In this document: positions 1 to 64,000 of the stretch, in pieces
Layout: each line of letters opens with the position of its first letter
Position numbering within the stretch: position 1 is the stretch's first letter
IMG/VR virus record: IMGVR_UViG_3300037067_004891
Coordinates: 256,001 to 320,000 of that record
Source: a virus
Taxonomy: Duplodnaviria; Caudoviricetes
Reading direction: 5' to 3' (one strand)
Length of the DNA stretch: 64,000 bases
Notes under the pieces: model-generated
What the model saw: the letters and a program-made list of their open reading frames with translations, nothing else
Told to the model about the DNA's origin: nothing
The model's database searches: none
Position numbers and translations under genes: made by a program

Positions 1-443
1 TCTAAGAATAGCCTAAAATTTACTACGGATTCAGATTGTCGTCCCAGATTAGCAAACTGGGTGGTCAATACAACATTATTTTTAGTATAACCTTTTGAAT
101 TATCCAATCTATCGATGCTTGGTCTTCTCAATTTATCTTGCATCGTAAAATCTATCGGTATATTAAACCAATAACACATGCCATTTTGTGATTCTTTTAA
201 TTCAATCATAAATTTAGAATTTATCTCATATGGCATATTTATATCAGAACTTCTCTTTCGACTGGATGAAAGAATACCTTCATACCATTTACGACCATTT
301 TTTTCTCTATATTCTTTTTTCTCTTTATTATAACATTCTTTACAATGACACCTTAATCCACCTTTAGAATTTATATTTTTTACAAAAAAATCTAATGTAG
401 CAGGATATTCATTCCCACATTTCGTACAACGTTTTAATTCCAA
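1..443 (-). CDS. HNH homing endonuclease, partial (runs off the window start; absent from the ORF track)
   Basis: Manual translation from TTG at 443: LELKRCTKCG...CHCKEC...GMCYW...RPSIDRLDNSKGYTKNNVVL, i.e. a Zn ribbon plus the SIDRxDxxxGY HNH motif. Confidence 0.75.
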   Translation of the reverse strand, partial: MELKRCTKCGNEYPATLDFFVKNINSKGGLRCHCKECYNKEKKEYREKNGRKWYEGILSSSRKRSSDINMPYEINSKFMIELKESQNGMCYWFNIPIDFTMQDKLRRPSIDRLDNSKGYTKNNVVLTTQFANLGRQSESVVNFRLFL

Positions 444-625
444 ATCATATTTTTCTTTTTTAAAAGTTTTATTTTAGGGATATTCTATTCCATATGAACA
501 CATCACTCTGTCTGTTATTCATTGGATTTCGTTATTTACCGTTGGTAGCCGTTTTAAGCCTTTAAGTAGGATTCACATCCATTCAGCACCCCCATCTCCT
601 TTTCCGAGATTAAAATAAAACCATT

Positions 626-1837
626 TCACTTAACGATACTTCTATAAAACTCCGCACGTTTTTTATTTACAACTCTTAAATCATATTTTTCTTTTACATA
701 ATCATATAAATTATCACCGTATTCTTTAACCGCCTCTGGATTCTGTGAAAACCATTTCATTTTCTGATACCATCCTTCTTTATCATTCTCATCAATTAAA
801 AAACCTTTTGGTTTACCATCTTTTTTTCCTTCAATATCATCCAGTGCATACGAACCATAATTAGATGCTATTATTGGACATTTGTGTGCGCCAGCTTCAA
901 CTATCTTTAAACCACTTTTCACGAAATTAAATTTCAAACCTGATTTAAGCGGTGCTAAAGCAACATCAGCTTCATTATATTGAGTTGAATATAATAAAAT
1001 TGGTTTAGTCCATCTGCGTTGGTAGAATTCATTTACGAATTTCGGATTAACACCATATGTATCCCTACCACCATCTTCATATTTTCTCAACCACTGAAAA
1101 TATTCAGTGTTTTTAACATATTTTAAATCATTAGAAAATATATCTTCGAAAAAAGTCCATTGATTACTTCTCCAATCAGCTTTAGCCATACCATCCTTGG
1201 TTCTCATCCTTAAATCAAACCCACATAAATATACTTGACATTTTTCAAGAAATTCTTTATCAAACTTTTTAAAAGATGGTTGTAGTAATCTTAAATCTGG
1301 TAGATGTGTAATACCACCACCCCATAAAAATCTAATTTTATCGGATGGTATTTTTTTATCCAACCACTGTAATTCTTTTAAATTTACAGCGTTTGGCATC
1401 ACTATTACATTTGAATTTATCTCTTTAATATCTTCGGCAAAAATAGGTGTAGTAGTGGTAACATAATCAGCACCTTTTAATTCAGATAACACAGACTCTT
1501 TACCATTATTTTGAATCCAACTTTTATAATTCACGTGACTACTGTTTAACTCCCAGTGGTCATCAATATCAAATATCAATTTAATATTATATTTCTTTAA
1601 TATATTCTTAAATGTAATTTTTTTTATATCATCCGAAAATGGGATTTTTTTATTATAAAAAACAATATTATACTGTTTTAAAAAATTTTCATCTAATAAC
1701 GGGAGTGTGTGGTCACTCAGATTTCTTATATCTACATCAATATTTTCTTCATCTAAAATTGAGTGAGGTGCTAACACACGAAAATATCCCACACCGTCAT
1801 TATCGACATTAATCGCAAGAACTTTTAAATTTGACAT
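626..1837 (-). CDS. Glycosyltransferase, GT-B fold (GT4-like)
   Basis: GVGYFRV, DIDDHW, WGGGITHLPDL, DVALAPL...KSGLKIVEAGA motifs. Confidence 0.85.
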   Translation of the reverse strand: MSNLKVLAINVDNDGVGYFRVLAPHSILDEENIDVDIRNLSDHTLPLLDENFLKQYNIVFYNKKIPFSDDIKKITFKNILKKYNIKLIFDIDDHWELNSSHVNYKSWIQNNGKESVLSELKGADYVTTTTPIFAEDIKEINSNVIVMPNAVNLKELQWLDKKIPSDKIRFLWGGGITHLPDLRLLQPSFKKFDKEFLEKCQVYLCGFDLRMRTKDGMAKADWRSNQWTFFEDIFSNDLKYVKNTEYFQWLRKYEDGGRDTYGVNPKFVNEFYQRRWTKPILLYSTQYNEADVALAPLKSGLKFNFVKSGLKIVEAGAHKCPIIASNYGSYALDDIEGKKDGKPKGFLIDENDKEGWYQKMKWFSQNPEAVKEYGDNLYDYVKEKYDLRVVNKKRAEFYRSIVK

Positions 1838-1924
1838 TCATAAATAATTATTTTTTAATATAAATCTATCGAACTTATAATTATTAATATATAGGTTTAT
1901 CTATTAAAAAAGTTTTATAAATTT

Positions 1925-2887
1925 ATGATAATTTCAAATTTTGTCTACATCATTATTCACAATAAAGTTAAATCAACATATATAAGTAAAAAATTTAATA
2001 TACAAAACATTCAAATAGGAGAAACAATAAAGATTTCAATTGAAAAATTAGAAATCAATTCACATGAAAATATTTTAGTGAAATGTGATAATTGCAGAAC
2101 TGAAAAATTAGTAAGATACCAAGCGTACAATAAATGTACTAAAAATAATTCAGAACCTTATTTTTGTAATAAAAAAGAATGTATAAATAAAAAGAGAGAA
2201 TCTGTTCTTTTATTAAAATATAATACAACGAATGTATTTAAAATGAAAAGTGTAAAAGATAAAATTAAAAAAACAAATATTAAAAACTTAGGTGTTGAGA
2301 ACCCACAACAAAATAAAGATATAAAAATTAAAACTGAACAGACAAACGAGAAAATATACGGCTATAAAAATGTGTTTCAAAATGAAAAAATAAAACAAAA
2401 GATTAAAAAAACAAATAATGATAAATATGGTGTTGACTACCCAATGCAATCGACTGATATTAAAAATAAAACAAAAAAATCAAATTTAGTCAAATATGGT
2501 GTTGAATATACAATACAGATTAGAGAATTTTTTAATAAAAATAGATTATCTGCATTAAAAATAAAAAAGTATAATGATACAGATTTATATTATCAAGGTT
2601 CATACGAATTAGATTTTCTCAATAATTATTACAATTGTTTTAAAATATTAAACGGTCTTAGTTTTAAATATCATTTAAATAATATATTAAAAACATATCA
2701 TAGTGATTTCTATATACCAGAATTAAATTTAATAGTAGAAATTAAAAATTCTTATTTATATAATAGAGATTATGATATTATATTAGAAAAAGAAAAATCT
2801 GTTAGACAACATGGATATAATTACATTTTAATTTTAGATAAAAATTATACAGAATATAATAATTATTTTCTGACTAACACTAATTAA
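1925..2887 (+). CDS. Putative homing endonuclease with KYGVE repeats and a C-terminal PD-(D/E)XK domain
   Basis: Repeated KxTNxxKYGVxxP units, CDNC, C-terminal YHSDFYIPELNLIVEIK. Confidence 0.7.
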   Translation: MIISNFVYIIIHNKVKSTYISKKFNIQNIQIGETIKISIEKLEINSHENILVKCDNCRTEKLVRYQAYNKCTKNNSEPYFCNKKECINKKRESVLLLKYNTTNVFKMKSVKDKIKKTNIKNLGVENPQQNKDIKIKTEQTNEKIYGYKNVFQNEKIKQKIKKTNNDKYGVDYPMQSTDIKNKTKKSNLVKYGVEYTIQIREFFNKNRLSALKIKKYNDTDLYYQGSYELDFLNNYYNCFKILNGLSFKYHLNNILKTYHSDFYIPELNLIVEIKNSYLYNRDYDIILEKEKSVRQHGYNYILILDKNYTEYNNYFLTNTN

Positions 2888-2928
2888 AAAAGTAATATTT
2901 TGCTGTTATTAACAATTAATATGTTTAA

Positions 2929-3084
2929 AAAGACCCAACATCGAAACAAACTGTTGAAAATTATGACACTATACGAAAAATTTCAACTTATTCTAACAAT
3001 ATACTTCTGGATGAAGTTGTAGTTGTCGGGTATAGAAAAAATATAAAATCCGATTCTATCGAAACAGTTAGAATTAATAAATAA
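2929..3084 (+). pseudogene. Start-less ORF remnant containing LDEVVVVGY (SusC-like TonB-box motif)
   Basis: Open frame 2929-3084 reads KDPTSK...ILLDEVVVVGYRK; no in-frame ATG; terminator follows. Confidence 0.4.
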
Positions 3085-3090
3085 AATGAA

Positions 3091-3114
3091 AAAGGTCAGA
3101 GAAATCTGACTTTT
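3091..3114. terminator. Bidirectional intrinsic terminator
   Basis: aaaggtcaga-gaaa-tctgactttt between convergent genes. Confidence 0.7.
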
Positions 3115-3946
3115 AATTTTTAAAATATTTAAAACGTTTTATATATTTTAAATTTTCTGTTATCACATTAGCGATATGATTTATTTTCAAATCATCTTTT
3201 AACATATATAAAACATTCTGCAATTCTTTAAAATTTTCATCTGTATACCCCCATGTACCTATAAAATCTTTAAAAGTATTTATTTTATCCATATCATTTT
3301 CATCTATCATATCTGGGTCTGGGTCATCCAAAAAATCTTTATAATCATAACTTATATCATAAAAATAGTTTAAGTCACTACAAATAGCAGTAATAACACC
3401 ATATAAAGCAATTTTCTTATTGAAAAGATAATGTCTGACTGTTTGTAGTAACCACTCAGCAAAATTATCCGTTATTGTAATATTTAAATCATCATCAATG
3501 GTTTTTTGAATATCTTCTATTGTTTTTAGTTCTGGGTTCTTTGAAATTTCTTTTATATTTTTATTCAAATATTCTTTAGTTTTCCAAACTTCATCCGTAT
3601 CCAAATATAGGTCACCATCTGACTCTGTTTCACCAGCACCATTAATTAATAAACATCTTGGGTCAACGACCATCGTTAAAACTTCACCATTCCCCTTTTC
3701 ATCTCTTTGTCCAGCTCTTATAGCTGCATAATTCCAAACATTATCAAATTTACTATTAAAATCACCTTCATCAGTATGGAAAAAGAATCCATCCTTAAAG
3801 TGTTTAGTTGATTCTATTTGTTTAGCAGCAAACTTACTCGTACCATGATACACAATAATATTATTCTTACTATCCTTTTGAAATGTAAAACCATGACCTC
3901 TTGCTCTATCCGTTAAACTTTCTAATCCTTCTTGTTTCGATATCAT
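3113..3946 (-). CDS. ADP-ribosyltransferase-like (YHGT) domain protein
   Basis: IIVYHGTS, FFFHT, NYAA; C-terminal ENLKYIKRFKYF leader-like motif. Confidence 0.55.
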   Translation of the reverse strand: MISKQEGLESLTDRARGHGFTFQKDSKNNIIVYHGTSKFAAKQIESTKHFKDGFFFHTDEGDFNSKFDNVWNYAAIRAGQRDEKGNGEVLTMVVDPRCLLINGAGETESDGDLYLDTDEVWKTKEYLNKNIKEISKNPELKTIEDIQKTIDDDLNITITDNFAEWLLQTVRHYLFNKKIALYGVITAICSDLNYFYDISYDYKDFLDDPDPDMIDENDMDKINTFKDFIGTWGYTDENFKELQNVLYMLKDDLKINHIANVITENLKYIKRFKYFKN

Positions 3947-5019
3947 TTTTTTCTTGGATATTTTTCATAAACACTAATCATATAAGGTGGGATATCACCT
4001 TTAACTCTGAAACCGTGTCCATATAATGCACTTTCAGCTAAGGAATCCCCAACACTTATACCAGCATGTAATATTTTATTATATAATTGGTCTTTATCAG
4101 CTTGTAATAAATAAACTGGAATTACGACTTCATAAACAACGATATCATCATAAGGATAAGCTATATCCCCAAAAGTTTTAGCCATATCAGGAAAAATAGA
4201 TAAATAAACATATCCTGTCTGAGATTGAAAAGATTTTTTAGTTTTATTTTTAGTTGTTAATAGTCCATCTTTCAATATATTTATATTAGCAGATGTTCCG
4301 TGATACAATTTCACTGGTTTACTATTTGGTTGATATTGATTTTTATGTGGACTTATTATTTTATTAAATTCTTTCAACATTTCGGGTGTTGGGTCTGAAT
4401 AAAATAAATCAGGATATTCCTTTAATAAATCGATAGGATTACTCATATCCACATTATAATTAGAATGAACATAGGCTTCGAATTTTTTAAAAGTGCCTCT
4501 TTTCATATTTATTACCATCCAATCATTAATCTTAGAATAATCATACACATCATTCTCATTGAACCTTTTATCGTTAAATGTTAAAGCTATAATAACAAAT
4601 GATTGAGGGTGTTCCCATAAATATACCGTGTGTTTAATTACATACTCTACGAATTCATCTGGGATAATTGGAATACCATCTTTAGATAAAATATCTTTAT
4701 ACTTTTCTAATATTTCAGATAACATTTTTTCATTATACATCCATATAGAACCTGACGAAACATTAGATTCTGATTCAGATTTAATTTTGAATATAATATC
4801 ATTTTCTTTAGAATATTTCACTAAATTATCTATAACCTCATCTGGGTTGCCATATCTATTATTTATATAATTAATAGGTAAATATCCCAGAGCCTTTGTT
4901 TTACCAACATTCAGTAAATCACCAAGGACGATAAAATCTTCTGGTTTAAAATTATAATCGGTTGTTATTTTTTTCGAAGTTGGATTCTTAAAATCCTCGA
5001 ATAAAATTAAATATTTCAT
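3943..5019 (-). CDS. Two-domain putative virion protein with a C-terminal ART-like (Tpt1/PARP-like) domain
   Basis: Leader MKYLILFEDF; internal TFKKFE; KLYHGTS..ILKDGL..YVYLS..GDIPP. Confidence 0.65.
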   Translation of the reverse strand: MKYLILFEDFKNPTSKKITTDYNFKPEDFIVLGDLLNVGKTKALGYLPINYINNRYGNPDEVIDNLVKYSKENDIIFKIKSESESNVSSGSIWMYNEKMLSEILEKYKDILSKDGIPIIPDEFVEYVIKHTVYLWEHPQSFVIIALTFNDKRFNENDVYDYSKINDWMVINMKRGTFKKFEAYVHSNYNVDMSNPIDLLKEYPDLFYSDPTPEMLKEFNKIISPHKNQYQPNSKPVKLYHGTSANINILKDGLLTTKNKTKKSFQSQTGYVYLSIFPDMAKTFGDIAYPYDDIVVYEVVIPVYLLQADKDQLYNKILHAGISVGDSLAESALYGHGFRVKGDIPPYMISVYEKYPRKK

Positions 5020-5339
5020 CCTGTACTTTCTATAAATTTTATATCCTTTTCAGGTATTTCTTCTGGTGAAGCATAACGTTTACTTGTTGAACGATGTGTA
5101 TAAACAAAAAAACCATCATCGTCCGCACCCAACCCAACACCGTCCATTCTCGAAACTAAACCCTGTGGTTTTTTAAGACCCCTAACTATTCCATTTTTCA
5201 CTTTAGAACCAGTATTCATTAGAGGTTCTATTAATTCTTTCATTTTATCAGATATTTTTCTACTCAGGTGTAATGAATTTTTATTTTCTTGATATCTATT
5301 TCGTTTTTCTAATAAATTAAAAGCTTCAAACGAATACAT
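5016..5339 (-). CDS. Hypothetical protein with leader motif (MYSFEAFNLLE)
   Basis: ORF in operon; overlaps the next start. Confidence 0.6.
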   Translation of the reverse strand: MYSFEAFNLLEKRNRYQENKNSLHLSRKISDKMKELIEPLMNTGSKVKNGIVRGLKKPQGLVSRMDGVGLGADDDGFFVYTHRSTSKRYASPEEIPEKDIKFIESTG

Positions 5340-5348
5340 TTTATATTT

Positions 5349-5639
5349 TTATTTTTTATTTATAATATAATGATAAATATATTCAGCACAAAATTCAACT
5401 CTCTTATTTTCAGATTCAAACTCACCAATAATTTCTTTAGCTTCATCATTTGTTGTTAACAACGTTTTAACATTTTTCATAATGACATCAACTCTGGTAA
5501 AATCTTTCTCAGATACACCATTTTCTCTCATTATTATATCAATCAATGAACTACTAACAGCATCAATATAAGTCCATGTACGATTAAAAATAGATGCCAA
5601 ATTTTCATTTATAAATATTTCAAATTTCTTTACTATCAT
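5349..5639 (-). CDS. Hypothetical protein with leader motif (MIVKKFEIFINE)
   Basis: ORF; leader motif. Confidence 0.6.
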   Translation of the reverse strand: MIVKKFEIFINENLASIFNRTWTYIDAVSSSLIDIIMRENGVSEKDFTRVDVIMKNVKTLLTTNDEAKEIIGEFESENKRVEFCAEYIYHYIINKK

Positions 5640-5655
5640 AATATTATAATTATTT

Positions 5656-5982
5656 TTAATTTAAATCAATAACTATTGTAGTATTAACTGGTATAATATT
5701 CATTAAATATGTGTTAATATATTCAAGAAATTGATTATGTGCATGTTGTATCATATCACCATCTATCTCATATTTATAATAAAATAATGTCGGATCAAAG
5801 CCAATTAAAAAAATTTCATTATTAATTCTATTTGATTTAAAAGATTGTTTGGTTGAGTACACATGTGGTGTTACTAAAATTTCATTACCAGTTTGTATAA
5901 AATTGATATCTAATCTAATATAAAGATGATCCAAAGAAATATCTCCAAATATTGTTATTCCAGATGAAACTAAAAGTGCCAT
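5656..5982 (-). CDS. Hypothetical phage protein
   Basis: ORF downstream of a TAATATATA motif. Confidence 0.55.
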   Translation of the reverse strand: MALLVSSGITIFGDISLDHLYIRLDINFIQTGNEILVTPHVYSTKQSFKSNRINNEIFLIGFDPTLFYYKYEIDGDMIQHAHNQFLEYINTYLMNIIPVNTTIVIDLN

Positions 5983-6093
5983 ATTTTTATTTTTATTTTT
6001 AATTATATATTAAATTAAAATGAATTGTTTTATTTTTTAATATATAAGGTAAATGTTTCTATTTTAATATATATTAAAAACTAAAATATAATA

Positions 6094-8337
6094 ATGGCTA
6101 TTACTAAACGTATAAAACTTGATATTAATGTATTACTTGAATGGACATATAATGATAATAATATAAAAAATGAAAATTATTCTATACTATCCAATTTAAA
6201 TCTGGGTAATAGAGATTATGCATCATTTCTTCCACTTAATGATGAAGACAACTCGTTATTTTGTGTTGATAACATCATTAAAAAATATTCACAATTTGAT
6301 ACAGAAAAATTTAATTTTTTAAAAAAACAAAATTATTCAGGAAACCCAATACCACACGATAAAATAAAATTGTATTTTCCAATAAATTTTGTTTTTAACA
6401 CATATAGAGGGTTTTATCTTAATATATTTACATTAGATTATCCAAACGAAAACATGCATTCTGTAAGTAAATTTTATTATGATATAGCACTTGATGATAA
6501 TATTGGTAAAATAGATTTAGAAACACCATTCGTTTACGATGAAAAAATTTGGGGTAAAAGTATAACGTTAGAAATTCCATCTATTTATCATATAGCAAAA
6601 GATAGAATTATAAACGACACTCAAAATTCTGTAATACCCAACACTATAAATTATAATTTAACAAACGGAACAGGTTTAAGTCAATCTGCACCAATTTTTA
6701 TTGATTTTTCTTATATAGTAACAGGAGAAATTGTACTCAACACTCTTTATTATAGATTAGGTGATTTATACGAAACATCTGTACCACAACAAACAGAATA
6801 TCAATCATTGGGTGTTGATATTGTAGAATCAACACAGGGAGATTTTTTTGAAATATACGGTATTTATAAAGGTACGAATGAAAATATGGATAATTTCATT
6901 GAAGATTTAGAATCAAAAGGAAAAAGAATTGAATTGGAATATAGTATAACATTATTTGAAGAAAACATACAAAGTGGATATCCACAAGTGTTTAAAGTAA
7001 CTGAAAATTTTTCGCAAAAACTTTTATATAGACCAATCATAAGATATTCAAATACAACCGCAGCTATTGATGTTCAAATGAATGTTATAGATTTAGTTAA
7101 TAATAGTCAAATAGAACGATATGCTTCAATTGGATTGACAAAAAATATATTTAAATATGGTAAAATATTATCCAGAATAAATTTAGATAATACAGTTTTA
7201 AAACCGAAAATTTATAAAGCCAAACCAGAAAACATTATAATAAACAGTGTTGTTGCTGATAATACTGGAAATATAACAAAAGTACCATACCCAGTTCTAT
7301 ATGATAAATATAAATTATTGGTTAATAGTACAGTATCTATAAACAACGAATATAAATCTAATGGATTATTAAATATTATTATAACTCCGTTTGATAATAT
7401 TGTTAAATTTACATTAGCAAAGGCTGTTGATAATTTAACAGGTGAACATGTTCCATATGATTTATTTTCTATTTCTAATAATGCTAAATTAAAATTAGTT
7501 TTTAAATCAGATACGAAAACTATAGAAATGGATTATTATGCACAATCTACTGATAATGATTTTAAAAATGGTGATATTGTATATAAGATAAAGGAAAGTG
7601 ATATATCAGCTATAAAAAGCATATATGATAAGAAATTTAAAAATTTTTATTTAATACTTTATGCCAATGATACCAAAACACTTTTATATTCTGGAAAATA
7701 TGATTTTTATGAAAACATAAAATTTGTTGATATAAAAAATACACAAAAGACAACAGTAACATCTGATGGTACAGGTATCGGTGTTGATTTATACAAAAAA
7801 CAATTAGATGCTACAAACAAGAAATTCAATCAAACGATTAATTTGTTAAATCAAAAAATAAAAAAATTAGAATTAGATAAAAAAGTAACTCAAGATTCTC
7901 AGTTTAATAAAGTTAATATACCATTAACTTCTTCCAATAACACAATAAAAAATAATAAAAATTATTTCAACTTAATAATATTTATTAAAAAGAAAGCTTC
8001 CAAAATAAATTTCGAAACATTTTTGAAATCACTTGGCATAAAAACATGGATATATAATGATTATGTTTATTTTTTATCTTCTATACATATATTAACAGTA
8101 AGCACAATTGAAAAGAAAACTGAATATATTACTAAAGTAATTCGAATTGATATATATGACGGACAAAATCAAAGTGTAAAAACAAACACAACAATAACAA
8201 CAAACCAAGTGACGACTGCTATAAGTGAAAAGTTTAACAAATTAAACAAAACACAAAGTGTTAAAAATTCAGCAACAACTGTAAAATATTTGGTTGATGG
8301 AAAAACCACAATTTTAAAATTAAAAGATATTCTTTAA
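6094..8337 (+). CDS. Large hypothetical protein, probably virion structural
   Basis: 747-aa beta-rich ORF with TAATATATA upstream; no family recognised. Confidence 0.5.
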   Translation: MAITKRIKLDINVLLEWTYNDNNIKNENYSILSNLNLGNRDYASFLPLNDEDNSLFCVDNIIKKYSQFDTEKFNFLKKQNYSGNPIPHDKIKLYFPINFVFNTYRGFYLNIFTLDYPNENMHSVSKFYYDIALDDNIGKIDLETPFVYDEKIWGKSITLEIPSIYHIAKDRIINDTQNSVIPNTINYNLTNGTGLSQSAPIFIDFSYIVTGEIVLNTLYYRLGDLYETSVPQQTEYQSLGVDIVESTQGDFFEIYGIYKGTNENMDNFIEDLESKGKRIELEYSITLFEENIQSGYPQVFKVTENFSQKLLYRPIIRYSNTTAAIDVQMNVIDLVNNSQIERYASIGLTKNIFKYGKILSRINLDNTVLKPKIYKAKPENIIINSVVADNTGNITKVPYPVLYDKYKLLVNSTVSINNEYKSNGLLNIIITPFDNIVKFTLAKAVDNLTGEHVPYDLFSISNNAKLKLVFKSDTKTIEMDYYAQSTDNDFKNGDIVYKIKESDISAIKSIYDKKFKNFYLILYANDTKTLLYSGKYDFYENIKFVDIKNTQKTTVTSDGTGIGVDLYKKQLDATNKKFNQTINLLNQKIKKLELDKKVTQDSQFNKVNIPLTSSNNTIKNNKNYFNLIIFIKKKASKINFETFLKSLGIKTWIYNDYVYFLSSIHILTVSTIEKKTEYITKVIRIDIYDGQNQSVKTNTTITTNQVTTAISEKFNKLNKTQSVKNSATTVKYLVDGKTTILKLKDIL

Positions 8338-8353
8338 AAATAATAAATGATAA

Positions 8354-8965
8354 ATGAGATTATCATCACAAAATAACCAATTTGTTTTTTTATTTCCATC
8401 TGACTTCATTCCGACCGAAACAGAAGAACGAATGTTATTATTCATGGAGAAAAATTTTATACCATATGATAGTGTATTAGACTATATTAATAGTACAATA
8501 AAAGAAATAACATTTCCATCTATACAATTTAATACTGTTCAACAGCGATTAAAAAGAGGTAAAGAAATTCATTTTAAAGATGCCACTTCAATATTTGATA
8601 ATTTTACAAGAGAACTGGATATGACATTCAGAAGTGTAGACTCCCACATAAACTATTTTATGTTATTAGAAATAGTAACTGAATATATTTTAAATAATGA
8701 TAAAGAATATATTCCAATATTAAATTTAGATATAATAGATAAATATGGTGACGTTATATACACTATTGTATTTAGAGAAGTATTATTAAAATCATTATCT
8801 GAAAACAGATTGAGCTATAATGTCATGGATATTTCAGAAAAACCATTCACTATAACCTTCTTATATAACTTTATAGATATTTATTGGAAAGTTGGTGACC
8901 AATCTACTAAAGTAGAAAAGAATATTTTTGATATACCTATTAAAGAAACTAAATATAGAATATAA
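8354..8965 (+). CDS. Putative tail tube-like / structural protein
   Basis: About 200 aa with IKEITFPSIQF and RELDMTFR segments reminiscent of tube-fold proteins; weak. Confidence 0.35.
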   Translation: MRLSSQNNQFVFLFPSDFIPTETEERMLLFMEKNFIPYDSVLDYINSTIKEITFPSIQFNTVQQRLKRGKEIHFKDATSIFDNFTRELDMTFRSVDSHINYFMLLEIVTEYILNNDKEYIPILNLDIIDKYGDVIYTIVFREVLLKSLSENRLSYNVMDISEKPFTITFLYNFIDIYWKVGDQSTKVEKNIFDIPIKETKYRI

Positions 8966-9045
8966 TTTTTTTCTGAAAAAACAAAACTTTCAATATACAT
9001 CACACTACAAGTAGTAAATAAAAACCTTATTTAAAAACATAAAGT

Positions 9046-10251
9046 ATGAAACAGATGTTTATAGAAAATGAAAAAAACAATCAAAAAATTGAAACCATTG
9101 ATGATGTTTTTGATTGGGAAACTTACACAAACGAAAATAATCACATTTTCAATTTTAAATTAAAAGATCAAATTAAATTAACAAAAGATCAAGAGTATAA
9201 ATTATCATTGTATGAAGGATTTAATTCGTTTAATAAAAAAGTCGAAGTAGGAATGGTAGTGTCAGGTCAAATTAAATATATGACCAAAAGAGAAATGCAA
9301 ATCGATTTTAATTATAAGGACTTAATATATATCGAAAATAAATTATCAGATTGGTCAACACTATCTACCTTTAAAGAGGGTGATGTTGTTGAAGTTTTAA
9401 TAAAAGAAGTTCAAAGTAAACCAACTTATATGATTAGGGGTTCTATTATGGATTTACTTAGAATGAATGTTGATAATAAAATCAAAACATATTTCGAAGA
9501 TAATACTCCTATTATAGCAACAGTTAACGAAATTATACCAGCAGGTTATATGTTAACATTAGTAATTGATAAAATTAAAGTGGGTGCATTTATGCCAAAT
9601 ACTTTAGCTGATGTGAATAAAATGCATGATCCAAATATATTACTTGGTAAACAAATTGAAGTGTTATTAGAAACCACACAACAAGAAAAAGGTGTTTATG
9701 TTGTGAGTAGAAAGAAATATCTTCGTACACTAATACCAGAAAAGATGAATAAATTAAGTTTTGAAAAATCTTACGAAGGGGTTGTTACTGGTACTACACC
9801 ATTTGGTGTTTTTGTACAATTTGAAGATTGTTTAACAGGGATGATACATAAAGCAAATGTGAATCCTGAATGGATAGAAAAAATTCAGGAAATTAAACCT
9901 GGTACAATAATGGTTTTTTATATTAAAGAAATTACAAAAAACAAAAAAATCATTTTAACTCAAACTTTAGAAGATTCTCTTTGGGATACCATTAAAATTG
10001 GGATGATACTTGACGGTGAGGTTGTTGCTATGAAACCATTCGGTGCGTTGGTTAAATTAGATTATGAAACAATTGGATTAATTCAAATAAATTATTTAAA
10101 TAAATATAAAAAATATCTAAATCAAGGAGACAAAATATGTGTTAAAATCGTCAATATTTTAAAAGATGATAGAAAAATTTATTTATCACTGTATGATAAA
10201 ACTCGGATAAATAATACGGAATTTAACACAGAAAACAAAACAGAAAATTGA
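9046..10251 (+). CDS. Ribosomal protein S1-like multi-S1-domain RNA-binding protein
   Basis: Tandem S1 repeats: GVVTGTTPFGVFVQF..TGMIH and GEVVAMKPFGALVKL..RKIYLS. Confidence 0.85.
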   Translation: MKQMFIENEKNNQKIETIDDVFDWETYTNENNHIFNFKLKDQIKLTKDQEYKLSLYEGFNSFNKKVEVGMVVSGQIKYMTKREMQIDFNYKDLIYIENKLSDWSTLSTFKEGDVVEVLIKEVQSKPTYMIRGSIMDLLRMNVDNKIKTYFEDNTPIIATVNEIIPAGYMLTLVIDKIKVGAFMPNTLADVNKMHDPNILLGKQIEVLLETTQQEKGVYVVSRKKYLRTLIPEKMNKLSFEKSYEGVVTGTTPFGVFVQFEDCLTGMIHKANVNPEWIEKIQEIKPGTIMVFYIKEITKNKKIILTQTLEDSLWDTIKIGMILDGEVVAMKPFGALVKLDYETIGLIQINYLNKYKKYLNQGDKICVKIVNILKDDRKIYLSLYDKTRINNTEFNTENKTEN

Positions 10252-10280
10252 TAGGTGGGAATTAATAGTTGATAGGTAGA

Positions 10281-10312
10281 AAAAACCACTTTTTATAAAA
10301 GTGGTTTTTCTT
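10281..10312. terminator. Intrinsic terminator
   Basis: aaaaaccacttt-tat-aaaagtggttttt hairpin followed by a T-run. Confidence 0.7.
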
Positions 10313-10338
10313 TTTTAATACATTTTTATAAATTCTAT

Positions 10339-10388
10339 ATTTTTTATTGAAAGAGAACCACGAAGTCTTTAGCTTAGTGGTAGTTCAT
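10339..10388 (+). mobile_element. 50-nt chimeric IS200/IS605 scar (left end fused to right end within one hairpin)
   Basis: gaaagagaaccacgaagtc matches the left ends at 44718 and 54801; tttagcttagtggtagttca matches the right end at 17894. Confidence 0.75.
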
Positions 10389-10619
10389 TATAAATTCTCT
10401 TTCAGTATCTGATACACCACTTGTTTCAATATCTGTAAAAATTTCATTGTTTTTAAATCTTCGAATAATTTGAAGATTTATAAATATCATAGGATTACCA
10501 TCTATTATTCTAATTCCAAGGTTTTCAATGAACTTTATGTCACTAACTTCCATTTGCAAATATGCATCTCTAAGGAAGAGTCTTATCTAATATTTACCTA
10601 CTATTATATTTTTATTCAT
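10374..10619 (-). pseudogene. Degraded ORF with an in-frame TAG and a 3' end running into the IS scar
   Basis: ATG at 10619, TAG at 10589-10587; frame continues through FTDIETSG into the IS end. Confidence 0.4.
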
Positions 10620-10773
10620 ATATTTTTATTATTTTAAGAAAAAATAAAATATATTTCTTATCACATGTATATTAATAAAAAATATTTTGTTGATAATCAT
10701 GACTATAAAAATCATTTTAAAAAAACATAGAAAAAACCCTCTTTGCCGTAGTTAATATATAAATATGTAATTT

Positions 10774-10923
10774 ATGAAAAGAGAATTTTTAGTTAAAAGT
10801 TTATTTAATGGAGATAGCACAAGATACCATAAAAATCCAAGTTTTAACGAAACTATTTCTAATAATTCGTTTGAAAACAGGATTAAATATAAAATATGGT
10901 TATCCTGTGCTTTTTCTTTTTAA
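10774..10923 (+). promoter_or_regulatory. Structured phoH leader: 49-aa uORF over a ~96-nt hairpin followed by a T-run
   Basis: agcacaagataccata pairs with tatggttatcctgtgct; inner pairs aatcc/ggatt, gtttt/aaaac, aacgaa/ttcgtt. Confidence 0.55.
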
Positions 10924-10969
10924 GTGAATTATTCCAATAAAAACGGAATTAAAAAACAATTATCCTAAT

Positions 10970-11749
10970 ATGTCAAAGAAAAACAGTAAAAACAACTATC
11001 AGTTTTTAAACAGCAATTTGTTAAAATCAAGAATTAGTGGGGACATTGAAACTTTAACAAATGGCGAACAAGTTATTGAATTAACAAACAAACATAAAAC
11101 TGAGGTTTTAATAGGAAAAAGATTAATTGTGAAATGTAAAAATAAAAAACAAAAAGATTTTGTTAATTTAATAGATGAAAAAGAAATTATTATTTGTAAA
11201 GGGCCAGCGGGTGTTGGAAAATCATATCTTTCAATAATTGAAGCTTTAAAACTTTTACAAAGACCAGATAATATGTATGATAAAATTTATATTATTACAC
11301 CAGCCGTTGAATCAGAAGAGAGCTATGGTGCATTACCTGGAGATATTAACGATAAACTTTCTGAATATCTTTTTTCAACATATTATTTAATAGATAAAAT
11401 AATTGGTGAACACAGTCGAAAACAGATGGTTGAGAAAGGTATAATTAAACCATTAGCACTTGGATTTCTAAGAGGTTGTAACTTAGATAATTGCATAATG
11501 ATTTTTGAAGAAGCTCAGAACGCAACAAAAAAATCAATGAAAACTGTTTTAACTCGTATTGGTTATAATACCAAGTTTATAATATCAGGTGATATGGAAC
11601 AAGTTGATAGATTTAGAGATGTTAAAGAAAGTGGTTTATATGATGCATTTGAGCGTTTGAAATCAGTAGACAAAATAGGTTTCTTTGAATTTGATAATGA
11701 AGATATTGTTAGAAATCCAATAATAAAAGATATTTTGGATAAATATTAA
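10970..11749 (+). CDS. phoH: PhoH-family ATPase
   Basis: GPAGVGKS, GALPGD, FLRGCNL, EEAQN, LTRIG, GDMEQVD, DIVRNP. Confidence 0.95.
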   Translation: MSKKNSKNNYQFLNSNLLKSRISGDIETLTNGEQVIELTNKHKTEVLIGKRLIVKCKNKKQKDFVNLIDEKEIIICKGPAGVGKSYLSIIEALKLLQRPDNMYDKIYIITPAVESEESYGALPGDINDKLSEYLFSTYYLIDKIIGEHSRKQMVEKGIIKPLALGFLRGCNLDNCIMIFEEAQNATKKSMKTVLTRIGYNTKFIISGDMEQVDRFRDVKESGLYDAFERLKSVDKIGFFEFDNEDIVRNPIIKDILDKY

Positions 11750-11769
11750 AAATAATAAAAGAACCAGAT

Positions 11770-12930
11770 TTAATTCTGGTTCTTTTTCATAAATTCTCTA
11801 CATTCTAAAACTAAATTATTTTTTTTAAGATATTTAAAAGCACCAGCATGATTCTTTTTTATTTTATATGTCGTGTTATAACCATTTCTTATTATTAATT
11901 CTTTAATTTTATAAAAATCCCAAACTGTATTATTTCTTTTCAAATTTTCTAATAATTCTTCTAATTTATGTCTCTTAATATAAAGATAACAATTTGGTGA
12001 GTTTTTCAAAAAATCCGAATAATTTTCATATTTTGATATTTCACATTTCGCTTTATTCATATCCCACAAGATACGCTTTCTTATTAAATTTTTAGTATAA
12101 TGTTTCAACGCTCGTTTTCTAAGCAAACTGGCATATAAACTAACTTCATTGACTCTAAACTCTTGAAAATTTTTATATTTACTAATTATTTGTTTTACAT
12201 CATTTTCGTCTAAAATACTATCTTTTATTTTTAAATATAAATAGTTTTCATCAATATCTAATATATTCTCAGTTGTTAATTTTAAACTACAAAAATTATT
12301 GATATAATCTAAATTATCAACCAATTGTTTTTTAATATCATCGACATATTTTCTATTATTTTCCTTTATGATTATTAATTTAATACCTTCTTCGACACAT
12401 TTCATTTTTTTAATGATATCATTTTCATCATTTATATGCCAAGCTTTTCCATTATATTCAAACGCTAAGTTATATTTTGGTATATAAACATCTAATTCGT
12501 ATGGACTAATTATTTTTCGACTATTATAAATAATTTTATCTTTTATTAATATTTTTAATATTTCAAATAACAATAATTGTGGTATACTATAACTTTGACT
12601 TATCATATGTGAACAAATATCATCTAATACACCCATTAATCTTGCTGATGTGTAAGCTGAATTATCTAACTGTTGAAATTCGCCTCTCGCTTTATATTTT
12701 TGTGCTATTTCTTTTAAATTTTCATAACATAAATCTCGACCAGTTATTTTATTTCTCAATCCAATCATTTCACTTTTATGTTCTTTAGATTTTTTTAACT
12801 TTAAAACAGTAGCTTTTTTACTTATACCTTTAACACTTCTATTCATTTCTAAGGCTAACTCATCCGTTCTTTTATTTTCAAAATTTTCAATTAAATAATT
12901 AATTTCATTGTCAGTCCAAAACGTCCTCAT
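11770..12930 (-). CDS. Putative homing endonuclease (PD-(D/E)XK/Vsr-like with DNA-binding repeats)
   Basis: PYELDVYIPKYNLAFEYNGKAWH. Confidence 0.7.
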   Translation of the reverse strand: MRTFWTDNEINYLIENFENKRTDELALEMNRSVKGISKKATVLKLKKSKEHKSEMIGLRNKITGRDLCYENLKEIAQKYKARGEFQQLDNSAYTSARLMGVLDDICSHMISQSYSIPQLLLFEILKILIKDKIIYNSRKIISPYELDVYIPKYNLAFEYNGKAWHINDENDIIKKMKCVEEGIKLIIIKENNRKYVDDIKKQLVDNLDYINNFCSLKLTTENILDIDENYLYLKIKDSILDENDVKQIISKYKNFQEFRVNEVSLYASLLRKRALKHYTKNLIRKRILWDMNKAKCEISKYENYSDFLKNSPNCYLYIKRHKLEELLENLKRNNTVWDFYKIKELIIRNGYNTTYKIKKNHAGAFKYLKKNNLVLECREFMKKNQN

Positions 12931-13041
12931 AATATATAGTTATTTTTTATCTATATATTTAAAAATATGAGTCCAAATTATTCTTCAGGATTTTTTTTAC
13001 CCATCATATCTTATTATTTTTGTTTTATAATATAATAAAAT

Positions 13042-13353
13042 ATGACAGATTTAACTTTATATGACATTGATAATAAGGAATTTTTTTTTACGAAAGTGTC
13101 ATATGATATAAACAAGAATAGAAAGCGTTTTTCATATTTAACTGATTCATTTTTATTAATTAATAATAAATCATATTTGTCATTAATAACAACTCAGGGG
13201 AGTAGTTATATTTTTTATCAAGATATTTGGTTTAGATATAATAATCTTTATAATATCTCTTTAAAATCAGATTTACAATTATGGAATACACCAAATATAG
13301 GTAGACGGCTTGCTACTTTAAATAAGTTTTTCGATGAAGGGGAATTAGCATGA
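13042..13353 (+). CDS. Hypothetical protein
   Basis: ORF with a TAnnTTTG box at 13015. Confidence 0.5.
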   Translation: MTDLTLYDIDNKEFFFTKVSYDINKNRKRFSYLTDSFLLINNKSYLSLITTQGSSYIFYQDIWFRYNNLYNISLKSDLQLWNTPNIGRRLATLNKFFDEGELA

Positions 13354-13907
13354 GTAGAAAAGTAAACATAGAAATTACCGATTCACATAGAAGGATATAC
13401 AGTAAACTTCTTACTTTAAATAAAAAAAGTAAAGGTGGTCTGGGTTTTCATTATAAAAATAAATCCAGTTTGAATATATTAAAAGAATTAGAAAAACTTG
13501 GTTATGTTGAATATAAATATAAACAGTCAGAGACCAGAGTGTATAAACATGTAAATGAAATTATTTATTATTTATTTTATGAATCTACTGGTAAAAAAAT
13601 GACTAATAAAAAATTGCCTACTAAACCAATTTCAAGAATATATGATGAAGATGATATAGAATTAATACTCGTTCGAAGAAAAGTTGAACTTGAATATGGT
13701 TGGGATGATACAATACTTATCAATGATAAAGAATCTGATGTTTACAAAACGAAATTTAATAATTATTATATTAAATTCGAAGATAGGATGTATAAAATCA
13801 TCAACGATTTAGATTTTCAATATGTAAAGTATTCAAAATTTTGGACGCTACCAGAATTAAAACGAACAAGAGTAAATAAAATAAAGGAGTTATTCCCCGA
13901 ATTTTAA
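13350..13907 (+). CDS. Hypothetical protein with C-terminal RxxKIxxL tag
   Basis: Ends RTRVNKIKELFPEF. Confidence 0.55.
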   Translation: MSRKVNIEITDSHRRIYSKLLTLNKKSKGGLGFHYKNKSSLNILKELEKLGYVEYKYKQSETRVYKHVNEIIYYLFYESTGKKMTNKKLPTKPISRIYDEDDIELILVRRKVELEYGWDDTILINDKESDVYKTKFNNYYIKFEDRMYKIINDLDFQYVKYSKFWTLPELKRTRVNKIKELFPEF

Positions 13908-13967
13908 TTAAACAAACATTTTATTTTTATTAAAATAATATATAAAGAAAAAATAAAATGTTTTTAA

Positions 13968-15338
13968 ATGAAACACATTTCAAATTTTAATAATTTTCAC
14001 ATAATAAATGAATCTATGTTTGGAAAATTTAATGGTAATATTCAATATACCGATTGGTCGGATTTCAAAGAGAAATTGAAACACACAATCACAACAGATT
14101 TTAATTCAATTGAAGAAATGATTTCTTTAATGGGTATGAATATTGACCGCTATAACAAAATAAAAGAAAATATGATATGGAATTGGAAAGATTCTGTATC
14201 AAAAAGTTTGTTACACTCAGTCGCTGAACTAAATTATAAAATACCAAAAAAAGGAACAAATATATTTCCTGATTTATTAACACAAACAAGATTTTTAATT
14301 CTATCCGCAAATGGATTTCAATCCAGAAACGTATTTGGAGATTATAATTCCACAAGTGGTCTTGGAATATTAAGTAGTATGAGAGATTTGGAAAAAATAA
14401 AAAACACTGACCCAAAACAAACCGAGCGAGATAGATTTTCAAATAAAGAAATAATGAAACGATATGTATCAATAGGTGGGACAGACGCTTTTACTGTTAG
14501 GTCAGAAGAAGCAATTAAAAAGGTTAATAATATACTTCAATATATTTGGTTATATGTTTTTTACAATCACTATGTCTTGAAAAAAGGTTTAAAAGAAAAA
14601 ACTCATAAATTACCAAAATATCTTTATAGGGGAATCCGAGGAACTATGTGGCAAAAAGCTGAAAAGGTTATCGGTAAGGAATGGTCAGAATTATCTAAAA
14701 CACATTCAGATTTAAAAGTGAAACATAATAAAGCCATGCAAGAAAAATATGATTTACTTTTTGATTATATACTTAAAAATAGTATACATAAATTGACTGA
14801 TGGTAAATATCTTTCTTTCACTGCCAGTATGCCTATCGCAAAATATTTTTCAAATAAAGACGGATTTGTTCTTCGAGTTGACACTTCAAAAGTAAATATA
14901 ATAACATCGGAACTGACCGATGAATTATTCGACCAAGAAGATTATGTAAGTGGTAGAAAAGAAAGAGAGTATATTGTTGTAATACCTGAGAATTATAAAT
15001 TTCAAAAAGATGATATCATAGTAACTGATGAAGATTATCTCATAGCTACTAACAACCCATTAAGTGTTGGTGCATTTACACACGACACTAAAGAAGCTTT
15101 TTATGATATGTTAGATGATAAAGGAGTTAAATGGAATGTTCACGCATATTATGTTTGGTCATCAAATGATAAGGGTGGGGTGATATATGGTGTAAAAAAA
15201 GATGGTGAGGAAGATTATAACTGGGCAGATGGTAGAAACAATATTAAGAAAAAATACAATTTTGACCCATTACCAACAGAAAACAATTTAGATAAAATAA
15301 CAAATTTTAAGGTAAATGATGAGAAAAAAAGATGGTAA
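13968..15338 (+). CDS. R-S-E type ADP-ribosyltransferase (Alt/VIP2-like), putatively virion-packaged
   Basis: KYLYRG, YLSFTAS, KEREYIV; leader MKHISNFNNFHIINES; TAATATATA at 13946. Confidence 0.7.
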   Translation: MKHISNFNNFHIINESMFGKFNGNIQYTDWSDFKEKLKHTITTDFNSIEEMISLMGMNIDRYNKIKENMIWNWKDSVSKSLLHSVAELNYKIPKKGTNIFPDLLTQTRFLILSANGFQSRNVFGDYNSTSGLGILSSMRDLEKIKNTDPKQTERDRFSNKEIMKRYVSIGGTDAFTVRSEEAIKKVNNILQYIWLYVFYNHYVLKKGLKEKTHKLPKYLYRGIRGTMWQKAEKVIGKEWSELSKTHSDLKVKHNKAMQEKYDLLFDYILKNSIHKLTDGKYLSFTASMPIAKYFSNKDGFVLRVDTSKVNIITSELTDELFDQEDYVSGRKEREYIVVIPENYKFQKDDIIVTDEDYLIATNNPLSVGAFTHDTKEAFYDMLDDKGVKWNVHAYYVWSSNDKGGVIYGVKKDGEEDYNWADGRNNIKKKYNFDPLPTENNLDKITNFKVNDEKKRW

Positions 15339-15343
15339 TATAA

Positions 15344-17896
15344 ATGATAAGAACCGAAGTATTAAATAAAGAAAAACTATCTAATATCATATATAGTTAT
15401 GGTGAACCGTATGACTTTGATAAGAAAATAAAATATTTTCATTATTTTGATATTCGGTCATCACATTTGGACTATGATCCCAATGAAAAATATAAAGCCA
15501 GAACATATTTTGTCACCTTATTTGATGATGATGATATCATCGGATTAGCTAAATTACAAGAAAATCCATATAATCAACAAGGTTTATTTTGGATACAGTA
15601 CATTTCCATCGATGATAAACACCAAGGAATGAGATATTCAAAATATATTATTGATAGAATGATAAAATTTTGCAAAGAAAATAAATTTAAATTGAAAACA
15701 TCTGGTTATTCAACAAAAGGGTGGGAACGTCTAAGGGAATATCTTCATTTATCTGCGGGTGCAAATGATGTGGAATTAATTGATACCAAAGAAAAACCAG
15801 AATACGAAAACCACACTTCAATAGACACATTAGTTAATACAAAAGTCATAGATTTTAATAAAAAACCGTTGATTGTATATCATGGAACAAATAATAAATT
15901 CGATATTTTCGATATAAATATGATAAACACAAATGAGAAGAGTGGTGATTATATTGGTTCGGGAATATATTTCACACGTTATAAAGACACTGCATTAAAA
16001 TACGCAAAACAGGCGGTGAAAAAAGGTGGGGGTTTAGTAAATATTATATCGGCATATTTAAATATCGAACATCCATTAATTATAAATAACACATCAGATG
16101 CTCAAAAATTGAGAGATTTATTTGGCGGGGAATTTAATTATTTTTCTATTTTGGATGACAATCCAAATCTTATTAAAGATGAATTAATAAAATTGGGTTA
16201 CGATGGTTTAATAGACAATATGTATAATCAATATGCAGTATTTGAACCAAGTCAAATTAAAATAATTGATAATTCTGTATCATTACAAAATGAAAATATT
16301 GTTAGTTTTTCAAATTTCATTGTAAATGAAGAACATGACTACACCAAAGAATCCATTTTAAAATTTATAAAAGATAGAAATCTTTATTTAATGGATGGAA
16401 AATATTTGGAATTATATCATGGAACAGACCCAGCATCATATAGAAAAATAGAAAAATCTGGTAAATTAAAATCTGGTACATGGTTCGGGATAGATTATGA
16501 AACATCAAGAAGATATGGTTTAATGAGATTACACAGAGGTGAACCAGTGGTAATGAAGATTTATGTTGATATTGATTCCTTATATATATCAAGTGAATAT
16601 TTTATTGCTAAACACGATTTAAAGATGAACTTGATGTATGGTTCTGGTTCTAATGTTTATGAAAATAAAAATCCAAATATAAAATGCTATATTTGCGAGA
16701 ATAATAATACAAAAGAAGAAATGTTCATACCTGAAGATATATTAGAGTTTCACGATTTATTTACTCAGGCTGGTAAAAAACTTTTTTTAGTTGGGGGTTG
16801 TATCCGTGATTATATAATGGGTAAAACACCACATGATTATGATTTAGTAACTGATGCATCACCAGATGAGACTAAACAAATTTTAAAAAATTACAGAACA
16901 AATTTACAGGGCGCACATTTTGGTGTAATAAGAGTGTATACCGAAGATGAACCAAAGGGATATGAAGTAGCTTCTTACAGGCGTGATATCTCAAAAGGAC
17001 GCTCAAATAAAGGCGATGATCAAAAAGTTGAAATCGGTTCTCATATCACTATTAAAGATGATGTTTTAAGAAGGGACATAACTCAGAATGCGTTATTTTA
17101 TGATATTGGTAAAAAAGAAATAATAGATTTAGTTGGTGGTATAGAAGATATTAAAAATGGTATTATACGAGCTGTCGGTAATCCAATGGAACGATTCAAT
17201 GAAGACCGTCTTAGAATTTTGAGAGTTTTTCGTTTTTCAGCCCGTTCACGTTTTAAAATTGATGATGAAACAGCGAATGCTATAAAAAAGGACAACCGTC
17301 TGAACGGTTTATCACCTGAAGAAGATGTTTCCCAAGAAAGAATACTGGAAGAAATTTTTAAAATATGGGAATATGCATCCGAAAAAAATGATTTACCTGC
17401 TTGGAAACTATATCTCAAATATCTGACTGAGTTTAAAATGTGGAATCAGATGTTTAAAAACATGCTTATTAATGAGGATGTGATTAACATTGATAGTTTA
17501 GATTTAATTCAGATGTATACATATTTATTTCTGGATAATACTCCAGATACTGAATTTAATAAACGTTTGATTAGAACATTTAAATTTTCATCGGATAATG
17601 CTAATATAATTTGTTTTCTATTAACATTTTATAATAATATCAATGATGTCGATAAGGTGTTTGATATGAAAAAGAAACAAAACCAATTTGATATTGACCC
17701 GAATATTATAAAAGAATTTTCTGATATACATAAACTGGATAAAAAATTTACTGATAAATTCATTGAATATGATTTAACAGTATCAGGACAAGAATTAATG
17801 GATTCTGGACTAAAAGGAAATGAAATTGGTATAGAACAAAGGAAGCAAGAAAAAGAAATTTTTCAAAATATGATTAACGAATCTTTTGATTTTTGA
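15344..17896 (+). CDS. cca: Polyvalent fusion: GNAT + two ART-like domains + CCA-adding enzyme (class II tRNA nucleotidyltransferase)
   Basis: YISIDDKHQGMRY; LIVYHGT..GIYFT..GYDGL..VFEPSQIK; LYHGT; LVGGCIRD, DYDLVT, RRDITQNAL, EDRLRILR. Confidence 0.85.
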   Translation: MIRTEVLNKEKLSNIIYSYGEPYDFDKKIKYFHYFDIRSSHLDYDPNEKYKARTYFVTLFDDDDIIGLAKLQENPYNQQGLFWIQYISIDDKHQGMRYSKYIIDRMIKFCKENKFKLKTSGYSTKGWERLREYLHLSAGANDVELIDTKEKPEYENHTSIDTLVNTKVIDFNKKPLIVYHGTNNKFDIFDINMINTNEKSGDYIGSGIYFTRYKDTALKYAKQAVKKGGGLVNIISAYLNIEHPLIINNTSDAQKLRDLFGGEFNYFSILDDNPNLIKDELIKLGYDGLIDNMYNQYAVFEPSQIKIIDNSVSLQNENIVSFSNFIVNEEHDYTKESILKFIKDRNLYLMDGKYLELYHGTDPASYRKIEKSGKLKSGTWFGIDYETSRRYGLMRLHRGEPVVMKIYVDIDSLYISSEYFIAKHDLKMNLMYGSGSNVYENKNPNIKCYICENNNTKEEMFIPEDILEFHDLFTQAGKKLFLVGGCIRDYIMGKTPHDYDLVTDASPDETKQILKNYRTNLQGAHFGVIRVYTEDEPKGYEVASYRRDISKGRSNKGDDQKVEIGSHITIKDDVLRRDITQNALFYDIGKKEIIDLVGGIEDIKNGIIRAVGNPMERFNEDRLRILRVFRFSARSRFKIDDETANAIKKDNRLNGLSPEEDVSQERILEEIFKIWEYASEKNDLPAWKLYLKYLTEFKMWNQMFKNMLINEDVINIDSLDLIQMYTYLFLDNTPDTEFNKRLIRTFKFSSDNANIICFLLTFYNNINDVDKVFDMKKKQNQFDIDPNIIKEFSDIHKLDKKFTDKFIEYDLTVSGQELMDSGLKGNEIGIEQRKQEKEIFQNMINESFDF

Positions 17897-19285
17897 ACTA
17901 CCACTAAGCTAAAGACTTAGTAGTTTCCTGCGCTGACCTCGTAACCTCAGTCATATCTCGCAAGGCGTGAATTTCGGTCGTCCCAACCGTATTTTTAATT
18001 TTTGCAAAAGCAAATTTCTTTATATTATTTGCTGCATTGATATCTCTATCATGTTTAGTGTTACATTTAATACAAGTCCATTCTCTATCTTTTAGAGTTA
18101 ATTTATTATTGATATGACCACAAGAACACATCTTAGAACTTGGTTCAAATGTTCCAATTCTCAATATATTACATCCGTACCACTCAGCTTTATAAGTTAG
18201 CATTCTAACAAATTCTGACCAACTTACATCAGATATTGATTGAGCTAAATTATGATTCTTTATCATATTAGACACACTAAGAGTTTCTAAACATATAGTC
18301 TCATTATTATTTATTAAATTAGTTGACAATTTATGTAAGAAATCAACCCTTTTGTTTGAAATTTTTTCATGAGTCGATGATATCACTTTAATAGATTTCT
18401 TTATATTGATACTACCTTTTAATTTTTTAGAATGTTTCTTCTGTCTAATCTTCAACCTTCTCAATGACTCTTTTAAATACTTAGGATTGTCAATTACCAA
18501 ACAATCTGAAGTAACTAAAAATGATTTAATACCTAAATCAATACCAATAGCTTGTTTTTCACTTATCGGTGGCTTTACAGGTATTATATCATTATTTTGC
18601 ACTAAAATAGAAATATAATATTTATTATTTATTTTTGATATAGTAGAATTCTTTGTTATTCCTTCAAACCTCCTATCAATGATTATTTTAATCCCAGTTT
18701 TGAATTTTGGTAAATAAACCTTAGATTCTTCAAAATCAACAAATGTATTTGCTGGTATGCCAAAACTGTTTTTAGGATTTTTCTTTGATTTGAAATTAGG
18801 CTTTCCAATTGAATTTAATCTTTCTAAATTAATTTCTAAACCTTTAGACTTTCTACTGAAAATATATTGTTTTTTCTTCTTTTCAAGAACACCATTTTTA
18901 TTATCATGAAAAAACTTATTGAAAGCATTATCAAGATTCTCTAAACTATATTGTAATGATTGACTATTCACTTCTTTTAACCACTTTGTTTCTTCTTGCT
19001 TCTTTAATAAAGGTAAATCTTTTTGAATATCAAATCTGGATAGTGAGATGTTTTCTTCTTGGTATACTCTATTCTTTTTGTCAAGAGCATAATTATACAC
19101 CCACCTTACACAACCAAAATGTTTGTTAATCAAAATTTCTTGTTCTTGATTTGGATATATTCTATATTTATATGCTCTTAACACTTTTATTATAGTTATA
19201 TTTTTGGAAAAAGTTTACTATATTTTTATTTTTAATCAAAAATCATCTCACGAAACTAAAGACTTCGGAATTTTTGAAAATTTTA
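17893..19285 (-). mobile_element. IS200/IS605-family tnpB-only element (IS1341-like)
   Basis: Right-end hairpin actaagtctttagcttagt then ggtagttca; degenerate left-end hairpin at ~19249-19267; left boundary approximate. Confidence 0.8.
17904..19184 (-). CDS. tnpB: TnpB RNA-guided endonuclease
   Basis: AYKYRIYP HTH; GIDLG, ICLETL and HDRDINAA RuvC triad; Zn finger. Confidence 0.95.
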   Translation of the reverse strand: MLRAYKYRIYPNQEQEILINKHFGCVRWVYNYALDKKNRVYQEENISLSRFDIQKDLPLLKKQEETKWLKEVNSQSLQYSLENLDNAFNKFFHDNKNGVLEKKKKQYIFSRKSKGLEINLERLNSIGKPNFKSKKNPKNSFGIPANTFVDFEESKVYLPKFKTGIKIIIDRRFEGITKNSTISKINNKYYISILVQNNDIIPVKPPISEKQAIGIDLGIKSFLVTSDCLVIDNPKYLKESLRRLKIRQKKHSKKLKGSINIKKSIKVISSTHEKISNKRVDFLHKLSTNLINNNETICLETLSVSNMIKNHNLAQSISDVSWSEFVRMLTYKAEWYGCNILRIGTFEPSSKMCSCGHINNKLTLKDREWTCIKCNTKHDRDINAANNIKKFAFAKIKNTVGTTEIHALRDMTEVTRSAQETTKSLA

Positions 19286-19828
19286 TATATTATCAATTAT
19301 AAAATCTAAATTATTGTCAACACCTTTCAAATCTTTCCATAGATTAGAATTAATATATTCATCATAAAAAATATTCATATTAGAATAAGCTTCAGATTCC
19401 CAAGGTAAATTTTTATATTTTTCGATATCTTTACCTAATTTATAATATTCTTTAACATTCATTGTAAAATTATCTTTCCATATTATAAATTTATAATCAC
19501 CAGATGGTTTTAACTCACCTTTTGATACCTGTTTAATATGTGTTAATTCATGTATAAGGGATTTAATTATTTGAATATAACTTTGATTTGAGTTAAAAAA
19601 TAGTGTAAACTTATTGTTATTTACTGAATTATCATTTATTTGTATGTCACCAAGAAGATTTGTTGATTGTTTCTTTTTAACAATTATCTTAGCATCAAAA
19701 TTCAATTTTATTTTCATAAAAGATATCACAGAATTTATGAGTAATTTTTCATAAGTTTTAATTTTATTATCTTTAACAAGAATATTTTCGTTTATTCTAA
19801 ATTGATGGAAATTATTAATATGTTTCAT
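19283..19828 (-). CDS. Zincin-like metallopeptidase with leader motif
   Basis: LIHELTHIKQ..PWESEA; leader MKHINNFHQFRINE. Confidence 0.75.
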   Translation of the reverse strand: MKHINNFHQFRINENILVKDNKIKTYEKLLINSVISFMKIKLNFDAKIIVKKKQSTNLLGDIQINDNSVNNNKFTLFFNSNQSYIQIIKSLIHELTHIKQVSKGELKPSGDYKFIIWKDNFTMNVKEYYKLGKDIEKYKNLPWESEAYSNMNIFYDEYINSNLWKDLKGVDNNLDFIIDNI

Positions 19829-19837
19829 TAATATATT

Positions 19838-20380
19838 TTACGTTTTACAAAATTCTTTTATCTTATCGATAACATAATCATCGATTGGTAAATTATCTAT
19901 ATTATAATATCTGGTTTCTGATATTGGAATATTATTGGCACTCCATATCACAAAGTCACCAGTTCTTTTATTATATTCAATTGCAATTTTAGAAAAGTCT
20001 AATGATTCTTCATCATCGTGTAAATCAGCCCATTTTTCTTGGGTTATTTCTTCATCTTCTTCATCATCAAAATCTTGATTTTCTATTTTTCTATTTAAAT
20101 AATAGTATTCCTCAGATTTTTCTTTATTCTCTGGAGACATATTATAATTTCGCTGTATGATATAAATTAACTTGTTTTGATTTTCTCCGTTCACATAATT
20201 ATCTGACCACGCACCTGAATGTGGTGCAGATGTACACCAATTCGTATATGCACCATATTTACAACTGGCTTCTTCAGATAGTGGAGCAACAACTATATAT
20301 TTATCATTTCTTAAAATTTCAATTCTTTCTTCACGAACAACTCTTTTTTCAAATAAAAAATCTTTGAATTTAGTTTTCAT
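19838..20380 (-). CDS. Hypothetical protein (SCxYG..TxWC motif) with leader motif
   Basis: MKTKFKDFLFE; ASCKYGAYTNWCTS. Confidence 0.6.
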   Translation of the reverse strand: MKTKFKDFLFEKRVVREERIEILRNDKYIVVAPLSEEASCKYGAYTNWCTSAPHSGAWSDNYVNGENQNKLIYIIQRNYNMSPENKEKSEEYYYLNRKIENQDFDDEEDEEITQEKWADLHDDEESLDFSKIAIEYNKRTGDFVIWSANNIPISETRYYNIDNLPIDDYVIDKIKEFCKT

Positions 20381-20900
20381 ATAAATTAATAGTTTTTAAT
20401 ATTCGCAATTTGTTAGGGTCAAAAATAAATAAGTTATCCACACCCGTTTCCCTTACATATGCACCATCATAATCATTTTTCTTCAACCATTCATAAAACC
20501 AAACTTGTTCCAGTTCACTATAATCACCCGAACAAATTCCACCATAATACCTATCTACATCTTCAAATTTTTTCTCAATATCAAAATATAATTTTTCACC
20601 AAGTATATAATCTTTATTATCTTCTTTTTTAATACCTTTTTCTAAAAATCTAAATAAATCATAACCATTCGGTAATATTTTATAATCAAATATTTTATTT
20701 GTCAACACTTCTATTTCATATATATGTGGTGTTTTAAATCCAGCGTGTGTCTCTGCAAAATCTTTATCAGATGTTAAAAACACAGGAGCGATATAATTAT
20801 AATCTAAAAGAGTTCCTTTTTTTAATTTAAAATCGGAAAAAGATTCTTTAGACCCATGATACCACTTCTTATTAAACTGTTCAAATAATTTAAGACGCAT
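20370..20900 (-). CDS. ART-like (polyvalent-protein type) domain protein; probable start 20900
   Basis: MRLKLFEQF; KWYHGS, VFLTSD..FA, DYDGAY, IFDPNKL. Confidence 0.7.
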   Translation of the reverse strand: MRLKLFEQFNKKWYHGSKESFSDFKLKKGTLLDYNYIAPVFLTSDKDFAETHAGFKTPHIYEIEVLTNKIFDYKILPNGYDLFRFLEKGIKKEDNKDYILGEKLYFDIEKKFEDVDRYYGGICSGDYSELEQVWFYEWLKKNDYDGAYVRETGVDNLFIFDPNKLRILKTINLYEN

Positions 20901-21384
20901 TTTGATTATTTTTGAATTTATCAACAAAAAATCTTCTTCTTAATATTGAAGCTTTATTTGGGTTTGTTTTATAAAAGTCTTTAGCTTCTATTTCTAAATT
21001 TTTAATTTCTTCTTCACCCATATTAGCTGTCCATTGTTTAAATTCTGGAGAGTGTGTCACAGTTTCAATTTCTTCGATTTCTTTCAAATATCTATCGATA
21101 CCGATGTTATCTAATGATATTATATAGTTTATACCATCTATCGCTTTTGCACCCCATATATTATTTGCTAAATAAAGGCTAACATCTTCCAAACTATTTC
21201 TTGAAGCCATACCTCTTGTACTACCATTTGTTGTATCTTTTATATCAAAATATTCACCATGCATATTTTTCTTTTTATACACTTCAATAGCATATTTTCC
21301 ACCCTTGGTAGCAGCACGGAACATCAATTCACCATTTTCAGATTCATTATTATTTTCATTTATAAATTGAGAGAATGTTTTCAT
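20890..21384 (-). CDS. Putative internal head protein; probable start 21384
   Basis: MKTFSQFINE closely resembles the T4 internal-protein leader MKTYQEFIAE. Confidence 0.6.
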   Translation of the reverse strand: MKTFSQFINENNNESENGELMFRAATKGGKYAIEVYKKKNMHGEYFDIKDTTNGSTRGMASRNSLEDVSLYLANNIWGAKAIDGINYIISLDNIGIDRYLKEIEEIETVTHSPEFKQWTANMGEEEIKNLEIEAKDFYKTNPNKASILRRRFFVDKFKNNQNAS

Positions 21385-21404
21385 ATTTACTTTGTTTTTA
21401 TTTT

Positions 21405-21423
21405 TAATATATATATATATTAA
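21405..21423. promoter_or_regulatory. Bidirectional TAATATATA late-promoter-like palindrome
   Basis: ttaatatatatatatattaa between divergent starts at 21384 and 21440. Confidence 0.55.
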
Positions 21424-21439
21424 AAAAAACAAAATTTTT

Positions 21440-21697
21440 ATGATTGAAGAACAAAACCATATCAAAGAACTATATGAATTGAATCACAGACATGATTTTA
21501 ATTCAGATAAGAGATTTGATTATGAAAACAATTTATATAAGAAATCTTTATCTCATTATATATTCGGTAATGACATCACAAATGATTTTCTAACTAAACT
21601 GGAAAAAATGTCTGTTTGGATGTTTGAATCCACGTTAGTTATAAGAAATTTTTGGAACTATACTGTGCCAAGATATTACAATAACCATAGGAACTAA
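21440..21697 (+). CDS. Hypothetical phage protein; probable start 21440
   Basis: MIEEQNHIKELY...; the upstream extension of the listed ORF is promoter sequence. Confidence 0.55.
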   Translation: MIEEQNHIKELYELNHRHDFNSDKRFDYENNLYKKSLSHYIFGNDITNDFLTKLEKMSVWMFESTLVIRNFWNYTVPRYYNNHRN

Positions 21698-23269
21698 ATG
21701 ATTATAAATGAAATAATTAATATAAAAATCCAATATAATAATATTCAACATTTTATTAATAAAGGTTATATTTGCAAGTTAGGTGATATATTATCAGTAA
21801 ACACAACAGATTTAACAGTAGGTTCACACGAGAAGATTCATGCGTGTTGCGATGATTGTTTAAAAAATAAGGTTGTGTTTAATCATTCATATCATAAAAT
21901 TTTTAAAAAATATAATAAATATTTATGTAAAAATTGTGTACAAAAAGAAAAAGAAAAAACAAATATTAAAAAATATGGAGTGAAAAATGTGATGAGTTCA
22001 AAAGAAATTCAAGATAAAAGAAAAGAATATTTTTTAGAAAAATACGATGTCACACATCCATGTAAAAATGAAAATATTAAAAATAAAATAAAACAAACTA
22101 ATATTAATAAATATGGTGTCGAATATTTAACTCAAAATGAAACAATATTAAACAAAATACAAAAAACTAATATTGATAAATATGGTAATATATGTTCGTT
22201 ACAAAATGAAAAAGTTATGAATAAAACCTTTAATACTATGCTTGATAAATATGGTAATAAATATTCTATGCAAAACGATATTATCAAAAATAAAATTTTA
22301 AGTAGTTCATTATCAACAAATGTAAATAAAACATTAAATAAATATAAAGATATAATAAAAATTGTTTATACAAATGGTGTTTTTGAAGCTAATTGTGATA
22401 CGGGTAAAAACCATACATACATCATTTCAACACATAATTATTATCAGAGAATATTATATAAAACTATAAAATGCACAATTTGTAATCCGATTGATAATTT
22501 AAGTTCTGGTTTAGAATTAGATTTTATAATGTTTATTGAATCATTAAATATAAATTTTATACACAAAGATAGAACTTCTATTAAACCACAAGAACTTGAT
22601 GTTTATATACCGAGTCATAAATTAGCATTTGAATTCAATGGTTTATATTGGCATAGTGATATATATAAAGATAATAATTATCATTTAAATAAAACAGAAA
22701 AATGTCTATCTAAGAATATCAGATTAATTCATATATACGAAGATGATTGGTTATATAAAAAAGATATTATAAAATCAAAAATTTTAAATATTTTCGATAT
22801 GAATGATAAAATAAACATTATTGACTGTACTATTAAAGAAATACATGATATAAAAATAATTAAAGAATTCATTAATAACAATGACTTAAAAAAATATAAA
22901 AAATCTAATATTAATTATTCGTTATTATATAAAAACAATATTATATTGATAATGTCTTTAAATATTGAAGATAATTTATGCACAATAAACAATATTACAA
23001 GCAGTTATTATTTAAATACGGATGACTGTGTTTATTTTCTTTTGAACAATATAATAAATAAATATAATATATCTAATTTTGTTTATATGTGTGATAGAGA
23101 TTGGTGTTATTCTGATTTAATATCTTCAATTGATTTCAAAGTGAATCAAATATGGAAACCCACATTTTCGTATATAAAAGATAGATATGAATATAAAAAT
23201 AACAATAAAGATTATAAAAAACTAAAAATATTCAACTCTGGACATATAGAATACATTTTAAATTTATAA
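21698..23269 (+). CDS. Putative homing endonuclease (KYGV repeats + PD-(D/E)XK)
   Basis: KYGV repeats, CTICNP, ELDVYIPSHKLAFEFNGLYWHS, IHIYEDDW. Confidence 0.75.
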   Translation: MIINEIINIKIQYNNIQHFINKGYICKLGDILSVNTTDLTVGSHEKIHACCDDCLKNKVVFNHSYHKIFKKYNKYLCKNCVQKEKEKTNIKKYGVKNVMSSKEIQDKRKEYFLEKYDVTHPCKNENIKNKIKQTNINKYGVEYLTQNETILNKIQKTNIDKYGNICSLQNEKVMNKTFNTMLDKYGNKYSMQNDIIKNKILSSSLSTNVNKTLNKYKDIIKIVYTNGVFEANCDTGKNHTYIISTHNYYQRILYKTIKCTICNPIDNLSSGLELDFIMFIESLNINFIHKDRTSIKPQELDVYIPSHKLAFEFNGLYWHSDIYKDNNYHLNKTEKCLSKNIRLIHIYEDDWLYKKDIIKSKILNIFDMNDKINIIDCTIKEIHDIKIIKEFINNNDLKKYKKSNINYSLLYKNNIILIMSLNIEDNLCTINNITSSYYLNTDDCVYFLLNNIINKYNISNFVYMCDRDWCYSDLISSIDFKVNQIWKPTFSYIKDRYEYKNNNKDYKKLKIFNSGHIEYILNL

Positions 23270-23339
23270 AATAAATGAAAATCACCAAAACACACCCAGA
23301 TGTTTTAAATATATACTATAAAATATATAATATTTATAT

Positions 23340-23717
23340 ATGTCAAATGATAAGAACGTAAATTTTTTTGGTAAAGTCGCAAAATTTCCAAAAAACACAA
23401 AAGCTTCCCACGCATACAACTTTTTAGAAAATGTTAAAATTTCTAAAAAAAGTATTTGGTATATCATGGTTGAAAATCAAGACAATGAATTGAAAATGAT
23501 TAAGTATAACAATAAAGAGGGTTTTGATTTAACAAAGTTCTTATCTGAATTAAAAAATTATTATGCACACCACACCATATTAAAAGAACACTTAGCAAAT
23601 TTGATAATAGATGGTAATGATAAATTTTCAATAATTAAAAATATACCAGATGTTGAAATAGAAGGTAAGAAATTAATATCTATTTTAATGACAGATTTAA
23701 TTAAACTTTTAAAATAA
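23340..23717 (+). CDS. Hypothetical protein
   Basis: ORF with AAAC-N18-TATA at 23288. Confidence 0.6.
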   Translation: MSNDKNVNFFGKVAKFPKNTKASHAYNFLENVKISKKSIWYIMVENQDNELKMIKYNNKEGFDLTKFLSELKNYYAHHTILKEHLANLIIDGNDKFSIIKNIPDVEIEGKKLISILMTDLIKLLK

Positions 23718-23718
23718 T

Positions 23719-24291
23719 TTAAAGTCCAATTGTCCAAATATTCGTAGAACCAATATAGGGAACTCTCGAAGTATATGGTTCAGTAACACTTATTATATTT
23801 ATATTACCAGAAATATAACTCGCATTATCATAAATGTTTATTCTAACATTTAATGAATCAGAATTATATACATTAATCGTATTATTAATTTCAATACTAC
23901 CAGTAGTTGTTAATTCTAAAAATTTAATCCAATCATTATTATCTATACTATACCACAAATTTCCTAATGGTGTTGTACCTAAACAATATAAATAGCCATA
24001 TACTACAATATTCCACAATGCTGCATTTTTTGTATACATATTAATTGATCGGTATGCATCAATTTGAGATGCATTATCAATAATATATGAAACAGAACCA
24101 TAATTTACATATGGTTGTGTAAAATTATAAAAATTACTCATACTAATGGGTAAACTCGTAGTGAACGCATGTGATGATAAACCAGATAATTGTTTTGGTG
24201 CTGTTGAATTTCTATCAACTTCTTGTGATATATTTCTTCCACTCCCTGCTGTTGTTAAAATACTTAGATTACCACTACTTGCTAATGACAT
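23719..24291 (-). CDS. Putative tail fibre tip / adhesin
   Basis: N-terminal MSLASSGNLS...PISMSNFY pattern typical of phage fibre-tip proteins. Confidence 0.45.
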   Translation of the reverse strand: MSLASSGNLSILTTAGSGRNISQEVDRNSTAPKQLSGLSSHAFTTSLPISMSNFYNFTQPYVNYGSVSYIIDNASQIDAYRSINMYTKNAALWNIVVYGYLYCLGTTPLGNLWYSIDNNDWIKFLELTTTGSIEINNTINVYNSDSLNVRINIYDNASYISGNINIISVTEPYTSRVPYIGSTNIWTIGL

Positions 24292-24300
24292 TTTATATTA

Positions 24301-25086
24301 TTATTTTATAGTATATATTTTTGTTAGATTTGGTTTATTTTCAAAAAAATTTTCAAATATTTTTTGCCAAGTTTTACTAAATTTTTCTTGATATAATATT
24401 GGTTTGTTTTCCTTGTTTTTTTCGGGTCTATTATATTTATAATATCCACAATGCTTACAAAAAATTTTATATAAATCAATCATATTATCATCATCTAATG
24501 GTAATACTTTTCTACCTTTATCTAAACCAAGAAATCTATCAATATTACCAGCAACTGGACATGGATAATATCCGTATAAATTTAATCCAATACCACAATT
24601 TTGACTTATTACACAACCTGATGTGAAATTATCTTTTTCAAAATATTCAATATCTATTGGTGAAATATAAATATTAACAAATTTATTAATTTCAAATTCA
24701 GTTTTTTTACTTATATTTATTTGTGAATTATTTTTTATAACATCATTTTTTAATATCATTTTAGAAAACTCACTATGATTATTAGATGATACCTCTATTT
24801 TAAGATTTTTATTATATTCTTTTTTATAAGATAATATTATATTAAAAATTTTTAAAAAATTATCATGTAATGTTGGTTCACCACCTAATATTCTAATTCT
24901 TCTCCATTTTTTATTTTTCTCTATACTTTCATCAATAAATTTTTTTATTTGCTCAATCGACATTTCTTCGTTTGATTTAAAAGTATCACAGCTTCTATTA
25001 CAATTTTTACAAGTTAAATTACATTTATATGTAATATCCAATTCTATACAATCTAATGAACGATAATAAATTACATCTGGATTCAT
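24301..25086 (-). CDS. Radical SAM enzyme
   Basis: CNLTCKNC, ILGGEPTLH, extra C-terminal Cys cluster. Confidence 0.9.
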   Translation of the reverse strand: MNPDVIYYRSLDCIELDITYKCNLTCKNCNRSCDTFKSNEEMSIEQIKKFIDESIEKNKKWRRIRILGGEPTLHDNFLKIFNIILSYKKEYNKNLKIEVSSNNHSEFSKMILKNDVIKNNSQINISKKTEFEINKFVNIYISPIDIEYFEKDNFTSGCVISQNCGIGLNLYGYYPCPVAGNIDRFLGLDKGRKVLPLDDDNMIDLYKIFCKHCGYYKYNRPEKNKENKPILYQEKFSKTWQKIFENFFENKPNLTKIYTIK

Positions 25087-25093
25087 CTGAATA

Positions 25094-25810
25094 TTATGGA
25101 TTCATTTTTAATAATTCATTATATAAATCCCTATTAAAAAAACCCATATCAACATATTGTTTCGTATTATTACTATAAACATATTTCTGATGAAATAACA
25201 TAGGACACGCCAAGAAAGTTTTTATATTCGATTGTTGTTGATAATAATTAACAGTCCATTTATCAATATCATCCATAATTATATTTTTATATATTTCAAT
25301 ATGTTCAAATTTATTTATAAAATCATCAAAAGTAGTACTCTTATAAGCAACAGCATGTCTTAAAGTAACTCTACCACCATTTAATTTAACTAAATTATTA
25401 CTATATTTTAAATAATGTTTTTTTTGCATATATTCTGTCATTGTTGTAACTTCTTCTTCATTTACAAACCATTCGACTCTATGAGGAATACCGCCAAGAT
25501 AAAATAAATCCCAATCATTTTCTATATCAGATATACAATTTTGAAGTTTAGTGATGACATCACCATCAGTGATAATATCATCTTCGAATATAATTATTTT
25601 ATTATAATTATTAGCTTTAGCATCTTTGAAAATATTAACACTTGATTTATTACAACCAATTATACTATGTTCATTTTCAATACCAACAACAAACTCTACT
25701 AAATCGGTTATACCTAATTCTTCAAACAGTAATATCATATCTTCTTTTCTTTGTGTATCTTTTAAAAGATTAATACAATATATTTTATCAAAATATGTAA
25801 AAGGATTCAT
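25094..25810 (-). CDS. Glycosyltransferase family 25-like
   Basis: FDKIYCINL..R, IGC..S, IIFEDD, DWDLFYLG. Confidence 0.85.
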   Translation of the reverse strand: MNPFTYFDKIYCINLLKDTQRKEDMILLFEELGITDLVEFVVGIENEHSIIGCNKSSVNIFKDAKANNYNKIIIFEDDIITDGDVITKLQNCISDIENDWDLFYLGGIPHRVEWFVNEEEVTTMTEYMQKKHYLKYSNNLVKLNGGRVTLRHAVAYKSTTFDDFINKFEHIEIYKNIIMDDIDKWTVNYYQQQSNIKTFLACPMLFHQKYVYSNNTKQYVDMGFFNRDLYNELLKMNP

Positions 25811-25827
25811 AATTATACTTATATTTT

Positions 25828-27303
25828 TTAACCACCTGTAATAATATATCTATTTATAATAGAACCACTGTATATATATCCAACTGTGAATGCCATACTT
25901 TTTAAATCATTACTAAAAGAAGGTATTGTATACGTCTTTAATACATTATTCAAATCATCTCTAAAGTTTATTTGTAATGAAACAGATGAAAAAGCAGTTC
26001 TAATATTAAACAACACAATTGATGTTAATGACATATTTGCTATTGCGTATGAATCTAATTCAACATTATAGATTGTACTTACATGAGAGTCATTCACAGT
26101 TATATTAAATATATGAAAATAATACGAATTATCTATAATTTGTGTTATAGTTTCATCTGCACTTGTAATTAAAGTATAATACATTTGGTTTCGAATTGTA
26201 TATCTATTATTAGTAATTGTCATTGGTGCATTAATTGTCATTGGTGCATTAATTGTAACTGGTGCATTAAAAACGGTAGTACCAGTATTAAATGTTTTTG
26301 CACCAGTTATTGTTTGTATGGTATCTGTTGAAACATAATTTGTTGGTGTTTCCAATGTAACCCAACCATTCTTATATCCTTGAAAATTAGCACCATTAAA
26401 TCTTATTGCACCATTTGTTGTTGGTGCAGCAGATAAATTTGTTAATACTAAAGATGGTACATATACTGCATTACTATAAACTGCCGTATAATTATTTACA
26501 CCTAATAATATAATATTTGTTAAACTTGAATTTATAGAAGATGCCGAACCTCCAATTATAGCTGAATATGTACAAGAAGTATTTATATAGTTATTAAAAC
26601 CACCAATTATAGCAACAGATGTGTTTGATATTCCCATTCCATTAGAATCACCACCAATAATAACTGAATTTATTACGTTGTTTTCTATATTATTATTATT
26701 TCCACCAAAAATTCCGTTTTTACTTGTCCCTGTTATATTGTTCAATGTACCACCGATTATAACAGATGATGTGCTACTACCTATTGTATTATCAATACCA
26801 CCAATAATAGCACTATAATAACCGATAATATCTGATGTTTTAGTAACTGTTGAAGATAAATTAACTGTACCAGCACCAGTAGCATTAACATAATAAGCAG
26901 AAGAACCAACACCACCACTAAAACTCGATTGTCCAACAGCAACAGTATATTGACCTTGTGAATGAGCATATAATCCACTTGCTATTGTTTTTATACCCTC
27001 TGAATGTGAATAATTACCACTTGCGAGAGATTGAAATCCTTGTGCATGAGAATAATTACCAGATGGTGTTACATTTTCTCCATTTGCAAAATAAAATGAC
27101 CCATATGTACCACCACTAACAGACCCTACTACTTGTGAGTTGCCTGATATGTCACCACCAACATCAATAGATATTTTTTTTTCTTCTCCAATTGAATTAA
27201 CAAATTTAATATCACCAGTTTCACTGTCTATACCAAATAATATATAACCAGCTTCTGGATTTACTAACTGACTGAATTTGGTTTCTTTTAATAATATAGA
27301 CAT
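25828..27303 (-). CDS. Tail fibre-like protein with beta-roll/beta-helix repeats
   Basis: ASGNYSHAEG-type repeats, SxIIGGxxN repeats, QTITGAKTF. Confidence 0.7.
   Translation of the reverse strand: MSILLKETKFSQLVNPEAGYILFGIDSETGDIKFVNSIGEEKKISIDVGGDISGNSQVVGSVSGGTYGSFYFANGENVTPSGNYSHAQGFQSLASGNYSHSEGIKTIASGLYAHSQGQYTVAVGQSSFSGGVGSSAYYVNATGAGTVNLSSTVTKTSDIIGYYSAIIGGIDNTIGSSTSSVIIGGTLNNITGTSKNGIFGGNNNNIENNVINSVIIGGDSNGMGISNTSVAIIGGFNNYINTSCTYSAIIGGSASSINSSLTNIILLGVNNYTAVYSNAVYVPSLVLTNLSAAPTTNGAIRFNGANFQGYKNGWVTLETPTNYVSTDTIQTITGAKTFNTGTTVFNAPVTINAPMTINAPMTITNNRYTIRNQMYYTLITSADETITQIIDNSYYFHIFNITVNDSHVSTIYNVELDSYAIANMSLTSIVLFNIRTAFSSVSLQINFRDDLNNVLKTYTIPSFSNDLKSMAFTVGYIYSGSIINRYIITGG
26214..26270. 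repeat. Three 18-nt coding tandem repeats (NAP[VM]TI)
   Basis: aattgtcattggtgcatt repeated. Confidence 0.8.
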
Positions 27304-27377
27304 TTTATAATAATTGATTTTGTTGTATATATTAAATAAATTATTTATTTTTGTAAATTAAACAAATTAATATTTTT

Positions 27378-28109
27378 ATGAAAAATATAATGAAAAAATT
27401 TTCACATAAAATTAAAAACGTGTTTAATCAATTAATTATAGCTATTTTTATAGTTATTGGTTTTACTTTTTTGAGTTCTATTACTAATAATGTTCAATAT
27501 ATAGAAGTCAAAGTACCAGTTAAAGTACCAACCCCTTATGAAATAAACTTTTTAAATATAGAACAGTTTATTCACGAATTAAGCTTATTTGAATCAGCTA
27601 CAAACTATGCTGCAAGACGACCAAATGAAGTAATAAATGGTGACACACTATGGTCACAATATTGGGGGAGATACCAATTTGGGGAAGCTTGTAGAATATG
27701 TTTAGAAATAGACCACATATCATGGGATAAATTTAAAAATAATACTGAACTTCAAGACGCTGCAATGATTTATTATATTGCAATTCTTAATAGTCGATTT
27801 GAACATTATATTGAAATAAAAGACTCTACCACTATTGTTAGAAATATATTTGATGAATATTCTAATAAAGTTATAAGAACACATTATATAACCAACAGTG
27901 GCTTGGTAGCAATGGCTCATAATATAGGCATTTCAACAGTGGTCGATTTCTTGGATTCTGGTTGTAAAAATGAACCTAAAGATGGTTTCGAAACACAATC
28001 TTCAAATTACTTGGCATTATCAAATTTTGACTTAAATGTGTCAAAAGATGAAGCTAAATCTAATTTAGATAAAATACTCAAAAAATATAATCTTCAGAGG
28101 GGTATATAA
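27378..28109 (+). CDS. Lysozyme/transglycosylase-like protein with N-terminal TM segment (possible SAR-type endolysin)
   Basis: TM helix; FES..Y, YWGRYQFG, ITNSGLVAMAHNIG. Confidence 0.65.
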   Translation: MKNIMKKFSHKIKNVFNQLIIAIFIVIGFTFLSSITNNVQYIEVKVPVKVPTPYEINFLNIEQFIHELSLFESATNYAARRPNEVINGDTLWSQYWGRYQFGEACRICLEIDHISWDKFKNNTELQDAAMIYYIAILNSRFEHYIEIKDSTTIVRNIFDEYSNKVIRTHYITNSGLVAMAHNIGISTVVDFLDSGCKNEPKDGFETQSSNYLALSNFDLNVSKDEAKSNLDKILKKYNLQRGI

Positions 28110-28348
28110 TGGATGAAAATATATACGAATTATATAAACTGGGCTTTACTTGTGAAAGTCCAGTTTCTTTTATTTTAAAGAATGAAGGTGTCCGAGAAAT
28201 GTTAATTGAATCAAATATTCGTTATAGTTCATTATGGGTTAAGATTTCCCAAGGTCAATACAGAATGATTAAAAAAGAAAAAACGTTAGAAGAATTAATA
28301 CCTACAATAAAAAAAGAAGTCCGTGCATTAAAAATCAGAAATCTCTAA
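28109..28348 (+). CDS. Small protein with C-terminal RxxKIxxL tag
   Basis: Ends EVRALKIRNL. Confidence 0.55.
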   Translation: MDENIYELYKLGFTCESPVSFILKNEGVREMLIESNIRYSSLWVKISQGQYRMIKKEKTLEELIPTIKKEVRALKIRNL

Positions 28349-28675
28349 TATTTTCAATTTTCTCAGAACCTGTTTAATACGTCTATTAATTTCTGGTTTA
28401 TCTTTTGTGGCTTCATCCAGTTCATTCAGTGTTCTAATATTCTTGTTTTACTCGTCTATTACTTTAATTAGTTCCTTTTTAGTCAAAGTTATATTAGGAT
28501 ATAAAACTGATATATTATTTTTATCTGACGGGACAAAAATAATTTCAAATATAGTATCATCTGATTTTTCATTCAATTTAGATTGAATTTTTCTATAATA
28601 ATCTAACTTCTCGTTATATTCATCCAATGATAAATCTCTTGGTATATCAAGTCTTAGTATAATTATGTTATTCAT
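28328..28675 (-). pseudogene. Small tagged protein with an internal in-frame TAA at 28450-28448
   Basis: Frame continues 39 codons past the TAA and ends VLRKLKILEISDF, matching the C-terminal tag. Confidence 0.5.
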
Positions 28676-28970
28676 ATATTGATAATATTTTATATTTTCT
28701 TTGTTGTTGAAGATATATCTGGTATAATTTATCTATATTAAGATATTCAAATTTCTTTTCATTCACATATGCTAAATGAATAATTTCTTTAGAACCTTCT
28801 ATTAATTCAAATTTACTCATGTCTATTTTAAACACCTTCATTGTATCGGGATTAAAATTTAAAACATCCAATAAATAATATTCACCATCTTTATTAATAA
28901 TTACTGGTTTATAAAGTGATGAATAATTAACATGCTTAATTAATTCTTTATAATGATAACAATCTTCCAT
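28668..28970 (-). CDS. Small protein with C-terminal RxxKIxxI tag
   Basis: Ends QQRKYKILSIYE. Confidence 0.55.
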   Translation of the reverse strand: MEDCYHYKELIKHVNYSSLYKPVIINKDGEYYLLDVLNFNPDTMKVFKIDMSKFELIEGSKEIIHLAYVNEKKFEYLNIDKLYQIYLQQQRKYKILSIYE

Positions 28971-28972
28971 AT

Positions 28973-29635
28973 TTATAATTTAAAAACTTCTAACATAGGT
29001 TTATATTTTAAATTTAAATAATCAAATTTATCAATATATTCGCCCGTTATTAGATTCCAATATCGAGTGAACCATTTCCTATTATTAGTAGAATAATAAT
29101 ATTGTAATTTTTTTTCTAAATCACCGAACGATATTGGTTTATATTTATATTCCTTCCTATTAGGTCTACCTTCAATAACTTTCACACCAATCCCATCGAG
29201 TATAGGTTTATAATTAAGATTCAATAAATCGTTATTATTAAAAAATTCAGGTAATCTATTAAAATGGTCAAAAACTATTTTTTGAAATAGATGGTCACGT
29301 TTCATTGGATAAACATAATAGTAACTCATAATATGATTATATGAAACAAAGTCCTCGTCTTTATTGAACTCAGCTTTCATATTATTATACAAATCCGTGT
29401 TTTCTATTACAAATTGTAAATTGTTAAATGTTTTACTAATATTTTTAAATGTAGATTTTTTAACAAATTTTGATTCATTATTCACAGGCACGATTTTAGG
29501 TATCGATTTATTTTCATCAGATTTAATCTGTGAGTTATAAAATTCCTTCTTCAATTTCAAAATTTTATTATCGAATTCTTCTTGTAAGTTCCTTATTTTT
29601 TTGAGGAATAATTCTTCAACTTCACTATTTATCAT
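28973..29635 (-). CDS. Hypothetical protein
   Basis: ORF in operon. Confidence 0.55.
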   Translation of the reverse strand: MINSEVEELFLKKIRNLQEEFDNKILKLKKEFYNSQIKSDENKSIPKIVPVNNESKFVKKSTFKNISKTFNNLQFVIENTDLYNNMKAEFNKDEDFVSYNHIMSYYYVYPMKRDHLFQKIVFDHFNRLPEFFNNNDLLNLNYKPILDGIGVKVIEGRPNRKEYKYKPISFGDLEKKLQYYYSTNNRKWFTRYWNLITGEYIDKFDYLNLKYKPMLEVFKL

Positions 29636-30245
29636 ATAGTATCGTATAATTTATTCATATTTAAAACCACCTCATATATGATTCGGTCTAAATTTTCAAT
29701 TGGTGGTTTATTTTCAAATACTAAATCAAACCCTTCATAGTTATCTAACTCAATCTCGGACGCATGGTTCATATCTCGTTGGTCATTTGCTCTCAGGCTG
29801 GTTGGGTCACCATTTAATCTAACCAATAATCCACCCATTTTTTTAATATAATTAGCCTCATTTAAAAACCGAACATCTGATACAACCCAGTTATCATATT
29901 CAGGATGATATTTTGAAAATAATGATAAAACCCATGCATCATGATGTAGATTATTTCTAATAGCTTCTGTACCTATTTTCTGTTGCATTTCTCCAACTGT
30001 CATACCCCACTCTGGAAGATATTTTAATTTTCCTTCTCTGGACATAACATCATCCATTGACAAACCAGTTAGATAGGATACAATAAATTTTAAATCATAA
30101 GCAAATTTTTTATTTTCAAATTTTACACCACGACTCCCATAATACTGAATAATTCGTTCTGCAAAAGCATCTTTTCCATTTAACCCGACCCTATCTTACC
30201 AGAAATACCGATTAGATAGGGTCGTTTTTTTATTGTTTTATTCAT
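29632..30245 (-). CDS. Deoxynucleoside monophosphate kinase interrupted at the P-loop (recoded or pseudogene)
   Basis: Frame 1 MNKTIKKRPYLIGISGKIGSG*; frame 2 GKDAFAE..KFAYDLK..QKIGTEAIR..SDVRFLNE..HASE. Confidence 0.8.
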
Positions 30246-30326
30246 TTTAATTATTTTTTTTTTTAAATTTATCAATAAAAATATTATCCTCTATACTAAT
30301 TTTTCCACTCACACCTATTAACATTT

Positions 30327-30839
30327 TTATTTTATTATTTTTTCTCCAATAATCTTTTTATTTATTGATAAAAAAATCGGATTATACCTGTAATCATTGG
30401 TTACATCATTTTTAAACCAAGGGTCAGGTACATAACTTTGGGTTGATATCATATCACTATGATATTCAACAACCATAATATTTTCGTTTATATTATCATA
30501 CTTAATTAACGAGATAAGATTATTTTTAGAGTCATTTAAGGCATATTGGGTATAATGTATCACTTTGGGTTTTGAAACCGCATACATCACCTCAAATTCA
30601 CTTTGGGATATGTTTATTCTTATATGATTCCTTTTTATAGTGCCTATATCTTTAATGTTTAATGAAAAATCTGTTTCATTGACACACTCGACATAAGTTT
30701 CAAGACTATCACTTTCCTTATTCAGGAAAGCTATCATATACTTTTCAAACAGAAAAACATTTAAATTTAAGCTGGACGGTAAAACACTAACATAAAACCT
30801 TTTACAGTATTCAATACTTAAACAAGACAAATCTGTCAT
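30327..30839 (-). CDS. CYTH-like domain protein (degenerate)
   Basis: IEYCKRFYV start and PDPWFKNDVTNDYRYN end typical of CYTH proteins. Confidence 0.55.
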   Translation of the reverse strand: MTDLSCLSIEYCKRFYVSVLPSSLNLNVFLFEKYMIAFLNKESDSLETYVECVNETDFSLNIKDIGTIKRNHIRINISQSEFEVMYAVSKPKVIHYTQYALNDSKNNLISLIKYDNINENIMVVEYHSDMISTQSYVPDPWFKNDVTNDYRYNPIFLSINKKIIGEKIIK

Positions 30840-30909
30840 AATGTTTTTATTTTCTTATATTCCTTGAAATAGTTTTTGTTTAGAAAATATTTAGAAAAAT
30901 TAAAATATT

Positions 30910-31113
30910 TCATTTTAAAATTTTTTCAATTTTAATTTTCCGAATTTCATTTATACTATTTGTGTAACATGTGAGAAATTCAACAACATTTATTTGTATA
31001 ACATTTTCACAACCATCTTCAATTAAATAAACAACATTTCCATCACATTTATCATATTGATATTGTTTGTATGTATATATATTATAAAATGTATTATAAT
31101 TACTCATCATCAT
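30910..31113 (-). CDS. Small protein with C-terminal tag
   Basis: Ends EIRKIKIEKILK. Confidence 0.55.
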   Translation of the reverse strand: MMMSNYNTFYNIYTYKQYQYDKCDGNVVYLIEDGCENVIQINVVEFLTCYTNSINEIRKIKIEKILK

Positions 31114-31333
31114 CCAAAATATTTTTTATCTTCAATCTCCGTATTTCATTTTTATCTGCTGTGAATCTCTCATAAAAATTTGGAATACTAAAATATTTTT
31201 TCTTACTTGTTCCAACTGGTCTTAAAGTTGCCTGATGGTTATTTATAGATAAAACATAATATTTTCTTTCTGTAAGTTTATCATATATAATTTTATTAGA
31301 ATCTATTAAAAAATGATCTGATTGGTTAATCAT
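31100..31333 (-). CDS. Small protein with C-terminal tag
   Basis: Ends EIRRLKIKNILDDDE. Confidence 0.55.
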   Translation of the reverse strand: MINQSDHFLIDSNKIIYDKLTERKYYVLSINNHQATLRPVGTSKKKYFSIPNFYERFTADKNEIRRLKIKNILDDDE

Positions 31334-31399
31334 ATAAATATAATATTTTTGTAAAAAACGAAAAATTTTGTTAATTATTATTAATTTTTATATTAAACA

Positions 31400-31822
31400 T
31401 TATAAAGTTTTATAGTGCCATCTGACATACATTAATAAAACTCCAAGCATATTGTGACCTCTACCATTACAAACACCCCAAAACGTATCACCCCAATCAT
31501 TACCTTCGACTATAAAAACATCTCCAGTGGCGAGTAGTTTTTGTTTTAATTCTTCCTTTTGAAACTTCAGCATTAATAAATTCTTCATCAATGGTACTCG
31601 AACATCAGCCCAGTCATCTCTATATTTTATTGTTTTACCAAAACTTTTTGCACACTTGGTTGTCATTTTAGAAACTATTATTCGAGTGTTTTCATTGGTT
31701 GTTTTACAAGCCTGATATGCGTGTTCAGTTGAAGAATATAATATCCCTTCATATTCTATATCAACTGGATAAAAATTCGATAAAAATTTATACTCACCTC
31801 TAAACTGTAAAATCTGGGTCAT
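31400..31822 (-). CDS. NADAR family protein (YbiA-like)
   Basis: FLSNFY, STEHAYQACK, KF..L..LLATG, EGNDWGDTFWG, G.NMLG..LM.VR. Confidence 0.92.
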   Translation of the reverse strand: MTQILQFRGEYKFLSNFYPVDIEYEGILYSSTEHAYQACKTTNENTRIIVSKMTTKCAKSFGKTIKYRDDWADVRVPLMKNLLMLKFQKEELKQKLLATGDVFIVEGNDWGDTFWGVCNGRGHNMLGVLLMYVRWHYKTL

Positions 31823-31848
31823 CTTCTACATTACATTTTAAATTCATT

Positions 31849-32231
31849 ATGAACTACCACTAAACCAAAAAATTTAGTGATTTCAGAAACTAATAGTTTC
31901 TTCTCTTTAAATGATTCACAGACTGTGCTTTATATAAAGCTAAAAAGCTTAAAGTCTTATTTTATCTCCACATAATCAGTCATCCCAACTGATATTAATT
32001 TTTAATTCAAAAACATATTCATTTCTAATAGGCTCTGACTAACAACATATTAAGTGATGGTTTTATTACTTTTATGATTTTATTTTAACTAAGTTTTTAG
32101 TTGAAAAACAGACAAATCAAAGAACTTAAAATAAAAACATATTTTATATATTAAAATGTTTTGATTTTGTTTTAAATTTTTGAAATTCATTCACGAAACT
32201 AAAGATTTCGTGGTATTCTTTTATAAAAAAT
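31849..32231 (-). mobile_element. Miniature IS200/IS605 derivative with both ends, a reRNA-like 3' region and no tnpB ORF
   Basis: Right end atgaactaccactaaa..tttagtg; left end tgaaattcattcacgaaactaaagatttcgtgg..aaaaat then ataaa. Confidence 0.8.
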
Positions 32232-32328
32232 ATAAAAAAGTTTAAAAAAAAACTTTATATTATATGTTAAAAAAATAAAGTCCAAAAAATATTTTTAATA
32301 TATAGTAAAAATAAAATAATAAAATAAT

Positions 32329-32757
32329 ATGAAAACATTGAAAAATTTTATAAAATTTAATGAATCTTTGCATAATGATTTATTAAATATTACAACTCCA
32401 ATTAATAAATATAATACAGAAAACAAAGAATTAATAACAAAATTACAATATACTATTACTTGTGCAGAAAAATATAAACATTCTTTTTTCTGGCACTCAT
32501 CTACATCAGCTTCCCAAAGAAGATCAAACGAAAACAAATTTACCGATTTATATAAAGATTATGAATTTAAATATAATGGAGATAATTATGAAGTGAAATT
32601 TAGTTATAGCGAATCAGCACACAACGTTTATTTTTCATTAAATATTTATAAAAACGGTAGTAAAAGTAATATAACAGTAATTAAAAATATATTAAAAAAA
32701 CTCACAGACCTTAAAGAAATAAGAAAAGAAAAAATTAAATCTTTAGAGAAAAAATAA
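32329..32757 (+). CDS. Hypothetical protein with both the leader and the C-terminal tag
   Basis: MKTLKNFIKFNES ... EIRKEKIKSL. Confidence 0.65.
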   Translation: MKTLKNFIKFNESLHNDLLNITTPINKYNTENKELITKLQYTITCAEKYKHSFFWHSSTSASQRRSNENKFTDLYKDYEFKYNGDNYEVKFSYSESAHNVYFSLNIYKNGSKSNITVIKNILKKLTDLKEIRKEKIKSLEKK

Positions 32758-32766
32758 TTTTTTATT

Positions 32767-33237
32767 TCATTTATAATTTTCATCTTGAATAATACCATAT
32801 TTATGAAAATATCTCAGTGGTCTCCATTTATGTCCATTAACATAAAACCCCCATTTATGATAAGGACGACTACAAAGTAATATAGTCCATGCACCACCTT
32901 TAGGAATGTCAAGATAATGCTTTTGTTCAGCTTTCATCCTACGAGGTTTCCACGCAACCGCTTTATATCTTACTGGGTTTCCGTTTTCATCGGGCATCAC
33001 ATTATAATAATAACCCTTTATAATAATTGATATTAAATCACAGGAATGGTCATGAAAAAATCTTCTGTCATCTGATCTGAGCCAATGATGAAGTCTGATA
33101 GTAAAACCAAAAAATATTAAAGACCAGCGATATAAATAAGGACACTCTGGACGACCCAAAGCCTCTTTTATTCTTATCTGGAAAATCTTTCCAAATAGAT
33201 GTTTTTCGTGGTCTTTATATACTATTAGTTTTTTCAT
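32767..33237 (-). CDS. Cupin-like protein
   Basis: LHHWLRSDD..HDHS, GYY, distal H, WTI, WGF. Confidence 0.6.
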   Translation of the reverse strand: MKKLIVYKDHEKHLFGKIFQIRIKEALGRPECPYLYRWSLIFFGFTIRLHHWLRSDDRRFFHDHSCDLISIIIKGYYYNVMPDENGNPVRYKAVAWKPRRMKAEQKHYLDIPKGGAWTILLCSRPYHKWGFYVNGHKWRPLRYFHKYGIIQDENYK

Positions 33238-33239
33238 TT

Positions 33240-33833
33240 TTAATTAATCTTCTTCATTTTTAATTTTTTCATTAATATAATAGTTTCTTCTTTTAATTTG
33301 TTGAATTTTTCTAATTCTTCTTCTGTTAAATTAAAATTAGATAAATCTATTTTTTGAGAAAATAATATATTCTCAATATCTGCTTGGTCTTGTTTACTAA
33401 ATCTACCTAATTTAGAAAAAATTAAACCTTCTGGTGATGCAACACAAATGTTATTATTTTTAATGGCGGTTTTAAAAATCTGTTTTGCTAAATCATCTCT
33501 AAGATTTATGGATTGTGGTGTAATAACTTCAACTTCAACATGAGTCTTATTATGCTGAAATGCACCATTCCGAGTTTTTTTAAATCCCTTTAATGATAAT
33601 GGTATATCATTTTTTGTTAAAAATAACATATCAACATCTTGTGTCATTCGAGGTGTAACATAATATGATAATGCAATGCCACCAATTAATACACAGTTAT
33701 CCACATTAAGTGTTATCCAATCTTCTAAAGCTTTAATAACTTCAACATGAACTATTGATTCAAATAATGTTCTATTACCATCATTTGGTGTTTTCATTTT
33801 ATCAATCCTAAATTTATTATATTCAGTTATCAT
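33240..33833 (-). CDS. Minimal nucleotidyltransferase (Pol-beta fold)
   Basis: LIGGIAL..PRMTQDVD, EGLIFSK..R..QD..DI. Confidence 0.75.
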   Translation of the reverse strand: MITEYNKFRIDKMKTPNDGNRTLFESIVHVEVIKALEDWITLNVDNCVLIGGIALSYYVTPRMTQDVDMLFLTKNDIPLSLKGFKKTRNGAFQHNKTHVEVEVITPQSINLRDDLAKQIFKTAIKNNNICVASPEGLIFSKLGRFSKQDQADIENILFSQKIDLSNFNLTEEELEKFNKLKEETIILMKKLKMKKIN

Positions 33834-33843
33834 ATGGGTTTTT

Positions 33844-34389
33844 TCATTTAATAATTTTAATAATCATAAATGGTTGTGACTTATATTCCTCAACAAAAGA
33901 ATAATCAGTCAACATTTTCAGATAATAATTTTTATCTTCTAACCATTTTCTGAATCGAACCTGATGTTCCGAATTCTTAATTGTCCATGTTGGGTGTGTC
34001 AAAGAAACTATACTACCACCGACCTTCAAAAATTTATACATATGCATGATGTGTTCAACATCAATATTATCCTTAAAATTCGGACAAGCAATAATATAAT
34101 CATAACGTTTTTCAGTGACAAATTTAAAAAAATCCTCACCAACAACATTATAACCTTTTTGTTTTAATTGATTTCTTAATTCCTGATTTAATTCGATACA
34201 ATCGATGTTAAAGTCGTAAAATGTATTATATTGGATTATACCATCGATTAAATCACCAGAACCAGCAGAGGGTTCTAAAATAGATATACAGTCAAAACCA
34301 CCAGAAAAACGACATTCGTTGAGAATTTGCTTCACAACATTTATACTCGTTTTTCTGATGGTTTTTTCCATATCTTTATTATTAAACAT
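33844..34389 (-). CDS. SAM-dependent methyltransferase (amino-MTase-like; NPPF replaced by CPNF)
   Basis: ILEPSAGSG, DCIELN, EDF, YDYIIACPNF, LKVGG. Confidence 0.75.
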   Translation of the reverse strand: MFNNKDMEKTIRKTSINVVKQILNECRFSGGFDCISILEPSAGSGDLIDGIIQYNTFYDFNIDCIELNQELRNQLKQKGYNVVGEDFFKFVTEKRYDYIIACPNFKDNIDVEHIMHMYKFLKVGGSIVSLTHPTWTIKNSEHQVRFRKWLEDKNYYLKMLTDYSFVEEYKSQPFMIIKIIK

Positions 34390-34449
34390 TTAGTCAATCA
34401 TTTGATTGTGCAGTAATCACCACGAGCAGGTAGTTTAACTTTGATTACT

Positions 34450-34637
34450 TCAGTTTGGGACGAGTCGAACATCCGACCTCACACAAGTAACATCTGAAAT
34501 AACCACCTTACATATTCTGGGATTTGTCCGTGTCAATTACTCACCAACTCCACCCTTAATAATATAATTAGGCTATTTCATCTGTCCAATCCGCTAAGAC
34601 TGATGTGTGCGCTCTGAACCAACTGAGCTACAAACCG
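34450..34637 (-). tRNA. tRNA-like gene with a 120-nt insert replacing the anticodon loop (intron-containing tRNA or tRNA-scaffolded ncRNA); no encoded CCA
   Basis: Acceptor CGGTTTG/CAAACTG, D arm GCTC-AGTTGGTTCA-GAGC, stem CACAC/GTGTG, AGGTC, T arm GGATG-TTCGACT-CGTCC. Confidence 0.8.
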
Positions 34638-34753
34638 TTTTTACAAAATTTAAAAGAACTTTATTTTTTGTTATTGTTACGTAAAGTAATTTTTAAAGTT
34701 TCAAAAATAATCATTAAAATATTATAAAAAAATTATTTAACATATTTTAATAA

Positions 34754-35107
34754 TTATTCGAAATAAACTCTATCATTCCATACCACACTTCTGTGTTTAC
34801 ATTTAAGACCAGAATATAAACATCTTGGAATTTCATCATCTCTTGTAAAAGTCAATAATCTCATCGGATTATCTGCATATTCACCACACTTTGAACAATG
34901 AACACCAGATAATATTACACCAGATGCATCTTTACGACCATCTTTTAATACAATCCAACAACTATTATCACCTTCATAATATGTAGTATAATATACATTT
35001 ATATCATGTTTCCCATCCAATGACTTTTCGGTTGCTTTATGGTTTGTTTTAGATGGGTCTGGTGTAGTTAGGAATAATAAAAAAAATATACTTATAATAA
35101 TTTTCAT
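34754..35107 (-). CDS. Small secreted/membrane Cys-rich protein
   Basis: Signal-like N-terminus, CxxC. Confidence 0.5.
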   Translation of the reverse strand: MKIIISIFFLLFLTTPDPSKTNHKATEKSLDGKHDINVYYTTYYEGDNSCWIVLKDGRKDASGVILSGVHCSKCGEYADNPMRLLTFTRDDEIPRCLYSGLKCKHRSVVWNDRVYFE

Positions 35108-35134
35108 AATTAAATTTTATTTTTTAAGAATTTA

Positions 35135-35464
35135 TTAACACCAACAGGACATATCATCAATTTTCGATAATAACGTTTTATCTTCAATGAGTGATATATC
35201 AAACCCTGTTAATGATCGTAAATCGAATTTAGGGTCTCTATCAAATTTTGTTGCCCAATAACCAACTTCGTTAGCCTCAACCAGAAGTTTATTATCATCA
35301 GTTATTTGAATATTTTCCACATTAAAATAATGAGTTTTAGTTTCAAAAACGACTTTAACTTTGTTATCTCTAATAACATTATCATCCGTAATAAATGTTA
35401 TAACAGTACCTAATATTTTCTGAATACTGGTCGTTTTAATTTTACCTATTAGTTTTTCTTCCAT
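35135..35464 (-). CDS. Hypothetical protein
   Basis: ORF in operon. Confidence 0.55.
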   Translation of the reverse strand: MEEKLIGKIKTTSIQKILGTVITFITDDNVIRDNKVKVVFETKTHYFNVENIQITDDNKLLVEANEVGYWATKFDRDPKFDLRSLTGFDISLIEDKTLLSKIDDMSCWC

Positions 35465-35485
35465 GATATATTTATTATTTAAAAA

Positions 35486-35785
35486 TTAGTCTCTTAACCA
35501 CGCATAAACACCTTTCATTTGATATGAATCAGATTCTGGTGTTTGATTATCAACATCTGAAAATAAAAATTTAAATCCTTTATGTCTACTTGAATTTAAA
35601 ATTTCATCTATTTTAATAGTTTCCAATGGAACTCCTACTGATTTAGCAAATTGCACGGATACTTTATAGGCATCAATAATATTAACAGCACCACCACCAA
35701 AATATCCCAATACCCAAATATTTTTCTTTGTCTCAGTATCATAATATTTATTGAAATCCCCGTGTGTTCTAATATTATATGACAT
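35486..35785 (-). CDS. Hypothetical protein
   Basis: ORF in operon. Confidence 0.55.
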   Translation of the reverse strand: MSYNIRTHGDFNKYYDTETKKNIWVLGYFGGGAVNIIDAYKVSVQFAKSVGVPLETIKIDEILNSSRHKGFKFLFSDVDNQTPESDSYQMKGVYAWLRD

Positions 35786-35786
35786 A

Positions 35787-36116
35787 TTATTTTTTTGGGT
35801 AATTTATACGTAATATATTTCTAAAAAGTTGTATATAAAATTTTTTTCTGGTATCAACATTAGTAACAGGATAACTTTCAACAGTTATAATTTTTTTATT
35901 ATTCCAACAATCATTATCCATTTTTGTCCAGACCACACATATTCGAGAATTTCGTGTATCATTACACAAATTGAAACATTTCCACGTTCCACCATATATT
36001 TTTCGATACCATTTTTTATTAACTTTTGATGATTTCCAATATAAATTTTCTTGTTTTCGTAATAAATCAATATCTTCAACTGTTAATAAATTTGTTTTTT
36101 CGAGTTTGGTGTTCAT
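35787..36116 (-). CDS. Hypothetical protein
   Basis: ORF in operon. Confidence 0.5.
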   Translation of the reverse strand: MNTKLEKTNLLTVEDIDLLRKQENLYWKSSKVNKKWYRKIYGGTWKCFNLCNDTRNSRICVVWTKMDNDCWNNKKIITVESYPVTNVDTRKKFYIQLFRNILRINYPKK

Positions 36117-36195
36117 TTAATTTTATTTAAAACTGGGATAAAAATAATAAAAAAATATTAATTTTATTAATATATACAAAAAAATAATTGTTTAT

Positions 36196-36564
36196 ATGAA
36201 ACATTTAAAATTATTCGAAGAATTTCAAATACATAATAGTGATAATACATCAAAGTTACAGATTGGTGATTTGGTTTGGGCAAAAGACATGGGTATGCGT
36301 GGTTTAGTAGGTTTAGTAGTTTCCGAACCAAGACAAGATGCAGATGATATTACAGTATATGACATATATTATAGAGGTTTAAAAGGTGATGTTATTGAAA
36401 CTCCAGAAGTTGAAATTAAAGATATTATTGAAGCTGATGAATTATTCAATGCTGAAAGTAATGGTGATTTAATGCATTATCCAAATATCGCTAAAAAACT
36501 AAATATTACAATCAATCCAAAATATCAGCAATATCTTACTGATGTTCAAGAAGAAAATATGTAA
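36196..36564 (+). CDS. Putative internal virion protein (SH3/KOW-like) with leader
   Basis: MKHLKLFEEF; LQIGDLV; TAATATATA at 36168. Confidence 0.6.
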   Translation: MKHLKLFEEFQIHNSDNTSKLQIGDLVWAKDMGMRGLVGLVVSEPRQDADDITVYDIYYRGLKGDVIETPEVEIKDIIEADELFNAESNGDLMHYPNIAKKLNITINPKYQQYLTDVQEENM

Positions 36565-36567
36565 TTT

Positions 36568-36801
36568 ATGAGAAAATATATAAAAACATTCGAATCATTA
36601 ACAGACGATAGTTCTCGTTTTGAACTTGGAACACCTGTTGTCTATACCGTAGAAACTGGATACCCATTAAGATTACAAGAATTATCGGGTGAGATAGTTA
36701 AAGAAAATGGTATAAAAGGAATATCCTTATATTTACAAGCCGATCAACACTCTTTTATCGTACCCGATGATTGGTCAAAAGTTAAAAAGTTTTCTGAATA
36801 A
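36568..36801 (+). CDS. Small protein with leader
   Basis: MRKYIKTFES ... KVKKFSE. Confidence 0.55.
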   Translation: MRKYIKTFESLTDDSSRFELGTPVVYTVETGYPLRLQELSGEIVKENGIKGISLYLQADQHSFIVPDDWSKVKKFSE

Positions 36802-36829
36802 AAAAGGCGTGAAATTCACGCCTTTTTTT
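36800..36829. terminator. Bidirectional intrinsic terminator
   Basis: aaaaaaggcgtgaa-a-ttcacgcctttttt. Confidence 0.8.
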
Positions 36830-36843
36830 AATTATTGATTTTA

Positions 36844-37215
36844 TTAAAAAGCAATATTATACTTTTTTAACTCACCAATTTTAGAATTTTCAATTTTCTG
36901 ACCTATTGGCGTTTTAAAAAATAAATGTGAACCAACCACAATAATGTCTTTATCACAAAATTTATTATCAGGGTGTGAAATAATTATTTCATCCCGAACA
37001 CCATTAGTGTATAATCTAACTCTTACAGATTTAGGATTAATCTTAACATAAGGATTAACACCAAAAACTGATAAAACCACACCATCATCAAACTGATAAT
37101 ATTGTTTCTCCATAAGAGCAAGAAGAAAGGTTAGTAACTTGGTTATTGCGATTTGCGAATAACCGTTTTCGCTTAGATACGAGCGAAGTGAGAACAAATT
37201 TGTTCTATCATTCAT
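36844..37215 (-). CDS. Hypothetical protein
   Basis: ORF. Confidence 0.5.
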   Translation of the reverse strand: MNDRTNLFSLRSYLSENGYSQIAITKLLTFLLALMEKQYYQFDDGVVLSVFGVNPYVKINPKSVRVRLYTNGVRDEIIISHPDNKFCDKDIIVVGSHLFFKTPIGQKIENSKIGELKKYNIAF

Positions 37216-37298
37216 GTTTTTACTTTTTAAGGGTAGTAATACCCAGTTAATACCAGCTTATACTAATATTTGAGAATGTGAAAATATGAAAAATAAAT

Positions 37299-38732
37299 TT
37301 AATATCCTAATTTTTTAATATTATTTTTAAATTCTTCTTCTATTTTATTTCCTTTTGAACTATTTAAATATTTTTTAGTCCAACATAAATTATTCGGATT
37401 AGATGCTTCCTCTATACTAATACCTTCTATAAAACATTCAAATAAAGATTTTTTATGGTCAATAGTTGGATATAATTTACTTGTAGGGTGAAATGAAAAA
37501 TTATTTTTGATGTAATAATCATCATAATAATCATATCCGTCCCAATCGTTTATTAGTTGTTTTTTAATTTTCTTAATATACGTATTGTTCGAATTTCTAT
37601 ATTTTCTAAATTTTGATATATTTTCTTCCAATACCCAAACGTTGTTTAATTCATTTGTTTTTCTTATCTTATTTTTTATTTCCACAGATTGAAATGGGTT
37701 TTTAAAACCAAATTTTTCTATATTAGTTTTAATCCTTTTTATATCACCACATTTTTTACAACCACAACCACGTAGATGAATATTAGAAGATTGTTTAAAT
37801 TTTCCATGTATTGGGCATATAATAACACTTTTGGTAGTATTGTTTATATAAATAAATTCAGAATAATCATAAAAAACCCCATGAACTTTATTTGAGTTTA
37901 ATTTAAAATCTTCATAAGTTAATACACACCCAGCGCATTTTGGACAATTTGTGTTTTGATTTATAAAATTATCATAAGTTGCTATCCATTCATACCCATC
38001 AATATCACATTTTAAATATATTTTTGAATCAACATTTTCATGAATATACGGATATAATAAAGTATACTTTTTTTCTTTACATTTATTGTAAATTTTCATA
38101 TTTGTATATTCAGATGATAATTTTAACTTACCGCCACATTTTGGACAACCCTGTTTTAAATTTATAAAATTATCATAAGATATATTCCATTCATATCCAT
38201 CAATATCACATTTTAAATAAATTCTTGAATCAATATTTTCATGAATATATGGCTGTAATAATGTATAATTTTTTTCTTTACATTTAGTTAAAATTTTAAG
38301 TTCAGTTTCTTCTTGTGTTAATTTTAATTTACCACTGCATTTATGACAATTTCTATCTTTATTTATAAAATTTTTATAACTTGAAACCCATTCATATTCA
38401 TCAATATCGCATTTTAAATATATTTTTGAATCAACATTTTCATGAATATATGGCTGTAATAATGTATAATTTTTTTCTTTACATTTAGTTAAAATTTTTC
38501 CTTCTGCTACTTCCTGTGTCAACTTTAACGAACCACCACACTTTGGACACCCAACATTTCTCATAAAATTTTTATAAGATATATTCCATTCATACCCATC
38601 AATTTTACATTTTAAATTTATTCTCGAATTCCCATTATCATGAAAATATGGTTTTAATAAAATATAATTTTTTTCTTTACATTTATTTAAAACATTTACT
38701 TCTGCTACTTCTTGTAATATTTTTGATGGCAT
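37299..38732 (-). CDS. Putative homing endonuclease with Zn-finger repeats and a C-terminal HNH-like domain
   Basis: Four LKCxIDxYEW..CxKC repeats; ICPIHG; PTIDHK..NNL..N. Confidence 0.75.
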   Translation of the reverse strand: MPSKILQEVAEVNVLNKCKEKNYILLKPYFHDNGNSRINLKCKIDGYEWNISYKNFMRNVGCPKCGGSLKLTQEVAEGKILTKCKEKNYTLLQPYIHENVDSKIYLKCDIDEYEWVSSYKNFINKDRNCHKCSGKLKLTQEETELKILTKCKEKNYTLLQPYIHENIDSRIYLKCDIDGYEWNISYDNFINLKQGCPKCGGKLKLSSEYTNMKIYNKCKEKKYTLLYPYIHENVDSKIYLKCDIDGYEWIATYDNFINQNTNCPKCAGCVLTYEDFKLNSNKVHGVFYDYSEFIYINNTTKSVIICPIHGKFKQSSNIHLRGCGCKKCGDIKRIKTNIEKFGFKNPFQSVEIKNKIRKTNELNNVWVLEENISKFRKYRNSNNTYIKKIKKQLINDWDGYDYYDDYYIKNNFSFHPTSKLYPTIDHKKSLFECFIEGISIEEASNPNNLCWTKKYLNSSKGNKIEEEFKNNIKKLGY

Positions 38733-38735
38733 TTA

Positions 38736-41700
38736 TTAATTTAATTTTTTAATTTCCCTTTTCAATTCTGATAAATCACCCAACCAAATTTCTTGTATAG
38801 TTTTTTTAGAATATTCTTCTAAATCTTTTAATTTATCCGATAATTGGTTTTTTAAATTATCATATTTTTCTTTAGATAGTGAATATATAACCATGTTTAA
38901 CAAGTAATCATAAGAATTATCTAACTTATCAAGCTTATTATTTTCACACTCTTGTTCAATATATTCTTTATTCTTATTAGATATCAAAATTTTATTATTA
39001 ATAATCAAATCAATAAAATTACATCTGTTTGTTAATATTTGGATATCCTTGTTTATTTTTCCAATTATATTCTGCCTACGTTGTTCATAAAAAGGTAAAC
39101 GGTTAATATAAAATTCATTAATTATATCATATACAGTATCATATTTTTTTATTTTACTATTTATATCAAATAAATGCATATTAGACATATTTATCCTCGA
39201 TGTTAATTGAAATAAATCATATAATTTATCATCTTTTATTGGATATTCTTTTGATAAATTGATTATTATATTAACGTCATCATCATTACATTTTTTAATA
39301 TAATTTTTAATGATTTTATTATCAATCAATTTATCTAAAAAATTATAGTAATTTTCATTCCAAGTACCAACTGGTAATTCAGTAATATTTAATTGATTAT
39401 CGTTAATTCTATTTATAATACCAGTTGTGATACAATTATCAACAGCTTCATCATATTGGATTTTACCTTTAAATTTATTATAAAAAGGTGTTAGGGTTAT
39501 ATTTTTTTTCTTATCTTTTAATTTATTTTCTAAATAAACAATCAAATCGTTTATATTAAATTTAGGTATAGTTGTTGAAAAACCCGTGCCTATCCCATTA
39601 CACCCGTTCACAAGTATTAAACATATACAAGGGATATAATATTGTGGTTCAACTATTTTACCATCCGATTCTAAATAATTTAAAAGTTCTTTATCAGAGT
39701 CTTTGAATATTGTTTTTGTTATTTGTCTTAATTCAGTATGAATATATCTTGCAGCAGCACTATCTTCACCACCATGTAACCGTGTTCCAAAACTACCAAT
39801 AGGTTCTATTAATGGCAAATTATTCGAACCCACGAAATCTTGCGCCATAGTTATTATAGCTTCTTCTAATGATTGTGGGCCATGATTGTAAATAGCAATG
39901 GACTTAACATACCCAAATAATTCTCCAACATTAATTTCACCACTTTTGTTTAATTTTAATAATGTGTATAATATTTTTCTTTGACTGGGTTTCAAACCAT
40001 CCATAATATTAGGAACGTTACGCACAACATCAAAAAGAGAATATTCTATAAATTCATTATTCATAAAACTTTCATAAGTGGTCTTTTGGGATAACTTATC
40101 AAAATTATTGTTGATATCATATTCACCCATCCATTTTTTTCTATCGTCAGCCCTGTTTTTTCTAAAAGCTAAATCAATTACATCTTTTGTTTTTTCTGGA
40201 TTAGTATAATGAAATTTAATTAAATGTTTATCTATATTTTCAAAAACCATTTTAACTTCATCCTTACTAAGAGTACCCAAACCTTTAAAATGTTTTATAG
40301 TATAACCCGTTAAATCATTAGTATCTTTCCATTTATCATAATCTTTTATTTTATAAAAATACTTATGCTTGCCATTTTTTGTTATTCTTAATATAGGGGT
40401 TATAAACTCATACATAAAATTATTCAATAGAGAAGGAAAGAACATTTCTATGTAATTTAAAATCAAACCTTTGATGTGATACCCATCACAATCGGCATCC
40501 GTCATTAATACCAGTTTACCATACCTTAATGACGAAGTATCAGTATATTTTTTACCATATTCCAATCCCAATATTTGTGCTATATTAGAAAGTTCTTCGT
40601 TTTGTTTTAATTTTGAAATAGATATATCACGAACATTTATCGGCTTTCCTTTTATTGGAAAAGACCCATAGTAATCTCTACCTGTATATTTAAACCCAGA
40701 TACTGCAAAACTTGATGCACTATCACCTTCAGTAATAAATAGAAAACATTTATCTGATTCTTTTGTGCCAGCTTTATTAGCATCTACTAATTTTTGAACT
40801 TTTGGTGTTTTATTATTTTTATTCTGAACTGATTTTTTTAAAGCTAATTGTTCTTTAAGTTCAATATAATCTAAAATTTCCTGAGTAATATCAGATTTCA
40901 GTATTTTCTTAATAAAATTATCAGAAATTTCAACGTCTTTAAAAGTTGACACTTTTGTATTTAATATTTCTTTAACCTGACTATCAAATTCTGGATTAAA
41001 AATTTTTGAATTTAAAAATAAAAATATTTTTGACTTAATATCATTAGGGTTTATTTCAAACTTATTTCCTCTTGAAAGAGAAACTTTTAATTTACTTGTA
41101 ATTTGATTTATAATATAATTAACATGTGTTCCCCCTTGTAAGGTTGCTAATCCATTAACTAATGAAATTTGTTCGAATGAATCAGTTGATGTTTTCATAA
41201 TACCAACTTCCCAGAAATCATTTATTTTTTCATAAATAATTTCTTGATCATCTGGCATGAACAATTTCATATAATCTTTAAAAGTTTTAATATTAATCAA
41301 GTTATTATTAAAATATACTTTGACATTCGGATTATAAGCAGCTATATCAATGGTTCTTTTTATCATTACGGATTTGATATCATCAGTTAATTCAGTGAAC
41401 CCAAACCGTTCATAATCTGGTAAAAAAGATATTTTGGTAAACTTCTTAGAAGTTGCTCTGATATGAGGTTTTGGTAATTTACCCTTTTTATCTGTTGATA
41501 AATTATCGGTGAATACTTGTTTATAATAATTTTTTCCATCGGCAGTTTCAACCATGAACTCTTTGGAGAATATATTACATGCCTTAGAACCAATTCCATT
41601 ACGCCCACCCCCAATACGTTGTTCTGTATCATCATAATTTTCGCCAGTTAAAAGATGACCAAAAATTAATTCAGGAACATATACTTTTTCGTCCTTATGT

Positions 41701-42026
41701 ATTACAACAGGTATACCATCACCATCATTCCAAACGGATATTCGGTTATTTTCTATTTCAACCTTAATTACTTTAACACGACCAGTTTTAACACTATGAT
41801 CAGATGCATTAGTAATAATTTCATCAAATATTTTTATTAAACCAGCATTATAATTTATTTCTTTCTTGACAATTTTTAAATTTTCAAAATTGTTTATATC
41901 ATCAACTGTAAACACTAATCTTCTTTCAGAATTTATAGAACCAATATAAGTATCGCTACGTTGTAGTACATGTTCTCTCTGTGAAAGTTTCTTATACTGT
42001 TCTTCAATCTTCTTTTTCTTAGCCAT
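38736..42026 (-). CDS. top2: DNA topoisomerase II, single polypeptide
   Basis: EIITNASD, GGRNGIG, TEGDSA, PIKGK, MTDADCDG, KGLGT, DGLKPSQRK, AARY. Confidence 0.97.
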   Translation of the reverse strand: MAKKKKIEEQYKKLSQREHVLQRSDTYIGSINSERRLVFTVDDINNFENLKIVKKEINYNAGLIKIFDEIITNASDHSVKTGRVKVIKVEIENNRISVWNDGDGIPVVIHKDEKVYVPELIFGHLLTGENYDDTEQRIGGGRNGIGSKACNIFSKEFMVETADGKNYYKQVFTDNLSTDKKGKLPKPHIRATSKKFTKISFLPDYERFGFTELTDDIKSVMIKRTIDIAAYNPNVKVYFNNNLINIKTFKDYMKLFMPDDQEIIYEKINDFWEVGIMKTSTDSFEQISLVNGLATLQGGTHVNYIINQITSKLKVSLSRGNKFEINPNDIKSKIFLFLNSKIFNPEFDSQVKEILNTKVSTFKDVEISDNFIKKILKSDITQEILDYIELKEQLALKKSVQNKNNKTPKVQKLVDANKAGTKESDKCFLFITEGDSASSFAVSGFKYTGRDYYGSFPIKGKPINVRDISISKLKQNEELSNIAQILGLEYGKKYTDTSSLRYGKLVLMTDADCDGYHIKGLILNYIEMFFPSLLNNFMYEFITPILRITKNGKHKYFYKIKDYDKWKDTNDLTGYTIKHFKGLGTLSKDEVKMVFENIDKHLIKFHYTNPEKTKDVIDLAFRKNRADDRKKWMGEYDINNNFDKLSQKTTYESFMNNEFIEYSLFDVVRNVPNIMDGLKPSQRKILYTLLKLNKSGEINVGELFGYVKSIAIYNHGPQSLEEAIITMAQDFVGSNNLPLIEPIGSFGTRLHGGEDSAAARYIHTELRQITKTIFKDSDKELLNYLESDGKIVEPQYYIPCICLILVNGCNGIGTGFSTTIPKFNINDLIVYLENKLKDKKKNITLTPFYNKFKGKIQYDEAVDNCITTGIINRINDNQLNITELPVGTWNENYYNFLDKLIDNKIIKNYIKKCNDDDVNIIINLSKEYPIKDDKLYDLFQLTSRINMSNMHLFDINSKIKKYDTVYDIINEFYINRLPFYEQRRQNIIGKINKDIQILTNRCNFIDLIINNKILISNKNKEYIEQECENNKLDKLDNSYDYLLNMVIYSLSKEKYDNLKNQLSDKLKDLEEYSKKTIQEIWLGDLSELKREIKKLN

Positions 42027-42226
42027 TCAGAATTTTTTATTTTTAGATGTTATGTTTTTATATAACTATTTTTACGTTTTGTTTTATTAAAATAAATTAT
42101 AAATGAAAAAGCCCTATAAAATAAGGGCTTTCAAATAATAACATTCAATCAACATAATGTTTTTGCTTATTTATATATTTATTTTAATATGACAAAAATA
42201 ATATATAAAACAAAAATTATTTTTTT

Positions 42227-43057
42227 ATGACATATATTCATAATTGGAAATCATTTAATGAAGAAATACATAATGATATATCATTATCAATCCAATTTAA
42301 TGATTTCGACTTTGTTTTAGAAGGAAATAATTCAATTGAATTTCTAAAAGAAAAAATTAAAAATATTTTCTTTAATTTAAAAACTAAAGCTCAAATAAAA
42401 AATTTTTTAAAATACTCCATTAGTAAAATATTTAATTCATCATTAACGAATAAAAGAATATTAATTATATTCATTTTATCATTAACAATGATAAAAATAT
42501 CATCTTCCGAAATTAAATCTATTGATTTTCATAATATAAAAATAAATAGTTATATAAATGATTTATTATTGGCTGGTATAGAACCACAACCTAATATAAA
42601 TTATAATGATGCTGTTTCAGATGAAACATTAGAATTTCTTGATAAATTATCATTTAGAGAATCCAGTAATAATTGGAAAAGTGCTAAAAAAGGATATGTT
42701 GGTCAATATCAATTTGGAAAATATGCATTTGCTGATATTGGAAAACAACCAATAGATTCTGATGAATTTATTAATAATCCAGATATTTATTCAAAAGAAG
42801 AACAAAATAAAGATGTTATAAAATTATTAAAGAAAAATAAATATTATTTAAGAAATTATTACAAATATATCGGACAAACTATAAATGGTGTTGAAATTAC
42901 TGAATCTGGTATGTTAGCAGCATCTCATTTAGTAGGTCAAAATGCTGTTAAAAGATTTTTAGCATCAAATGGTAAAAACAATGATACAGATGGTAATGGT
43001 GTTCCTTGTTCTAATTATTTAAAATATTTTACTGGATATAAATTAAATATAATTTAA
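42227..43057 (+). CDS. Lysozyme/transglycosylase-like protein with leader (putatively virion-associated)
   Basis: MTYIHNWKSFNEE; RESSNNW, YVGQYQFG, ITESGMLAASHLVG, DGNG. Confidence 0.7.
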   Translation: MTYIHNWKSFNEEIHNDISLSIQFNDFDFVLEGNNSIEFLKEKIKNIFFNLKTKAQIKNFLKYSISKIFNSSLTNKRILIIFILSLTMIKISSSEIKSIDFHNIKINSYINDLLLAGIEPQPNINYNDAVSDETLEFLDKLSFRESSNNWKSAKKGYVGQYQFGKYAFADIGKQPIDSDEFINNPDIYSKEEQNKDVIKLLKKNKYYLRNYYKYIGQTINGVEITESGMLAASHLVGQNAVKRFLASNGKNNDTDGNGVPCSNYLKYFTGYKLNII

Positions 43058-43082
43058 ATGAACTACCGCTAAACTAAAAGAT

Positions 43083-44243
43083 TTAGCGGTTTCCTACTTC
43101 GCAGACTTCGTAACCTCCGTCTCCATAGGTGTACTCGCCAGTTCCTGACGAGAGAAGGTTTAAACCTTCTGTTTCAATATTTTTAGCAGCATTTAAATCT
43201 CTATTATGTTTCTGACCACATATCGGACATTCCCATTGTCTTATATTTAATGGTAAGTCTTGTAATATATGTTTACACTTATGACATGTTTTTGATGATG
43301 GAAACCATCTGCTTATCTTTACCAGTTGCTTATCATTCCAGTCAGATTTATATTTTAAATATGTTAAAAATGCCCCCCAAGACACATCGGATATTGATTT
43401 ACTTAGTTTATCATTTTTTAACATACCTTTAATATTCAAATCTTCACAACAAATAATATCGTAATGACTGATTAAACGGGTACTTACTTTATGCAGCATA
43501 TCATTCCGAGAATTGACTATCTTCTCATGAATTCTTGCTACTTTAATTCTTTCTTTATTTTTATTATTACTTCCCTTTTTTTTCCTACTTAAATGTTGTT
43601 GCTCTCTCTTTAATTTCTTTTGATATTTAATTGTGTATTTATGATTTTCAAATTTATTATCATCTGATGTTATTACAAAATCTTTTAAACCCAAATCAAT
43701 ACCTACCGACTTCCCTGTCTTTTCTTTCGGTTGATATTCAACTTCACAAAGAAAGCTTATGTAATATTTACCTACTGGTGTTTTTGAAATGGTGCAGTTT
43801 CTTATATTTGTTATTTCAACGTTCTTCTGATTTACTTTAATACCTTCTTTAAATTTGGGTAAGAATACCTTTTTATCTATTAGTTCAATGTGTTGAGGGA
43901 TATGGAACGAATTCTTATCTTTTCTGGATTTGAATCTTGGAAACTGGGCTAACTTTTTAAAGAAATTAATATATGCTGTATCAAGGTGTCTTAAAGAATG
44001 TTGTAATGATTGACTATTAACTTCTTTTAGCCAAATATATTCTTCTTTCTTTTTAAGTTCAGTTAAATATTCTGCTTGTTTATAATAATTTAAAGTCTTA
44101 TTACCTTTTAAATATTCATCTTTTCTCTGGTTTAAAAAATAATTAAAAATGAATCTATTACAACCAAAATGTTTATTCAACAAAATTTCTTGTTGTTTGG
44201 TTGGTTTTAATTCAAATTTATATGTCTTTTTTATAACCTTCAT
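43083..44243 (-). CDS. tnpB: TnpB RNA-guided endonuclease
   Basis: GIDLG, CCEDL, HNRDLNAA; CHKC and CPIC Zn finger. Confidence 0.95.
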   Translation of the reverse strand: MKVIKKTYKFELKPTKQQEILLNKHFGCNRFIFNYFLNQRKDEYLKGNKTLNYYKQAEYLTELKKKEEYIWLKEVNSQSLQHSLRHLDTAYINFFKKLAQFPRFKSRKDKNSFHIPQHIELIDKKVFLPKFKEGIKVNQKNVEITNIRNCTISKTPVGKYYISFLCEVEYQPKEKTGKSVGIDLGLKDFVITSDDNKFENHKYTIKYQKKLKREQQHLSRKKKGSNNKNKERIKVARIHEKIVNSRNDMLHKVSTRLISHYDIICCEDLNIKGMLKNDKLSKSISDVSWGAFLTYLKYKSDWNDKQLVKISRWFPSSKTCHKCKHILQDLPLNIRQWECPICGQKHNRDLNAAKNIETEGLNLLSSGTGEYTYGDGGYEVCEVGNR

Positions 44244-44301
44244 AACTTATTATATGTATATATTTACAAAAAGTTGTCAAATTTAGTAAATATTTTCAAT
44301 T

Positions 44302-44705
44302 ATGTCTAAGTATTACAGAGAAAACCACTCAAAGTATATAATTAAATGTCATTTAATATTTGTATGTAAATACAGGAAACATCTGTTATTTGGTTCTTTG
44401 GATATGCACATGAAACAAATTATGTTAGATATATCAACGAAATCTGATTTTGATATTGAAGTAATGGAAACTGATAAGAATTATATATTCATTTCTTAAT
44501 ATGTTATCCACCGAAATTATCATTAACTTCAATTGTGAGAAGATTAAAACAAATTTCAACTATTAATATCTGGCATCTATATCCAAATTATTTACAACAA
44601 CATTTTTGGAAAGAACACACTTTCTGGTCTGATAGTTACTTTGTGTGTTCAATAGGTGATGCAAACCCAGATAATATTAGGAAATATATTGAGCAGCAAG
44701 GTTAA
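44302..44705 (+). pseudogene. tnpA: IS200 Y1 transposase, frameshifted
   Basis: HLIFVCKYRK, then a frameshift near 44482 with HUH reading YIH; continues HFL..PP..FWSDSYF..IRKYIEQQG*. Confidence 0.9.
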
Positions 44706-44793
44706 TATATACTAAGAGTGAAATTCATCCACGAAACTGAAGATTTCGTGGTTTTCTTTCACAAAAATATAAATATATTTATAAATCTCTTAT

Positions 44794-45009
44794 TTATTCT
44801 AAAATTTTTTTTAATTTCTCTTGCCTTAACACTTCTTCTATTATTTTCATTTCTTTTAAAACAGATTCATTCATATTTACATTTCGTTCAATAGAGTTTT
44901 TATACTCTTTTAATTTTCTTTCAAAAAAAATGATATGTCGTCTATAATATTCTCGGATAGAAATATCAATACTATATTTTGGTTTTATTATTTTTTCTTC
45001 TTTTTTCAT
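44794..45009 (-). CDS. Small protein with C-terminal tag
   Basis: Ends VLRQEKLKKILE. Confidence 0.5.
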   Translation of the reverse strand: MKKEEKIIKPKYSIDISIREYYRRHIIFFERKLKEYKNSIERNVNMNESVLKEMKIIEEVLRQEKLKKILE

Positions 45010-45171
45010 TCTTAGTAAAAGTAATAATTTTTAATTTAATATGATTAATTTTTTAAAATATAAAAATATAATATATATATATATCATTAAGTTGTACCTT
45101 TTGAGGAAGTTTGAAATGCTACATTTTCATGTAATTGATAATGAGATTATTATAAATAATTTGTATATAGA

Positions 45172-46242
45172 TTAAAAACGTTGGGTAGATTGTGTAATAT
45201 CTTCTTTAAGTTTTATATAAAAAACAATTTCTTTTTGATTAATATCTACGGAGTAGTCAACTCTATAATTCCAATTGTATTTGAGTATCCAATTTTCCAA
45301 GGTTGTTAAAAATTGAAAGTGTGGTAAATTCGGATTTATAAAATCTTCATAATCGAATTTTTTATAACATATTTTATTGTTGATTATATAAACAGGTTTT
45401 TCTTTTAGAAATAATTTAAATTCCTTTCGAACTTTACACAAAAATGTTAAATTATTAAGATTGATTGTTTGTAAAACACTATATATAGGAATTATAGAAT
45501 TCATATTTAAAGATTTTAAAAATTTGGTTGTTACTTTAAACTGACCAGTTTGTATTAATTTGTGGTCGTGATTAACATAAAAACCATATTTTAAAATAAA
45601 AGATTCTATCGAAAAATAAAGTGATAAATTGGAAATGTTATTATTTGAAATTAATGTATTATAAGTAATTATAAGAGATTCTTTGTCTTTTAATTCTTCG
45701 TTTAATAATATGTAGTTATTAATATTTATCGTGTGAAAAAATAAATTATAATCACCAGTGTTCAGATATAATTTATCTTTTTGTTTAATAAAGTTAATAC
45801 TGAATTCTGATAAAATTCTTAAAAGTATAACAAAAGCTCGTTCACCATCGAACAATACTTTATTTTCTTTGAGTAATGTCGAAAATAATATTATTTTGCG
45901 TTCTGTTTCTAATTCCACATCATTTATCTGGTCTACGGTATAAAAGTTATTTTTAAATTTTTTGTAATATTTATCTAATAATATATTCACACATTCGTCA
46001 TATGGCTTAGTAGCAACACAACATTTTTCGACAATATCTTTAATACCTTGAACATCGTTATATTTATTAAGAAAAAAAGCATCATTAAAATCATTAATTT
46101 CATCTTTTGGTATGTTATACGGTTCACCCATTATTATATATTTTAATTCGTTTTGAACACCATCAAAATAATATTGATACATGGGATCAAAAATTGGACG
46201 TACACCTTTTAAATCTTTTTTTCTATTTAAATCTGTTAACAT
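45172..46242 (-). CDS. Hypothetical protein
   Basis: 356-aa ORF. Confidence 0.55.
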   Translation of the reverse strand: MLTDLNRKKDLKGVRPIFDPMYQYYFDGVQNELKYIIMGEPYNIPKDEINDFNDAFFLNKYNDVQGIKDIVEKCCVATKPYDECVNILLDKYYKKFKNNFYTVDQINDVELETERKIILFSTLLKENKVLFDGERAFVILLRILSEFSINFIKQKDKLYLNTGDYNLFFHTININNYILLNEELKDKESLIITYNTLISNNNISNLSLYFSIESFILKYGFYVNHDHKLIQTGQFKVTTKFLKSLNMNSIIPIYSVLQTINLNNLTFLCKVRKEFKLFLKEKPVYIINNKICYKKFDYEDFINPNLPHFQFLTTLENWILKYNWNYRVDYSVDINQKEIVFYIKLKEDITQSTQRF

Positions 46243-47428
46243 ATTTTTTAATTTTTAATATTTTACTTTCTTCCATCTGGACAGGTTCTTCTTCCTGAAC
46301 TTCTTCTTCAGTTTCCATTTCATCTTTCATTTCTTGATAATAATATGGGTCAAAATTATAGTCATTAAAAGATAACATATCAACATTATTGAAGAAATCT
46401 ACCATTTCAAGAAATTTTTTAAATTCTTCTTTTAATGAGTAGTCATTAAAATCATTATATTCATTTGATGAATTATAATATATTTTAGTTATAAATTTAG
46501 GCATAATTACACCACCATAACCAAATTTTCTATATGTAGAACCTATATACTTATTTTTTAGATATTTTAAAACTTCATTTTTATCGGATATATAATGTGG
46601 TTCTATTTTAGAATATATTTCATGGTCACCTTTATCACCTATATATGTTTTGAAAAAATCATAATCAAAATCTATTTTAGATATATCAATACCTGATGTA
46701 TCAATTTCAATAATAACAGGTGGCATATTATTAATATTTCCAGCTTTTCCAGCATGAAACATCGCACTTGTTTTTTCACCCGTTAAAAATGAATAATTTT
46801 TATGTTTTATATTTTTAAAGTTTGAGGGTGAAATATTGGGACGTAATCCAAGTTTTAATATATTTTCTAAATATTTAACTGATGTTCCATGATAAACATA
46901 TTTTGGTATTTTTCGAAACTGTACTTCTTTAGTAAAACTATCTATAAGATTATCGATATAAACTCTTTTTTCTATTGTTTCTGTATTATTATAACCAACT
47001 GTTTCATACATTTCTAAAGTATCAACACCTAATTTATTTTTCAATTCTTTAATAACATCAATAAAAAATTTTGAACTGTTAATATCTTGTGTGAACTCAT
47101 CATATACATCTATTTTTAGTGTATCTGGTGTACTTGTTTCATAATGAAATATCACAACGTTAGGATAATTTTCTTGTAAATCTCTTATTAAATTTGACAC
47201 TTCTTCATTTTTAATATCTTCAGTTTCCCCTTTATATGTGCCAAGTTCTTTTAAAATATCAGTATATATTCTTATAATACCTTTTGTGTCATAATCATCA
47301 ACTATATAAATATATTTTCTAAATGCTATAATGGTGCATTCTTCCGATTCTTTTATACTATTAAAATCGGGGTGTAATATTACTTCATTTAAAAAATCGT
47401 TGAATTTTATAATCTCCATTGATGGCAT
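46223..47428 (-). CDS. ART-like (Tpt1/PARP-like) domain protein with leader
   Basis: MEIIKFNDFLNE; YVYHGTS..ILKLGLRP, SFLT, PVIIEID, GVIMPKFI. Confidence 0.7.
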   Translation of the reverse strand: MPSMEIIKFNDFLNEVILHPDFNSIKESEECTIIAFRKYIYIVDDYDTKGIIRIYTDILKELGTYKGETEDIKNEEVSNLIRDLQENYPNVVIFHYETSTPDTLKIDVYDEFTQDINSSKFFIDVIKELKNKLGVDTLEMYETVGYNNTETIEKRVYIDNLIDSFTKEVQFRKIPKYVYHGTSVKYLENILKLGLRPNISPSNFKNIKHKNYSFLTGEKTSAMFHAGKAGNINNMPPVIIEIDTSGIDISKIDFDYDFFKTYIGDKGDHEIYSKIEPHYISDKNEVLKYLKNKYIGSTYRKFGYGGVIMPKFITKIYYNSSNEYNDFNDYSLKEEFKKFLEMVDFFNNVDMLSFNDYNFDPYYYQEMKDEMETEEEVQEEEPVQMEESKILKIKKYVNRFK

Positions 47429-47515
47429 AATTTTTTATTATATATTAAAATCAAAAAATTAAAACATTAGTCTTAAATTTGCATATACATTTAAAACAAA
47501 TAATCTAATTTTTTA

Positions 47516-49198
47516 ATGGTAGAATTCGAAGATGGTAAATATCAGCTTTATTATGAATTGAAATATGAACCCCGACAACAACAAATAGACGGGGTTAATT
47601 TTATTAAAAAAGCTATATTAACTGGTAATAAATATATGTTGTTGAACTTGCCCACTGGTGTTGGTAAGAGTTTCTTGGCTACTATGTTCATAAACTGGTA
47701 TCTAAATCATGTTAATGAAAAAGCTAAGTTTGATGTCCTGACTAATTCTAAGTTACTACAAGACCAGTATATAAAGGAATTTCCATATATACGGAATTTA
47801 AAAGGACGAGCCAATTATCCTTGTGACCCATATAATACAAATTGTGATGAGGGTATGGAAATTTGTACCGCTAAAAAGAAAAAATGTGATAGATGTCCAT
47901 ATTTGTTAGCTTTATCAAATTATATTGGAAGTCGAGTTTCAATGACTAATTTTCACATGTTTGATATTGCAAATATTTTCAGTACTTGTTTTAAGACTGT
48001 TAGAGAAAGTAAAGTTTTAATTGTAGATGAAGCTTCAGATTTTGATCAAGTTTTTTGTAATTATATGACAACAGAATTAAATGTTAATGTTTTTACAAAA
48101 TGTGGTTTCGAACAAACAAAAATAAATGAATATAAAAATATTATTTCATCTATTGTTGATATCACAACACTTGTTGATGTTATTATAAAAAATTTTTTAC
48201 CAGATTTGGATAAAAGAATTAAATATTTAAGATCAGAAATGTTGGATGCTGATCAACATAGTAAATCAACTCCAATTGATACATATAAAAAATGGGCTGC
48301 TCAGTCAAGAGAATGTTCTTCTAAATTTAATTCTCTGGATTTATTTATAAAAGAATTTCAAAACAATCCTGAAAATTGGTTTTTAGAAACTATTAATAAA
48401 TATGATAAAAGAAAAAAAGAATCTGGTGAATTTAAATCTTTGATTGTACAACCAGTTTGGGGAAGTGAATATATACCAAAATATGCTCTGAATCAATATG
48501 ACCATATTATATTTATGTCTGCTACCATATTAAATAAAAAATTATTTTGTTATATTAATGGACTGAATGAAGATATAACCAAATATTATGAAATACCTTC
48601 ACCATTCCCTGTTAAAAACAGACCTATTTATTATATCAAAGCTGGTAAAATGACTTATAAAGAAAAAGAAAATAGTTACAAATATCATTTTGATTATATT
48701 ATAAAAACTTTAAATAAATATAAGAACGATAAAGGTATTATACACACATTCAATTATGAACTGGCTACAAGGTTGAGTGATGACTTGAATAAAACGGAAT
48801 TTAAAGATAGAATTATTATTCATGATACTGCAAGTAGAAATGATAAATTAGATCAGCATATTAATAGTAAACTACCAACTGTTTTGATTTCTCCGAGTAT
48901 GATGATGGGTGTGGATTTAAAAGATGAATTAAGTCGTTTTCAGATAATAATGAAAATACCATATCCAAATATAAAATCTAAGTTGGTAAAGAAAAGACAA
49001 CAAACAAATCCAGATTGGTATCGATGGAAAACAATTGTAGATTTAGTTCAGCAATATGGTAGAAGTGTGCGTTCATCTGAGGACTGGGCTATTACTATCA
49101 TTCTGGATAGTTCTCTATCAGACATATTAAATTTTCACGGAGAATTTTTACCTAAATATTTTGTTGATGCTATTAAGATAATGAAGATTAAATATTAA
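47516..49198 (+). CDS. dinG: DinG/XPD-family SF2 helicase with Fe-S cysteines
   Basis: PRQQQ, PTGVGKS, KGRANYPC..C..C..CPY, VDEAS, MSAT, GVDL, QQYGRSVRS. Confidence 0.9.
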   Translation: MVEFEDGKYQLYYELKYEPRQQQIDGVNFIKKAILTGNKYMLLNLPTGVGKSFLATMFINWYLNHVNEKAKFDVLTNSKLLQDQYIKEFPYIRNLKGRANYPCDPYNTNCDEGMEICTAKKKKCDRCPYLLALSNYIGSRVSMTNFHMFDIANIFSTCFKTVRESKVLIVDEASDFDQVFCNYMTTELNVNVFTKCGFEQTKINEYKNIISSIVDITTLVDVIIKNFLPDLDKRIKYLRSEMLDADQHSKSTPIDTYKKWAAQSRECSSKFNSLDLFIKEFQNNPENWFLETINKYDKRKKESGEFKSLIVQPVWGSEYIPKYALNQYDHIIFMSATILNKKLFCYINGLNEDITKYYEIPSPFPVKNRPIYYIKAGKMTYKEKENSYKYHFDYIIKTLNKYKNDKGIIHTFNYELATRLSDDLNKTEFKDRIIIHDTASRNDKLDQHINSKLPTVLISPSMMMGVDLKDELSRFQIIMKIPYPNIKSKLVKKRQQTNPDWYRWKTIVDLVQQYGRSVRSSEDWAITIILDSSLSDILNFHGEFLPKYFVDAIKIMKIKY

Positions 49199-49240
49199 AG
49201 TTTCTGAAATCACTAAGTCTTTAGCTTAGTGGTAGTTGAT
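49199..49240 (+). mobile_element. Solo IS200/IS605 right-end remnant
   Basis: agtttctgaaatcactaa is identical to the 31849 element (minus strand); then hairpin and tagttgat. Confidence 0.7.
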
Positions 49241-49342
49241 GTAATATAAGAGGTATGAATGATGAAAGTCGCCAACAACTCGAAGATTATATAATTAAAC
49301 ATTAATATTTATTAATTAAAACATGTTTTTAATTTTTTTTTA

Positions 49343-49585
49343 CTATATAATTATTAAATATAATATACCATATGTGATAATAAAATCAAATGTTACTATT
49401 AAAGTGTTTTTTAATTTTTGTGTGATACTATTTTTTGTGTATCCTACACATTTACCACAATATTTAAAATGCATTCGTATCCAATAGGTTGTTTCTATTA
49501 CTTCTTTGATTTTGACTTGTAAACAAGAAATATATAATATACCAACCATCCAAAATAAGAAATATAACCAATCTAATTGTTTCAT
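49343..49585 (-). CDS. Small two-TM membrane protein
   Basis: Two hydrophobic segments. Confidence 0.45.
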   Translation of the reverse strand: MKQLDWLYFLFWMVGILYISCLQVKIKEVIETTYWIRMHFKYCGKCVGYTKNSITQKLKNTLIVTFDFIITYGILYLIII

Positions 49586-49699
49586 ATGTTTTATTTTTTT
49601 AGTAAAATTGATAATTTTTTACATCAATTAATTATTAACATTGAGTTACCTAATGTTCAATTATAATTTTTAATTGAGTTATGATTCGCACTATCAAAA

Positions 49700-50212
49700 T
49701 TATATTTTATTTTCTATAAGACAATATATATCATTTTTGGTTTTGTTATTAATCACTATAATATCTACTGTTTTAAATCCATTTTTTTTACCTATACCAC
49801 CACTATTATATCCTATTGATATAACACACCCATTAGACTTAATAATTCTTGAAATTTCTGTTTTTAAAAAAGTCCAATATTGTGTTCTTGTGTGATACAA
49901 TTTTCTTTTTATGTTTAAATCATCAAAATATTTTATTAATCGTGTTATATTATATGGAGGATCATATATTACTAAATCAACACTTTCATCTTTTATATTC
50001 TTTAAAAAATCGAGCGCATCTAATTGATATTCAGTATTATATGCTTTGTTTATATCATTGTTTATTTTGGTTAATTTATTCATACCTGCGAAGGGATTTA
50101 TTGATACAAAATCATCTTTGTTTTTTAAAAGATTTTTTATTTTTTCTAAAATCTGAGGTTGTTTTGTATAATCATTATATATGTTTAAATCTTTATATCT
50201 TATTATATTCAT
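49700..50212 (-). CDS. Small DNA amino-methyltransferase
   Basis: NPFAG, LDALDFL, DLVIYDPPY. Confidence 0.75.
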   Translation of the reverse strand: MNIIRYKDLNIYNDYTKQPQILEKIKNLLKNKDDFVSINPFAGMNKLTKINNDINKAYNTEYQLDALDFLKNIKDESVDLVIYDPPYNITRLIKYFDDLNIKRKLYHTRTQYWTFLKTEISRIIKSNGCVISIGYNSGGIGKKNGFKTVDIIVINNKTKNDIYCLIENKI

Positions 50213-50214
50213 TT

Positions 50215-50721
50215 TTAAAATAATTTATTTTCTACCACACATACAGTATCATAGTGAATCCCACCATGAGGAACAAATAAAACTTCTATTATTTCCAAAT
50301 TATTGGACATATTTATACCTGATGAGTTCCAACTAAATGTAATAATTTTTCCATTTTTTTTGAGTTTTTCATGATATTTTTTGAAAATTTGAAACCAATA
50401 ATCATAATTATCATTGAGATTTTTTGATTCTTTTTGAATATTATAACATTGTTTTAATTGATTAAAATTATATGGTGGATCATTTAAAATTAAATCAATT
50501 GATTCATTTTCAAAAATATCTAAAAAAATCAAAGCATCTAAATGATGTGTTGTATCATATGATATATCTAAATCATTTGTTATCTTTGCTAATTTACTAT
50601 TATTAGCGAAAGGGTCAACACTTAATAAATTAGGATTATTATATTTTTTTATAAGTTCTTTTATTGGTTTTATTGAAAATGTGTTTTTATTTGGCATTGA
50701 CCATATTCTATTTATAATCAT
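50215..50721 (-). CDS. Small DNA amino-methyltransferase, paralog of the adjacent gene
   Basis: VDPFAN, LDALIFL, DLILNDPPY, HGGIHYDTVCVVE. Confidence 0.8.
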   Translation of the reverse strand: MIINRIWSMPNKNTFSIKPIKELIKKYNNPNLLSVDPFANNSKLAKITNDLDISYDTTHHLDALIFLDIFENESIDLILNDPPYNFNQLKQCYNIQKESKNLNDNYDYWFQIFKKYHEKLKKNGKIITFSWNSSGINMSNNLEIIEVLFVPHGGIHYDTVCVVENKLF

Positions 50722-50869
50722 TAATATATAAACTTTTTTATTTTTATATATTAAACAATAATGGGTATAAATATTATTTTTTTATTTATAATTTTTTTTA
50801 TATAATATTTTATTGTATTTTTGAGTATTAATTTATTTAAATTTAATATAAATATTAAAAAATAAAATA

Positions 50870-53305
50870 ATGAATATAAAAAATATTAATTATGAAACAT
50901 TGTTTTATGATTTATTAAAAATTGTAAAAACAGATGATGTTGAAAAATATTTAAGTGCTAATGGTCTCCTAAACAGAGATTTATGGAAAAATATTAATGG
51001 TGTTGTAAACACAGATGGTATAATTAATAATAATAATGCTGATTGTGTACCAGCGTTAACAGAAAAATTAACAAATTCGGTAGATGCTATTATAGAAAGA
51101 GAAGTTGAATTATCAACAAATCCTATTTATCCAGACAAATATGAGAAAGTTATTAATGATTATTGTAGTCATATAAAAGTTGAAAACACTTTTAATAAAC
51201 ACCTACATACATTTAAAAATTTACCCAATATGTATATTGTTTCAAGAGATGGTACTATTATACCAACTTTAGATATAATAGATCGAGGTGTTGGACAAGA
51301 TATAACAACATTCGAAAAAACTTTTTTAACAATGACCAACTCAAATAAAATTACAAAATTTTGTTTGAATGGTGCATATAATACTGGTTCTTTTAGTATT
51401 GTTAGGCATTTGAAAAAACCTAATTATCAACTAATTATAAGTAAAAAACCAGCATCTTTAATCGAGAAAAATTGTAATAAATATATATGGAGTTTCACAA
51501 TTCTTCGAATATTTGAACCAAAAAAGGGAGATAAATTAAATGAATTTAAATTTTTATGTCCAAATAGTATAATTCCACATTTTGAATCTAAAGCAGGTAT
51601 AAAAGTTATTCCTATACGTGGTGATAAAAAAATTAGAGATCATCTCGAATATGGTACTCTTATTCAGTTGTATGAATGTGATACAAAAGGATTTAATTCT
51701 TTAATAACATCTGATTTAAGATATCGTTTAGATTGGTATTATCCAAATATACCTTTTCCAGTTTCGATGATAGAAGAAAGAGAAAAATATCATAATTCAA
51801 ATGCTGAACGAAGTAAATTAAATGGTGCGAAATTTGAATTTGATCAAAGTATAAAACTTAACGGGGAAGAGGTATTATATGATGTGAGTAACGTTGCAAA
51901 AGTGGGTAAATATAAAATACCATATCATATATATATCGAAAACATTATAACTACAAGAGGTGGTGGTAAAGAAAGAAATAAAAAAAATCAAGATCGAAAA
52001 AAGCGTGGAGATATAAGTTATTTCTTTACTGTAAACGGGCAAACACAAGCTACAAAAACTAATAATAGAATAAAAAAGATTTATAGTTATATTTTGAAGA
52101 ATATTGTCGTTTTTGTGGATTATTCGAGCATTGAACCACATGAACTTGGGGGTCATATTAAAACAGACCGTTCTGGTTTAAATTCGAATTCAAATATTAA
52201 TGAAAAGATTTTTGAGATAATTGATGACGAATTACGTAATAATCCTAATATTGTTGCAATAGAAGAAGACATTAGAAAATCGAAGTTAAATTCTTCTGAT
52301 GATTATGATCAAAATAAAGCTAAAGAAAAGGCATTAGATTTTGTCTGTAAATATTTAAAATTAAAAGAAACACCCATTGCAACTGATTATAATGGTATCA
52401 CATCAGAACATTATTCTGGTAAACAAAAAGGAATATTACCTAAAAATCATAATGGTAAAGATCATGACAATACTGTCAAAACAACACCTGTAATAACCAA
52501 TTATTCAACTATTGATGATTTTATATTGAAGTATTCAAACTATAATTTTAATAGTCCAAAAACTGGATATAAAGATGATACCAACAAAATTAAGTTATAT
52601 TCAGATGTAAGTGTTGATGTGAAAATTAAAGTAGACAACAAATTTATACAAAATGTTATTAATTCAGATTTTCCAGGTAATGCTACTATTTACATCAAAC
52701 ACTCAAGTGAAAATGGTTTTAGAGTTAATAAAAATTCCGAAGTGAATATTAAATTTTTTATTGATGCTGGTGTTAATGTTATAGAAAAAGAAGTTACTTA
52801 TAATGTAATGGTGTTCGAAAAAAGAGAAGAATCTAATAAACCTCAAATGGCTCGTAATAATTTTGGAAAAATTAATGATAAAATTAATGTAGTATTTCAA
52901 ACATATGATGTTCTTTCATCAGGTGTTCTCACAAATTCATTTAAATTTTCAAACGATGTGGTAGCTCTACCATTAATATCAGGTGAAAATAGTATCGATA
53001 TATATTTTAATCTAAGTAATCCGAAATTTGTTCGTGTTTTGGATGCTGGCGTTTTAATTGGAGAAAATGAACAAGAAAAAATAAAAGGTACAATAGACCT
53101 TGCTTTAAGAATTGAAACATTAAAACTTTATGATATTTATCATAGATTGAATGTTAATGATGAAAATGAGTCTAAAATTGAATATACTAATGATATTATA
53201 TCATTAGAAAGTATTATGAAAGATACTACATTAGAAAAACAACTGTTTAATCATTTTTATATTTTACAAGATAGTTTAATAAAATTATACAAAGATGAAT
53301 ATTAA
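50870..53305 (+). CDS. GHKL (MORC-like) ATPase domain protein
   Basis: EKLTNSVDA, IIDRGVG, GAYNTGS, GTLI Bergerat boxes. Confidence 0.75.
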   Translation: MNIKNINYETLFYDLLKIVKTDDVEKYLSANGLLNRDLWKNINGVVNTDGIINNNNADCVPALTEKLTNSVDAIIEREVELSTNPIYPDKYEKVINDYCSHIKVENTFNKHLHTFKNLPNMYIVSRDGTIIPTLDIIDRGVGQDITTFEKTFLTMTNSNKITKFCLNGAYNTGSFSIVRHLKKPNYQLIISKKPASLIEKNCNKYIWSFTILRIFEPKKGDKLNEFKFLCPNSIIPHFESKAGIKVIPIRGDKKIRDHLEYGTLIQLYECDTKGFNSLITSDLRYRLDWYYPNIPFPVSMIEEREKYHNSNAERSKLNGAKFEFDQSIKLNGEEVLYDVSNVAKVGKYKIPYHIYIENIITTRGGGKERNKKNQDRKKRGDISYFFTVNGQTQATKTNNRIKKIYSYILKNIVVFVDYSSIEPHELGGHIKTDRSGLNSNSNINEKIFEIIDDELRNNPNIVAIEEDIRKSKLNSSDDYDQNKAKEKALDFVCKYLKLKETPIATDYNGITSEHYSGKQKGILPKNHNGKDHDNTVKTTPVITNYSTIDDFILKYSNYNFNSPKTGYKDDTNKIKLYSDVSVDVKIKVDNKFIQNVINSDFPGNATIYIKHSSENGFRVNKNSEVNIKFFIDAGVNVIEKEVTYNVMVFEKREESNKPQMARNNFGKINDKINVVFQTYDVLSSGVLTNSFKFSNDVVALPLISGENSIDIYFNLSNPKFVRVLDAGVLIGENEQEKIKGTIDLALRIETLKLYDIYHRLNVNDENESKIEYTNDIISLESIMKDTTLEKQLFNHFYILQDSLIKLYKDEY

Positions 53306-53306
53306 T

Positions 53307-53612
53307 GTCAACTACCCCTTGGTTAAAGACCAAGGGGCTTGAACCGTGAGGGTTAAGAGTAATTAGTTGATTAGGTGGCTTTTAAAAATTAAAATTAATT
53401 AATTTTAAGTGCAGAAGTTTAAAGGAAAGTTAAAGAACATACCAAGAAATGCTTCACAAGTTTCTTGCTCTATAAGTTCACAGTTAAACAAAGAAGAAAT
53501 TCTTAGTGCTGTGAGTGGGTGCAAAGCCTTCGGCTTTGACACCAGACTGACTTTAAACAACACCGAAGTGAATGAACGTCAAACAAAGAACAGACAGGTC
53601 TTACCGACATAT
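53307..53612 (+). ncRNA. IscB omega-RNA scaffold (guide supplied by the 5' flank)
   Basis: ccccttgg/ccaagggg hairpin, tcaacta/tagttga pairing, agaaa/tttct stem; lies upstream of the PLMP-like motif; 3' boundary approximate. Confidence 0.7.
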
Positions 53613-54794
53613 GTGTTCGTTTTAAGTTTAGAAGGTCAAATTTTAATGCCTACTAAAGCCTCAAGAGCAAGAAGATTCATTAAAAATGGTAAAGCTGTTA
53701 TTATTAAAAAATATCCTTTCACAGTCCAGTTGACTGTTGAGTGTGATTCTCACACTCAACCTATCTCACTGGGAATCGATACTGGTTATGGTTTTATAGG
53801 ATTTTCAGCTACAACAAAAACAAAAGAATTATTATGTGGGACACTTAAACTGGATGGAAAAACAAAAGAAAGATTAGATGAAAAAAGAATGTACAGACGA
53901 CTTCGAAGAAGTCGTCACCACTGGTATAGAGAACCAAGGTTTGATAACAGAAAAAGAAAAAATGCTTGGTTACCACCGAGTGTTGAAAGAAGATATCAGA
54001 CACATTTAAATTTAATTCAAAGAATTAAATGTTTATTACCTATAACAGATGTAGTTATAGAGACAGCTAAATTTGATATACAAAAAATTGATAGACCAGA
54101 GATAAAAGGAATTAATTATCAACAAGGTAACAGGTATGATTATCAAAACGTTAGAGCATATTTAATGGTAAGAGAAAAAGGTTGCTGTCAATTTTGTTCT
54201 AAAGATTTTAAAGGACAACCAGCTCATTTACATCATATTAAACCACGTTCTAAAAGAGGTTCTGATAAGACATCAAATTTAGCACTATTACATGAAAAAT
54301 GTCATAACATTTTACATGAGAAACATTTAGAGGATAGTTTAAAATCAAATTCTAAAAATTATAAACCGAATACTTTTATGTCAATCATAAACAAAAGATT
54401 TTATGTTGACGTACCAGAGGTGAAAGTGACCTTCGGTCACGTCACCTTTGTGAACAGAAACGCTTTAAATATTGAGAAAAGTCATTTCAACGATGCTTTT
54501 GTTATTTCGGGTGGTAGTAAACAAATGAGATCAAAACCTGTTAACATTATACAAAAACATAGAAATAATAGAGTTATACAACTGAATAGGAAGGGCTTGC
54601 GCCCTTCCATCAGAAAGGAAAGATACAAAATTCAACTTCTTGATTTATTTTGGGTTGGTAAGAAAAAATATATTTCTAAAGGTGTTATGAACAAAGGTTT
54701 GTACGTTACTTTTGAAACAAAGGAAAAGAAGAATTATATTAAAACAGAAAATGTAAATAAAATATACAATTTTGGTAGCTTTGTTTGGTGTTGA
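53613..54794 (+). CDS. iscB: IscB RNA-guided nuclease (probable start GTG at 53613, not 53409)
   Basis: GQILMP, LGIDTG, RRLRR bridge helix, VIETAKFD, HHIKPRS.GSD..N...CH HNH, KSHFNDA. Confidence 0.93.
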   Translation: MFVLSLEGQILMPTKASRARRFIKNGKAVIIKKYPFTVQLTVECDSHTQPISLGIDTGYGFIGFSATTKTKELLCGTLKLDGKTKERLDEKRMYRRLRRSRHHWYREPRFDNRKRKNAWLPPSVERRYQTHLNLIQRIKCLLPITDVVIETAKFDIQKIDRPEIKGINYQQGNRYDYQNVRAYLMVREKGCCQFCSKDFKGQPAHLHHIKPRSKRGSDKTSNLALLHEKCHNILHEKHLEDSLKSNSKNYKPNTFMSIINKRFYVDVPEVKVTFGHVTFVNRNALNIEKSHFNDAFVISGGSKQMRSKPVNIIQKHRNNRVIQLNRKGLRPSIRKERYKIQLLDLFWVGKKKYISKGVMNKGLYVTFETKEKKNYIKTENVNKIYNFGSFVWC

Positions 54795-54898
54795 AAATCT
54801 GTGAAATTCATCCACGAAGCTAAAGACTTCGTGGTTTTCTTTCACAAAAATATAAAAATGTGTAATTTTTTTCATAACAAATTTATATTAGGATGAAT

Positions 54899-54923
54899 AA
54901 AAACCCGAAATTTTCGGGTTTTT
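54899..54923. terminator. Intrinsic terminator
   Basis: aaaacccgaaa-t-tttcgggtttt. Confidence 0.75.
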
Positions 54924-55152
54924 ATTTTCCAAAGTTTTGATGTTTTAAATCGTTAATTATTTTAAAAATCTTATTCATATCTATACATCTTTCTGTAAAA
55001 TTTAAGTCTTTTATTTCTTCATGTGTTTTTCGTATATAATTGATAATAACCTTATCTAAATAATTTAATTTCAACAGATTCATATCATTATTATATGAAT
55101 ATCTATCAAATATATATTTGATATCTTTTGATATTTTATCGATGTCTAACAT
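54922..55152 (-). CDS. Hypothetical protein
   Basis: ORF. Confidence 0.4.
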   Translation of the reverse strand: MLDIDKISKDIKYIFDRYSYNNDMNLLKLNYLDKVIINYIRKTHEEIKDLNFTERCIDMNKIFKIINDLKHQNFGK

Positions 55153-55565
55153 AGTTATTTAGTGTGTTTTTATTTAAAATTAATCTCCTTTTTTTTTTTG
55201 AATATGTTGATACATTTTCAAAGGTGTATATGAATATTCATTTTTGTATCTTTATATAGTTTAATTGGATTTATAGATTTTATATCAATACCTAATATTT
55301 ACCCAATCATCGATATCATTTCTGAATTTTAATGTTATATTTTTTTCTTTATATTTTATATTTTTTATTATATATTAATTGTATGCGGTCATGATAAACG
55401 TAACTTTTTTATTGCGTAAAACGTAAAATCTACGATTCAAATATAATTTGGATATTTCTTTGAATATTTTTAATTATTTTGAATATTTTTTGTAGGATTT
55501 TTTTTATAATAATAAAGGTTTTATATTTGTCACGTACAATAATTACAAACTAAAAATATACAATT

Positions 55566-57005
55566 ATGAAAACAATGAAAAATTTAATCTTAGCTTTAAC
55601 CCTGATAACAGGGATGATTTTTTTTACAAGTTGTGAAAAAGATGATGATTTCAATCCAATTGATCAGATTGAAAATCCTATTGATACTGTTAATAACCCT
55701 ATTGATACTGTTAATAACCCTATTGATACTATCAATAACCCTATTGATACCGTTAACAATCCTGTTGGTTATGTTCGCACATATGTTCACGAATTTGATT
55801 TTGTTGACATCAGCAAACTTCAGATTTTCAAACAAACCGATGGTACAGTTGACTCAATTTTTAAATTCAATGATGTTGATACAACTTTCATTACTCCTGA
55901 GTTCGGTAAAATAACTGCAAAAGATGGTAGCAAAACTACAACCTTCTCCACTATCGAATCAATCGAAAACGTGGGTGACTATATGAAGATTACTGCCGAT
56001 TTCGCAACTGGTCTTAAATCAGCAGGTGCAATGTCAACTGTTATGGTTGAAAAAGAAACTGGAGAAATTTCAACTGTTGCCGAAACTCCTGTTACCGATG
56101 GTGAATATGTAGTGATACCTAATAACGATTGGACTTGGGTTAATAATGCTGGTATATCTGTTACATTTACTGATAACGCTACTACTAAAACTGGTTCGGT
56201 TATTAATATTAATACTGCTGAATTTATTAATTTGATAACTGCTAATATTGCCGATTTTTATAATACAACTGGTTATGGTGTATCTGAACCTTTTCAGTTT
56301 GCATGTTCAAAAACTGTTAAAGATGCAAATGGTAATGTTTATGGTTATGTTACCTTTTCTCCGAATTCAACCGATGCATCAAATTTTGTAACTGTTGTTC
56401 AACTTATGACTGGTTCATCATTAACATTAAATTATGTAAAGACAAGTAATAAAGCAGAAATTCATTATGTTAATTCTTTTACTCTTATCGTAAATGATAA
56501 TTTAGACTTAGTGACTTATGGTTACACACCTGATATGCGTTCTTTAGTAAAAGGTAACAAAATTATATCGCAGATTAATACAGGAACACTTGATAGTTAT
56601 ACTTGGATGAAAGGTTATATGTATGCTCCTTCTTTTACAATATATGATAAAAATAACAATACATTAAACGCTTTTGCTAATCCATCTAATGTAAGCGGTG
56701 ATGGTTATAACAATCAAAAACTTACTTCTAAGATGATTTTATTCGGTGACTATATTTATTATGTAACTGAAGAAAGTGGTTCTAATTATGTAACTAAGAT
56801 TCAGATTAGCACAATCAATACAACAAGTCAATTCAATGTTGAAAAATTAGGAACAAAAACAATCAACTCTGCAATCGAATCAGTATTTACAACAGAAAAT
56901 GGTTACTTCATCTTAACAAGTGGTACAACTAACTACTTTATTTATGAAGATGGTCATATGGAAACTAAAACTGCCACTGATGCAGGTGATGTGATTGAGT
57001 TCTAA
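55566..57005 (+). CDS. Bacteroidota-type surface lipoprotein
   Basis: Signal peptide II ..FFTSC followed by EKDDD; TATATTTG at 55522. Confidence 0.8.
   Translation: MKTMKNLILALTLITGMIFFTSCEKDDDFNPIDQIENPIDTVNNPIDTVNNPIDTINNPIDTVNNPVGYVRTYVHEFDFVDISKLQIFKQTDGTVDSIFKFNDVDTTFITPEFGKITAKDGSKTTTFSTIESIENVGDYMKITADFATGLKSAGAMSTVMVEKETGEISTVAETPVTDGEYVVIPNNDWTWVNNAGISVTFTDNATTKTGSVININTAEFINLITANIADFYNTTGYGVSEPFQFACSKTVKDANGNVYGYVTFSPNSTDASNFVTVVQLMTGSSLTLNYVKTSNKAEIHYVNSFTLIVNDNLDLVTYGYTPDMRSLVKGNKIISQINTGTLDSYTWMKGYMYAPSFTIYDKNNNTLNAFANPSNVSGDGYNNQKLTSKMILFGDYIYYVTEESGSNYVTKIQISTINTTSQFNVEKLGTKTINSAIESVFTTENGYFILTSGTTNYFIYEDGHMETKTATDAGDVIEF
55674..55765 (+). repeat. 21-nt coding tandem repeat (NPIDT[VI]N x4)
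   Basis: aaccctattgatactgttaat units. Confidence 0.85.
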
Positions 57006-57023
57006 AAGAAATTGAATTATAAG

Positions 57024-57054
57024 AAAAAACCCATCAATTTTTGGTGGGTTTTTT
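57024..57054 (+). terminator. Intrinsic terminator
   Basis: aaaaaacccatcaa..ttggtgggtttttt. Confidence 0.75.
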
Positions 57055-57083
57055 ATAATATATAACAACAAAAAATATCTGAA

Positions 57084-57479
57084 ATGAAAAAACATATACT
57101 TAAAATAAACGAGTTTAAAGAACACACTGACCAACATTTGACTGAACAGGAATTACTTGAAATGTCAAATTATCGTGGTGAGAATTTTGGTATAGAAGGT
57201 AATGTTGTTTTATGGATTGGTTCTGTTTTATCATCACAACATCCAGATGGTAATAGAATAAAAGTGAGTAATTTACCAAATAAGGGAACAAGGGATACTT
57301 TTACTATCACTATACCTAAATTAGAAGTAATCGGGAAAGTAAACACAAAACACATTACTACTAAAAAATTGAACAATATTTTTGAATTCATTAAATTAAA
57401 CATGGATTTGATTATCGCTTTTTGTCAAGAAGATATTGACGGTTATGATTTTGCTCAAAACGTTAAAAAATTAGAGTAA
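57084..57479 (+). CDS. Hypothetical protein with leader-like N-terminus
   Basis: MKKHILKINEF..LLEMSN; TAATATATA at 57056. Confidence 0.6.
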   Translation: MKKHILKINEFKEHTDQHLTEQELLEMSNYRGENFGIEGNVVLWIGSVLSSQHPDGNRIKVSNLPNKGTRDTFTITIPKLEVIGKVNTKHITTKKLNNIFEFIKLNMDLIIAFCQEDIDGYDFAQNVKKLE

Positions 57480-57566
57480 AGCGGTAATATTAACTACTTT
57501 ATTTATGAAGATGGTCACATGACAACCGAAACTGCTGTTGAAGCTGGTGATGTTATCAACTTCTAA
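57480..57566 (+). pseudogene. Orphan diverged copy of the lipoprotein 3' end
   Basis: SGNINYFIYEDGHMTTETAVEAGDVINF* versus SGTTNYFIYEDGHMETKTATDAGDVIEF* (56919-57005). Confidence 0.85.
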
Positions 57567-57618
57567 AAAGAATATTATAAGAATGTGAAAGGCTGTTCGA
57601 ATGGACAGCTTTTTTGTT

Positions 57619-58023
57619 TTATATTAATCCCAGATTACCATAGTGTGCTTTCAATAATGATTTAATATAGGGTTTGAAATACTTTAAACCATTATTCACT
57701 TCCACTAAAACATAAGACAACATATCAATATCATTGCATTTTATATCTTCAATAAAAATATCAAAGTCATCTAAATTGTTGAATTTTAACAATAACGAGA
57801 AGCTATAACCATTTATAAAAGATAACCCAATTCTGACATTAATTAGTATGGAATTATCATACGTTTTATCAATAATAAAACATTTGGGTTTGTAAATATT
57901 GCCTATTCGTGATATTACATAGTTGTTAAATTGTTCTTCGATTAAAATGTGTAAATTATTCATTTTACATGGTTTGGTAAGTGAATATAGTTTTTTAATT
58001 AATAAAAAAATTATTTTTTTCAT
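57619..58023 (-). CDS. Hypothetical protein
   Basis: ORF. Confidence 0.45.
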   Translation of the reverse strand: MKKIIFLLIKKLYSLTKPCKMNNLHILIEEQFNNYVISRIGNIYKPKCFIIDKTYDNSILINVRIGLSFINGYSFSLLLKFNNLDDFDIFIEDIKCNDIDMLSYVLVEVNNGLKYFKPYIKSLLKAHYGNLGLI

Positions 58024-58223
58024 GACAAGAATATTTTTTCTTGTATATATTATATCCAGTTAGATCATCTGAATATTATTCAATAATAAAAACAGAAGAT
58101 TATTGTTTATATTATCAATCAAAAAAGCCATCCCGAAAGTCGGAATGACTTTAATGTTTTTAACGGCACTTTATATTTTAAGTGTCTTAAAATTGAATCT
58201 CCTTTGTTTTAATATATAATAAT

Positions 58224-59153
58224 ATGAAACTTAAAAATTATAATATTTTTTTAATTGAGGGGCGAGGTATATCTGATATAATTAAAAAATATTCTAAAAT
58301 AATAATTTCCTCTTTTAAAAAAGGTAATTTACAAAATCAATACGATTTTGATTATGAACCGTTGCCGTTATTAGATTTAAAAGTGATGTTTAAAGAATCA
58401 AACAAGTATTACGGATTATTTGATCCTACTTTTTCAAATTTGTTAAATGATAAATTATATAATATTATAATATCTATTAATTTTGTTAAAAATAATATTG
58501 ATTTAATTAAATTAGAAGGTATTATAGTTCACGAGCTAACTCACGTTAAAGAATATTTTGAAATAGAAAAGAAAAACATAACTTTAAAAGTGAAAATATT
58601 CCCAACTCACTTAGATATAAAATTTATAAACAAATCGGAAATAGCAGTTTATACATCATTTAATGAATTCTATAATTTATTATATCTATCATTAGATGAT
58701 GAAATAAATGCGAGAACAGCACAGATATACCCTTATTTATATTCATTGAAAATAAAAGATGAAAATGTTTTATTTGATAAGATAAAAGATACTGATAATT
58801 GGAAATATATCCAACTGTTAAAAAAATTTAATTATGACAAATTTATTCAGGATAATATTGATTCTATCGGGTTGAAAAGTTTTATAAAAATAACAAACGA
58901 AATAATAGAAAAATTTAGAGATAAAGATTTAAATAGAAAAACGAAATTGTTATATTTCTTAGAACCAGTGAATAACTTAATAGAATTAAATAAATTATAT
59001 AAAAATTGGTTTAAATATTTTTATAAAAAAGGCGATTCTTGTATTGAAAAATATAAATATTTAATCAAAGAAGTTATAGAAGATTTAAACGGTAATAGAC
59101 CTTGGAATGAAAATTATCGATGCGATGACCAAGATGTATATTTAAATATCTAA
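58224..59153 (+). CDS. Zincin-like metallopeptidase with leader
   Basis: MKLKNYNIFLIE; IVHELTH; DEINA. Confidence 0.65.
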   Translation: MKLKNYNIFLIEGRGISDIIKKYSKIIISSFKKGNLQNQYDFDYEPLPLLDLKVMFKESNKYYGLFDPTFSNLLNDKLYNIIISINFVKNNIDLIKLEGIIVHELTHVKEYFEIEKKNITLKVKIFPTHLDIKFINKSEIAVYTSFNEFYNLLYLSLDDEINARTAQIYPYLYSLKIKDENVLFDKIKDTDNWKYIQLLKKFNYDKFIQDNIDSIGLKSFIKITNEIIEKFRDKDLNRKTKLLYFLEPVNNLIELNKLYKNWFKYFYKKGDSCIEKYKYLIKEVIEDLNGNRPWNENYRCDDQDVYLNI

Positions 59154-60390
59154 CTTGTTTTTCTTTTTGCTCGTTTTGGTATGTGTGAACATATTTCATC
59201 GAGCCAATTATGTTTTAATGCAGAATTATAAGCACCATTAAATATTTTTTCTATTTCTTTTCTGGATTTACATTTTAATGCTGCTTCTTGATATTTTTCT
59301 TTTGTCCAATATCTATTTGGTTTTTGTATTGAATCATATGAGAACATATTTCATTAAGCCACTGAAAATCACATGATTTTTTATAAGCAGTGCCAAATTT
59401 TCGATTAAATTCTTTTCTGGATTTACATTTTAAAGCTACTTCTTGACATTTTTCTTTTGTCCAATAATATTTTGGTTTTTGTGTTGGTAACATATGAGAA
59501 CATATTTCATCTAACCAGTTATTTTTTAAAGAACTACCATATGACCCACTATATTTTCTTATAAAATCTGTTTTTGATTTACATTTTAATGCAGCTTTTT
59601 TACAAGATTCTTTATTCCATTTCATATAACCACCTAATGCTCCAGCTTTGGCTTTATTTAATAAATTCCAATTGTTGTTTTTATATAAATTAATATAATA
59701 TTCTTCTTCAATTTGTGCATTTTTCACATCTAATAACTCAGTTAAAATTATATTTTTTGGTATCAAATTTGTTTTTATTATATGTTTTAAAACAGGGCTT
59801 TTTTTATTGTTTAAATGATATTTTTTTCTTTTTTCTATATTACAAGTTAAACCGATATACATTGATTTATCTTCAAATTCCCATGCATAAATAAATCTTT
59901 TATATATATTTCCTAATAATATCATATGAGAACATATATCATCTAACCACTTATTTTTTCGACTAACGGTATAAGCTGTTTTATATTTTGTACCAAATTC
60001 TTTTCTGGATTTACATTTTAATGCTGCTTCTTTACATCTTTCTAAAGTCCAATACCCCTTTGGTTTATGAATAAAAAACATATGCTTACAATATTCATCA
60101 AGAAGACCATTAATTCTGATAATATTATAAACTTTATTATATTCTTTTTGTAATTCAAATCTGTTTTTATAATTTGATGCGATTTCTTTACATCTTTCTA
60201 AAGTCCAATACCCCTTTGGTTTGTTAATATAATCTAAATGCGAACACAATTCATTAATCCATCTCTTTGAAACAATTTTATTATAAACAACTTTATATTT
60301 TTTATTTAATTCTTTTCTGGATTTACATAGTGATGCAACTTCTTTACATTTATCATATGTCCAATATCCATTTGGTTTTCTTTCTTTCAC
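59150..60390 (-). CDS. GIY-YIG homing endonuclease with WTxExC repeats; frameshift in the last repeat (~59335)
   Basis: FIYAW..MYIGLT..R...H; repeats YWTKEKC..ALKCKSRKEF..WLDEICSH continue in the 59150-59347 frame. Confidence 0.8.
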
Positions 60391-60481
60391 AAAAATAATT
60401 TTTATTTTTAATATATACCTATAATTTTATTATATATATCTAAACACAAATATAGTGATTTAAAAATTATAAATTTATAAT

Positions 60482-63400
60482 ATGAGTAATTTTCAGAAGA
60501 ATTCTTTTGTATCAATAGCTGAACAGGTTGCGCTTTTAAATCGTAACGCTATTGAACTTTTAACTAAGTTACAAGATGTTGTTGCATCAGATGCTTCTGC
60601 TGTGGAAGTAAATTTAACAGATGAAGCTGGTATAGAAACAACATTTAATATGCCTACTGTTGGATTTCTTAAAAAAGAAATTGATATAGCAAATAATAAT
60701 ATTAAACGTCTTTCTCAATTTCAAGATAAGACTACTTATATGATTGATGGAGAATCAACAAAAAAAGTGTATCAAGTGGATTTAAATAGAGAACCAAGTT
60801 CGATATCTAAATTGGATGTGGTTAGTCAATTTGTACCAATCAATAACTGGTTTTTTGAATCGTTGATGAATCCACTTTTAAGTGTTGAAATTAATCTTAC
60901 TGATTTAGTTGAAGATGGTGTTACAAAAGTATTATCAAGAAGATATATTGTTAAATTCACAAAAGATGCTGATGGTAATTTAACTCAAAAAGGTCAGCAA
61001 GCGTTGGACGACTTGCGCTCCATTTTTCTTGGAAGGACGGATGTCGATATTTACGAATTTCTGGATTGGTATAATAATCCAACTAACACAGGTGTTCTTA
61101 ATAATGATTCTAACGACACTAATGATTACGATGAAGAAATTTTTGAATTTGATTATAATCAATTGACAAGTTATGGGTTGTTTACTGTCTTGAAACAAGA
61201 AAAAGATTCATTAAATAATAAACTTTGGTATCATTTAAATACACTAACTTATTATGACACAGATGGAAATCCTAAGACACTTGCTATCGGAGATGAATTG
61301 ATTTTAAATAAAAAGGATTCTACTACTCGATATAAAATACACGAGGTAAATATAGCAGCTTCTAATTATAGGGTTATTTTAGAAAGAATAGAAGGATATG
61401 ATCCTGTTGTTACAGGTGTAAATACACTTAAATATTATAGTGGTATAGAGCTTGACAAAAAAGTAAAAATAACACTGGGTTTCGATGAATTCAATATAAT
61501 ATTCCTTAAACCCATAAACGGTTCTAATAATGTTATTTCATCGTTGTGGTCAAAAGGAACATGTTTTTATTCAAATGATTTGAAATTGAATACAGACTCT
61601 AATATAACATTATCTGAATATTATCTGGATACTGTTTTTGATTATGGAACATTATTAAAAGACCTTGTTAAAAAAAATATTCCAAGTGACGTTGGATTAA
61701 CCCCTAACGTTCCTGAATTAAATATTAATAATTTTAAAGTTGTTCAAATTAATAAACACTTAACAGAAACTGAAGACGTTAAAGAAATAAAAAATTTACA
61801 CTCACAAAAGAATCAATCAAAAGCAAAAATAGAACAAATAGCTGATGCTATAATTTTAAAAACAAGAGAATTAAAAACTAAACAATTTAAATCCATAGCA
61901 GAAAGATCGCAAAGCGAAAATGAGTTAAGCAAATTAAATAATCAATTTCAAACCGAATCTAAGCTTTTGAATTCAATAACAAAACAAATAACAAGTAATA
62001 ATACAACAAATGCAAAAGTAGACCCCAAATATCGTTTACGTGGTTTCTGGGATATACCTGAGGCACGTCAGGTCGAAGGCTTCCGAAATCAAGAGATAGT
62101 CCAATTTAAAATTCAATATAGATATTCATCAAAATCTGGTAAAGAAAATACAACTGAAGGTTATGATTTGGTATCTAATACCACTAAAACAGGTTATTTT
62201 TCAAATTGGAATCCATTAACAACTGATGCGAGAAAACGATATTATGATGAAACAACTCAGGAGTGGAAATGGCAAATAGAAGATGTTTCAGATGCTGACA
62301 CACCAAATATTAACCAGTTAGATATTTCTATGACTGCTGGCGAAAAAGTAGAAATAAGAATTAAATCTATTTCAGAAGTTGGGTGGCCTGATGCACCAAT
62401 TGAAAGTGATTGGTCTGAAATAATAACTATTGATTTTCCAGATGAATTATCAATTGTTTCAAGTGACGATTATATTTTGAAAGAGGCTTCTGATGACGAA
62501 TTAAAAATAGAATTTGAAGGAACACTGGATGCTAAAGGTTATACTAAACACGTTGGTGAATCTTTTTATGTAAATGAAAAATATTTTGCTCATTCTGACG
62601 ATACTATCCAAACATCATTTACGGATAGCACAGGTAATTCATTGTCATTACGAGAATATTTAGTTGTCATTACTAATAAAATAAATTCTCTTGAAGAACT
62701 TGTTAAACGTTCTAAAGGTGAAATTCAAGTTTTATTATTTAGAAATACAGATGAGGTTTCTATTAGTAATGGAGCTTCTATCACTCAAGTTGTAGAATGT
62801 GAAGATTATGGAAAACGAAGTGGTTCAACTGGAAGAATTTATTACAATGATGTATATCTTATTAGCTCGTATTATATCCGAATTGATAATATCGCCTCAG
62901 AGAATTCTTTGGGTTTGTTATCTGATAGAACATTTTCTTTATTAAGTTCAACAAATGGTAATTCTTTTTATCAAACAGACCACACTGCTGGATTAGTAAA
63001 TAAAGATAATATTTTTTATAAACAACAAGATAATCAATTCATATGGATTTCAGATTTTGATGGGACAAGAATTTATGATAATACTGGTTCAAGAGTTGGT
63101 GCATATTCATCAACACCTGTATCACCCGCAGCTTTATTTTCCCAATTTATTAATATTGGTCTAAACCCTGCTCTTACTGGGTATACTAATGGTGATGGGG
63201 TATCAACAGGGACAAGATGGGATATTATAGATGGTATAAATTGGTCAGACGTATCTTATGCTGGTGGTTTTTTAACAACCATTCATCCATTAATATCTGA
63301 TATTTCAGACCTAAAAGAAACTGGTCAAGAAAAGACTAAATTTTTAGCACCGAGTGAATCATTTGTATTGCCTATTAATATTTATTTTAAATTTCAAGGA

Positions 63401-63577
63401 AATACAAATGCATCAACAGGTGATTTTTCAGATGCATCAGTTACTGGTAATTTTACCGATCATACTAAAAAATTAAAAATATTTATTGAACCTACTAATT
63501 CAAATAGACCATTTGAGTTTACAATACAATTTAAATTACGACCATATAAAAAAGTTAATGTAACTTCTGGTATATAA
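60482..63577 (+). CDS. Large hypothetical protein, probably virion structural
   Basis: 1031 aa with a coiled coil and an FN3-like segment (RIKSISEVGWP..ESDWS). Confidence 0.5.
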   Translation: MSNFQKNSFVSIAEQVALLNRNAIELLTKLQDVVASDASAVEVNLTDEAGIETTFNMPTVGFLKKEIDIANNNIKRLSQFQDKTTYMIDGESTKKVYQVDLNREPSSISKLDVVSQFVPINNWFFESLMNPLLSVEINLTDLVEDGVTKVLSRRYIVKFTKDADGNLTQKGQQALDDLRSIFLGRTDVDIYEFLDWYNNPTNTGVLNNDSNDTNDYDEEIFEFDYNQLTSYGLFTVLKQEKDSLNNKLWYHLNTLTYYDTDGNPKTLAIGDELILNKKDSTTRYKIHEVNIAASNYRVILERIEGYDPVVTGVNTLKYYSGIELDKKVKITLGFDEFNIIFLKPINGSNNVISSLWSKGTCFYSNDLKLNTDSNITLSEYYLDTVFDYGTLLKDLVKKNIPSDVGLTPNVPELNINNFKVVQINKHLTETEDVKEIKNLHSQKNQSKAKIEQIADAIILKTRELKTKQFKSIAERSQSENELSKLNNQFQTESKLLNSITKQITSNNTTNAKVDPKYRLRGFWDIPEARQVEGFRNQEIVQFKIQYRYSSKSGKENTTEGYDLVSNTTKTGYFSNWNPLTTDARKRYYDETTQEWKWQIEDVSDADTPNINQLDISMTAGEKVEIRIKSISEVGWPDAPIESDWSEIITIDFPDELSIVSSDDYILKEASDDELKIEFEGTLDAKGYTKHVGESFYVNEKYFAHSDDTIQTSFTDSTGNSLSLREYLVVITNKINSLEELVKRSKGEIQVLLFRNTDEVSISNGASITQVVECEDYGKRSGSTGRIYYNDVYLISSYYIRIDNIASENSLGLLSDRTFSLLSSTNGNSFYQTDHTAGLVNKDNIFYKQQDNQFIWISDFDGTRIYDNTGSRVGAYSSTPVSPAALFSQFINIGLNPALTGYTNGDGVSTGTRWDIIDGINWSDVSYAGGFLTTIHPLISDISDLKETGQEKTKFLAPSESFVLPINIYFKFQGNTNASTGDFSDASVTGNFTDHTKKLKIFIEPTNSNRPFEFTIQFKLRPYKKVNVTSGI

Positions 63578-63611
63578 CGAAATAAATAGTATATTTGTAT
63601 TATTTTATTAT

Positions 63612-64000
63612 ATGAGTAAACAAAAATATTGGATTAAAGAAAAATGTCAGGAAGAAGTATTAAAATATAATAGTTTCGCCGAATTAAAAGAAAAAAATTC
63701 AAAGGTTTATTATATTATATATGAAAATAAGTGGTGTTCAGAAGTATGTGCGCATTATTATTTAAATAGAAAACCTTCTAATTATTGGACAAAAGAAAGA
63801 TGTCAAGAAGAAGCATTAAAATATAAAACATGTAAAGAATTTAGAAAATTTTCTGGTAGTGCATATACACAATCTATTAAAAACAAATGGATATGTGATA
63901 TTAATAAGCATTTTTTAAAAACAAAACACCATAATAATTATTGGACAAAAGAAAACTGTCATATAGAGTCTTTAAAATATAATATAAAAACTGAATTTCA
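63612..64000 (+). CDS. Partial homing-endonuclease-like protein with WTxExC repeats
   Basis: MSKQKYWIKEKC..YWTKERCQEEALKY..; runs off the window end. Confidence 0.7.
   Translation, partial: MSKQKYWIKEKCQEEVLKYNSFAELKEKNSKVYYIIYENKWCSEVCAHYYLNRKPSNYWTKERCQEEALKYKTCKEFRKFSGSAYTQSIKNKWICDINKHFLKTKHHNNYWTKENCHIESLKYNIKTEF

Follow-up and report, generated by a model that had tools for sequence, protein, structure and literature searches.

Tagged genes in the window

The window, a 64,000-nt stretch of IMG/VR virus record IMGVR_UViG_3300037067_004891 (positions 256,001 to 320,000), holds a series of open reading frames (ORFs) that begin with a similar short leader, hereafter the tag, and lie behind copies of a promoter-like motif, TAATATATA. 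The record itself (G000; 538 ORFs) is a 421,673-bp fragment with 25.7% GC and a CheckV value of 59%, part of a megaphage of roughly 640–680 kb. Its source is an uncultured giant T4-like phage. The features of the window are as follows.

3943–5019, minus strand: tagged ORF, 358 aa, MKYLILFEDFKNP; 8.0 bits; no Pfam match
5016–5339, minus strand: 107 aa; tag variant MYSFEAFNLLE, its Glu shifted one residue downstream; below matrix threshold
5349–5639, minus strand: tagged ORF, 96 aa, MIVKKFEIFINENL; 24.4 bits; G002 ortholog MKVKTFEIFINENI
6004–6012, minus strand: promoter-like motif TAATATATA, ahead of operon 5982–3943
13936–13944, plus strand: TAATATATA, 23 nt upstream of the 13968 start
13968–15338, plus strand: tagged ORF, 456 aa, MKHISNFNNFHIINES, one-residue-insertion variant; no Pfam match
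15344–17896, plus strand: polyvalent protein, 850 aa; GNAT, ART-PolyVal (E 1.1e-26) and PolyA_pol/CCA-type nucleotidyltransferase (E 5.7e-32) by Pfam
16295–16336, plus strand: tag-like sequence NIVSFSNFIVNEEH at an internal joint of the polyvalent protein
19283–19828, minus strand: tagged ORF, 181 aa, MKHINNFHQFRINEN; HELTH at residue 93; weak C-type lysozyme match
19838–20380, minus strand: tagged ORF, 180 aa, MKTKFKDFLFEKR; 18.3 bits; tag identical in ortholog
20370–20900, minus strand: tagged ORF, 176 aa, MRLKLFEQFNKKWY; 16.8 bits; no Glu after tag
20890–21384, minus strand: tagged ORF, 164 aa, MKTFSQFINENN; 27.1 bits, best consensus match; exact tag also in G002
21414–21422, minus strand: TAATATATA, upstream of a tagged operon of four genes, 21384–19283
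32329–32757, plus strand: tagged ORF, 142 aa, MKTLKNFIKFNES; TAATATATA at 32296
36196–36564, plus strand: tagged ORF, 122 aa, MKHLKLFEEFQIHN; 17.7 bits; TAATATATA at 36168
36568–36801, plus strand: tagged ORF, 77 aa, MRKYIKTFESLTDD; 7.8 bits; second in operon
42227–43057, plus strand: weak candidate, 276 aa, MTYIHNWKSFNEE; below matrix threshold; TAATATATA at 42199
46223–47428, minus strand: tagged ORF, 401 aa, (MPS)MEIIKFNDFLNEV; 20.4 bits; faint Tpt1/KptA-like match; TAATATATA at 47439
57084–57479, plus strand: weak candidate, 131 aa, MKKHILKINEFKEH; below matrix threshold; TAATATATA at 57056
58224–59153, plus strand: tagged ORF, 309 aa, MKLKNYNIFLIEGR; 16.0 bits; HELTH at residue 103; TAATATATA at 58210

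A first-pass annotation had quoted 15 N-termini as sharing a leader, and all 15 are present at the positions and on the strands it gave, three of them (20900, 21384 and 47419) starting at an internal ATG of the longest possible ORF. A whole-genome position matrix gives 11 of the 15 a score of 7–27 bits, whereas those at 42227 and 57084 are weak and those at 5339 and 13968 are variants. TAATATATA lies 5–29 nt upstream of every one of these genes or of the first gene of its operon, where the annotation had said nearly all. Topo II, a DinG-like helicase and NADAR, named in that annotation as proteins lacking the leader, were confirmed by Pfam and carry no tag; PhoH, named with them, was not located.

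A portable tag on otherwise unrelated proteins

The consensus of the tag is [ILVM]-K-x-[FY]-x-x-[FY]-[LI]-N-E, offset by 0–6 residues past Met1. Depending on the criterion, 45–58 of the 538 G000 ORFs start with it, about one gene in ten (in the promoter and clustering counts the division is 59 tagged versus 479 others). Regular-expression motifs for the tag occur in the first 13 residues at 10–20 times their frequency in protein interiors or in shuffled N-termini, of which the latter comparison had been named beforehand as a check on the leader; for [FYW]xx[FYW][ILVMFRH]xE, 29 N-terminal matches were observed against 2.2 expected from interiors and 2.5 from shuffled N-termini. A hold-out test was also passed: of the 464 genes beyond the window, 38 scored more than 8 bits with a matrix made from only 13 window N-termini, compared with expectations of 2.3 (shuffled) and 0.7 (internal). 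Interior copies of the motif are enriched only about twofold.

In the matrix, F or Y occupies positions 0 and +3 in 96–98% of instances, at about 3.1–3.2 bits each, while 64% have [LI] at +4 and 63% have Glu at +6; in the wider set Glu stands exactly at +6 in only 29 of 58 tags. Across 30 ortholog pairs between G000 and a relative, G002 (mean identity 74%), identity reaches 97% at the two aromatic positions and 83% at the +6 Glu, against about 60% at the flanking positions. Synonymous codon use at tag positions is like that of the whole proteome, and these comparisons indicate that selection on the tag is acting at the level of protein rather than DNA.

With the tag trimmed off, BLAST sorts the 59 tagged proteins into 58 clusters, which bears out the earlier statement that they are unrelated and means that the tag is portable. 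Their genes are scattered over more than 30 separate places in G000. Nor is the tag restricted to this record: M-K-x-F-x-x-F-I-N-E occurs at 120 or more loci in IMG/VR versus 15 for a permuted control, on contigs spanning 22–48% G+C, and among the matches listed 114 of 124 stand at the beginning of an ORF of 50 aa or longer. Three of the four near-complete records that host the tag have both an S77 (gp21-type) protease and Gp23.

The tag matches the capsid targeting sequence of T4

The internal proteins of T4 carry a capsid targeting sequence (CTS), MKTYQEFIAE (PMC8442874), in which mutagenesis assigned targeting to residues 4 and 7 and processing to residues 8 and 10, Asp in place of the processing-site Glu blocking processing (PMC9026906). 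The four conserved positions of the tag are these targeting and processing positions, aromatics at the former and [LI]-x-E at the latter, and both systems place a roughly ten-residue K-x-[FY]-x-x-F-[LI]-x-E peptide on otherwise unrelated proteins. A matrix derived from G000 only, run over 329 ORFs of T4 (positions 50,001–150,000, 100 kb), ranked IPI (10.3 bits), IPII (9.5) and IPIII (9.2) as its top three, the next ORF scoring 1.2. The megaphage tag differs from the T4 CTS in its variable offset from Met1 and in having Asn instead of Ala at P2. Since Asp blocks T4 processing and only half of the wider set has Glu at +6, many tags may target their proteins uncut; the remaining tags are like T4 IPI, where the cut falls further downstream, or may never be cut.

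No capsid, portal, protease or terminase gene was detectable in the G000 record, and PF03420, PF07068, PF07230 and PF17289 gave no match there. Because the record is a 59% fragment, the head module probably lies in the missing part, and we took the head machinery from relatives. G001 and G002, whose UvsX proteins are 85–87% identical to that of G000, are complete close relatives (G002, 640 kb, has terminal repeats). They encode a Gp23-family capsid protein (88 bits; with phmmer, E 5e-8 against T4 gp23 chains of known structure), a portal (E 4.5e-64) and a head maturation protease (phrog_207, E 1.8e-25). The lineage resembles T4 in having a protease of gp21 type and a head of gp23 type. In hhalign the protease matches T4 gp21 with 98.4% probability (E 1e-14), and its GEFDHP and SSRAAG motifs align to gp21 GELNHP (His85) and VSSRG (Ser140), the two residues that we take to be the catalytic His and Ser. 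In the relatives this protease is fused to a scaffold with 13 tandem 14-residue repeats of the tag core (10 tag-core matches in the fusion versus 0.95 expected), with Ala at P2 where the tags have Asn; G005 has these repeats too. A further difference from T4 is that the scaffold is joined to the protease and is built as an array of the tag motif. Every in silico test able to separate the leader from a T4-type CTS (positions, matrix, head genes of relatives, the promoter-like motif before their portal and capsid genes, and the unrelated proteins behind the tag with ART-PolyVal domains among them) agreed with the proposed identity.

Tagged genes are associated with a promoter-like motif

The suggested association with TAATATATA was tested across G000 and confirmed: 22 of 59 tagged genes, but 65 of 479 others, have the motif in the 80 nt upstream (p = 4e-5), and restricting the count to genes preceded by a gap of 40 nt or more gives 18 of 26 and 55 of 272 (p = 5e-7). 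It also stands upstream of portal and capsid genes in G002 and of fibre genes in G000.

The tagged proteins include enzymes

The Pfam families behind the tags are diverse and include ART-PolyVal, SprT-like and NUDIX, and the tag lies outside the domains (ART-PolyVal begins at residue 26, SprT-like at residue 22); many other tagged proteins are small and have no assigned function. ADP-ribosyltransferases (ARTs) had been predicted among them, and ART-PolyVal domains were indeed found; in the window, ORF 20370–20900 has an ART-PolyVal-like domain from residue 11 (Pfam E 2.3e-5, under the family cut-off). The 'lysozyme' at 19283–19828 matches C-type lysozyme only below threshold and carries HExxH, the motif to which the 'metallopeptidase' assignments in the window reduce.

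Modules are swapped directly behind tags, and the set of tagged proteins differs between close relatives. The G002 ortholog of ORF 13968–15338 retains the motif (MKRIHSFNDFNSINE), the C-terminal half of ORF 3943–5019 matches a separate G002 gene bearing its own tag, and one gene fusion retains an internal tag in the comparison of G000 with G002. Most tagged proteins have a single domain. A genuine multi-domain case, 15344–17896, has no N-terminal tag; its G002 ortholog (683 aa) has the joint VLKFNEFNINES, and the window version has an extra ART module before the joint. Its C-terminal end is an [LI]-N-E site (MINESFDF).

With T4 IPI–III, which are small, highly basic and DNA-associated, the tagged proteins share the tag and not the type: they are acidic or neutral and enzymatic (median pI 5.9 versus 6.9 for other proteins; pI above 8.5 in only 21%). 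Another parallel is the T4 ART Alt, a packaged and injected protein that gp21 trims at each end. The terminal [LI]-N-E site of the 850-aa protein recalls the C-terminal processing of Alt (PMC9026906), and ARTs are predicted here to be carried likewise in a T4-type head; however, the N-terminus of Alt fails the tag matrix (-19.9 bits), and the megaphage ARTs belong to the ART-PolyVal family, not the Alt family.

Polyvalent proteins, predicted to be delivered along with DNA (Iyer et al. 2017, PMC5512222), offer the same repertoire of polyvalent-type ART, zincin/SprT-type peptidase, GNAT and NUDIX domains, and 15344–17896, like them, joins a number of unrelated effector domains in a single chain, in what is predicted to be a portal–terminase phage. 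In the megaphage, by contrast, such domains mostly stand alone behind their own tags, and fused joints carry the tag motif. We found no mention in the searchable literature of a CTS link for polyvalent proteins. phiKZ-like giant phages pack a large protein mass with their DNA, and dozens of their head proteins are cut after Glu by a diverged gp21 homolog (phiKZ gp175, SPN3US gp245) (PMC9026906). Packaged protein and post-Glu processing are what we predict for the megaphage too, but phiKZ-like phages are a different lineage with the cleavage motif S/A-x-E, and the review describes no short common N-terminal targeting tag in them (PMC9026906).

A predicted route into the head

We consider it likely that the tag is this megaphage lineage's version of the T4 CTS and loads proteins into the head for delivery with the DNA; docking, cleavage, retention and injection of the tagged proteins are what we infer from the sequence data above. 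The tag would form a short N-terminal amphipathic helix (an AlphaFold model of one tagged protein was of low confidence) whose two aromatics, three residues apart, would dock the protein onto the prohead scaffolding core, here presumably the 13 copies of [FY]-x-x-Y-[LIV]-A-E fused to the prohead protease. The [LI]-x-Glu after the aromatics would be the cut site of the gp21-type protease, with removal of the tag during head maturation. Tagged and head genes would be transcribed together from TAATATATA late-type promoters, and the mature proteins would stay in the head and then probably be ejected into the host with the DNA. The delivered set would comprise ARTs, SprT-like and HExxH peptidase-like proteins, a NUDIX enzyme and many unassigned proteins. 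At least two longer proteins with an internal motif copy at a domain joint, a point of difference from T4, may be cut there into separate modules.

The tag could instead bind the prohead core and be cut on proteins that serve assembly, as scaffold accessories, fillers or size determinants that are degraded or expelled and not injected, like T4 gp22, gp67 and gp68. In G015, a standard T4-like phage of 215 kb, one of the two tagged ORFs is situated between the portal and protease genes of the head module. The tag is also similar to the repeat found in the scaffold, and the small unassigned proteins would suit such a role. We nevertheless regard it as unlikely: the tagged proteins include complete enzyme domains (ART-PolyVal, SprT-like, NUDIX), ARTs and peptidases of such kinds are predicted or known to enter hosts (PMC5512222; T4 Alt), 58 unrelated assembly factors are implausible, and the set varies between close relatives. 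Still less probable is recognition by another machine (a modifying enzyme, a chaperone or intracellular sorting) with a convergent likeness to the T4 CTS. The genome does contain CxxxCxxC radical-SAM-like ORFs (for example, window 24301–25086 and genome 142181–143020), yet the tagged genes are dispersed and not beside one enzyme, the matrix picks out the T4 internal proteins specifically, the motif recurs 13 times in the protease–scaffold protein, and the tag co-occurs elsewhere with S77 and Gp23 genes. A functionless by-product at the DNA level, such as a recombined promoter–RBS–start cassette or an AT-rich initiation optimum, would fit the link to TAATATATA and a G+C content at which Lys, Asn, Phe and Ile codons are plentiful, but it is already largely refuted by the 10–20-fold lower frequency of matches in shuffled N-termini and interiors, by F/Y and L/I exchanges, variable Met1 spacing and ordinary synonymous codons, which point to protein-level selection, and by the same tag on contigs of widely differing G+C and at internal domain joints.

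Returning to the CTS reading, a T4-type capsid-cargo tag is massively expanded in G000: 45–58 tagged ORFs in 422 kb compare with three in T4 and two in G015. Given how closely the tag matches the head-loading signal of T4, dozens of unrelated enzymes are probably loaded into the capsid of this phage to be delivered along with its DNA.

A short shared leader on unrelated proteins

The first-pass annotation had proposed that about 16 unrelated proteins of the window share an N-terminal leader that sends them into the head for injection, and all 15 N-termini that it quoted were found in the sequence as given. We called 538 ORFs across the whole record that contains the window (G000) and tested the motif three ways, with regular-expression tests and an anchored matrix replacing EM motif searches, one of which had locked onto Met1 and one of which had diluted the motif. 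Regular-expression forms were 10-20 times commoner in the first 13 residues than in protein interiors or in shuffled N-termini; the leader is thus not equally frequent in shuffled N-termini, and an artefact of composition was rejected on this excess. The anchored position matrix gave the consensus [ILVM]-K-[KNT]-[FY]-x-x-[FY]-[LI]-N-E, in which the two aromatics occupy positions 0 and +3, [LI] position +4 and Glu position +6, and placed approximately 45 ORFs above 9-11 bits, against an expectation of about one or fewer. Outside the window, a matrix built from 13 window N-termini only scored 38 of 464 genes above 8 bits, against 2.3 expected from shuffled N-termini and 0.7 from interior segments. 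The tag is real.

Eleven of the 15 quoted N-termini scored 7-27 bits, and those at 42227 and 57084 were weak; the gene at 13968 carries a conserved variant with a one-residue insertion, and that at 5339 a spacing variant. The final tagged set comprised 58 ORFs (11% of the total) after 14 variants had been added by hand and one suspected false positive removed, ORF 120568-122334, whose tag-like start FKNFKSYG resembles what we take to be the start of a Rad50/SbcC-type ATPase. In the ESM Atlas, an automatic gene call starts the 13968-15338 protein at residue 17, directly past the tag, and annotation pipelines may drop or hide such tags in this way.

The window derives from a megaphage

The G000 record is linear, 421,673 bp long and 25.7% G+C, with a CheckV completeness of 59%, and encodes a UvsX-like recombinase, a DnaB-like helicase and a T4 gp6-like baseplate wedge protein. 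A UvsX search identified two close relatives with 85-87% amino-acid identity: G001, which spans 675,678 bp and is 98% complete, and the 639,979-bp G002, which has direct terminal repeats. On this evidence, the window is part of a fragment of a megaphage of approximately 640-680 kb. Pfam searches of G000 for Peptidase_S77, Gp23, Portal_T4 and Terminase_6C gave zero matches, probably because this record is only 59% complete, and its head module would therefore lie in the missing part. The DnaB-like helicase is split over two adjacent ORFs of 247 and 361 aa, followed by a 253-aa ORF and, beyond it, an HNH endonuclease gene (2051-5724 of L011, which is G000 200001-220000).

The tag is portable and conserved as protein

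After trimming of the tag, 59 proteins fell into 58 BLAST clusters, and a paralog family was rejected on this count. Across 30 pairs of G000 and G002 orthologs averaging 74% identity, both aromatic positions were 97% identical, position -3 was similar in every pair and Glu at +6 was 83% identical, against approximately 60% at flanking positions. Synonymous codons at the conserved positions followed proteome usage, so the DNA itself is not the conserved thing and a DNA-level cassette was also rejected. The distance from Met1 is variable, the aromatic pair beginning at residue 4 to 10.

The tag precedes complete domains, the ART-PolyVal domain beginning at residue 26 and the SprT-like domain at residue 22. 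Pfam identified three ART-PolyVal (best E 6.8e-26), one SprT-like and one NUDIX domain, together with DUF7222 and DUF3990, among the tagged proteins (the cargo), most of which had no Pfam match. The first-pass annotation had also listed a lysozyme among them; an HExxH motif is present, and the lysozyme match itself is sub-threshold. A homolog search with the SprT-like protein returned four close relatives only, and its AlphaFold model from four sequences was uninformative (mean pLDDT 56), with the tag drawn as a helix at residues 2-12 at a pLDDT of only 27-36. ESM Atlas searches with two cargo proteins gave no usable lead (best scores 0.75-0.86).

Tagged genes follow a putative late promoter

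We found TAATATATA in the 80 nt preceding 22 of 59 tagged genes and 65 of 479 other genes (p = 4e-5), an association that is significant genome-wide. When only genes with an upstream gap of 40 nt or more are considered, the counts become 18 of 26 against 55 of 272 (p = 5e-7). The motif precedes all 15 of the quoted window genes or their operons, as the first-pass annotation had described for nearly all of them. Since it is also found ahead of fibre-like genes in G000 and of the portal and capsid genes in G002, TAATATATA is most likely a late promoter, as had been supposed.

The tag resembles the T4 capsid targeting sequence

The T4 capsid targeting sequence (CTS) is MKTYQEFIAE (PMC8442874). 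Suppressor mutagenesis of IPIII assigned targeting mainly to residues 4 and 7 and processing to residues 8 and 10, and the gp21 protease cleaves after L/I-x-E (PMC9026906). Residues 4, 7, 8 and 10 of the CTS map one-to-one onto tag positions 0, +3, +4 and +6. As a positive control, we applied the G000-derived matrix to T4 bases 50,001-150,000, which contain 329 ORFs of 40 aa or longer; the top three were IPI (10.3 bits), IPII (9.5 bits) and IPIII (9.2 bits), and the next ORF scored 1.2, with no match in Alt, gp67, gp68 or gp21-24. The CTS-like interpretation of the first-pass annotation is well supported in silico. Two features differ from T4: the cargo is not basic (median pI 5.9), and, as a weak point of the comparison, Glu stands exactly at +6 in only half of the tags.

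The internal proteins of T-even phages are diverse and have only the CTS in common, and the CTS may be a general protein-loading route of T4-like phages (literature including PMC9026906). By in silico prediction, the tagged set is a greatly expanded variant of this known T4-type system. No earlier description of the tag or of its expansion emerged from literature searches on the tag strings and on the CTS in combination with huge or jumbo phages.

A scaffold repeat in the head module of relatives

We infer the head machinery of G000 from its relatives. The G002 head module contains:

Portal: phrog_213, E 4.5e-64
Head maturation protease, 804 aa: phrog_207, E 1.8e-25
Capsid protein, 544 aa: Pfam Gp23, 88 bits; phmmer E 5e-8 to solved T4 gp23 chains

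A phmmer search of the protease domain against PDB sequences gave zero matches. We then built a profile from the protease domains found in G002, G001 and a 252-kb phage (G005) and compared it by hhalign with one of T4 gp21 and a standard T4-like protease; the comparison gave 98.4% probability (E 1e-14) and aligned GEFDHP with gp21 GELNHP (His85) and SSRAAG with gp21 VSSRG (Ser140), the two residues that we take to be the catalytic pair. At the level of profile comparison, this settles the G002 domain as gp21-type. Behind it, the same polypeptide continues as a tandem array of 13 repeats, 14 residues long and each containing [FY]-x-x-Y-[LIV]-A-E; in this scaffold, ten heptads exceed the core-matrix threshold, against 0.95 expected from proteome interior of the same length, and the G005 scaffold has the same repeats.

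Several other features were seen near these genes. In L033 (G002 620001-639979), the portal gene is apparently split into an 84-aa ORF, preceded by the late motif, and a 537-aa ORF approximately 200 nt further on (1294-3365), and homing-endonuclease-like ORFs crowd the head module (3528-4415 and 8669-12424); introns or inteins are possible. Four small ORFs on the minus strand (12676-13741) share the C-terminal motif K-I/L-x-x-I/L-F-G/P-D/E-D/E-L, and one has a fragmentary gp23-like match; they may represent a broken or split vertex-protein gene. In L212 (G005 156001-168000), a tagged 119-aa ORF, MKSVLSYEEYLFEK, directly follows the capsid gene (3054-3413), and a 214-aa ORF (331-975) has an internal YEEFVNE copy.

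A possible route of docking and release

Judged by its residue pattern, the tag resembles one unit of the scaffold repeat. The T4 CTS has affinity for the scaffolding core, although what it contacts there is left unstated in the reviews (PMC9026906, PMC3012670), and T4 gp22 is cut into fragments at L/I-x-E (PMC9026906). Both observations fit a route in which cargo would dock on the scaffold and then be released by cleavage. We tentatively propose, as possible rather than probable, that the tag is a copy of the scaffold repeat, that cargo slots into the protease-scaffold coiled coil and is freed by the cut that dismantles the scaffold, that the motif acts anywhere in a chain, and that about one-tenth of the proteome is delivered with the DNA. 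Such a position-independent motif would load single enzymes as well as multi-enzyme chains, the latter being cut at internal copies, and the delivered set would far exceed the T4 internal proteins and Alt.

For several cargo proteins of G000, the match to G002 genes is confined to the part behind the tag, or takes the form of halves that each bear a tag of their own. ORF 81075-82301 of G000 is a fusion of two G002 genes that keeps the second tag internally (LYSNFINEDL, residue 226). A further internal copy occurs in the window:

15344-17896: polyvalent protein, 850 aa, with GNAT, ART-PolyVal and PolyA_pol/CCA-type nucleotidyltransferase domains

This protein is without an N-terminal tag and has VSFSNFIVNEE at residue 322. 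The G002 ortholog, at 683 aa, is 167 aa shorter and shows LKFNEFNINES at residue 160, a whole ART module being inserted before the joint in the 850-aa protein; both proteins end in MINESFDF. Proteome-wide, interior copies reach only about twice the expectation, so internal joints are a minor theme in G000.

Other ORFs of the region were also noted. A 401-aa protein (window 9046-10251) has a C-terminal S1 RNA-binding domain (E 9e-17) and adjoins two large ORFs behind the late motif (6094-8337 and 8354-8965). CxxxCxxC radical-SAM-like motifs, assigned by motif only, occur near the N-termini of window 24301-25086 and G000 142181-143020, the latter flanked by two tagged genes. The start M-L/K-x-x-K-x-R-I/L-Y-P-...-Q is shared by window 43083-44243 and G000 45959-47152, 144557-145402, 188680-189978 and 414279-414692; these look like putative IS200/IS605 TnpB-type proteins, which, if true, would mean multiple copies in one phage genome.

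Spread and expansion of the tag

A DNA pattern for M-K-x-F-x-x-F-I-N-E matched at least 120 IMG/VR loci, against 15 for a codon-permuted control; among the 124 matches listed, 114 stand at the start of an ORF of 50 aa or longer, with contig G+C contents of 22-48% and varied proteins behind the tag. Of 17 large tag-bearing host records, eight had S77 and eight had Gp23; both were found in three of the four that are at least 90% complete, and five of the eight records with neither are only 10-19% complete. A complete 215-kb T4-like phage (G015) had 2 tagged ORFs among 270, one of them between portal and protease, compared with approximately 58 of 538 in G000 and, depending on threshold, 45-61 of 943 in G002.

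Short portable tags of this kind have already been used for loading foreign proteins into T4 heads, which makes natural tag variants of interest, and mimicry of the scaffold repeat is a testable idea for the targeting mechanism. If the tag works as in T4, it would provide, from sequence alone, a listing of what an uncultured giant phage brings into the cell during the first seconds after infection begins. For G000, the delivered proteins would number in the dozens, with ADP-ribosyltransferases, a NUDIX enzyme and peptidase-like proteins among them, and the T4 internal proteins would be one small case of a widespread and greatly expandable cargo-loading system.

Follow-up and report, generated by a model that had tools for sequence, protein, structure and literature searches.

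[quoted passage not shown] T4 Alt, an ADP-ribosyltransferase (ART), belongs to the packaged and injected proteins and undergoes processing at its two ends (PMC9026906, PMC5512222). In phiKZ, 201phi2-1 and SPN3US, head-internal proteins are cut after Glu by a gp21-related protease, with propeptides of up to 254 residues (PMC10052503, PMC5694885). Polyvalent proteins with ART, GNAT, Pol-beta nucleotidyltransferase (NTase) and ParB domains have been predicted to be packaged (Iyer, Burroughs, Anand, de Souza, Aravind 2017, PMC5512222). Class II CCA-adding enzymes, finally, are encoded by jumbo and huge phages (PMC7824862, PMC7162821).

Here we describe an ORF that touches on all of these systems. 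P0001 encodes 850 aa at 15344..17896 (stop codon included, uninterrupted) of a 64,000-nucleotide window of phage DNA; it lies on the plus strand, as do all of its features given below. Its genome shares with the T4 internal proteins a 10-residue leader, aromatic at positions 4 and 7 and with I/L-x-E as positions 8-10, as well as variable, unrelated putative cargo that has only the tag in common. Relatives of the P0001 phage encode a portal, a protease and a capsid protein of T4 type, and the putative cargo includes an ADP-ribosyltransferase, the class to which T4 Alt, processed C- as well as N-terminally, belongs. The differences are that the P0001 tag is internal, between enzyme modules, whereas the N-terminus is untagged; that each genome of the clade, known here from sequence alone, has dozens of tagged genes versus a handful in T4; and that the clade's protease is fused to a scaffold of tandem tag-like repeats.

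P0001 also resembles polyvalent proteins. It is a single polypeptide on a phage contig with several conflict-type enzyme domains; it has the hallmark ART-PolyVal domain (H-Y-D) together with a GNAT and a Pol-beta-superfamily NTase, its sister protein P0002 has a ParB-like module (a label given by eye), and packaging and injection are predicted for it as for them. It differs in being small, with four modules and without peptidase or large-polyvalent-protein domains; in having a full class II CCA-adding enzyme as its NTase (the term 'CCA' is absent from PMC5512222); and in modules that are delimited by CTS-like leaders, not generic linkers. In our reading, P0001 is a small polyvalent protein whose modules were joined in frame at copies of its clade's N-terminal leader.

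The described phage CCA enzymes resemble the P0001 module in family, fold (Z about 27 to bacterial CCA/A-adding enzymes) and catalytic motifs, and both co-occur with phage tRNA genes. In P0001, however, this module is fused behind three transferase modules, and the CCA enzymes of its relatives have an N-terminal tag resembling the CTS, from which delivery in the virion would follow; in the literature that we searched we found no proposal of virion delivery for phage CCA enzymes. Glu-directed cutting of head-internal proteins by a gp21-related protease, as predicted here, is also the rule for the ejection proteins of phiKZ, 201phi2-1 and SPN3US, but their cleavage motif is unlike that of the P0001 clade, their propeptides are not known as folded enzymes, and no four-enzyme polyprotein has been described among them. 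The best explanation of the locus, to which we assign a probability of roughly one half, is a leader-jointed effector of four modules that would be loaded via its internal leader, cut, and ejected with the DNA.

Four enzyme folds in one ORF

The original prediction, made from the letters alone, held that four enzyme domains share this ORF. Pfam, PHROG and AF2 bear this out in the order claimed (GNAT res 28-148, ART-PolyVal 163-314, divergent ART 334-430, class II CCA-adding enzyme 460-845), with the second ART below the Pfam cut-off, and AF2 separates the folded modules by low-confidence linkers; structure prediction had been proposed as a check of the domain boundaries. We are nearly certain that the fused ORF is real and carries these four folds.

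The GNAT acetyltransferase module (15425..15787; PF00583, AF2, VIA-align) has no N-terminal leader. Its PF00583 match covers res 40-115 at 25.7 bits against a Pfam cut-off of 20.7, AF2 gives it a pLDDT of 70-89, and res 24-161 align to many GNATs at Z 8-9 (VIA-align). As judged from profile and model, it has the GNAT fold with the acyl-CoA binding core, though the family match is marginal.

The first ART (ART1; 15830..16285; PF18760, AF2, Foldseek) is an ART-PolyVal ADP-ribosyltransferase that matches PF18760 over res 174-311 with 94.7 bits (Pfam cut-off 31.2) and has a pLDDT of 63-91 in an AF2 model of res 150-470. It is 48-54% identical to the ART modules of P0004-P0006, classical multi-domain polyvalent proteins of 500-1164 aa. 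Foldseek ranks 9k3a_B, a chain of the cyanophage A4 pre-ejectosome, first (E 2.3e-5), and the catalytic domains of tankyrase and PARP come next; the A4 structure is a further likeness to a described system, in that an ART-like fold occurs in a solved virion-internal chain.

The second (ART2; 16343..16633) is probably a divergent ART, assigned from a sub-cut-off PF18760 match (24.6 bits against 31.2; E 4.7e-5), a pLDDT of about 90 (AF2) and invariant residues: H359, Y385 and D425 are the same in all of four orthologues. Members of the H-Y-[DE] ART clade have a His on strand 1 and a Tyr on strand 2, and their strand 5 bears an acidic residue. The sole VIA row with a model range reaching ART2 is 9ld3_A (Z 7.7, 84 residues aligned), in a range that the tool calls common. 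PDB sequence searches with ART1 and ART2 returned nothing useful. LanKC proteins appeared in those searches at E of about 7e-4, over a helical stretch.

The CCA module (res 460-845, 16721..17878; PF01743, PHROG 2244, AF2, VIA-align) is modeled at a pLDDT of about 97. The PF01743 PolyA_pol head domain matches res 480-609 (111 bits, Pfam), PHROG 2244 (tRNA nucleotidyltransferase) matches res 477-841 (1e-50), and 60 homologues share GGxxRD, D498/D500 and R576-R577-D578. In VIA-align the module reaches Z 27.1 with 3aql and, over 344 residues, Z 26.7 with 1miv; as these two score alike, CCA addition and A/CC addition are not separable by the fold match. The combined sequence and model evidence indicates a class II CCA-adding tRNA nucleotidyltransferase, with a Pol-beta head bearing the catalytic carboxylates, a neck, a body and a tail. 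Many stand-alone phage CCA enzymes bear an N-terminal leader, and others begin directly at M-x-I-P-x-D-I.

Could separate genes have been merged by a homopolymer error in the metagenomic contig? The junction does lie beside short runs of A, and changing a single base there would break the ORF in two. Against this, unbroken orthologues with an equal GNAT...ART2-CCA order come from independent assemblies of different samples (P0002 alone occurs in three samples, on four contigs in all, and an ORF like P0010 sits in a 640-kb genome with terminal repeats), and every one of their differing junctions is in frame. We therefore consider such an artefact very improbable.

A leader copy between the two ART modules

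An internal copy of the leader had been predicted between the two ARTs, and NENIVSFSNFIVNEE (15 residues, res 316-330) is found exactly there, at 16289..16333. In the AF2 model ART1 ends near res 314 and ART2 starts near res 334, and the 18-residue linker between them (res 315-332) has a pLDDT of 32-46. Burial inside folded domains had been named as evidence against a processing role for such motifs; this one falls in a linker between folded domains, not within one.

The copy fits a T4-type leader at F322, F325 and I326-V327-N328-E329, and the predicted cut is after E329 (I-V-N-E/E). It departs from the leader in a one-residue insertion, which the leader of a neighboring gene has too, and in having V at P3, not I or L. 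Neither a strict gapless PWM nor the leader HMM reports it; only a pattern with room for a one-residue insertion picks it up. That pattern, [FY]xx[FY]x(0-2)[ILV]NE, occurs at 24 of 516 N-termini and has only 11 internal matches in the genome, the P0001 copy being one of them; the chance expectation is about 0.08 per 850 aa and below 0.01 inside one of the three inter-domain linkers. There is no ATG, GTG or TTG at the internal leader in any of three orthologues, so an internal start is unlikely. P0001 itself has no leader at its N-terminus, where P0001, P0002 and P0010 begin M-I-[RN]-T....

The leader class and the head genes

P0001 lies on a 422-kb phage fragment with 516 ORFs. A leader HMM built only from N-termini of this genome gave 33 matches at 6.9 bits or more, all of them N-terminal, and the best internal score in 116,406 positions was 6.6 bits; the leader thus occurs on at least 33 of the 516 ORFs, and its pattern shows a 38-fold per-position excess at N-termini. 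The best-conserved positions, [FY] (94%), F (91%), [IL] (94%) and E (98%), are T4 CTS positions 4, 7, 8 and 10, and the T4 IPIII CTS scores 14.7 bits on this HMM. On sequence grounds the leader is the counterpart of the T4 CTS: both targeting positions are aromatic and the processing positions read I/L-x-E. We think it likely that this leader class is a head-targeting or protease signal.

It is conceivable that the leader is instead a generic N-terminal helix, used for oligomerization, other localization, translation or stability, so that it is no capsid signal and its internal copy says nothing about processing. The tag is carried by about 6-9% of ORFs, among them the housekeeping-type CCA enzyme in many relatives, and routine tagging of such an enzyme would leave room for a meaning of the tag other than loading into the head. 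Several observations make this explanation unlikely. The match to the T4 CTS spans exactly the four functionally mapped positions (PMC9026906), and the Glu is as invariant as a Glu-specific protease site would be expected to be. Replication, transcription or other housekeeping families are absent from the ten longest tagged proteins, eight of which have no Pfam match. The leader motif also recurs in the head proteins of relatives, in the N-terminal piece of a gp23-like capsid protein and, repeated 10-13 times, in a scaffold fused to a gp21-like protease. The remaining two of the ten longest tagged proteins are a SprT-like zincin and an ART-PolyVal protein; both domains are typical of polyvalent proteins.

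The head genes themselves are absent from the 422-kb fragment (searched by family and, with the portal, protease and capsid protein of relatives as queries, by tblastn, in a record of 59% rated completeness), so the link to a protease depends on relatives. The two nearest complete relatives hold P0001 orthologues together with a T4-type portal, a gp21-like protease-scaffold fusion and a gp23-like capsid protein. In the fusion, the protease domain covers about residues 1-250; the scaffold has 13 tandem 14-aa leader-like repeats of the type SI.YSEY[IL]AENxD, and the adjoining capsid protein gene encodes EYAEMHQMNE/N near residue 40, where the capsid protein would be cut. The head arrangement is shared by 80 further relatives, which have 9-12 scaffold repeats and an invariant capsid-protein motif. 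LR756502.1 has these head genes too, with matches to phrog_207 (99 bits), PF07230 (196 bits) and PF07068 (99.5 bits), and PF03420 reaches only 20.2 bits, below its cut-off. Among cultured phages, the distantly related Tenacibaculum phages PTm1/pT24, Sphingomonas phage PAU and Chryseobacterium phage MA9V share the head module. In a search for homologues of the capsid protein, the contig of a 678-kb relative was absent from the best 120 of 2067 matches.

The other junctions and the C-terminus

The modules had been described as punctuated by leader- or cleavage-like motifs. A leader is present at the ART1-ART2 joint; the GNAT-ART1 junction has none and the ART2-CCA junction only a vestige. The GNAT-ART1 linker (res 149-162, 15788..15829; pLDDT below 50 from res 152) contains PEYEN (152-156), and KP[EQ]YE[NS] is conserved in P0002 and P0010. 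With neither I nor L at P3, PEYEN departs from the T4-type L/I-x-E rule. The ART2-CCA linker (res 431-459, 16634..16720), with a pLDDT below 50 over res 430-451 (AF2), contains VYEN (438-441) and the vestigial leader IKCYICEN (446-453). Its length varies: P0010 and P0011 have lost the vestige, whereas in P0002 it is extended. The C-terminal tail MINESFDF (res 843-850, 17870..17893), where the last helix ends, forms part of a leader-like F-x-x-M-I-N-E-S. P0002 and P0010 have M[IL]NESFDF and the distant P0026 has KKMLNES, which hints at a leader-like element.

The YEN and CEN motifs noted at the junctions (YEN at 154-156 and 439-441, CEN at 451-453) and the MINES at the C-terminus (843-847) are thus present, in or beside low-confidence linkers, but they are too short to tell from chance, given that N, I and E make up about 9%, 10% and 7% of the proteome. 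The folded CCA domain itself has short L/I-x-E motifs, such as LINE (res 708-711). Three other ORFs had also been said to carry the motif: TFKKFE, ENLKYIKRF and EESKILKI are present in 3943-5019, 3113-3946 and 46223-47428, respectively, but as partial look-alikes only. In ORF 3113-3946 a better leader-like stretch is INTFKDFIG, at 3.5 bits.

Exchange of modules at the leader joint

Comparison of orthologues for domain shuffling, which the original prediction had suggested, shows that whole modules differ at the leader joint. P0010 has the architecture GNAT-leader-ART2-CCA, P0002 has an unrelated module of about 130 aa where P0001 has ART1, and P0011 begins at the leader position. The substitute module of P0002 (res 150-300) matches no Pfam family at E up to 0.1, and it is called ParB-like solely from a DGxHR-type motif seen by eye. 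Independent fusions have the same makeup: P0014 is leader-CCA-leader-X, with its internal leader at 8.7 bits, and P0013 has a 5.3-bit leader directly 5' of CCA. Module gain and loss at the leader joint, together with related CCA enzymes that stand alone with an N-terminal leader, provide good support for the proposal that tagged modules were fused into one chain. That the joints of P0001 derive from leader-tagged modules is, in our judgment, highly probable.

The joint leader upstream of ART2 is recognizable in three orthologues at about 50% overall identity (as I-N-E-S in P0002), and that of P0010 scores 6.8 bits on the leader HMM, above every internal match in the proteome of the P0001 genome. 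That this leader was kept while the leader before CCA decayed or was deleted argues for selection on the joint leader.

Processed effector or cytoplasmic enzyme

The neighborhood of P0001 is a cluster of tagged genes. An upstream leader-tagged gene (456 aa; 13968..15338, plus strand) ends 5 nt before the P0001 ORF and is probably in one transcription unit with it; its leader, with the core [FY]-N-x-F-x-x-I-N-E-S, is conserved in both orthologues. On the minus strand, four small genes at 19283..21384 form a block that is syntenic in L004 and L102. Three of these are leader-tagged (a HExxH protein and two unknowns), and the fourth is a stand-alone ART (PF18760, 25.6 bits) with a partial leader.

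Under our preferred reading, that of an effector cut in the head, the ancestral form would have been GNAT-leader-[ART2-CCA], as in P0010. In the P0001 genome, an ART-PolyVal module that derives from classical polyvalent proteins would later have been inserted 5' of the leader and 3' of GNAT; a sister genome would have gained an unrelated module at the equivalent joint. P0001 would be co-produced with the neighboring tagged genes and enter the prohead core via its internal leader, perhaps also via its leader-like C-terminal tail. A T4-type prohead protease would then cut after E329 to give GNAT-ART1 (about 38 kDa) and ART2-CCA (about 60 kDa), and both would be ejected with the DNA, upon which the transferases would modify host targets and the CCA enzyme would restore or complete tRNA 3' ends. 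That P0001 itself is packaged and cut at its internal leader we would put a little short of even odds. The fuller claim, that all four enzymes are loaded into the capsid as one precursor, with the internal CTS-like leader as both handle and cut site and the pieces injected, strikes us as less likely than not, and delivery of the CCA enzyme for tRNA repair before phage transcription starts, as in the original prediction, is speculation.

Alternatively, P0001 could be a multifunctional enzyme of the cytoplasm. Neighboring tagged genes would have merged when stop and start codons were lost, leaving the internal leader as a functionless scar; the chain would stay uncut, the CCA module would mature the phage's CCA-less tRNAs, and the transferases would modify host or RNA targets. 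None of the 12 tRNA genes on the 422-kb fragment encodes its CCA, so that the CCA module also has a plain cytoplasmic maturation role for which packaging is not needed. The missing N-terminal tag of P0001 is consistent with this explanation, and the decaying or deleted ART2-CCA leader indicates that fossil leaders exist in the P0001 family. ART2 was found nowhere but fused to a CCA module (a word-index search of limited reach found no stand-alone ART2 proteins of 79-254 aa), which suggests that at least this pair works as one chain. In addition, an out-of-frame ATG lies 8 nt 5' of the internal leader; with one added A it would read M-K-N-I-V-S-F..., with the upstream frame closed by TAG, and this looks like a fossil gene boundary. 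A mere scar is harder to reconcile with the retention of the ART2 joint leader in three diverged orthologues, with the high-scoring internal leaders that the independent fusions P0014 and P0013 retain, and with the tagged genes that surround P0001. On balance, we view a purely cytoplasmic role as a credible possibility, but not one that we expect.

If the effector reading is true, P0001 would be the first virion-delivered enzyme for tRNA 3'-end repair or maturation, and the first example of an enzyme polyprotein jointed by capsid tags, which would double as recombination sites for module swaps. With a working internal tag, megaphages would take the approach of the T4 internal proteins further, with dozens of enzymes in place of a few small inhibitors, and with precursors of several enzymes, separated in the head, in place of single tagged proteins. 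The chemistry of tRNA 3' ends would then be contested from the first seconds of infection, as the phage would bring its own CCA enzyme. The leader may also allow the packaged and injected proteins of uncultured huge phages to be predicted by a simple rule on sequence, and it is a candidate for a portable tag with which foreign proteins could be loaded into large capsids. Even if the tag is merely a scar, the locus shows conserved leaders as joints at which effector modules are shuffled between phage genes.

Genome context

The P0001 phage is an uncultured megaphage of a clade that comprises phages of 634-735 kb and the Lak phages; contigs of this kind come from landfill or wastewater samples. 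A giant-virus origin, prompted by a GC content of 25% and a fused eukaryote-like topoisomerase II, was rejected, since the window belongs to an IMG/VR phage record and the relatives are huge phages; a family search gave no match to an NCLDV capsid, which is weak alone, as that search gave no matches anywhere. A scan for sigma-70 promoters and terminators was uninformative (51 sites vs 47 expected).

Four enzymes and an internal leader in P0001

Window 15344-17896 (+) is a single 850-aa frame (P0001). Pfam finds a GNAT domain (residues 40-115, 25.7 bits), an ART-PolyVal domain (ART1; 174-311, 94.7 bits) and a PolyA_pol head domain (480-609, 111 bits), and PHROGs identifies a tRNA nucleotidyltransferase at 477-841 (1e-50). 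The second ART (ART2, residues ~351-435) scores 24.6 bits, under the Pfam cut-off; its His, Tyr and Asp residues (H359, Y385, D425) are invariant among four orthologues. An AF2 model of the whole chain (mean pLDDT 75) places the GNAT at 28-148, ART2 at 334-430 (~90) and the CCA enzyme at 452-845 (~97), with low-confidence stretches at 152-332 and 430-451. A second model, covering residues 150-470 with more ART homologues, resolved ART1 at 163-314 (pLDDT 63-91), while residues 315-332 stayed at 32-46. By VIA-align, the CCA module matches bacterial class II A- and CCA-adding enzymes (Z 27.1 and 26.7) and the GNAT module many GNATs (Z 8-9). The top Foldseek match of the ART model is 9k3a_B, a chain of the cyanophage A4 pre-ejectosome (E 2.3e-5), followed by tankyrase and PARP catalytic domains. 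The claim of four enzymes in one ORF therefore stands, although ART2 is less assured than the other three modules.

The leader copy noted between the two ARTs, I-V-S-F-S-N-F-I-V-N-E-E (residues 319-330), falls in that 18-residue low-confidence ART1|ART2 linker, outside the folded domains, and so escapes the refutation set out with the original prediction, a motif buried in a folded domain. The gene immediately upstream starts with a similar, insertion-type leader, M-K-H-I-S-N-F-N-N-F-H-I-I-N-E-S. There is no canonical start codon at the internal site in any orthologue examined, which makes translation from an internal start unlikely. Eight nucleotides ahead of the copy (window 16286-16306) is an ATG in another reading frame; one more A in the run there would give a downstream frame reading M-K-N-I-V-S-F-S-N-F-I-V-N-E-E and end the upstream frame at TAG, possibly marking a fossil gene boundary.

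The leader resembles a T4-type head signal

The leader, M-x-[IK]-K-[FY]-x-x-F-[IL]-N-E, begins many ORFs of the genome. We modeled it on the genome's own N-termini, first with a position weight matrix, later with an HMM. All 33 HMM matches of at least 6.9 bits are N-terminal, and the highest internal score among 116,406 positions is 6.6 bits. A looser pattern, admitting the one- or two-residue insertion found in some leaders, picks up 24 of the 516 N-termini and, inside proteins, 11 sites, among them the P0001 copy. Eight of the ten longest tagged proteins have no Pfam match, the other two being a SprT-like zincin and an ART-PolyVal protein; Pfam finds no replication or transcription families among these ten.

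In T4, the capsid-targeting sequence (CTS) is the first ten residues of IPIII, MKTYQEFIAE (PMC8442874); residues 4 and 7 mainly govern targeting and 8 and 10 processing, and L/I-x-E precedes the cleavage point of the prohead protease gp21 (PMC9026906). These four CTS positions are the four most conserved of our leader, and the HMM, although trained solely on this genome, gives the T4 peptide 14.7 bits, inside the range of the genome's own leaders.

Neither family searches nor searches with relatives' head proteins found head genes in the 422-kb fragment, so we looked for them in relatives. In LR756502.1, adjoining genes encode a T4-type portal (PF07230, 196 bits), a 699-aa head maturation protease (L009:6273-8372; phrog_207, 99 bits; Peptidase_S77, 20 bits, below its cut-off) and a capsid protein of gp23 type (L009:8453-10168; PF07068, 99.5 bits). 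C-terminal to its protease domain, the protease repeats a 14-residue unit, N-I-x-Y-S-E-Y-[IL]-A-E-N-L-D-K, ten or eleven times. All of these repeats can be aligned to the leader model, and they resemble both the T4 CTS and the clade's N-terminal leaders. The capsid protein contains E-Y-A-E-F-H-Q-I-N-E-N at about residues 34-44. Nine to twelve repeats and the invariant capsid-protein motif are kept in 80 further viral contigs. Two complete genomes with P0001 orthologues (675,678 bp, 98% complete; 639,979 bp, with terminal repeats) have this protease-scaffold too, there with 13 repeats, as well as a capsid protein containing E-Y-A-E-M-H-Q-M-N-E-N. Across L009 and the loci L103 and L104 (relatives G001, G002), the protease is fused to a scaffold-like region of 10-13 tandem repeats, and in the gp23-like major capsid proteins of L009, L111 and L112 the motif W-[ML]-x-E-Y-A-E-[FYM]-H-x-[IM]-N-E-N is invariant around residues 30-45.

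Taken together, the T4 CTS match, the scaffold repeats and the capsid-protein motif argue that the leader is the same peptide that the clade uses in the scaffold and the N-terminal piece of the capsid protein in T4-type head assembly. The capsid-protein motif is likely a maturation cut site sharing its motif with the leaders, and by analogy we infer cleavage at leader, scaffold and capsid-protein sites. We found no literature linking capsid-targeting sequences with huge phages.

Modules are exchanged at the leader joint

The orthologue comparison proposed with the original prediction shows whole modules gained, lost or replaced at the leader joint. P0002 (828 aa) is encoded at the syntenic locus L004 and was found in three samples, on four contigs in all; it has the GNAT in common with P0001 and also, at 74% identity, ART2-CCA. 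In ART1's place it has an unrelated ~130-aa module, with a leader-like L-I-K-F-S-D-F in front and K-I-N-E-S behind. P0010 (683 aa) lacks the middle module, running from the GNAT through V-L-K-F-N-E-F-N-I-N-E-S (leader HMM, 6.8 bits) to ART2-CCA, and P0011 (523 aa) is ART2-CCA only, its first residues at the leader position. ART1 looks like an import from a polyvalent protein, given its lead-in K-x-[IV]-D-x-x-x-x-P-L-[IV]-V-Y-H-G-T, which characterizes the repeated ART modules of polyvalent proteins 500-1164 aa long, and its 48-54% identity to those modules.

The leader before ART2 is kept within the family, whereas that before the CCA enzyme has decayed (I-K-C-Y-I-C-E-N in P0001, I-K-K-Y-N-E-N in P0002) or been deleted (P0010, P0011). 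This contrast is our main argument that the retained copy would still have a function.

More distant phages encode stand-alone CCA enzymes with an N-terminal leader (L002, L003 and at least 12 representatives); other phage CCA enzymes start directly with M-x-I-P-x-D-I. The design recurs in independent fusions: P0014 reads leader-CCA-leader (8.7 bits)-extra module, and P0013 has a 5.3-bit leader directly ahead of CCA. A different conserved motif, [IL]-[IL]-x-E, lies ~10-20 residues ahead of the CCA domain, or N-terminally, in many other phage CCA enzymes and fusions, among them homologues from less AT-rich phages (P0042, P0044, P0049, P0057, P0067, P0084, P0093, P0100, P0107, P0114, P0139). There are hints here that CTS-like tagging of CCA enzymes may reach beyond this clade.

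Leader-like motifs also occur internally or C-terminally in proteins of window 11770-12930 (-) and genome 81075-82301 and 185669-186160: Y-K-N-F-Q-E-F-R-V-N-E at residue 255, L-Y-S-N-F-I-N-E at residue 226 of a protein with an N-terminal leader too, and, C-terminally, Y-Y-Y-F-L-N-E-K. Further module joints may lie at these sites.

Shorter motifs carry less weight

The YEN and CEN motifs noted at the other junctions add little. In all orthologues the GNAT module closes with K-P-[EQ]-Y-E-[NS] and ART2 with V-Y-E-[NY], each adjoining a low-confidence linker, but both are too short to be told from chance and fit L/I-x-E poorly. I-C-E-N agrees with that rule but is not conserved. The C-terminal MINES is present within F-Q-N-M-I-N-E-S-F-D-F, a stretch that P0002 and P0010 conserve and that P0026 and P0018 echo. 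In the AF2 model this stretch prolongs the CCA enzyme's last helix. It calls to mind T4 Alt and gp21, which are processed C-terminally (PMC9026906), but as a processing motif it is weak. The motifs quoted from ORFs 3943-5019, 3113-3946 and 46223-47428 are in the sequence but are only partial leader matches; two of these three ORFs have an N-terminal leader and all three an ART-like Y-H-G-T-S module.

The genome has a large expansion of ART-like modules with [IVL]-Y-H-G-[TS], several behind N-terminal leaders (window 3113-3946, 3943-5019, 20370-20927 and 46223-47428, all (-); genome 117171-118412, 134753-135424 and 216213-216812). The product of window 46223-47428 (-) has a faint Tpt1/KptA match (E 0.009). 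Window 19283-19828 (-) encodes a tagged 181-aa protein with a zincin-like H-E-L-T-H (phrog_10499; faint DUF6782 metallopeptidase match), and genome 344066-344806 another tagged, SprT-like protein.

Function and genome setting

Of the 12 tRNA genes that ARAGORN detects in the fragment, none encodes CCA; a phage CCA enzyme therefore has a plain cytoplasmic maturation role, besides any other. The tRNA genes lie at G000:C1:55419-62101 and 137711-137784, 11 of them in one ~7-kb cluster. Jumbo phages commonly encode CCA enzymes, whose role there is discussed in terms of RNA repair (PMC7824862). Polyvalent proteins, for which packaging and injection are predicted, have ART and GNAT domains as standard components (PMC5512222); the paper making this prediction does not mention CCA enzymes. 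The original observation on P0001 was largely right. Its interpretation, tagged modules fused into a polyprotein cut in the capsid and delivered, remains a hypothesis for P0001, a reasonable one that has gained mechanistic footing. We rate P0001 a variant within known kinds, T4 CTS cargo and polyvalent proteins.

The IMG/VR record (421,673 bp, linear, 25.7% GC; window, bases 256001-320000) is rated 59% complete. The best phage matches of P0001 are the uncultured huge phages LR745206.1 and LR756502.1 (634-642 kb); Lak phages and Caulobacter jumbo phages come next. With the relatives' capsid protein as query, the group falls with Lak and 462-735-kb uncultured phages. Its cultured relatives are distant, with Tenacibaculum, Chryseobacterium, Flavobacterium and Sphingomonas as hosts. 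A eukaryotic giant virus, suspected at first, was set aside as an explanation. In conserved synteny, the P0001 ORF begins 5 nt past the end of a tagged gene and is faced by a block of tagged genes. Directly downstream of it, an IS605-type TnpB gene (window 17904-19184 (-); OrfB_IS605, Cas12f1-like TNB and HTH domains) has been inserted, which is not present at the corresponding place in the syntenic relatives L004 and L102. Window 38736-42026 (-) encodes a single-chain type IIA topoisomerase of 1096 aa with a eukaryote-type TOPRIM_C (PF16898, 114 bits), unusual in a phage.

Follow-up and report, generated by a model that had tools for sequence, protein, structure and literature searches.

In IS605- and IS1341-type elements, the omegaRNA of TnpB (also called reRNA) consists of the 3' end of tnpB together with the right end of the element, and its guide is taken from the flanking DNA. 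Elements of this kind can also persist without a nuclease gene. Palindrome-associated transposable elements (PATEs) of IS200/IS605 are known from Geobacillus stearothermophilus; according to Meers et al. 2023 (PMC10055086), they often carry an omegaRNA, which a TnpB has to use in trans. Likewise, transposon homing against co-infecting phages is treated as a category, under the name 'transposon non-restorative homing', in a 2026 review (PMC13565253). The central idea of a first-pass annotation of the DNA studied here was already in the literature, namely that a guide-only miniature supplies a stand-alone reRNA that a TnpB encoded elsewhere loads in trans and directs against element-free alleles of co-infecting phages. 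The passages of PMC10055086 and PMC13565253 that we consulted contain no mention of an own promoter or of a boxA-like structured leader. What appears to be new is the huge-phage setting, the dedicated promoter and a boxA-like structured leader that is confined to TnpB-less copies.

We analysed a window of 64,000 nucleotides, bases 256001-320000 of the IMG/VR record IMGVR_UViG_3300037067_004891, which belongs to a Caudoviricetes huge phage; positions are those of the window unless given as genome positions. The record has 421,673 bp and 25.7% G+C, with a completeness of 59% by CheckV (41% of the genome is missing). Synteny around the locus is shared with two sister phages (640 and 676 kb), and a megablast search with 6 kb around the miniature retrieved no match among GenBank phages. 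Besides the miniature, the window contains two tnpB elements, E1 (tnpB at 17904-19184, minus strand) and E2 (tnpB at 43083-44243, minus strand), and an IscB element at 53307-54864, with a HEARO RNA at 53307-53577 and an RRXRR and HNH protein at 53409-54794. The single Y1_Tnp domain of the 421-kb record lies inside E2, in an IS200-type TnpA gene that is divergent from tnpB (44302-44705, plus strand) and whose ORF is broken by stop codons into pieces of 65 and 56 aa; intact TnpB ORFs number seven in the record.

Like the Geobacillus PATEs, the element described here is a miniature without a protein gene that exists in many copies and shares its ends with TnpB and IscB elements of its own genome, and its sequence suggests that it retains an omegaRNA for a TnpB made elsewhere. 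Unlike them, it resides in a huge phage instead of a bacterial chromosome and has its own promoter word and boxA-like leader. Our preferred reading, to which we assign a probability of roughly 0.6, is that it is a non-autonomous, gene-less IS200/IS605 PATE from a lineage with a self-contained guide-RNA cassette, the RNA of which would be used by TnpB in trans. Independently of how the RNA is used, we are confident that the miniature is a PATE carrying an omegaRNA cassette.

Ends, target and gene content of the miniature

The miniature is a 383-nt IS200/IS605 derivative lacking a protein gene, at 31849-32231 on the minus strand. The first-pass annotation had recognized both IS ends and a TTTAT target, and they are indeed located where it placed them: the element starts at 32231, immediately after the target or transposon-adjacent motif TTTAT (32236-32232, minus strand), which is directly 5' of the left end, and it finishes at 31849. 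We compared ten left ends from this genome and from the 640-kb sister phage (L016); each follows TTTAT (8) or TCTAT (2), with constant spacing to the hairpin. The left end (32231-32192) contains the subterminal hairpin CACGAAATCTTTAGTTTCGTG at 32212-32192, which is common to the miniature, E1, E2 and the IscB element and has seven matches in the window versus 0.01 expected. The right end, TTAGTGGTAGTTCAT at 31863-31849, has six matches in the window versus 0.17 expected; it closes with the terminal word GGTAGTTCAT and finishes in TTCAT, which is related to the TTTAT target. Genome-wide, we found 27 right-end-like and 28 left-end-like sites, and approximately 20 copies with paired ends; many copies occupy unrelated sites.

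That the element has no tnpB ORF, as also annotated, was borne out by an absence of internal ORFs longer than 33 aa and of any match to a TnpB query, remnants included. Rfam searches of the window at permissive thresholds assigned no family to the miniature or its leader, the sole match being HEARO at the IscB element. They likewise retrieved no intron family, and we discarded an IStron, a group I intron fused to IS605, as a candidate.

The empty junction for this insertion would be TTTAT|AATGAATTTAAAATG, and we did not find it in the two sister phages or in a metagenome scan, which yielded an identical contig ending inside the miniature plus more distant relatives. The sister phages provide no clean empty site because the genes upstream of the adjacent NADAR gene, whose identity to their homologues is 81-87%, differ there.

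Other traces of the same ends are dispersed through the window and the record. An ultra-short remnant at 10323-10388 (plus strand) consists of TCTAT followed by an element of about 50 nt at 10338-10388, which joins the 5' part of the left end to a hybrid left/right hairpin and GGTAGTTCAT. At 49171-49240 (plus strand), a right-end piece alone (GTTTCTGAAAT, hairpin, GGTAGTTGAT) directly follows a stop codon. Of 20 right ends in the genome, 12 adjoin a convergent gene at its 3' end or extend into it; for example, the ORF at 15344-17896 terminates inside the right end of E1 (17893-17896). On the opposite strand the right end reads ATGAAC or TTGAAC, and an insertion can thereby supply a TGA stop codon. 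The IscB element lies on the strand opposite to the orientation defined by TnpA; its hairpin at 54813-54833 is of the left-end type of the tnpB elements and is followed by ATAAA. Finally, a 3'-truncated tnpB (residues 2-274) at genome positions 144412-145384 is 50% identical to the sister-phage TnpB and has a left-end hairpin, with no right end or scaffold found nearby.

The omegaRNA scaffold and its occurrence without tnpB

A complete TnpB omegaRNA scaffold of 148 nt occupies 31996-31849 on the minus strand, with the right-end hairpin at 31879-31858 and GGTAGTTCAT at its terminus. Through a 16-nt word from the miniature we reached a complete TnpB element in the 640-kb sister phage (L016/L038), where the homologous sequence comprises the last codons of a 413-aa TnpB and the right end. 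When both elements are aligned, the first ca. 90 nt of the miniature, corresponding to the left end, match and the last 147 nt align convincingly; its middle part is not derived from tnpB.

TnpB relatives of the L016/L038 protein were retrieved from IMG/VR and their 3' ends were cut out, of which 15 were aligned and folded. The alignment of these TnpB-linked 3' ends supports 37 pairs in six helices, with compensatory double changes in 27 of the 37 pairs. A covariance model built exclusively from TnpB-linked sequences, with no miniature included (R1), matched the miniature at 31849-31996 with 88 bits (E 2e-16) across model positions 1-138 of 138, and this was the best match in the window. The words tcagttgggatgactga, tggagat and gtctgtgaa, the terminal hairpin and TTCAT align column by column with the TnpB-linked omegaRNA regions. 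The first-pass annotation was therefore right that the final 150 nt or so keep the layout of tnpB 3' regions, all the features it named being present. Its proposed comparison with the reRNAs at 17893-17990 and 43058-43160 was nonetheless misdirected: R1 scores E1 with 38.7 bits and E2 with 51.7 bits, indicating that both are other, shorter scaffold types, and the real relative is the L016/L038 TnpB element. A weak right-end-like match of the model was also seen in the IscB element, at 53307-53409 (minus strand).

The four best scaffolds in the record are all TnpB-less (110.7, 88, 81.4 and 79.6 bits), the top one (genome positions 340077-340225) belonging to an intact paralogue at genome positions 340053-340478. 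The scaffold of the miniature resembles a TnpB omegaRNA in its position, its helix order, its conserved single-stranded words and its terminal hairpin, and 35 of its 37 pairs are standard. It differs in that it overlaps no tnpB frame, belongs to no Rfam family, has a 4-nt deletion in the junction that follows the first stem and has one stem longer by 16 nt, this extension being a hairpin that covaries between paralogues. Single-sequence folding of the miniature was unremarkable (z of -1.85 and -1.09). Candidate pairings of leader GCCTACC and TGTGCC with scaffold GGTAG and GGCACA were dropped because they do not covary in relatives; a putative pseudoknot of the junction UUAC with the terminal GUAG is put forward here as an idea.

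The junction deletion, between 31974 and 31973, corresponds to model positions 24-27. It removes A24 and C25, which are invariant in the 15 independently retrieved scaffolds, and cuts a long-range stem from five pairs to three. This junction stretch has nine residues in all 68 further complete scaffolds among the matches listed and five in the miniature; the deletion is thus unique to this copy, the junction being kept in 83 other complete scaffolds (15 plus 68, among the matches listed). An assembly error is unlikely, since a second metagenome contig is identical across the deletion. Erosion is also evident in the 3' part of the leader (32061-31997, minus strand), which is degenerate, reading GCCTATT..GAATATG versus GCCTACC..GGATGTG in relatives. 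The miniature is thus somewhat eroded and its cassette may work poorly or not at all; that this particular copy yields a working guide seems to us doubtful, if a real possibility.

We evaluated how often such scaffolds occur without tnpB by a pattern scan of IMG/VR followed by the covariance model, which yielded at least 82 scaffolds. Among those listed, 24 end a TnpB-sized ORF and 36 do not, with 20 more at contig edges and two linked to partial ORFs; 31 of these 36 orphans, among the matches listed, lack a same-strand TnpB remnant up to 1.6 kb away. Among these matches, TnpB-less scaffolds were at least as common as TnpB-linked ones in this sample of phage contigs, which was retrieved by pattern and is not unbiased. 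Among the matches listed, the 26 distinct orphan sequences have 91.8% standard pairs and compensatory changes in 33 of 37 pairs, the respective values for TnpB-linked copies being 94.4% and 29 of 37; these figures derive from an alignment fitted to the model and from sequences chosen by pattern, and the orphan covariation may be inherited from TnpB-linked ancestors. Most orphans elsewhere score 97-133 bits (among the matches listed) versus 88 for the miniature. Similarity searches for the left-end hairpin of each orphan with its own right-end hairpin mostly failed, and by eye several have a left-end hairpin of different sequence.

The promoter word and the boxA-like leader

From the left to the right end, the miniature is arranged as a TnpA-type hairpin, a promoter word, a boxA-like word with a structured hairpin, and the omegaRNA scaffold. 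The promoter-like word TTTTAATATATA (32156-32145, minus strand) points to the right end and includes an exact TTTAATATATA at 32155-32145, which is aimed at the scaffold and whose next start codon is 323 nt away. TTTAATATATA is the commonest upstream motif of the phage, with 80 copies in the 421-kb record, 72 of them non-coding, and for 48 of the 80 a gene starts on the same strand 1-45 nt downstream (mostly 20-30 nt). The extended profile of the word has a T-rich upstream and an A-rich downstream part; it contains no -35 element, positions -18 to -40 being uninformative. These positions and this profile make TAATATATA, as highlighted in the first-pass annotation, a credible promoter core. Of the longer phage motif AAAC-N18-TATA that had been proposed, the promoter word directed toward the right end stands, and the AAAC-N18 portion falls away, as it carries no information genome-wide. 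A scan for the promoter word with two mismatches was uninformative in this AT-rich DNA.

About 20 nt beyond the promoter word there is a boxA-like word, AAGTTCTTTGAT with the core GTTCTTTGA (32127-32116, minus strand), followed by a leader stem of TGGTT/AATCA type that encloses a hairpin (32115-32062, minus strand; AACTAA-AAAC-TTAGTT in the miniature). This conserved leader between promoter and scaffold was absent from the first-pass annotation. The core, in a GTTC(T/A)TTGA form, does not vary among the 10 leader-bearing miniatures compared, which come from different contigs. Sixteen pairs are predicted in the leader, seven of them with compensatory double changes across ten sequences, and in the miniature's own copy the outer stem contains a single U-U mismatch. 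The leader is shared with paralogues of this genome and with TnpB-less scaffolds of at least seven other phage contigs; none of the 17 leaders in the DNA examined has a tnpB within 1.7 kb downstream. In another phage contig (L159:3190-3445, plus strand), the same promoter and boxA-like leader stand in front of a shorter scaffold of another type (49 bits), and the leader hence seems to be modular, being associated with more than one type of omegaRNA.

The boxA consensus is AUGAUCUUUGAAA in the rrn leaders of B. subtilis and UGCUCUUUAACA in E. coli (PMC13753749). GTTCTTTGA matches both published cores. There are 13 non-coding G[TCA]TCTTT[GA]A sites in the record, five in miniatures and four in a tRNA array, and the exact GTTCTTTGA appears nine times in the non-coding fraction versus fewer than one expected, as estimated from base composition. 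The tRNA array (eight genes at genome positions 55404-57282, outside the window) contains GTTCTTTGA four times, always on the sense strand: three copies immediately follow tRNA genes, and the fourth separates a TATAAT-like promoter from tRNA-Ser. Such a distribution is what one would expect if the word served antitermination in untranslated RNAs. Searching the literature for the boxA-like word yielded primer lists alone.

BoxA antitermination signals reportedly occur in the leaders of CRISPR arrays as well as in rRNA operons (Stringer et al. 2020). Like these, the miniature has a promoter-proximal G-N-UCUUU-G/A-A in what is predicted to be an untranslated RNA; unlike them, the context here is a transposon guide RNA, for which NusB/NusE binding and an effect on Rho would be presumed by analogy. 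The omegaRNA of a full element is contained in a translated message and a stand-alone omegaRNA is not, which would explain why the leader is confined to TnpB-less copies. This confinement raises the testable idea that a guide RNA that is not translated depends, like CRISPR arrays, on a boxA-type safeguard against termination.

Trans use of the guide and alternative readings

The would-be guide flank, AATGAATTTAAAATGTAATG (31848-31829, minus strand), is part of the 5' UTR of the NADAR gene; the role as guide is attributed from the known layout of TnpB omegaRNAs. The first-pass annotation had given this flank, aatgaatttaaaatgtaatg, correctly, with NADAR 27 nt away; the distance is 26 nt. The target would be TTTAT plus AATGAATTTAAAATGTAATG. 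Because TTCAT stands before the guide match when the site is occupied, self-cutting would be avoided, and in the sister phages the 5' UTR is diverged and offers neither an empty site nor a cuttable target. No cognate TnpB for the miniature's scaffold was found in the 421-kb record, which represents 59% of the genome. The TnpB of the record closest to the sister-phage protein is that of E2, which is 55% identical and has a different scaffold, and the site syntenic to that of the sister-phage element is unoccupied in this genome and too diverged to show an empty site. A cognate TnpB could come from the part of the genome that is missing (41%), from the host or from co-infecting relatives.

We propose that the cassette would be transcribed as an untranslated RNA, which the boxA-like leader would shield from Rho-type termination, a job that translation would do for the omegaRNA of a full tnpB element. 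A TnpB of the sister-phage type would then bind this RNA in trans, and the complex would cut TTTAT plus the guide sequence, either at the empty site left after excision or in an element-free allele of a co-infecting genome, with recombination after the cut copying the element back. As in homing by the free-standing endonucleases of T-even phages, the proposed benefit is the cutting of an element-free allele in a co-infecting genome, whose repair copies the element; unlike those endonucleases, the miniature would supply only the guide and not the nuclease. A broader version of this proposal is that such 'promoter, boxA-like leader, omegaRNA' cassettes are old, self-maintaining guide-only parasites of AT-rich huge phages, borrowing both TnpA and TnpB, replacing the protection given by translation with a Nus-type leader and biasing inheritance between co-infecting genomes; we offer it as speculation, with the odds clearly against it. 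If true, guide-only elements would parasitize RNA-guided transposon nucleases at one more level, the address coming from one element and the nuclease from another. The miniature family could also serve as a natural source of omegaRNA cassettes that are compact and come with a promoter, and its many variants would suit structure-function studies of TnpB guides.

Three other readings have to be weighed against trans use of the guide. The likeness to tnpB 3' regions could be a chance product of AT-rich DNA, and the repeats ordinary terminators or REP-like sequences. On the plus strand, the left-end hairpin does resemble an intrinsic terminator with a T-rich run, and one follows the iscB ORF at 54801-54845. 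A non-transposon origin is nevertheless hardly credible, given that TTTAT stands at a fixed distance from the hairpin and that the ends are paired in about 20 copies, and we consider it refuted by the homology to a complete sister-phage element and by the full-length match (E 2e-16) to a model that never saw a miniature. A more serious contender, if still rather unlikely, is that the miniature is a real PATE in decay, whose RNA would, if produced, have lost the ability to fold or to bind TnpB, and which persists as a harmless insertion in a 5' UTR. The unique 4-nt deletion, which takes away conserved junction residues and shortens the long-range stem by two of its five pairs, agrees with such an inert relic, and so do the degenerate 3' part of the leader, the score of 88 bits versus 110.7 for the paralogue and 97-133 for most orphans elsewhere (among the matches listed), and a 421-kb record with a broken TnpA and no cognate TnpB. 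Against it, the promoter word is exact, the boxA-like word and both ends are intact and nearly all scaffold pairs (35 of 37) are standard, and 41% of the genome is missing.

The miniature could instead be a mobile promoter and antiterminator cassette that mainly drives the NADAR block, through a termination-resistant polymerase leaving via the right end. The NADAR-domain gene (31822-31400, minus strand; PF08719, E 5.7e-23) is the first of a minus-strand block opposite a divergent plus-strand gene, and 26 nt separate its ATG (31822), which is on the strand of the element, from the right end. In the gap between the two genes, the sole exact promoter word on the minus strand is that of the miniature; in the sister phages NADAR is preceded by same-strand genes instead. 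No T run follows the right-end hairpin, making read-through into NADAR plausible. However, a one-mismatch promoter word exists upstream of the miniature (32309-32299), and a gene start is faced by just 8 of 20 right ends in the genome and by two of the five leader-bearing copies, indicating that promoter donation is not a family trait. Retention of a full omegaRNA scaffold would also be left unexplained. As a main function, driving the NADAR block thus seems improbable to us; the miniature possibly supplies the NADAR promoter, and read-through from its promoter into the block is likely a side effect of a guide-RNA cassette, which we continue to favour.

The window also contains other repeats. 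An ORF with a GIY-YIG domain (59275-60390) has repeats of ca. 155 nt inside and beside it (59181-60363), with inverted copies at 63622-63982. Repeats of 69 nt (2231-2540 and 21936-22295) are common to two ORFs 19.6 kb apart, and an ORF of 477 aa at 37299-38732 includes four repeats of about 200 nt (37930-38750), the last of which continues into the next ORF.

What the first reader, a model, noticed from the sequence alone, without database searches (positions are those of the whole stretch)
34450..34637. tRNA scaffold carrying a 120-nt structured RNA instead of an anticodon loop
Seen: intact acceptor, D, anticodon and T stems (Ile-like body), but 34485-34604 replaces the 7-nt loop. The insert folds into a long rod (tgaaatagcc/ggttatttca, ggg/ccc, apical gttggt/attgac) plus a small gtct/ggac hairpin. 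It is too short for a self-splicing group I intron. I see no clear bulge-helix-bulge, and no simple excision restores a canonical YU-NNN-RN loop. CCA is not encoded, but the phage has a CCA enzyme. Inference: either a non-canonical tRNA intron, or a natural tRNA-scaffolded ncRNA that uses tRNA processing for stability, for example as a decoy for anticodon nucleases or tRNA sensors.
Basis: partly seen in the sequence, partly recalled or inferred. Interest (0 to 1): 0.78.

Follow-up and report, generated by a model that had tools for sequence, protein, structure and literature searches.

The report
Valine-tRNA-shaped phage RNA with structured insert
A giant bacteriophage encodes a complete valine-type tRNA body whose anticodon loop is interrupted by a conserved 120-base folded RNA domain and whose 3' end is cut by a built-in ribozyme. 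The RNA belongs to an undescribed family that keeps the features needed to be charged with valine but not those needed to read codons.

Summary
On the minus strand, 34637-34450 is a full tRNA cloverleaf with a 120-nt insert (34604-34485). The insert folds as a three-way junction: a small hairpin plus a roughly 98-nt rod. In six relatives 95.8% of cells pair and 25 of 56 pairs show compensatory changes, against 4-7 in slid controls.

The body is valine-type, not Ile-like. Its D arm and variable loop equal those of the phage's own tRNA-Val(UAC).

Fifteen insert-bearing relatives, most just upstream of the same small methyltransferase gene, all keep C1-G72, A73, A35 and C36. U33, N34 and a purine at 37 are not kept, so in most members (12 of 15) no simple excision gives a canonical loop. 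A model of the insert finds a shared apical module in two other insert types.

No group I core, bulge-helix-bulge motif or splicing endonuclease was found. RtcB ligase is encoded in all three large genomes.

My reading: most likely (about 0.45) a non-decoding, probably valine-accepting tRNA-shaped RNA that keeps its insert. A protein-spliced intron is the main rival (about 0.35).

The scan has noted similar tRNA-shaped phage RNAs on other DNA. Lak-megaphage "enigmatic tRNA introns" are the closest published case.

The parts
34649..34681 (-). Conserved upstream motif (CGTAA ... AGTTCTTTTAAA) 12-44 nt before the tRNA 5' end. It is a probable phage promoter or transcription-start region for the tRNA-methyltransferase unit.
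   Evidence: The RGTTCTTT / AGTTCATT motif stands 10-18 nt upstream of C1 in the window, L001, L002, L005, L007, L009, L010, L012 and L013. Its exact form is at 34649-34660. The generic sigma-70 scan was uninformative in this 26% GC DNA. Promoter function is inferred, not shown.
34605..34637 (-). 5' part of the tRNA body: acceptor 5' strand (34637-34631), U8-A9, D arm (34628-34611), G26 and the anticodon-stem 5' strand CACAC (34609-34605).
   Evidence: The D arm is identical to that of the phage's tRNA-Val(UAC).
34587..34604 (-). Junction nucleotides AU (34604-34603) and small hairpin Pa, CAGUC-UUAGCG-GAUUG (34602-34587).
   Evidence: The hairpin is kept in all relatives. Its loop is UUCG in L002, GAAA in L014 and AAUA in L012, so it acts as a structural cap.
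34489..34586 (-). Rod domain. It consists of the closing helix GACA/UGUU, a 2x2 purine loop (GA/GA), the 10-bp helix UGAAAUAGCC/GGUUAUUUCA, further internal loops and an apical hairpin.
   Evidence: Fold z = -4.5. Helices 5, 7 and 8 carry 8, 3 and 4 pairs with compensatory changes.
34515..34560 (-). Conserved apical module inside the rod: AUUAA-[GGG]-UGGA-hairpin (loop AGUAAUUGA)-AAAU-[CCC]-AGAA.
   Evidence: The unpaired letters are kept in the W, W2, L014 and L007 insert types. Covariance model R1, built from the W type, finds the L014 insert (E 0.016) and the L007 module (E 0.059). The second insert type shares GGG..UGG.AG..hairpin..AAA-CCC-A(A)GAA by eye.
34485..34488 (-). Single-stranded tail ACUU: A35, C36 and positions 37-38 of the tRNA numbering.
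   Evidence: A35 and C36 are invariant in 15 of 15 relatives, always two nucleotides before the 3' strand of the anticodon stem.
34450..34484 (-). 3' part of the tRNA body: anticodon-stem 3' strand GUGUG, variable loop AGGUC, T arm, acceptor 3' strand and discriminator A73 (34450). CCA is not encoded.
34382..34449 (-). HDV-like (theta-type) self-cleaving ribozyme. Its predicted cleavage site lies between A73 (34450) and ribozyme nucleotide 1 (34449).
   Evidence: RF02682 scores 32.2 bits, E 4.5e-4 for the region and 6.4e-5 for the genome, below the gathering score of 44. P1 (7 bp), P2 (6 bp), P3, P4 and the J4/2 cytosine are all present in the cmscan alignment. Near-identical copies occupy the same place in L009 and L099. 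The context matches Kienbeck et al. 2024 (PMC10879173).
33844..34371 (-). Co-oriented 175-aa SAM methyltransferase of the N6-adenine (gamma-class catalytic domain) type. Its real start is probably the second ATG, at 34371.
   Evidence: Homologues start MEKT.... Pfam hits are weak (MTS, DREV). The model has pLDDT 87.5. The best folds are the catalytic domains of M.BseCI, M.TaqI and CamA, TMq about 0.7. An insert-bearing tRNA lies upstream of this gene in 16 of the 17 distinct loci whose methyltransferase is at least 43% identical.
33240..33833 (-). DUF6036 / AbiEii-like nucleotidyltransferase. It is present in the window but is not a conserved member of the unit.
   Evidence: PF19502 E 2e-11, PF08843 E 1.5e-4. 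It is absent from this position in L005, L006, L009, L010 and L012.
32767..33237 (-). Conserved 156-aa cupin-fold metalloprotein (RLHHW..SDD.R.FHDH...H). It follows the methyltransferase in most loci.
   Evidence: Alignment A9. Model pLDDT 82. The best folds are cupins such as HppE, oxalate decarboxylase and ergothioneine dioxygenase.
15344..17896 (+). 850-aa fusion protein with a class II (CCA-adding / poly(A) polymerase) nucleotidyltransferase head domain. It is the candidate enzyme for adding CCA to A73.
   Evidence: PF01743 E 5.7e-32, together with ART-PolyVal and GNAT domains.

Best explanation
This is a functional gene for a tRNA-Val-derived RNA, not a pseudogene.

Maturation, as I infer it. 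The RNA is transcribed from its own conserved upstream motif, as the first element of a tRNA-(ribozyme)-methyltransferase-cupin unit. RNase P makes the 5' end at C1. In this phage the abutting HDV-like theta ribozyme cuts after A73 and makes the 3' end. The 2',3'-cyclic phosphate is then removed, and CCA is added by the phage or host nucleotidyltransferase.

What the insert does. I think the 120-nt domain most likely stays in the mature RNA. It sits on the 5' side of the anticodon as a three-way junction of the anticodon stem, a capping hairpin and a roughly 98-nt rod with a conserved apical module. A35 and C36 are left single-stranded at their normal distance from the stem. Such an RNA cannot enter the ribosomal decoding site. 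It does keep the recognised valyl-tRNA synthetase identity set (A35, C36, A73) on a full L-shaped body, so it is probably charged with valine. It would then use the rod as a binding surface for a partner that is still unknown. The co-transcribed N6-adenine-type methyltransferase and the cupin are the obvious candidates.

Shown: structure, conservation, ribozyme context and synteny.
Inferred: expression, retention of the insert, valylation and the partner.
For: (1) The structure is maintained by selection. 95.8% of cells pair and 25 of 56 pairs have compensatory changes, against 4-7 in slid controls and 0 of 500 shuffles. The acceptor and T stems co-vary too.

(2) The pattern in 15 relatives is C1-G72 15/15, A73 15/15, A35 15/15, C36 15/15 and U38 14/15. 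Position 33 is U9/A4/G1/C1, position 34 is U8/A6/G1 and position 37 is U9/A6. By established knowledge of E. coli and T. thermophilus ValRS, A35, C36 and A73 are the main identity elements and position 34 is not read. The features that decoding needs (U33, purine 37) are not under selection. In 12 of the 15 members no excision yields a canonical loop.

(3) The genome already has a canonical tRNA-Val(UAC) with the same D arm, so this copy is not needed for decoding.

(4) The unpaired letters of the apical module are conserved across insert types. Model R1 hits L014 at E 0.016 and L007 at E 0.059. This fits a working domain rather than a spacer.

(5) No self-splicing core, bulge-helix-bulge motif or splicing endonuclease was found.

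(6) A dedicated 3'-end ribozyme is present in three phages. A CCA-type enzyme is encoded in the window.

(7) The tRNA-methyltransferase adjacency persists while the flanking genes change.
Against: - There are no RNA data. Retention of the insert and charging are both untested.
- Insert sequences differ strongly between lineages (79-145 nt, at least four types), while the tRNA body and insertion site are constant. That is also the signature of an intron.
- Intron-less alleles prove true insertions in other megaphage tRNAs (Devoto 2019).
- RtcB, the ligase used for tRNA splicing elsewhere, is encoded in all three large genomes.
- Members L012 and L016c do carry an intact canonical 7-nt loop next to the insert.
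- No function for a valylated non-decoding RNA in a phage is known.
- Synteny with the methyltransferase could be inherited gene order within one phage lineage. The methyltransferase tree backbone is unresolved.
Confidence: 0.45

Rival explanations
1. The insert is a protein-dependent tRNA intron. An unidentified endonuclease, from the phage or the host, recognises the three-way junction and removes it. The halves are then joined by the phage RtcB (2',3'-cyclic phosphate plus 5'-OH) or another ligase. The product is a second tRNA-Val (UAC here, AAC or GAC in relatives) with an unusual loop.
For: - The tRNA body is complete.
- The 3' half of the anticodon loop keeps exact spacing in 15 of 15 relatives.
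- The insertion site is constant while the inserts diverge.
- There is precedent: Lak megaphage tRNA introns have intron-less alleles (Table S6).
- RtcB is present in G000, G001 and G002.
- L012 has the canonical loop CUAACAA next to the insert.
- In the window type, the second nucleotide after the stem is U in all six sequences, so AU/UU/GU + UACUU gives U33.
Against: - Position 37 would be U in 9 of 15 relatives and position 33 would not be U in 6 of 15. No single excision rule fits all members.
- A34 is common, which is unusual for bacterial-type tRNAs.
- There is no EndA-type endonuclease and no bulge-helix-bulge motif.
- No intron-less allele was found in IMG/VR.
- The genome already has tRNA-Val(UAC).
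- The conserved loop letters of the apical module exceed what a passive intron needs.
Confidence: 0.35
2. The tRNA-shaped RNA has no function in trans. It is a cis-acting processing or stability module at the 5' end of the methyltransferase mRNA. The tRNA plus ribozyme defines the mRNA 5' end, as in tRNA punctuation, or mimics the substrate of the enzyme for autoregulation.
For: - The tRNA always stands directly before the methyltransferase start: 16 nt in L001, and 11 nt after the ribozyme in the window.
- No terminator-like site lies between them.
- Ribozyme cleavage would leave a structured 5'-OH leader on the mRNA.
Against: - A simple processing signal would not need a full ValRS identity set, a conserved apical module or a rod of about 98 nt.
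- In L002, L007 and L015 other genes or several hundred bases separate the tRNA from the methyltransferase.
Confidence: 0.08
3. The insert is a new small self-splicing or self-cleaving ribozyme intron. It would either splice itself or cut both junctions, with RtcB sealing the exons.
For: - Loop nucleotides in the rod are conserved.
- The phage already uses a small ribozyme for the 3' end.
- Products of small ribozymes, a cyclic phosphate and a 5'-OH, are RtcB substrates (established chemistry; RtcB found).
Against: - No Rfam ribozyme or intron family reaches E <= 10 on the insert, or E <= 1 on four related loci.
- At 120 nt it is far below known group I sizes.
- A 5' U.G pair is possible, but no guanosine precedes a splice point that would give a 7-nt loop, except in L001.
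- The junction strands are too short for a hammerhead core.
- Junction sequences are not conserved between insert types.
Confidence: 0.07
4. It is a decaying tRNA gene disrupted by a selfish or junk insertion, such as a miniature IS element, and has no function.
For: - The genome carries IS200/IS605-type elements. A HEARO RNA lies at 53307-53577.
- L001 has two A.C mismatches in the acceptor stem.
Against: - Compensatory changes occur in every helix of the body and the insert.
- The element is conserved over methyltransferase divergence down to about 54% identity for the same insert type.
- A ribozyme is placed exactly at A73.
- There are no transposon ends and no copies elsewhere. Pattern scans find only orthologous sites.
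Confidence: 0.03

Closest known systems
'Enigmatic' introns in tRNA genes of Lak megaphages (Devoto et al. 2019, Nat Microbiol, PMC6784885, Table S6)
   Same: - They are roughly 80-115-nt structured inserts in the anticodon loops of tRNA genes of AT-rich (about 26% GC) phages over 500 kb.
- They have no Rfam match.
- They begin with a small hairpin followed by a long-range closing helix.
- Their removal mechanism is unknown.
   Different: - Lak inserts lie 3' of the anticodon (36/37). After removal they restore canonical loops, and intron-less alleles exist.
- Lak inserts contain a T-arm-like GTTCGAAT hairpin or a whole nested tRNA.
- They occur in Tyr, Phe, Gly and Thr tRNAs.
- Here the insert is 5' of the anticodon of a Val paralogue, has no T-arm mimic and has a different conserved apical module. 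Most members cannot regain a canonical loop.
tRNA-associated theta (minimal HDV-like) ribozymes of gut phages (Kienbeck et al. 2024, Nat Commun, PMC10879173)
   Same: - The HDV-like fold has its cleavage site directly at the tRNA 3' end.
- The tRNA lacks an encoded CCA.
- The phage encodes a CCA-type nucleotidyltransferase.
   Different: - The paper does not mention intron- or insert-bearing tRNAs (0 occurrences of 'intron'). It emphasises suppressor tRNAs in recoded phages.
- This genome shows no stop-codon recoding.
- The associated RNA is a Val-type RNA with a 120-nt insert.
- The match to RF02682 is below Rfam's gathering score.
Bacteriophage T4 species 1 and species 2 stable RNAs (rnaC, rnaD; NC_000866 70908-71171)
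   Same: They are phage-encoded, stable, tRNA-related RNAs of unknown function that cannot decode. rnaC has a canonical T arm (CCGGG-UUCGAAU-CCCGG) and an acceptor-like helix around a structured interior.
   Different: - rnaC lacks a regular D arm and anticodon stem, and lies inside the tRNA cluster.
- No sequence similarity was found (model R1 found nothing on L101).
- The present RNA is a complete cloverleaf with Val identity nucleotides, and it stands alone before a methyltransferase gene.
Valine-accepting tRNA-like structures of plant RNA viruses (e.g. TYMV) and tmRNA
   Same: Both are viral or cellular RNAs that are aminoacylated through retained identity elements without acting as ordinary decoders. 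This is a working analogy only, from established knowledge.
   Different: - TYMV's structure is a pseudoknotted 3' end of a genomic RNA.
- tmRNA is alanine-specific, lacks an anticodon stem and carries a tag reading frame.
- No conserved reading frame exists in this insert.
- Charging is untested here.
Group I introns in bacterial and phage tRNA anticodon loops
   Same: Both interrupt the anticodon loop of a bacterial-type tRNA gene.
   Different: The insert is about half the minimal size. It has no P3-P9 core and no Rfam hit. No omega-G is compatible with a 7-nt loop.

Membership tests
Canonical decoding tRNA (tRNA-Val) | Cloverleaf with acceptor, D, anticodon and T stems, plus the conserved elbow nucleotides (U8, A14, G18-G19, T-loop UUCRA) | tested here: met
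   Read directly from the sequence. ARAGORN in intron mode calls it. Covariation is present in the acceptor, anticodon and T stems. The D arm and variable loop are identical to those of the phage's tRNA-Val(UAC).
Canonical decoding tRNA (tRNA-Val) | 7-nt anticodon loop with U33 and a purine at 37, before or after a simple excision | tested here: not met
   All eight possible excisions of the window give U37. Across 15 relatives position 33 is U in only 9 and position 37 is a purine in only 6. RF00005 and default ARAGORN do not detect it.
Canonical decoding tRNA (tRNA-Val) | ValRS identity elements A35, C36 and A73 | tested here: met
   All three are invariant in 15 of 15 relatives. Actual charging is not testable with these tools.
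Group I self-splicing intron | Catalytic core P3-P9 (at least about 200 nt), a U.G pair at the 5' splice site and omega-G before the 3' exon | tested here: not met
   The insert is 120 nt. No RF00028 or other intron hit appears at E <= 10 or on relatives. A U2.G19 pair is possible, but omega-G would give an 8-nt loop except in L001 (sequence).
Archaeal/eukaryal bulge-helix-bulge tRNA intron | Two 3-nt bulges flanking a 4-bp helix, and an EndA-type endonuclease available | tested here: not met
   The 4-bp helix GACA/UGUU is flanked by a symmetric 2x2 GA/GA loop and the three-way junction, not by opposed 3-nt bulges. PF01974 is absent from G000, G001 and G002. The host enzyme set is unknown.
HDV-like / theta ribozyme | Nested double-pseudoknot fold (P1, P1.1, P2, P3, P4) with a cytosine in J4/2 | tested here: inconclusive
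   The cmscan alignment to RF02682 covers model positions 1-74. P1 has 7 bp, P2 6 bp (UUAAAC/GUUUAA), P3 3 bp and P4 5 bp, and the consensus J4/2 C is present. The score is 32.2 bits against a gathering score of 44; E is 4.5e-4 for the region and 6.4e-5 for the genome. The three copies are too alike to show covariation.
HDV-like / theta ribozyme | Cleavage site within +/-1 nt of a phage tRNA 3' end, and a tRNA without encoded CCA | tested here: met
   Ribozyme nucleotide 1 is 34449 and A73 is 34450. The criterion is taken from Kienbeck 2024.
HDV-like / theta ribozyme | Self-scission in vitro | not testable with these tools
   This needs a transcription and cleavage assay.
Lak-megaphage tRNA introns (Devoto 2019) | Insert 3' of the anticodon (36/37) that restores a canonical loop when removed, and a T-arm-like hairpin inside a closing helix | tested here: not met
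   Here the insert is 5' of A35-C36, with no GTTCGAAT-type hairpin in the rod. The shared features are the 5' capping hairpin and the closing helix.
tmRNA / bacterial Y RNA (YrlA) | Rfam or ARAGORN tmRNA detection with a tag reading frame, or a permuted tRNA-like module with a Ro-binding stem | tested here: not met
   ARAGORN finds no tmRNA and Rfam has no hit. The ends lie in the acceptor stem, and the AUG-AAA-UAG frame is not conserved in L002.

The most novel reading that the evidence does not exclude
The RNA is a valine-charged, non-decoding tRNA-shaped cofactor. Its rod, through the conserved apical module, recruits or guides the co-transcribed methyltransferase and the cupin. The methyltransferase is an N6-adenine-type enzyme with no target-recognition domain. 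This would be a phage RNA-protein machine for nucleic-acid or small-molecule modification that uses an aminoacyl-RNA or an RNA specificity subunit.
Probability: 0.15. Interest if true: 0.9.

Novelty: new variant of a known kind. Interest (0 to 1): 0.66.

Why it matters
- Bacteria and their viruses are thought to have only self-splicing tRNA introns. Megaphage tRNA inserts have been called enigmatic since 2019.
- This family gives a sharply defined test case: one isolated gene with strong covariation, a ribozyme-defined 3' end and a conserved gene partner.
- It also shows a diagnostic conservation pattern, in which charging identity is kept and decoding features are lost.
- Either outcome would be new. 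One is a protein-dependent tRNA splicing route in a bacterial virus, probably using RtcB. The other is a natural tRNA-scaffolded, possibly aminoacylated RNA with a function outside translation.
- It also extends theta ribozymes to non-suppressor, insert-bearing tRNA-like RNAs in a phage that uses the standard genetic code.

Tried and rejected
- **Rfam.** Gathering thresholds on the whole window gave only HEARO at 53307-53577. E-value mode on 34200-34900 gave nothing on the insert. Four related loci gave nothing at E <= 1.
- **Group I, bulge-helix-bulge and hammerhead or hairpin cores.** I rejected these on size, junction lengths, lack of hits and absence of EndA. The motifs CAGAUGA and CAGA resemble box C/D or hammerhead letters. 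However, they form a symmetric 2x2 loop, not a kink-turn or a hammerhead core, and the 3' GA becomes AA in L002 and L009.
- **Similarity searches.** blastn of the region against 50,697 phage records gave no match. Exact or degenerate pattern scans of IMG/VR found only the two orthologous megaphages. The one metagenome scan added one new variant (L099) and two repeats.
- **Intron-less allele.** A search for an allele with the same stems found none.
- **Stop-codon recoding.** There is no gain in ORF coverage with TAG or TGA read as sense.
- **Peptide in the insert.** AUG-AAA-UAG is not conserved.
- **Promoter scan.** The sigma-70 scan was uninformative.
- **Neighbouring proteins.** Sequence searches for the methyltransferase and cupin against PDB and NCBIfam gave nothing useful. 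The folds give only a generic N6-adenine methyltransferase domain and a generic cupin.
- **Phage ValRS.** It is not conserved.
- **RNase P resemblance.** GAGGAAAGUCUGGAC in L005 resembles RNase P CR-I, but only GGAGARGAAAG is conserved. I treat it as unexplained.
- **Cassette swapping of inserts.** This is not supported. Insert types follow the methyltransferase clades on an unresolved tree.
Full report
**What is there**

The window is bases 256001-320000 of a 421,673-bp IMG/VR virus record. The record is 25.7% GC and estimated 59% complete. It uses the standard code.

On the minus strand, 34637-34450 reads as a full tRNA:
- acceptor CGGUUUG/CAAACUG, with C1-G72 and G2.U71
- U8-A9
- D arm GCUC-AGUUGGUUCA-GAGC
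- G26
- anticodon stem CACAC/GUGUG
- variable loop AGGUC
- T arm GGAUG-UUCGACU-CGUCC
- discriminator A73, with no CCA

Between the two strands of the anticodon stem lie 120 nt (34604-34485) instead of 7.

Default ARAGORN and Rfam's tRNA model miss the gene. ARAGORN in intron mode calls it at exactly these coordinates as tRNA-Val(tac) with a 113-nt intron. The insert folds far better than shuffles (-37.5 kcal/mol, z = -4.5).

**Structure and selection**

Orthologues were found in two complete megaphages of 640 and 676 kb (L001, L002). More came from contigs encoding the neighbouring methyltransferase (L009, L013, L015) and from one metagenome scan (L099).

The consensus structure is the cloverleaf plus a three-way junction:
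- the anticodon stem
- two junction nucleotides
- a capping hairpin (CAGUC/GAUUG)
- a rod of about 98 nt, closed by GACA/UGUU, then a 2x2 purine loop, a 10-bp helix, three internal loops and an apical hairpin
- a 4-nt single-stranded tail, ACUU

On six sequences 95.8% of cells pair and 25 of 56 pairs carry compensatory changes. With partners slid by 1-3 columns the figures are 36-49% and 4-7 pairs. No shuffle of 500 reaches the observed values. The tRNA stems co-vary as well; for example the acceptor reads CGGUUUG/CAAACUG in the window and CGGGCGA/UCGCUUG in L002. The RNA is therefore under selection as a whole. The 'decayed tRNA' reading is close to excluded.

**Identity of the body**

The D arm (UAGCUCAGUUGGUUCAGAGC) and the variable loop (AGGUC) are identical to those of the phage's own canonical tRNA-Val(UAC), at genome 56600-56675. 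This is a valine-type paralogue, and the genome does not need it to read GUN codons.

**The 3' end**

One base after A73 begins a 68-nt match to Rfam's HDV-like ribozyme of F. prausnitzii. It spans 34449-34382 and scores 32.2 bits, below the gathering score of 44. E is 4.5e-4 for the region and 6.4e-5 genome-wide. The match has P1 (7 bp), P2 (UUAAAC/GUUUAA), P3, P4 and the J4/2 cytosine.

This is the context of the 'theta ribozymes' described by Kienbeck et al. 2024. There the cleavage site sits directly at the 3' end of phage tRNAs that lack CCA, in phages enriched for CCA-adding enzymes. Near-identical ribozymes follow the orthologous RNA in L009 and L099. L001, L002 and the other relatives lack it, and in them C follows A73.

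A class II nucleotidyltransferase head domain is encoded at 15344-17896.

The ribozyme ends 11 nt before the probable true start of the next gene. That start is the ATG at 34371, where homologues begin MEKT. The in-frame ATG at 34389, inside the ribozyme, is probably not used.

**A wider family**

The next gene encodes a 175-aa SAM methyltransferase. Its model (pLDDT 87.5) best matches the catalytic domain of gamma-class N6-adenine DNA methyltransferases (M.BseCI, M.TaqI, CamA; TMq about 0.7), and it has no target-recognition domain.

It has 54 close homologues. I looked at 17 distinct loci whose methyltransferase is at least 43% identical. In 16 of them an insert-bearing tRNA gene lies upstream. 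It is usually within 20-60 nt of the methyltransferase gene, and the outer flanking genes differ. More distant homologues (40% identity or less) in ordinary-sized phages have no such tRNA.

The inserts are 79-145 nt and fall into several types:
- the window type (also L013 and L015)
- a second type with GGCAGAGUGU-hairpin-AACCCAAGAAACUAYGGAGARGAAAG (L005, L006, L010, L012)
- L014
- L007
- Ile-like tRNAs with the insert 3' of a GAU anticodon (L016, L017, L018)

The types follow the methyltransferase clades on a poorly resolved tree, so there is no evidence of cassette exchange.

A covariance model of the window-type insert finds the L014 insert (E 0.016) and the apical part of the L007 insert (E 0.059). 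The shared module is AUUAA-[3 bp]-UGGA-hairpin-AAAU-[3 bp]-AGAA. The capping hairpin carries UUCG, GAAA or AAUA loops in different members, so it is structural.

**The key pattern**

In 15 relatives the nucleotides before the 3' strand of the anticodon stem always read N-A-C-N-N. N-A-C is UAC in 8, AAC in 6 and GAC in 1.

| Feature | Count in 15 relatives |
|---|---|
| A35 | 15/15 |
| C36 | 15/15 |
| A73 | 15/15 |
| C1-G72 | 15/15 |
| Position 33 | U 9, A 4, G 1, C 1 |
| Position 34 | U 8, A 6, G 1 |
| Position 37 | U 9, A 6 |

From established work on E. coli and T. thermophilus ValRS, A35, C36 and A73 are the main valine identity elements and position 34 is not contacted. U33 and a purine at 37 are near-universal in decoding tRNAs.

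The family therefore conserves what a synthetase reads and not what the ribosome needs. No single excision rule yields canonical loops, although L012 (CUAACAA) and L016c do have an intact loop beside the insert.

**How the insert might be handled**

- There is no group I core: the insert is too short, has no Rfam hit, and omega-G would give an 8-nt loop.
- There is no bulge-helix-bulge motif.
- No EndA-type endonuclease is present in the three large genomes.
- All three encode RtcB (E about 1e-50). RtcB joins 2',3'-cyclic phosphate and 5'-OH ends.
- Devoto et al. 2019 reported 'enigmatic' introns in Lak megaphage tRNAs, some with intron-less alleles. Their Table S6 sequences share the 5' hairpin and closing helix. 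They lie 3' of the anticodon, restore canonical loops and contain T-arm-like hairpins, so they are a different family.
- No intron-less allele of the present gene was found.

**Verdict**

I rank the explanations as follows:

| Explanation | Confidence |
|---|---|
| Non-decoding, probably valine-accepting tRNA-shaped RNA that keeps its rod domain and works with an unknown partner; the co-transcribed methyltransferase and the conserved cupin are candidates | 0.45 |
| Protein-dependent, RtcB-sealed intron of a second tRNA-Val | 0.35 |
| Purely cis-acting leader of the methyltransferase mRNA | 0.08 |
| New small ribozyme intron | 0.07 |
| Junk | 0.03 |

Earlier notes of this scan describe comparable tRNA-shaped phage RNAs in other genomes. 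They pointed me to T4 rnaC and rnaD. I checked that rnaC has a T arm and an acceptor-like helix but no similarity to this RNA. I found no paper describing this Val-type family or its link to a theta ribozyme and a methyltransferase.

Noticed in passing
window 53307-53577 (+): HEARO RNA (RF02033, 103 bits, E 3.6e-20), the OMEGA-type RNA of IscB/HNH elements. It was the only gathering-level Rfam hit in the window.
   Followed up: no
window 34371-34389 (-): The ORF finder starts the methyltransferase at ATG 34389, inside the ribozyme's P2 strand. Homologues begin MEKT, which points to ATG 34371, 11 nt after the ribozyme.
   Followed up: partly
L006 2083-2240 and L010 about 2360-2490: In the second insert type, a conserved non-coding element of about 130-150 nt follows the tRNA. 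It is closed by CGUUCU..GGUGG / CC.C.GAGAACG. It stands where the window has its ribozyme and has no Rfam match. It might be another 3'-processing or regulatory RNA.
   Followed up: no
L006 1625-1840 and 1876-2083: Two different insert-bearing tRNA-like genes stand in tandem before one methyltransferase gene. The first has a degenerate T stem and a long variable region.
   Followed up: partly
L016 1920-2430: A run of unusual tRNAs lies before the methyltransferase homologue: a CUA-anticodon (amber-reading) tRNA, an Ile-like tRNA with a 72-nt insert after an intact CUGAUAC loop, and an Ile(UAU) tRNA with an insert of about 65 nt in the variable/T-stem region.
   Followed up: no
L018 940-1300: The locus holds several tRNA-related mini-elements. 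There are acceptor/T-arm minihelices ending in encoded ACCA, a 57-nt 'armless' tRNA-like RNA, and a tRNA-like RNA whose D and anticodon region is replaced by about 90 nt.
   Followed up: no
L005 about 2430-2447: The insert contains GGAGAGGAAAGUCUGGAC, 15 of 18 identical to the RNase P RNA CR-I/P4 strand as I recall it from E. coli M1 RNA. Only GGAGARGAAAG is conserved in the other members, so the resemblance may be chance.
   Followed up: partly
L001 2803-2990: The orthologue in the complete 640-kb phage has two A.C mismatches in its acceptor stem and G instead of U before UACUU. It may be a weakened copy or may rely on protonated A.C pairs.
   Followed up: no
G000 C1 98542-99708 (-), outside the window: RtcB RNA ligase gene (PF01139, E 1.2e-50). 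It is also present in both related complete megaphages. A PF09414 RNA ligase is found only in G002.
   Followed up: partly
G000 C1 57029-57115, outside the window: ARAGORN calls this tRNA differently depending on mode: Leu(taa) with a 15-nt 'intron' in intron mode, and Tyr(gta) with a long variable arm in default mode.
   Followed up: no
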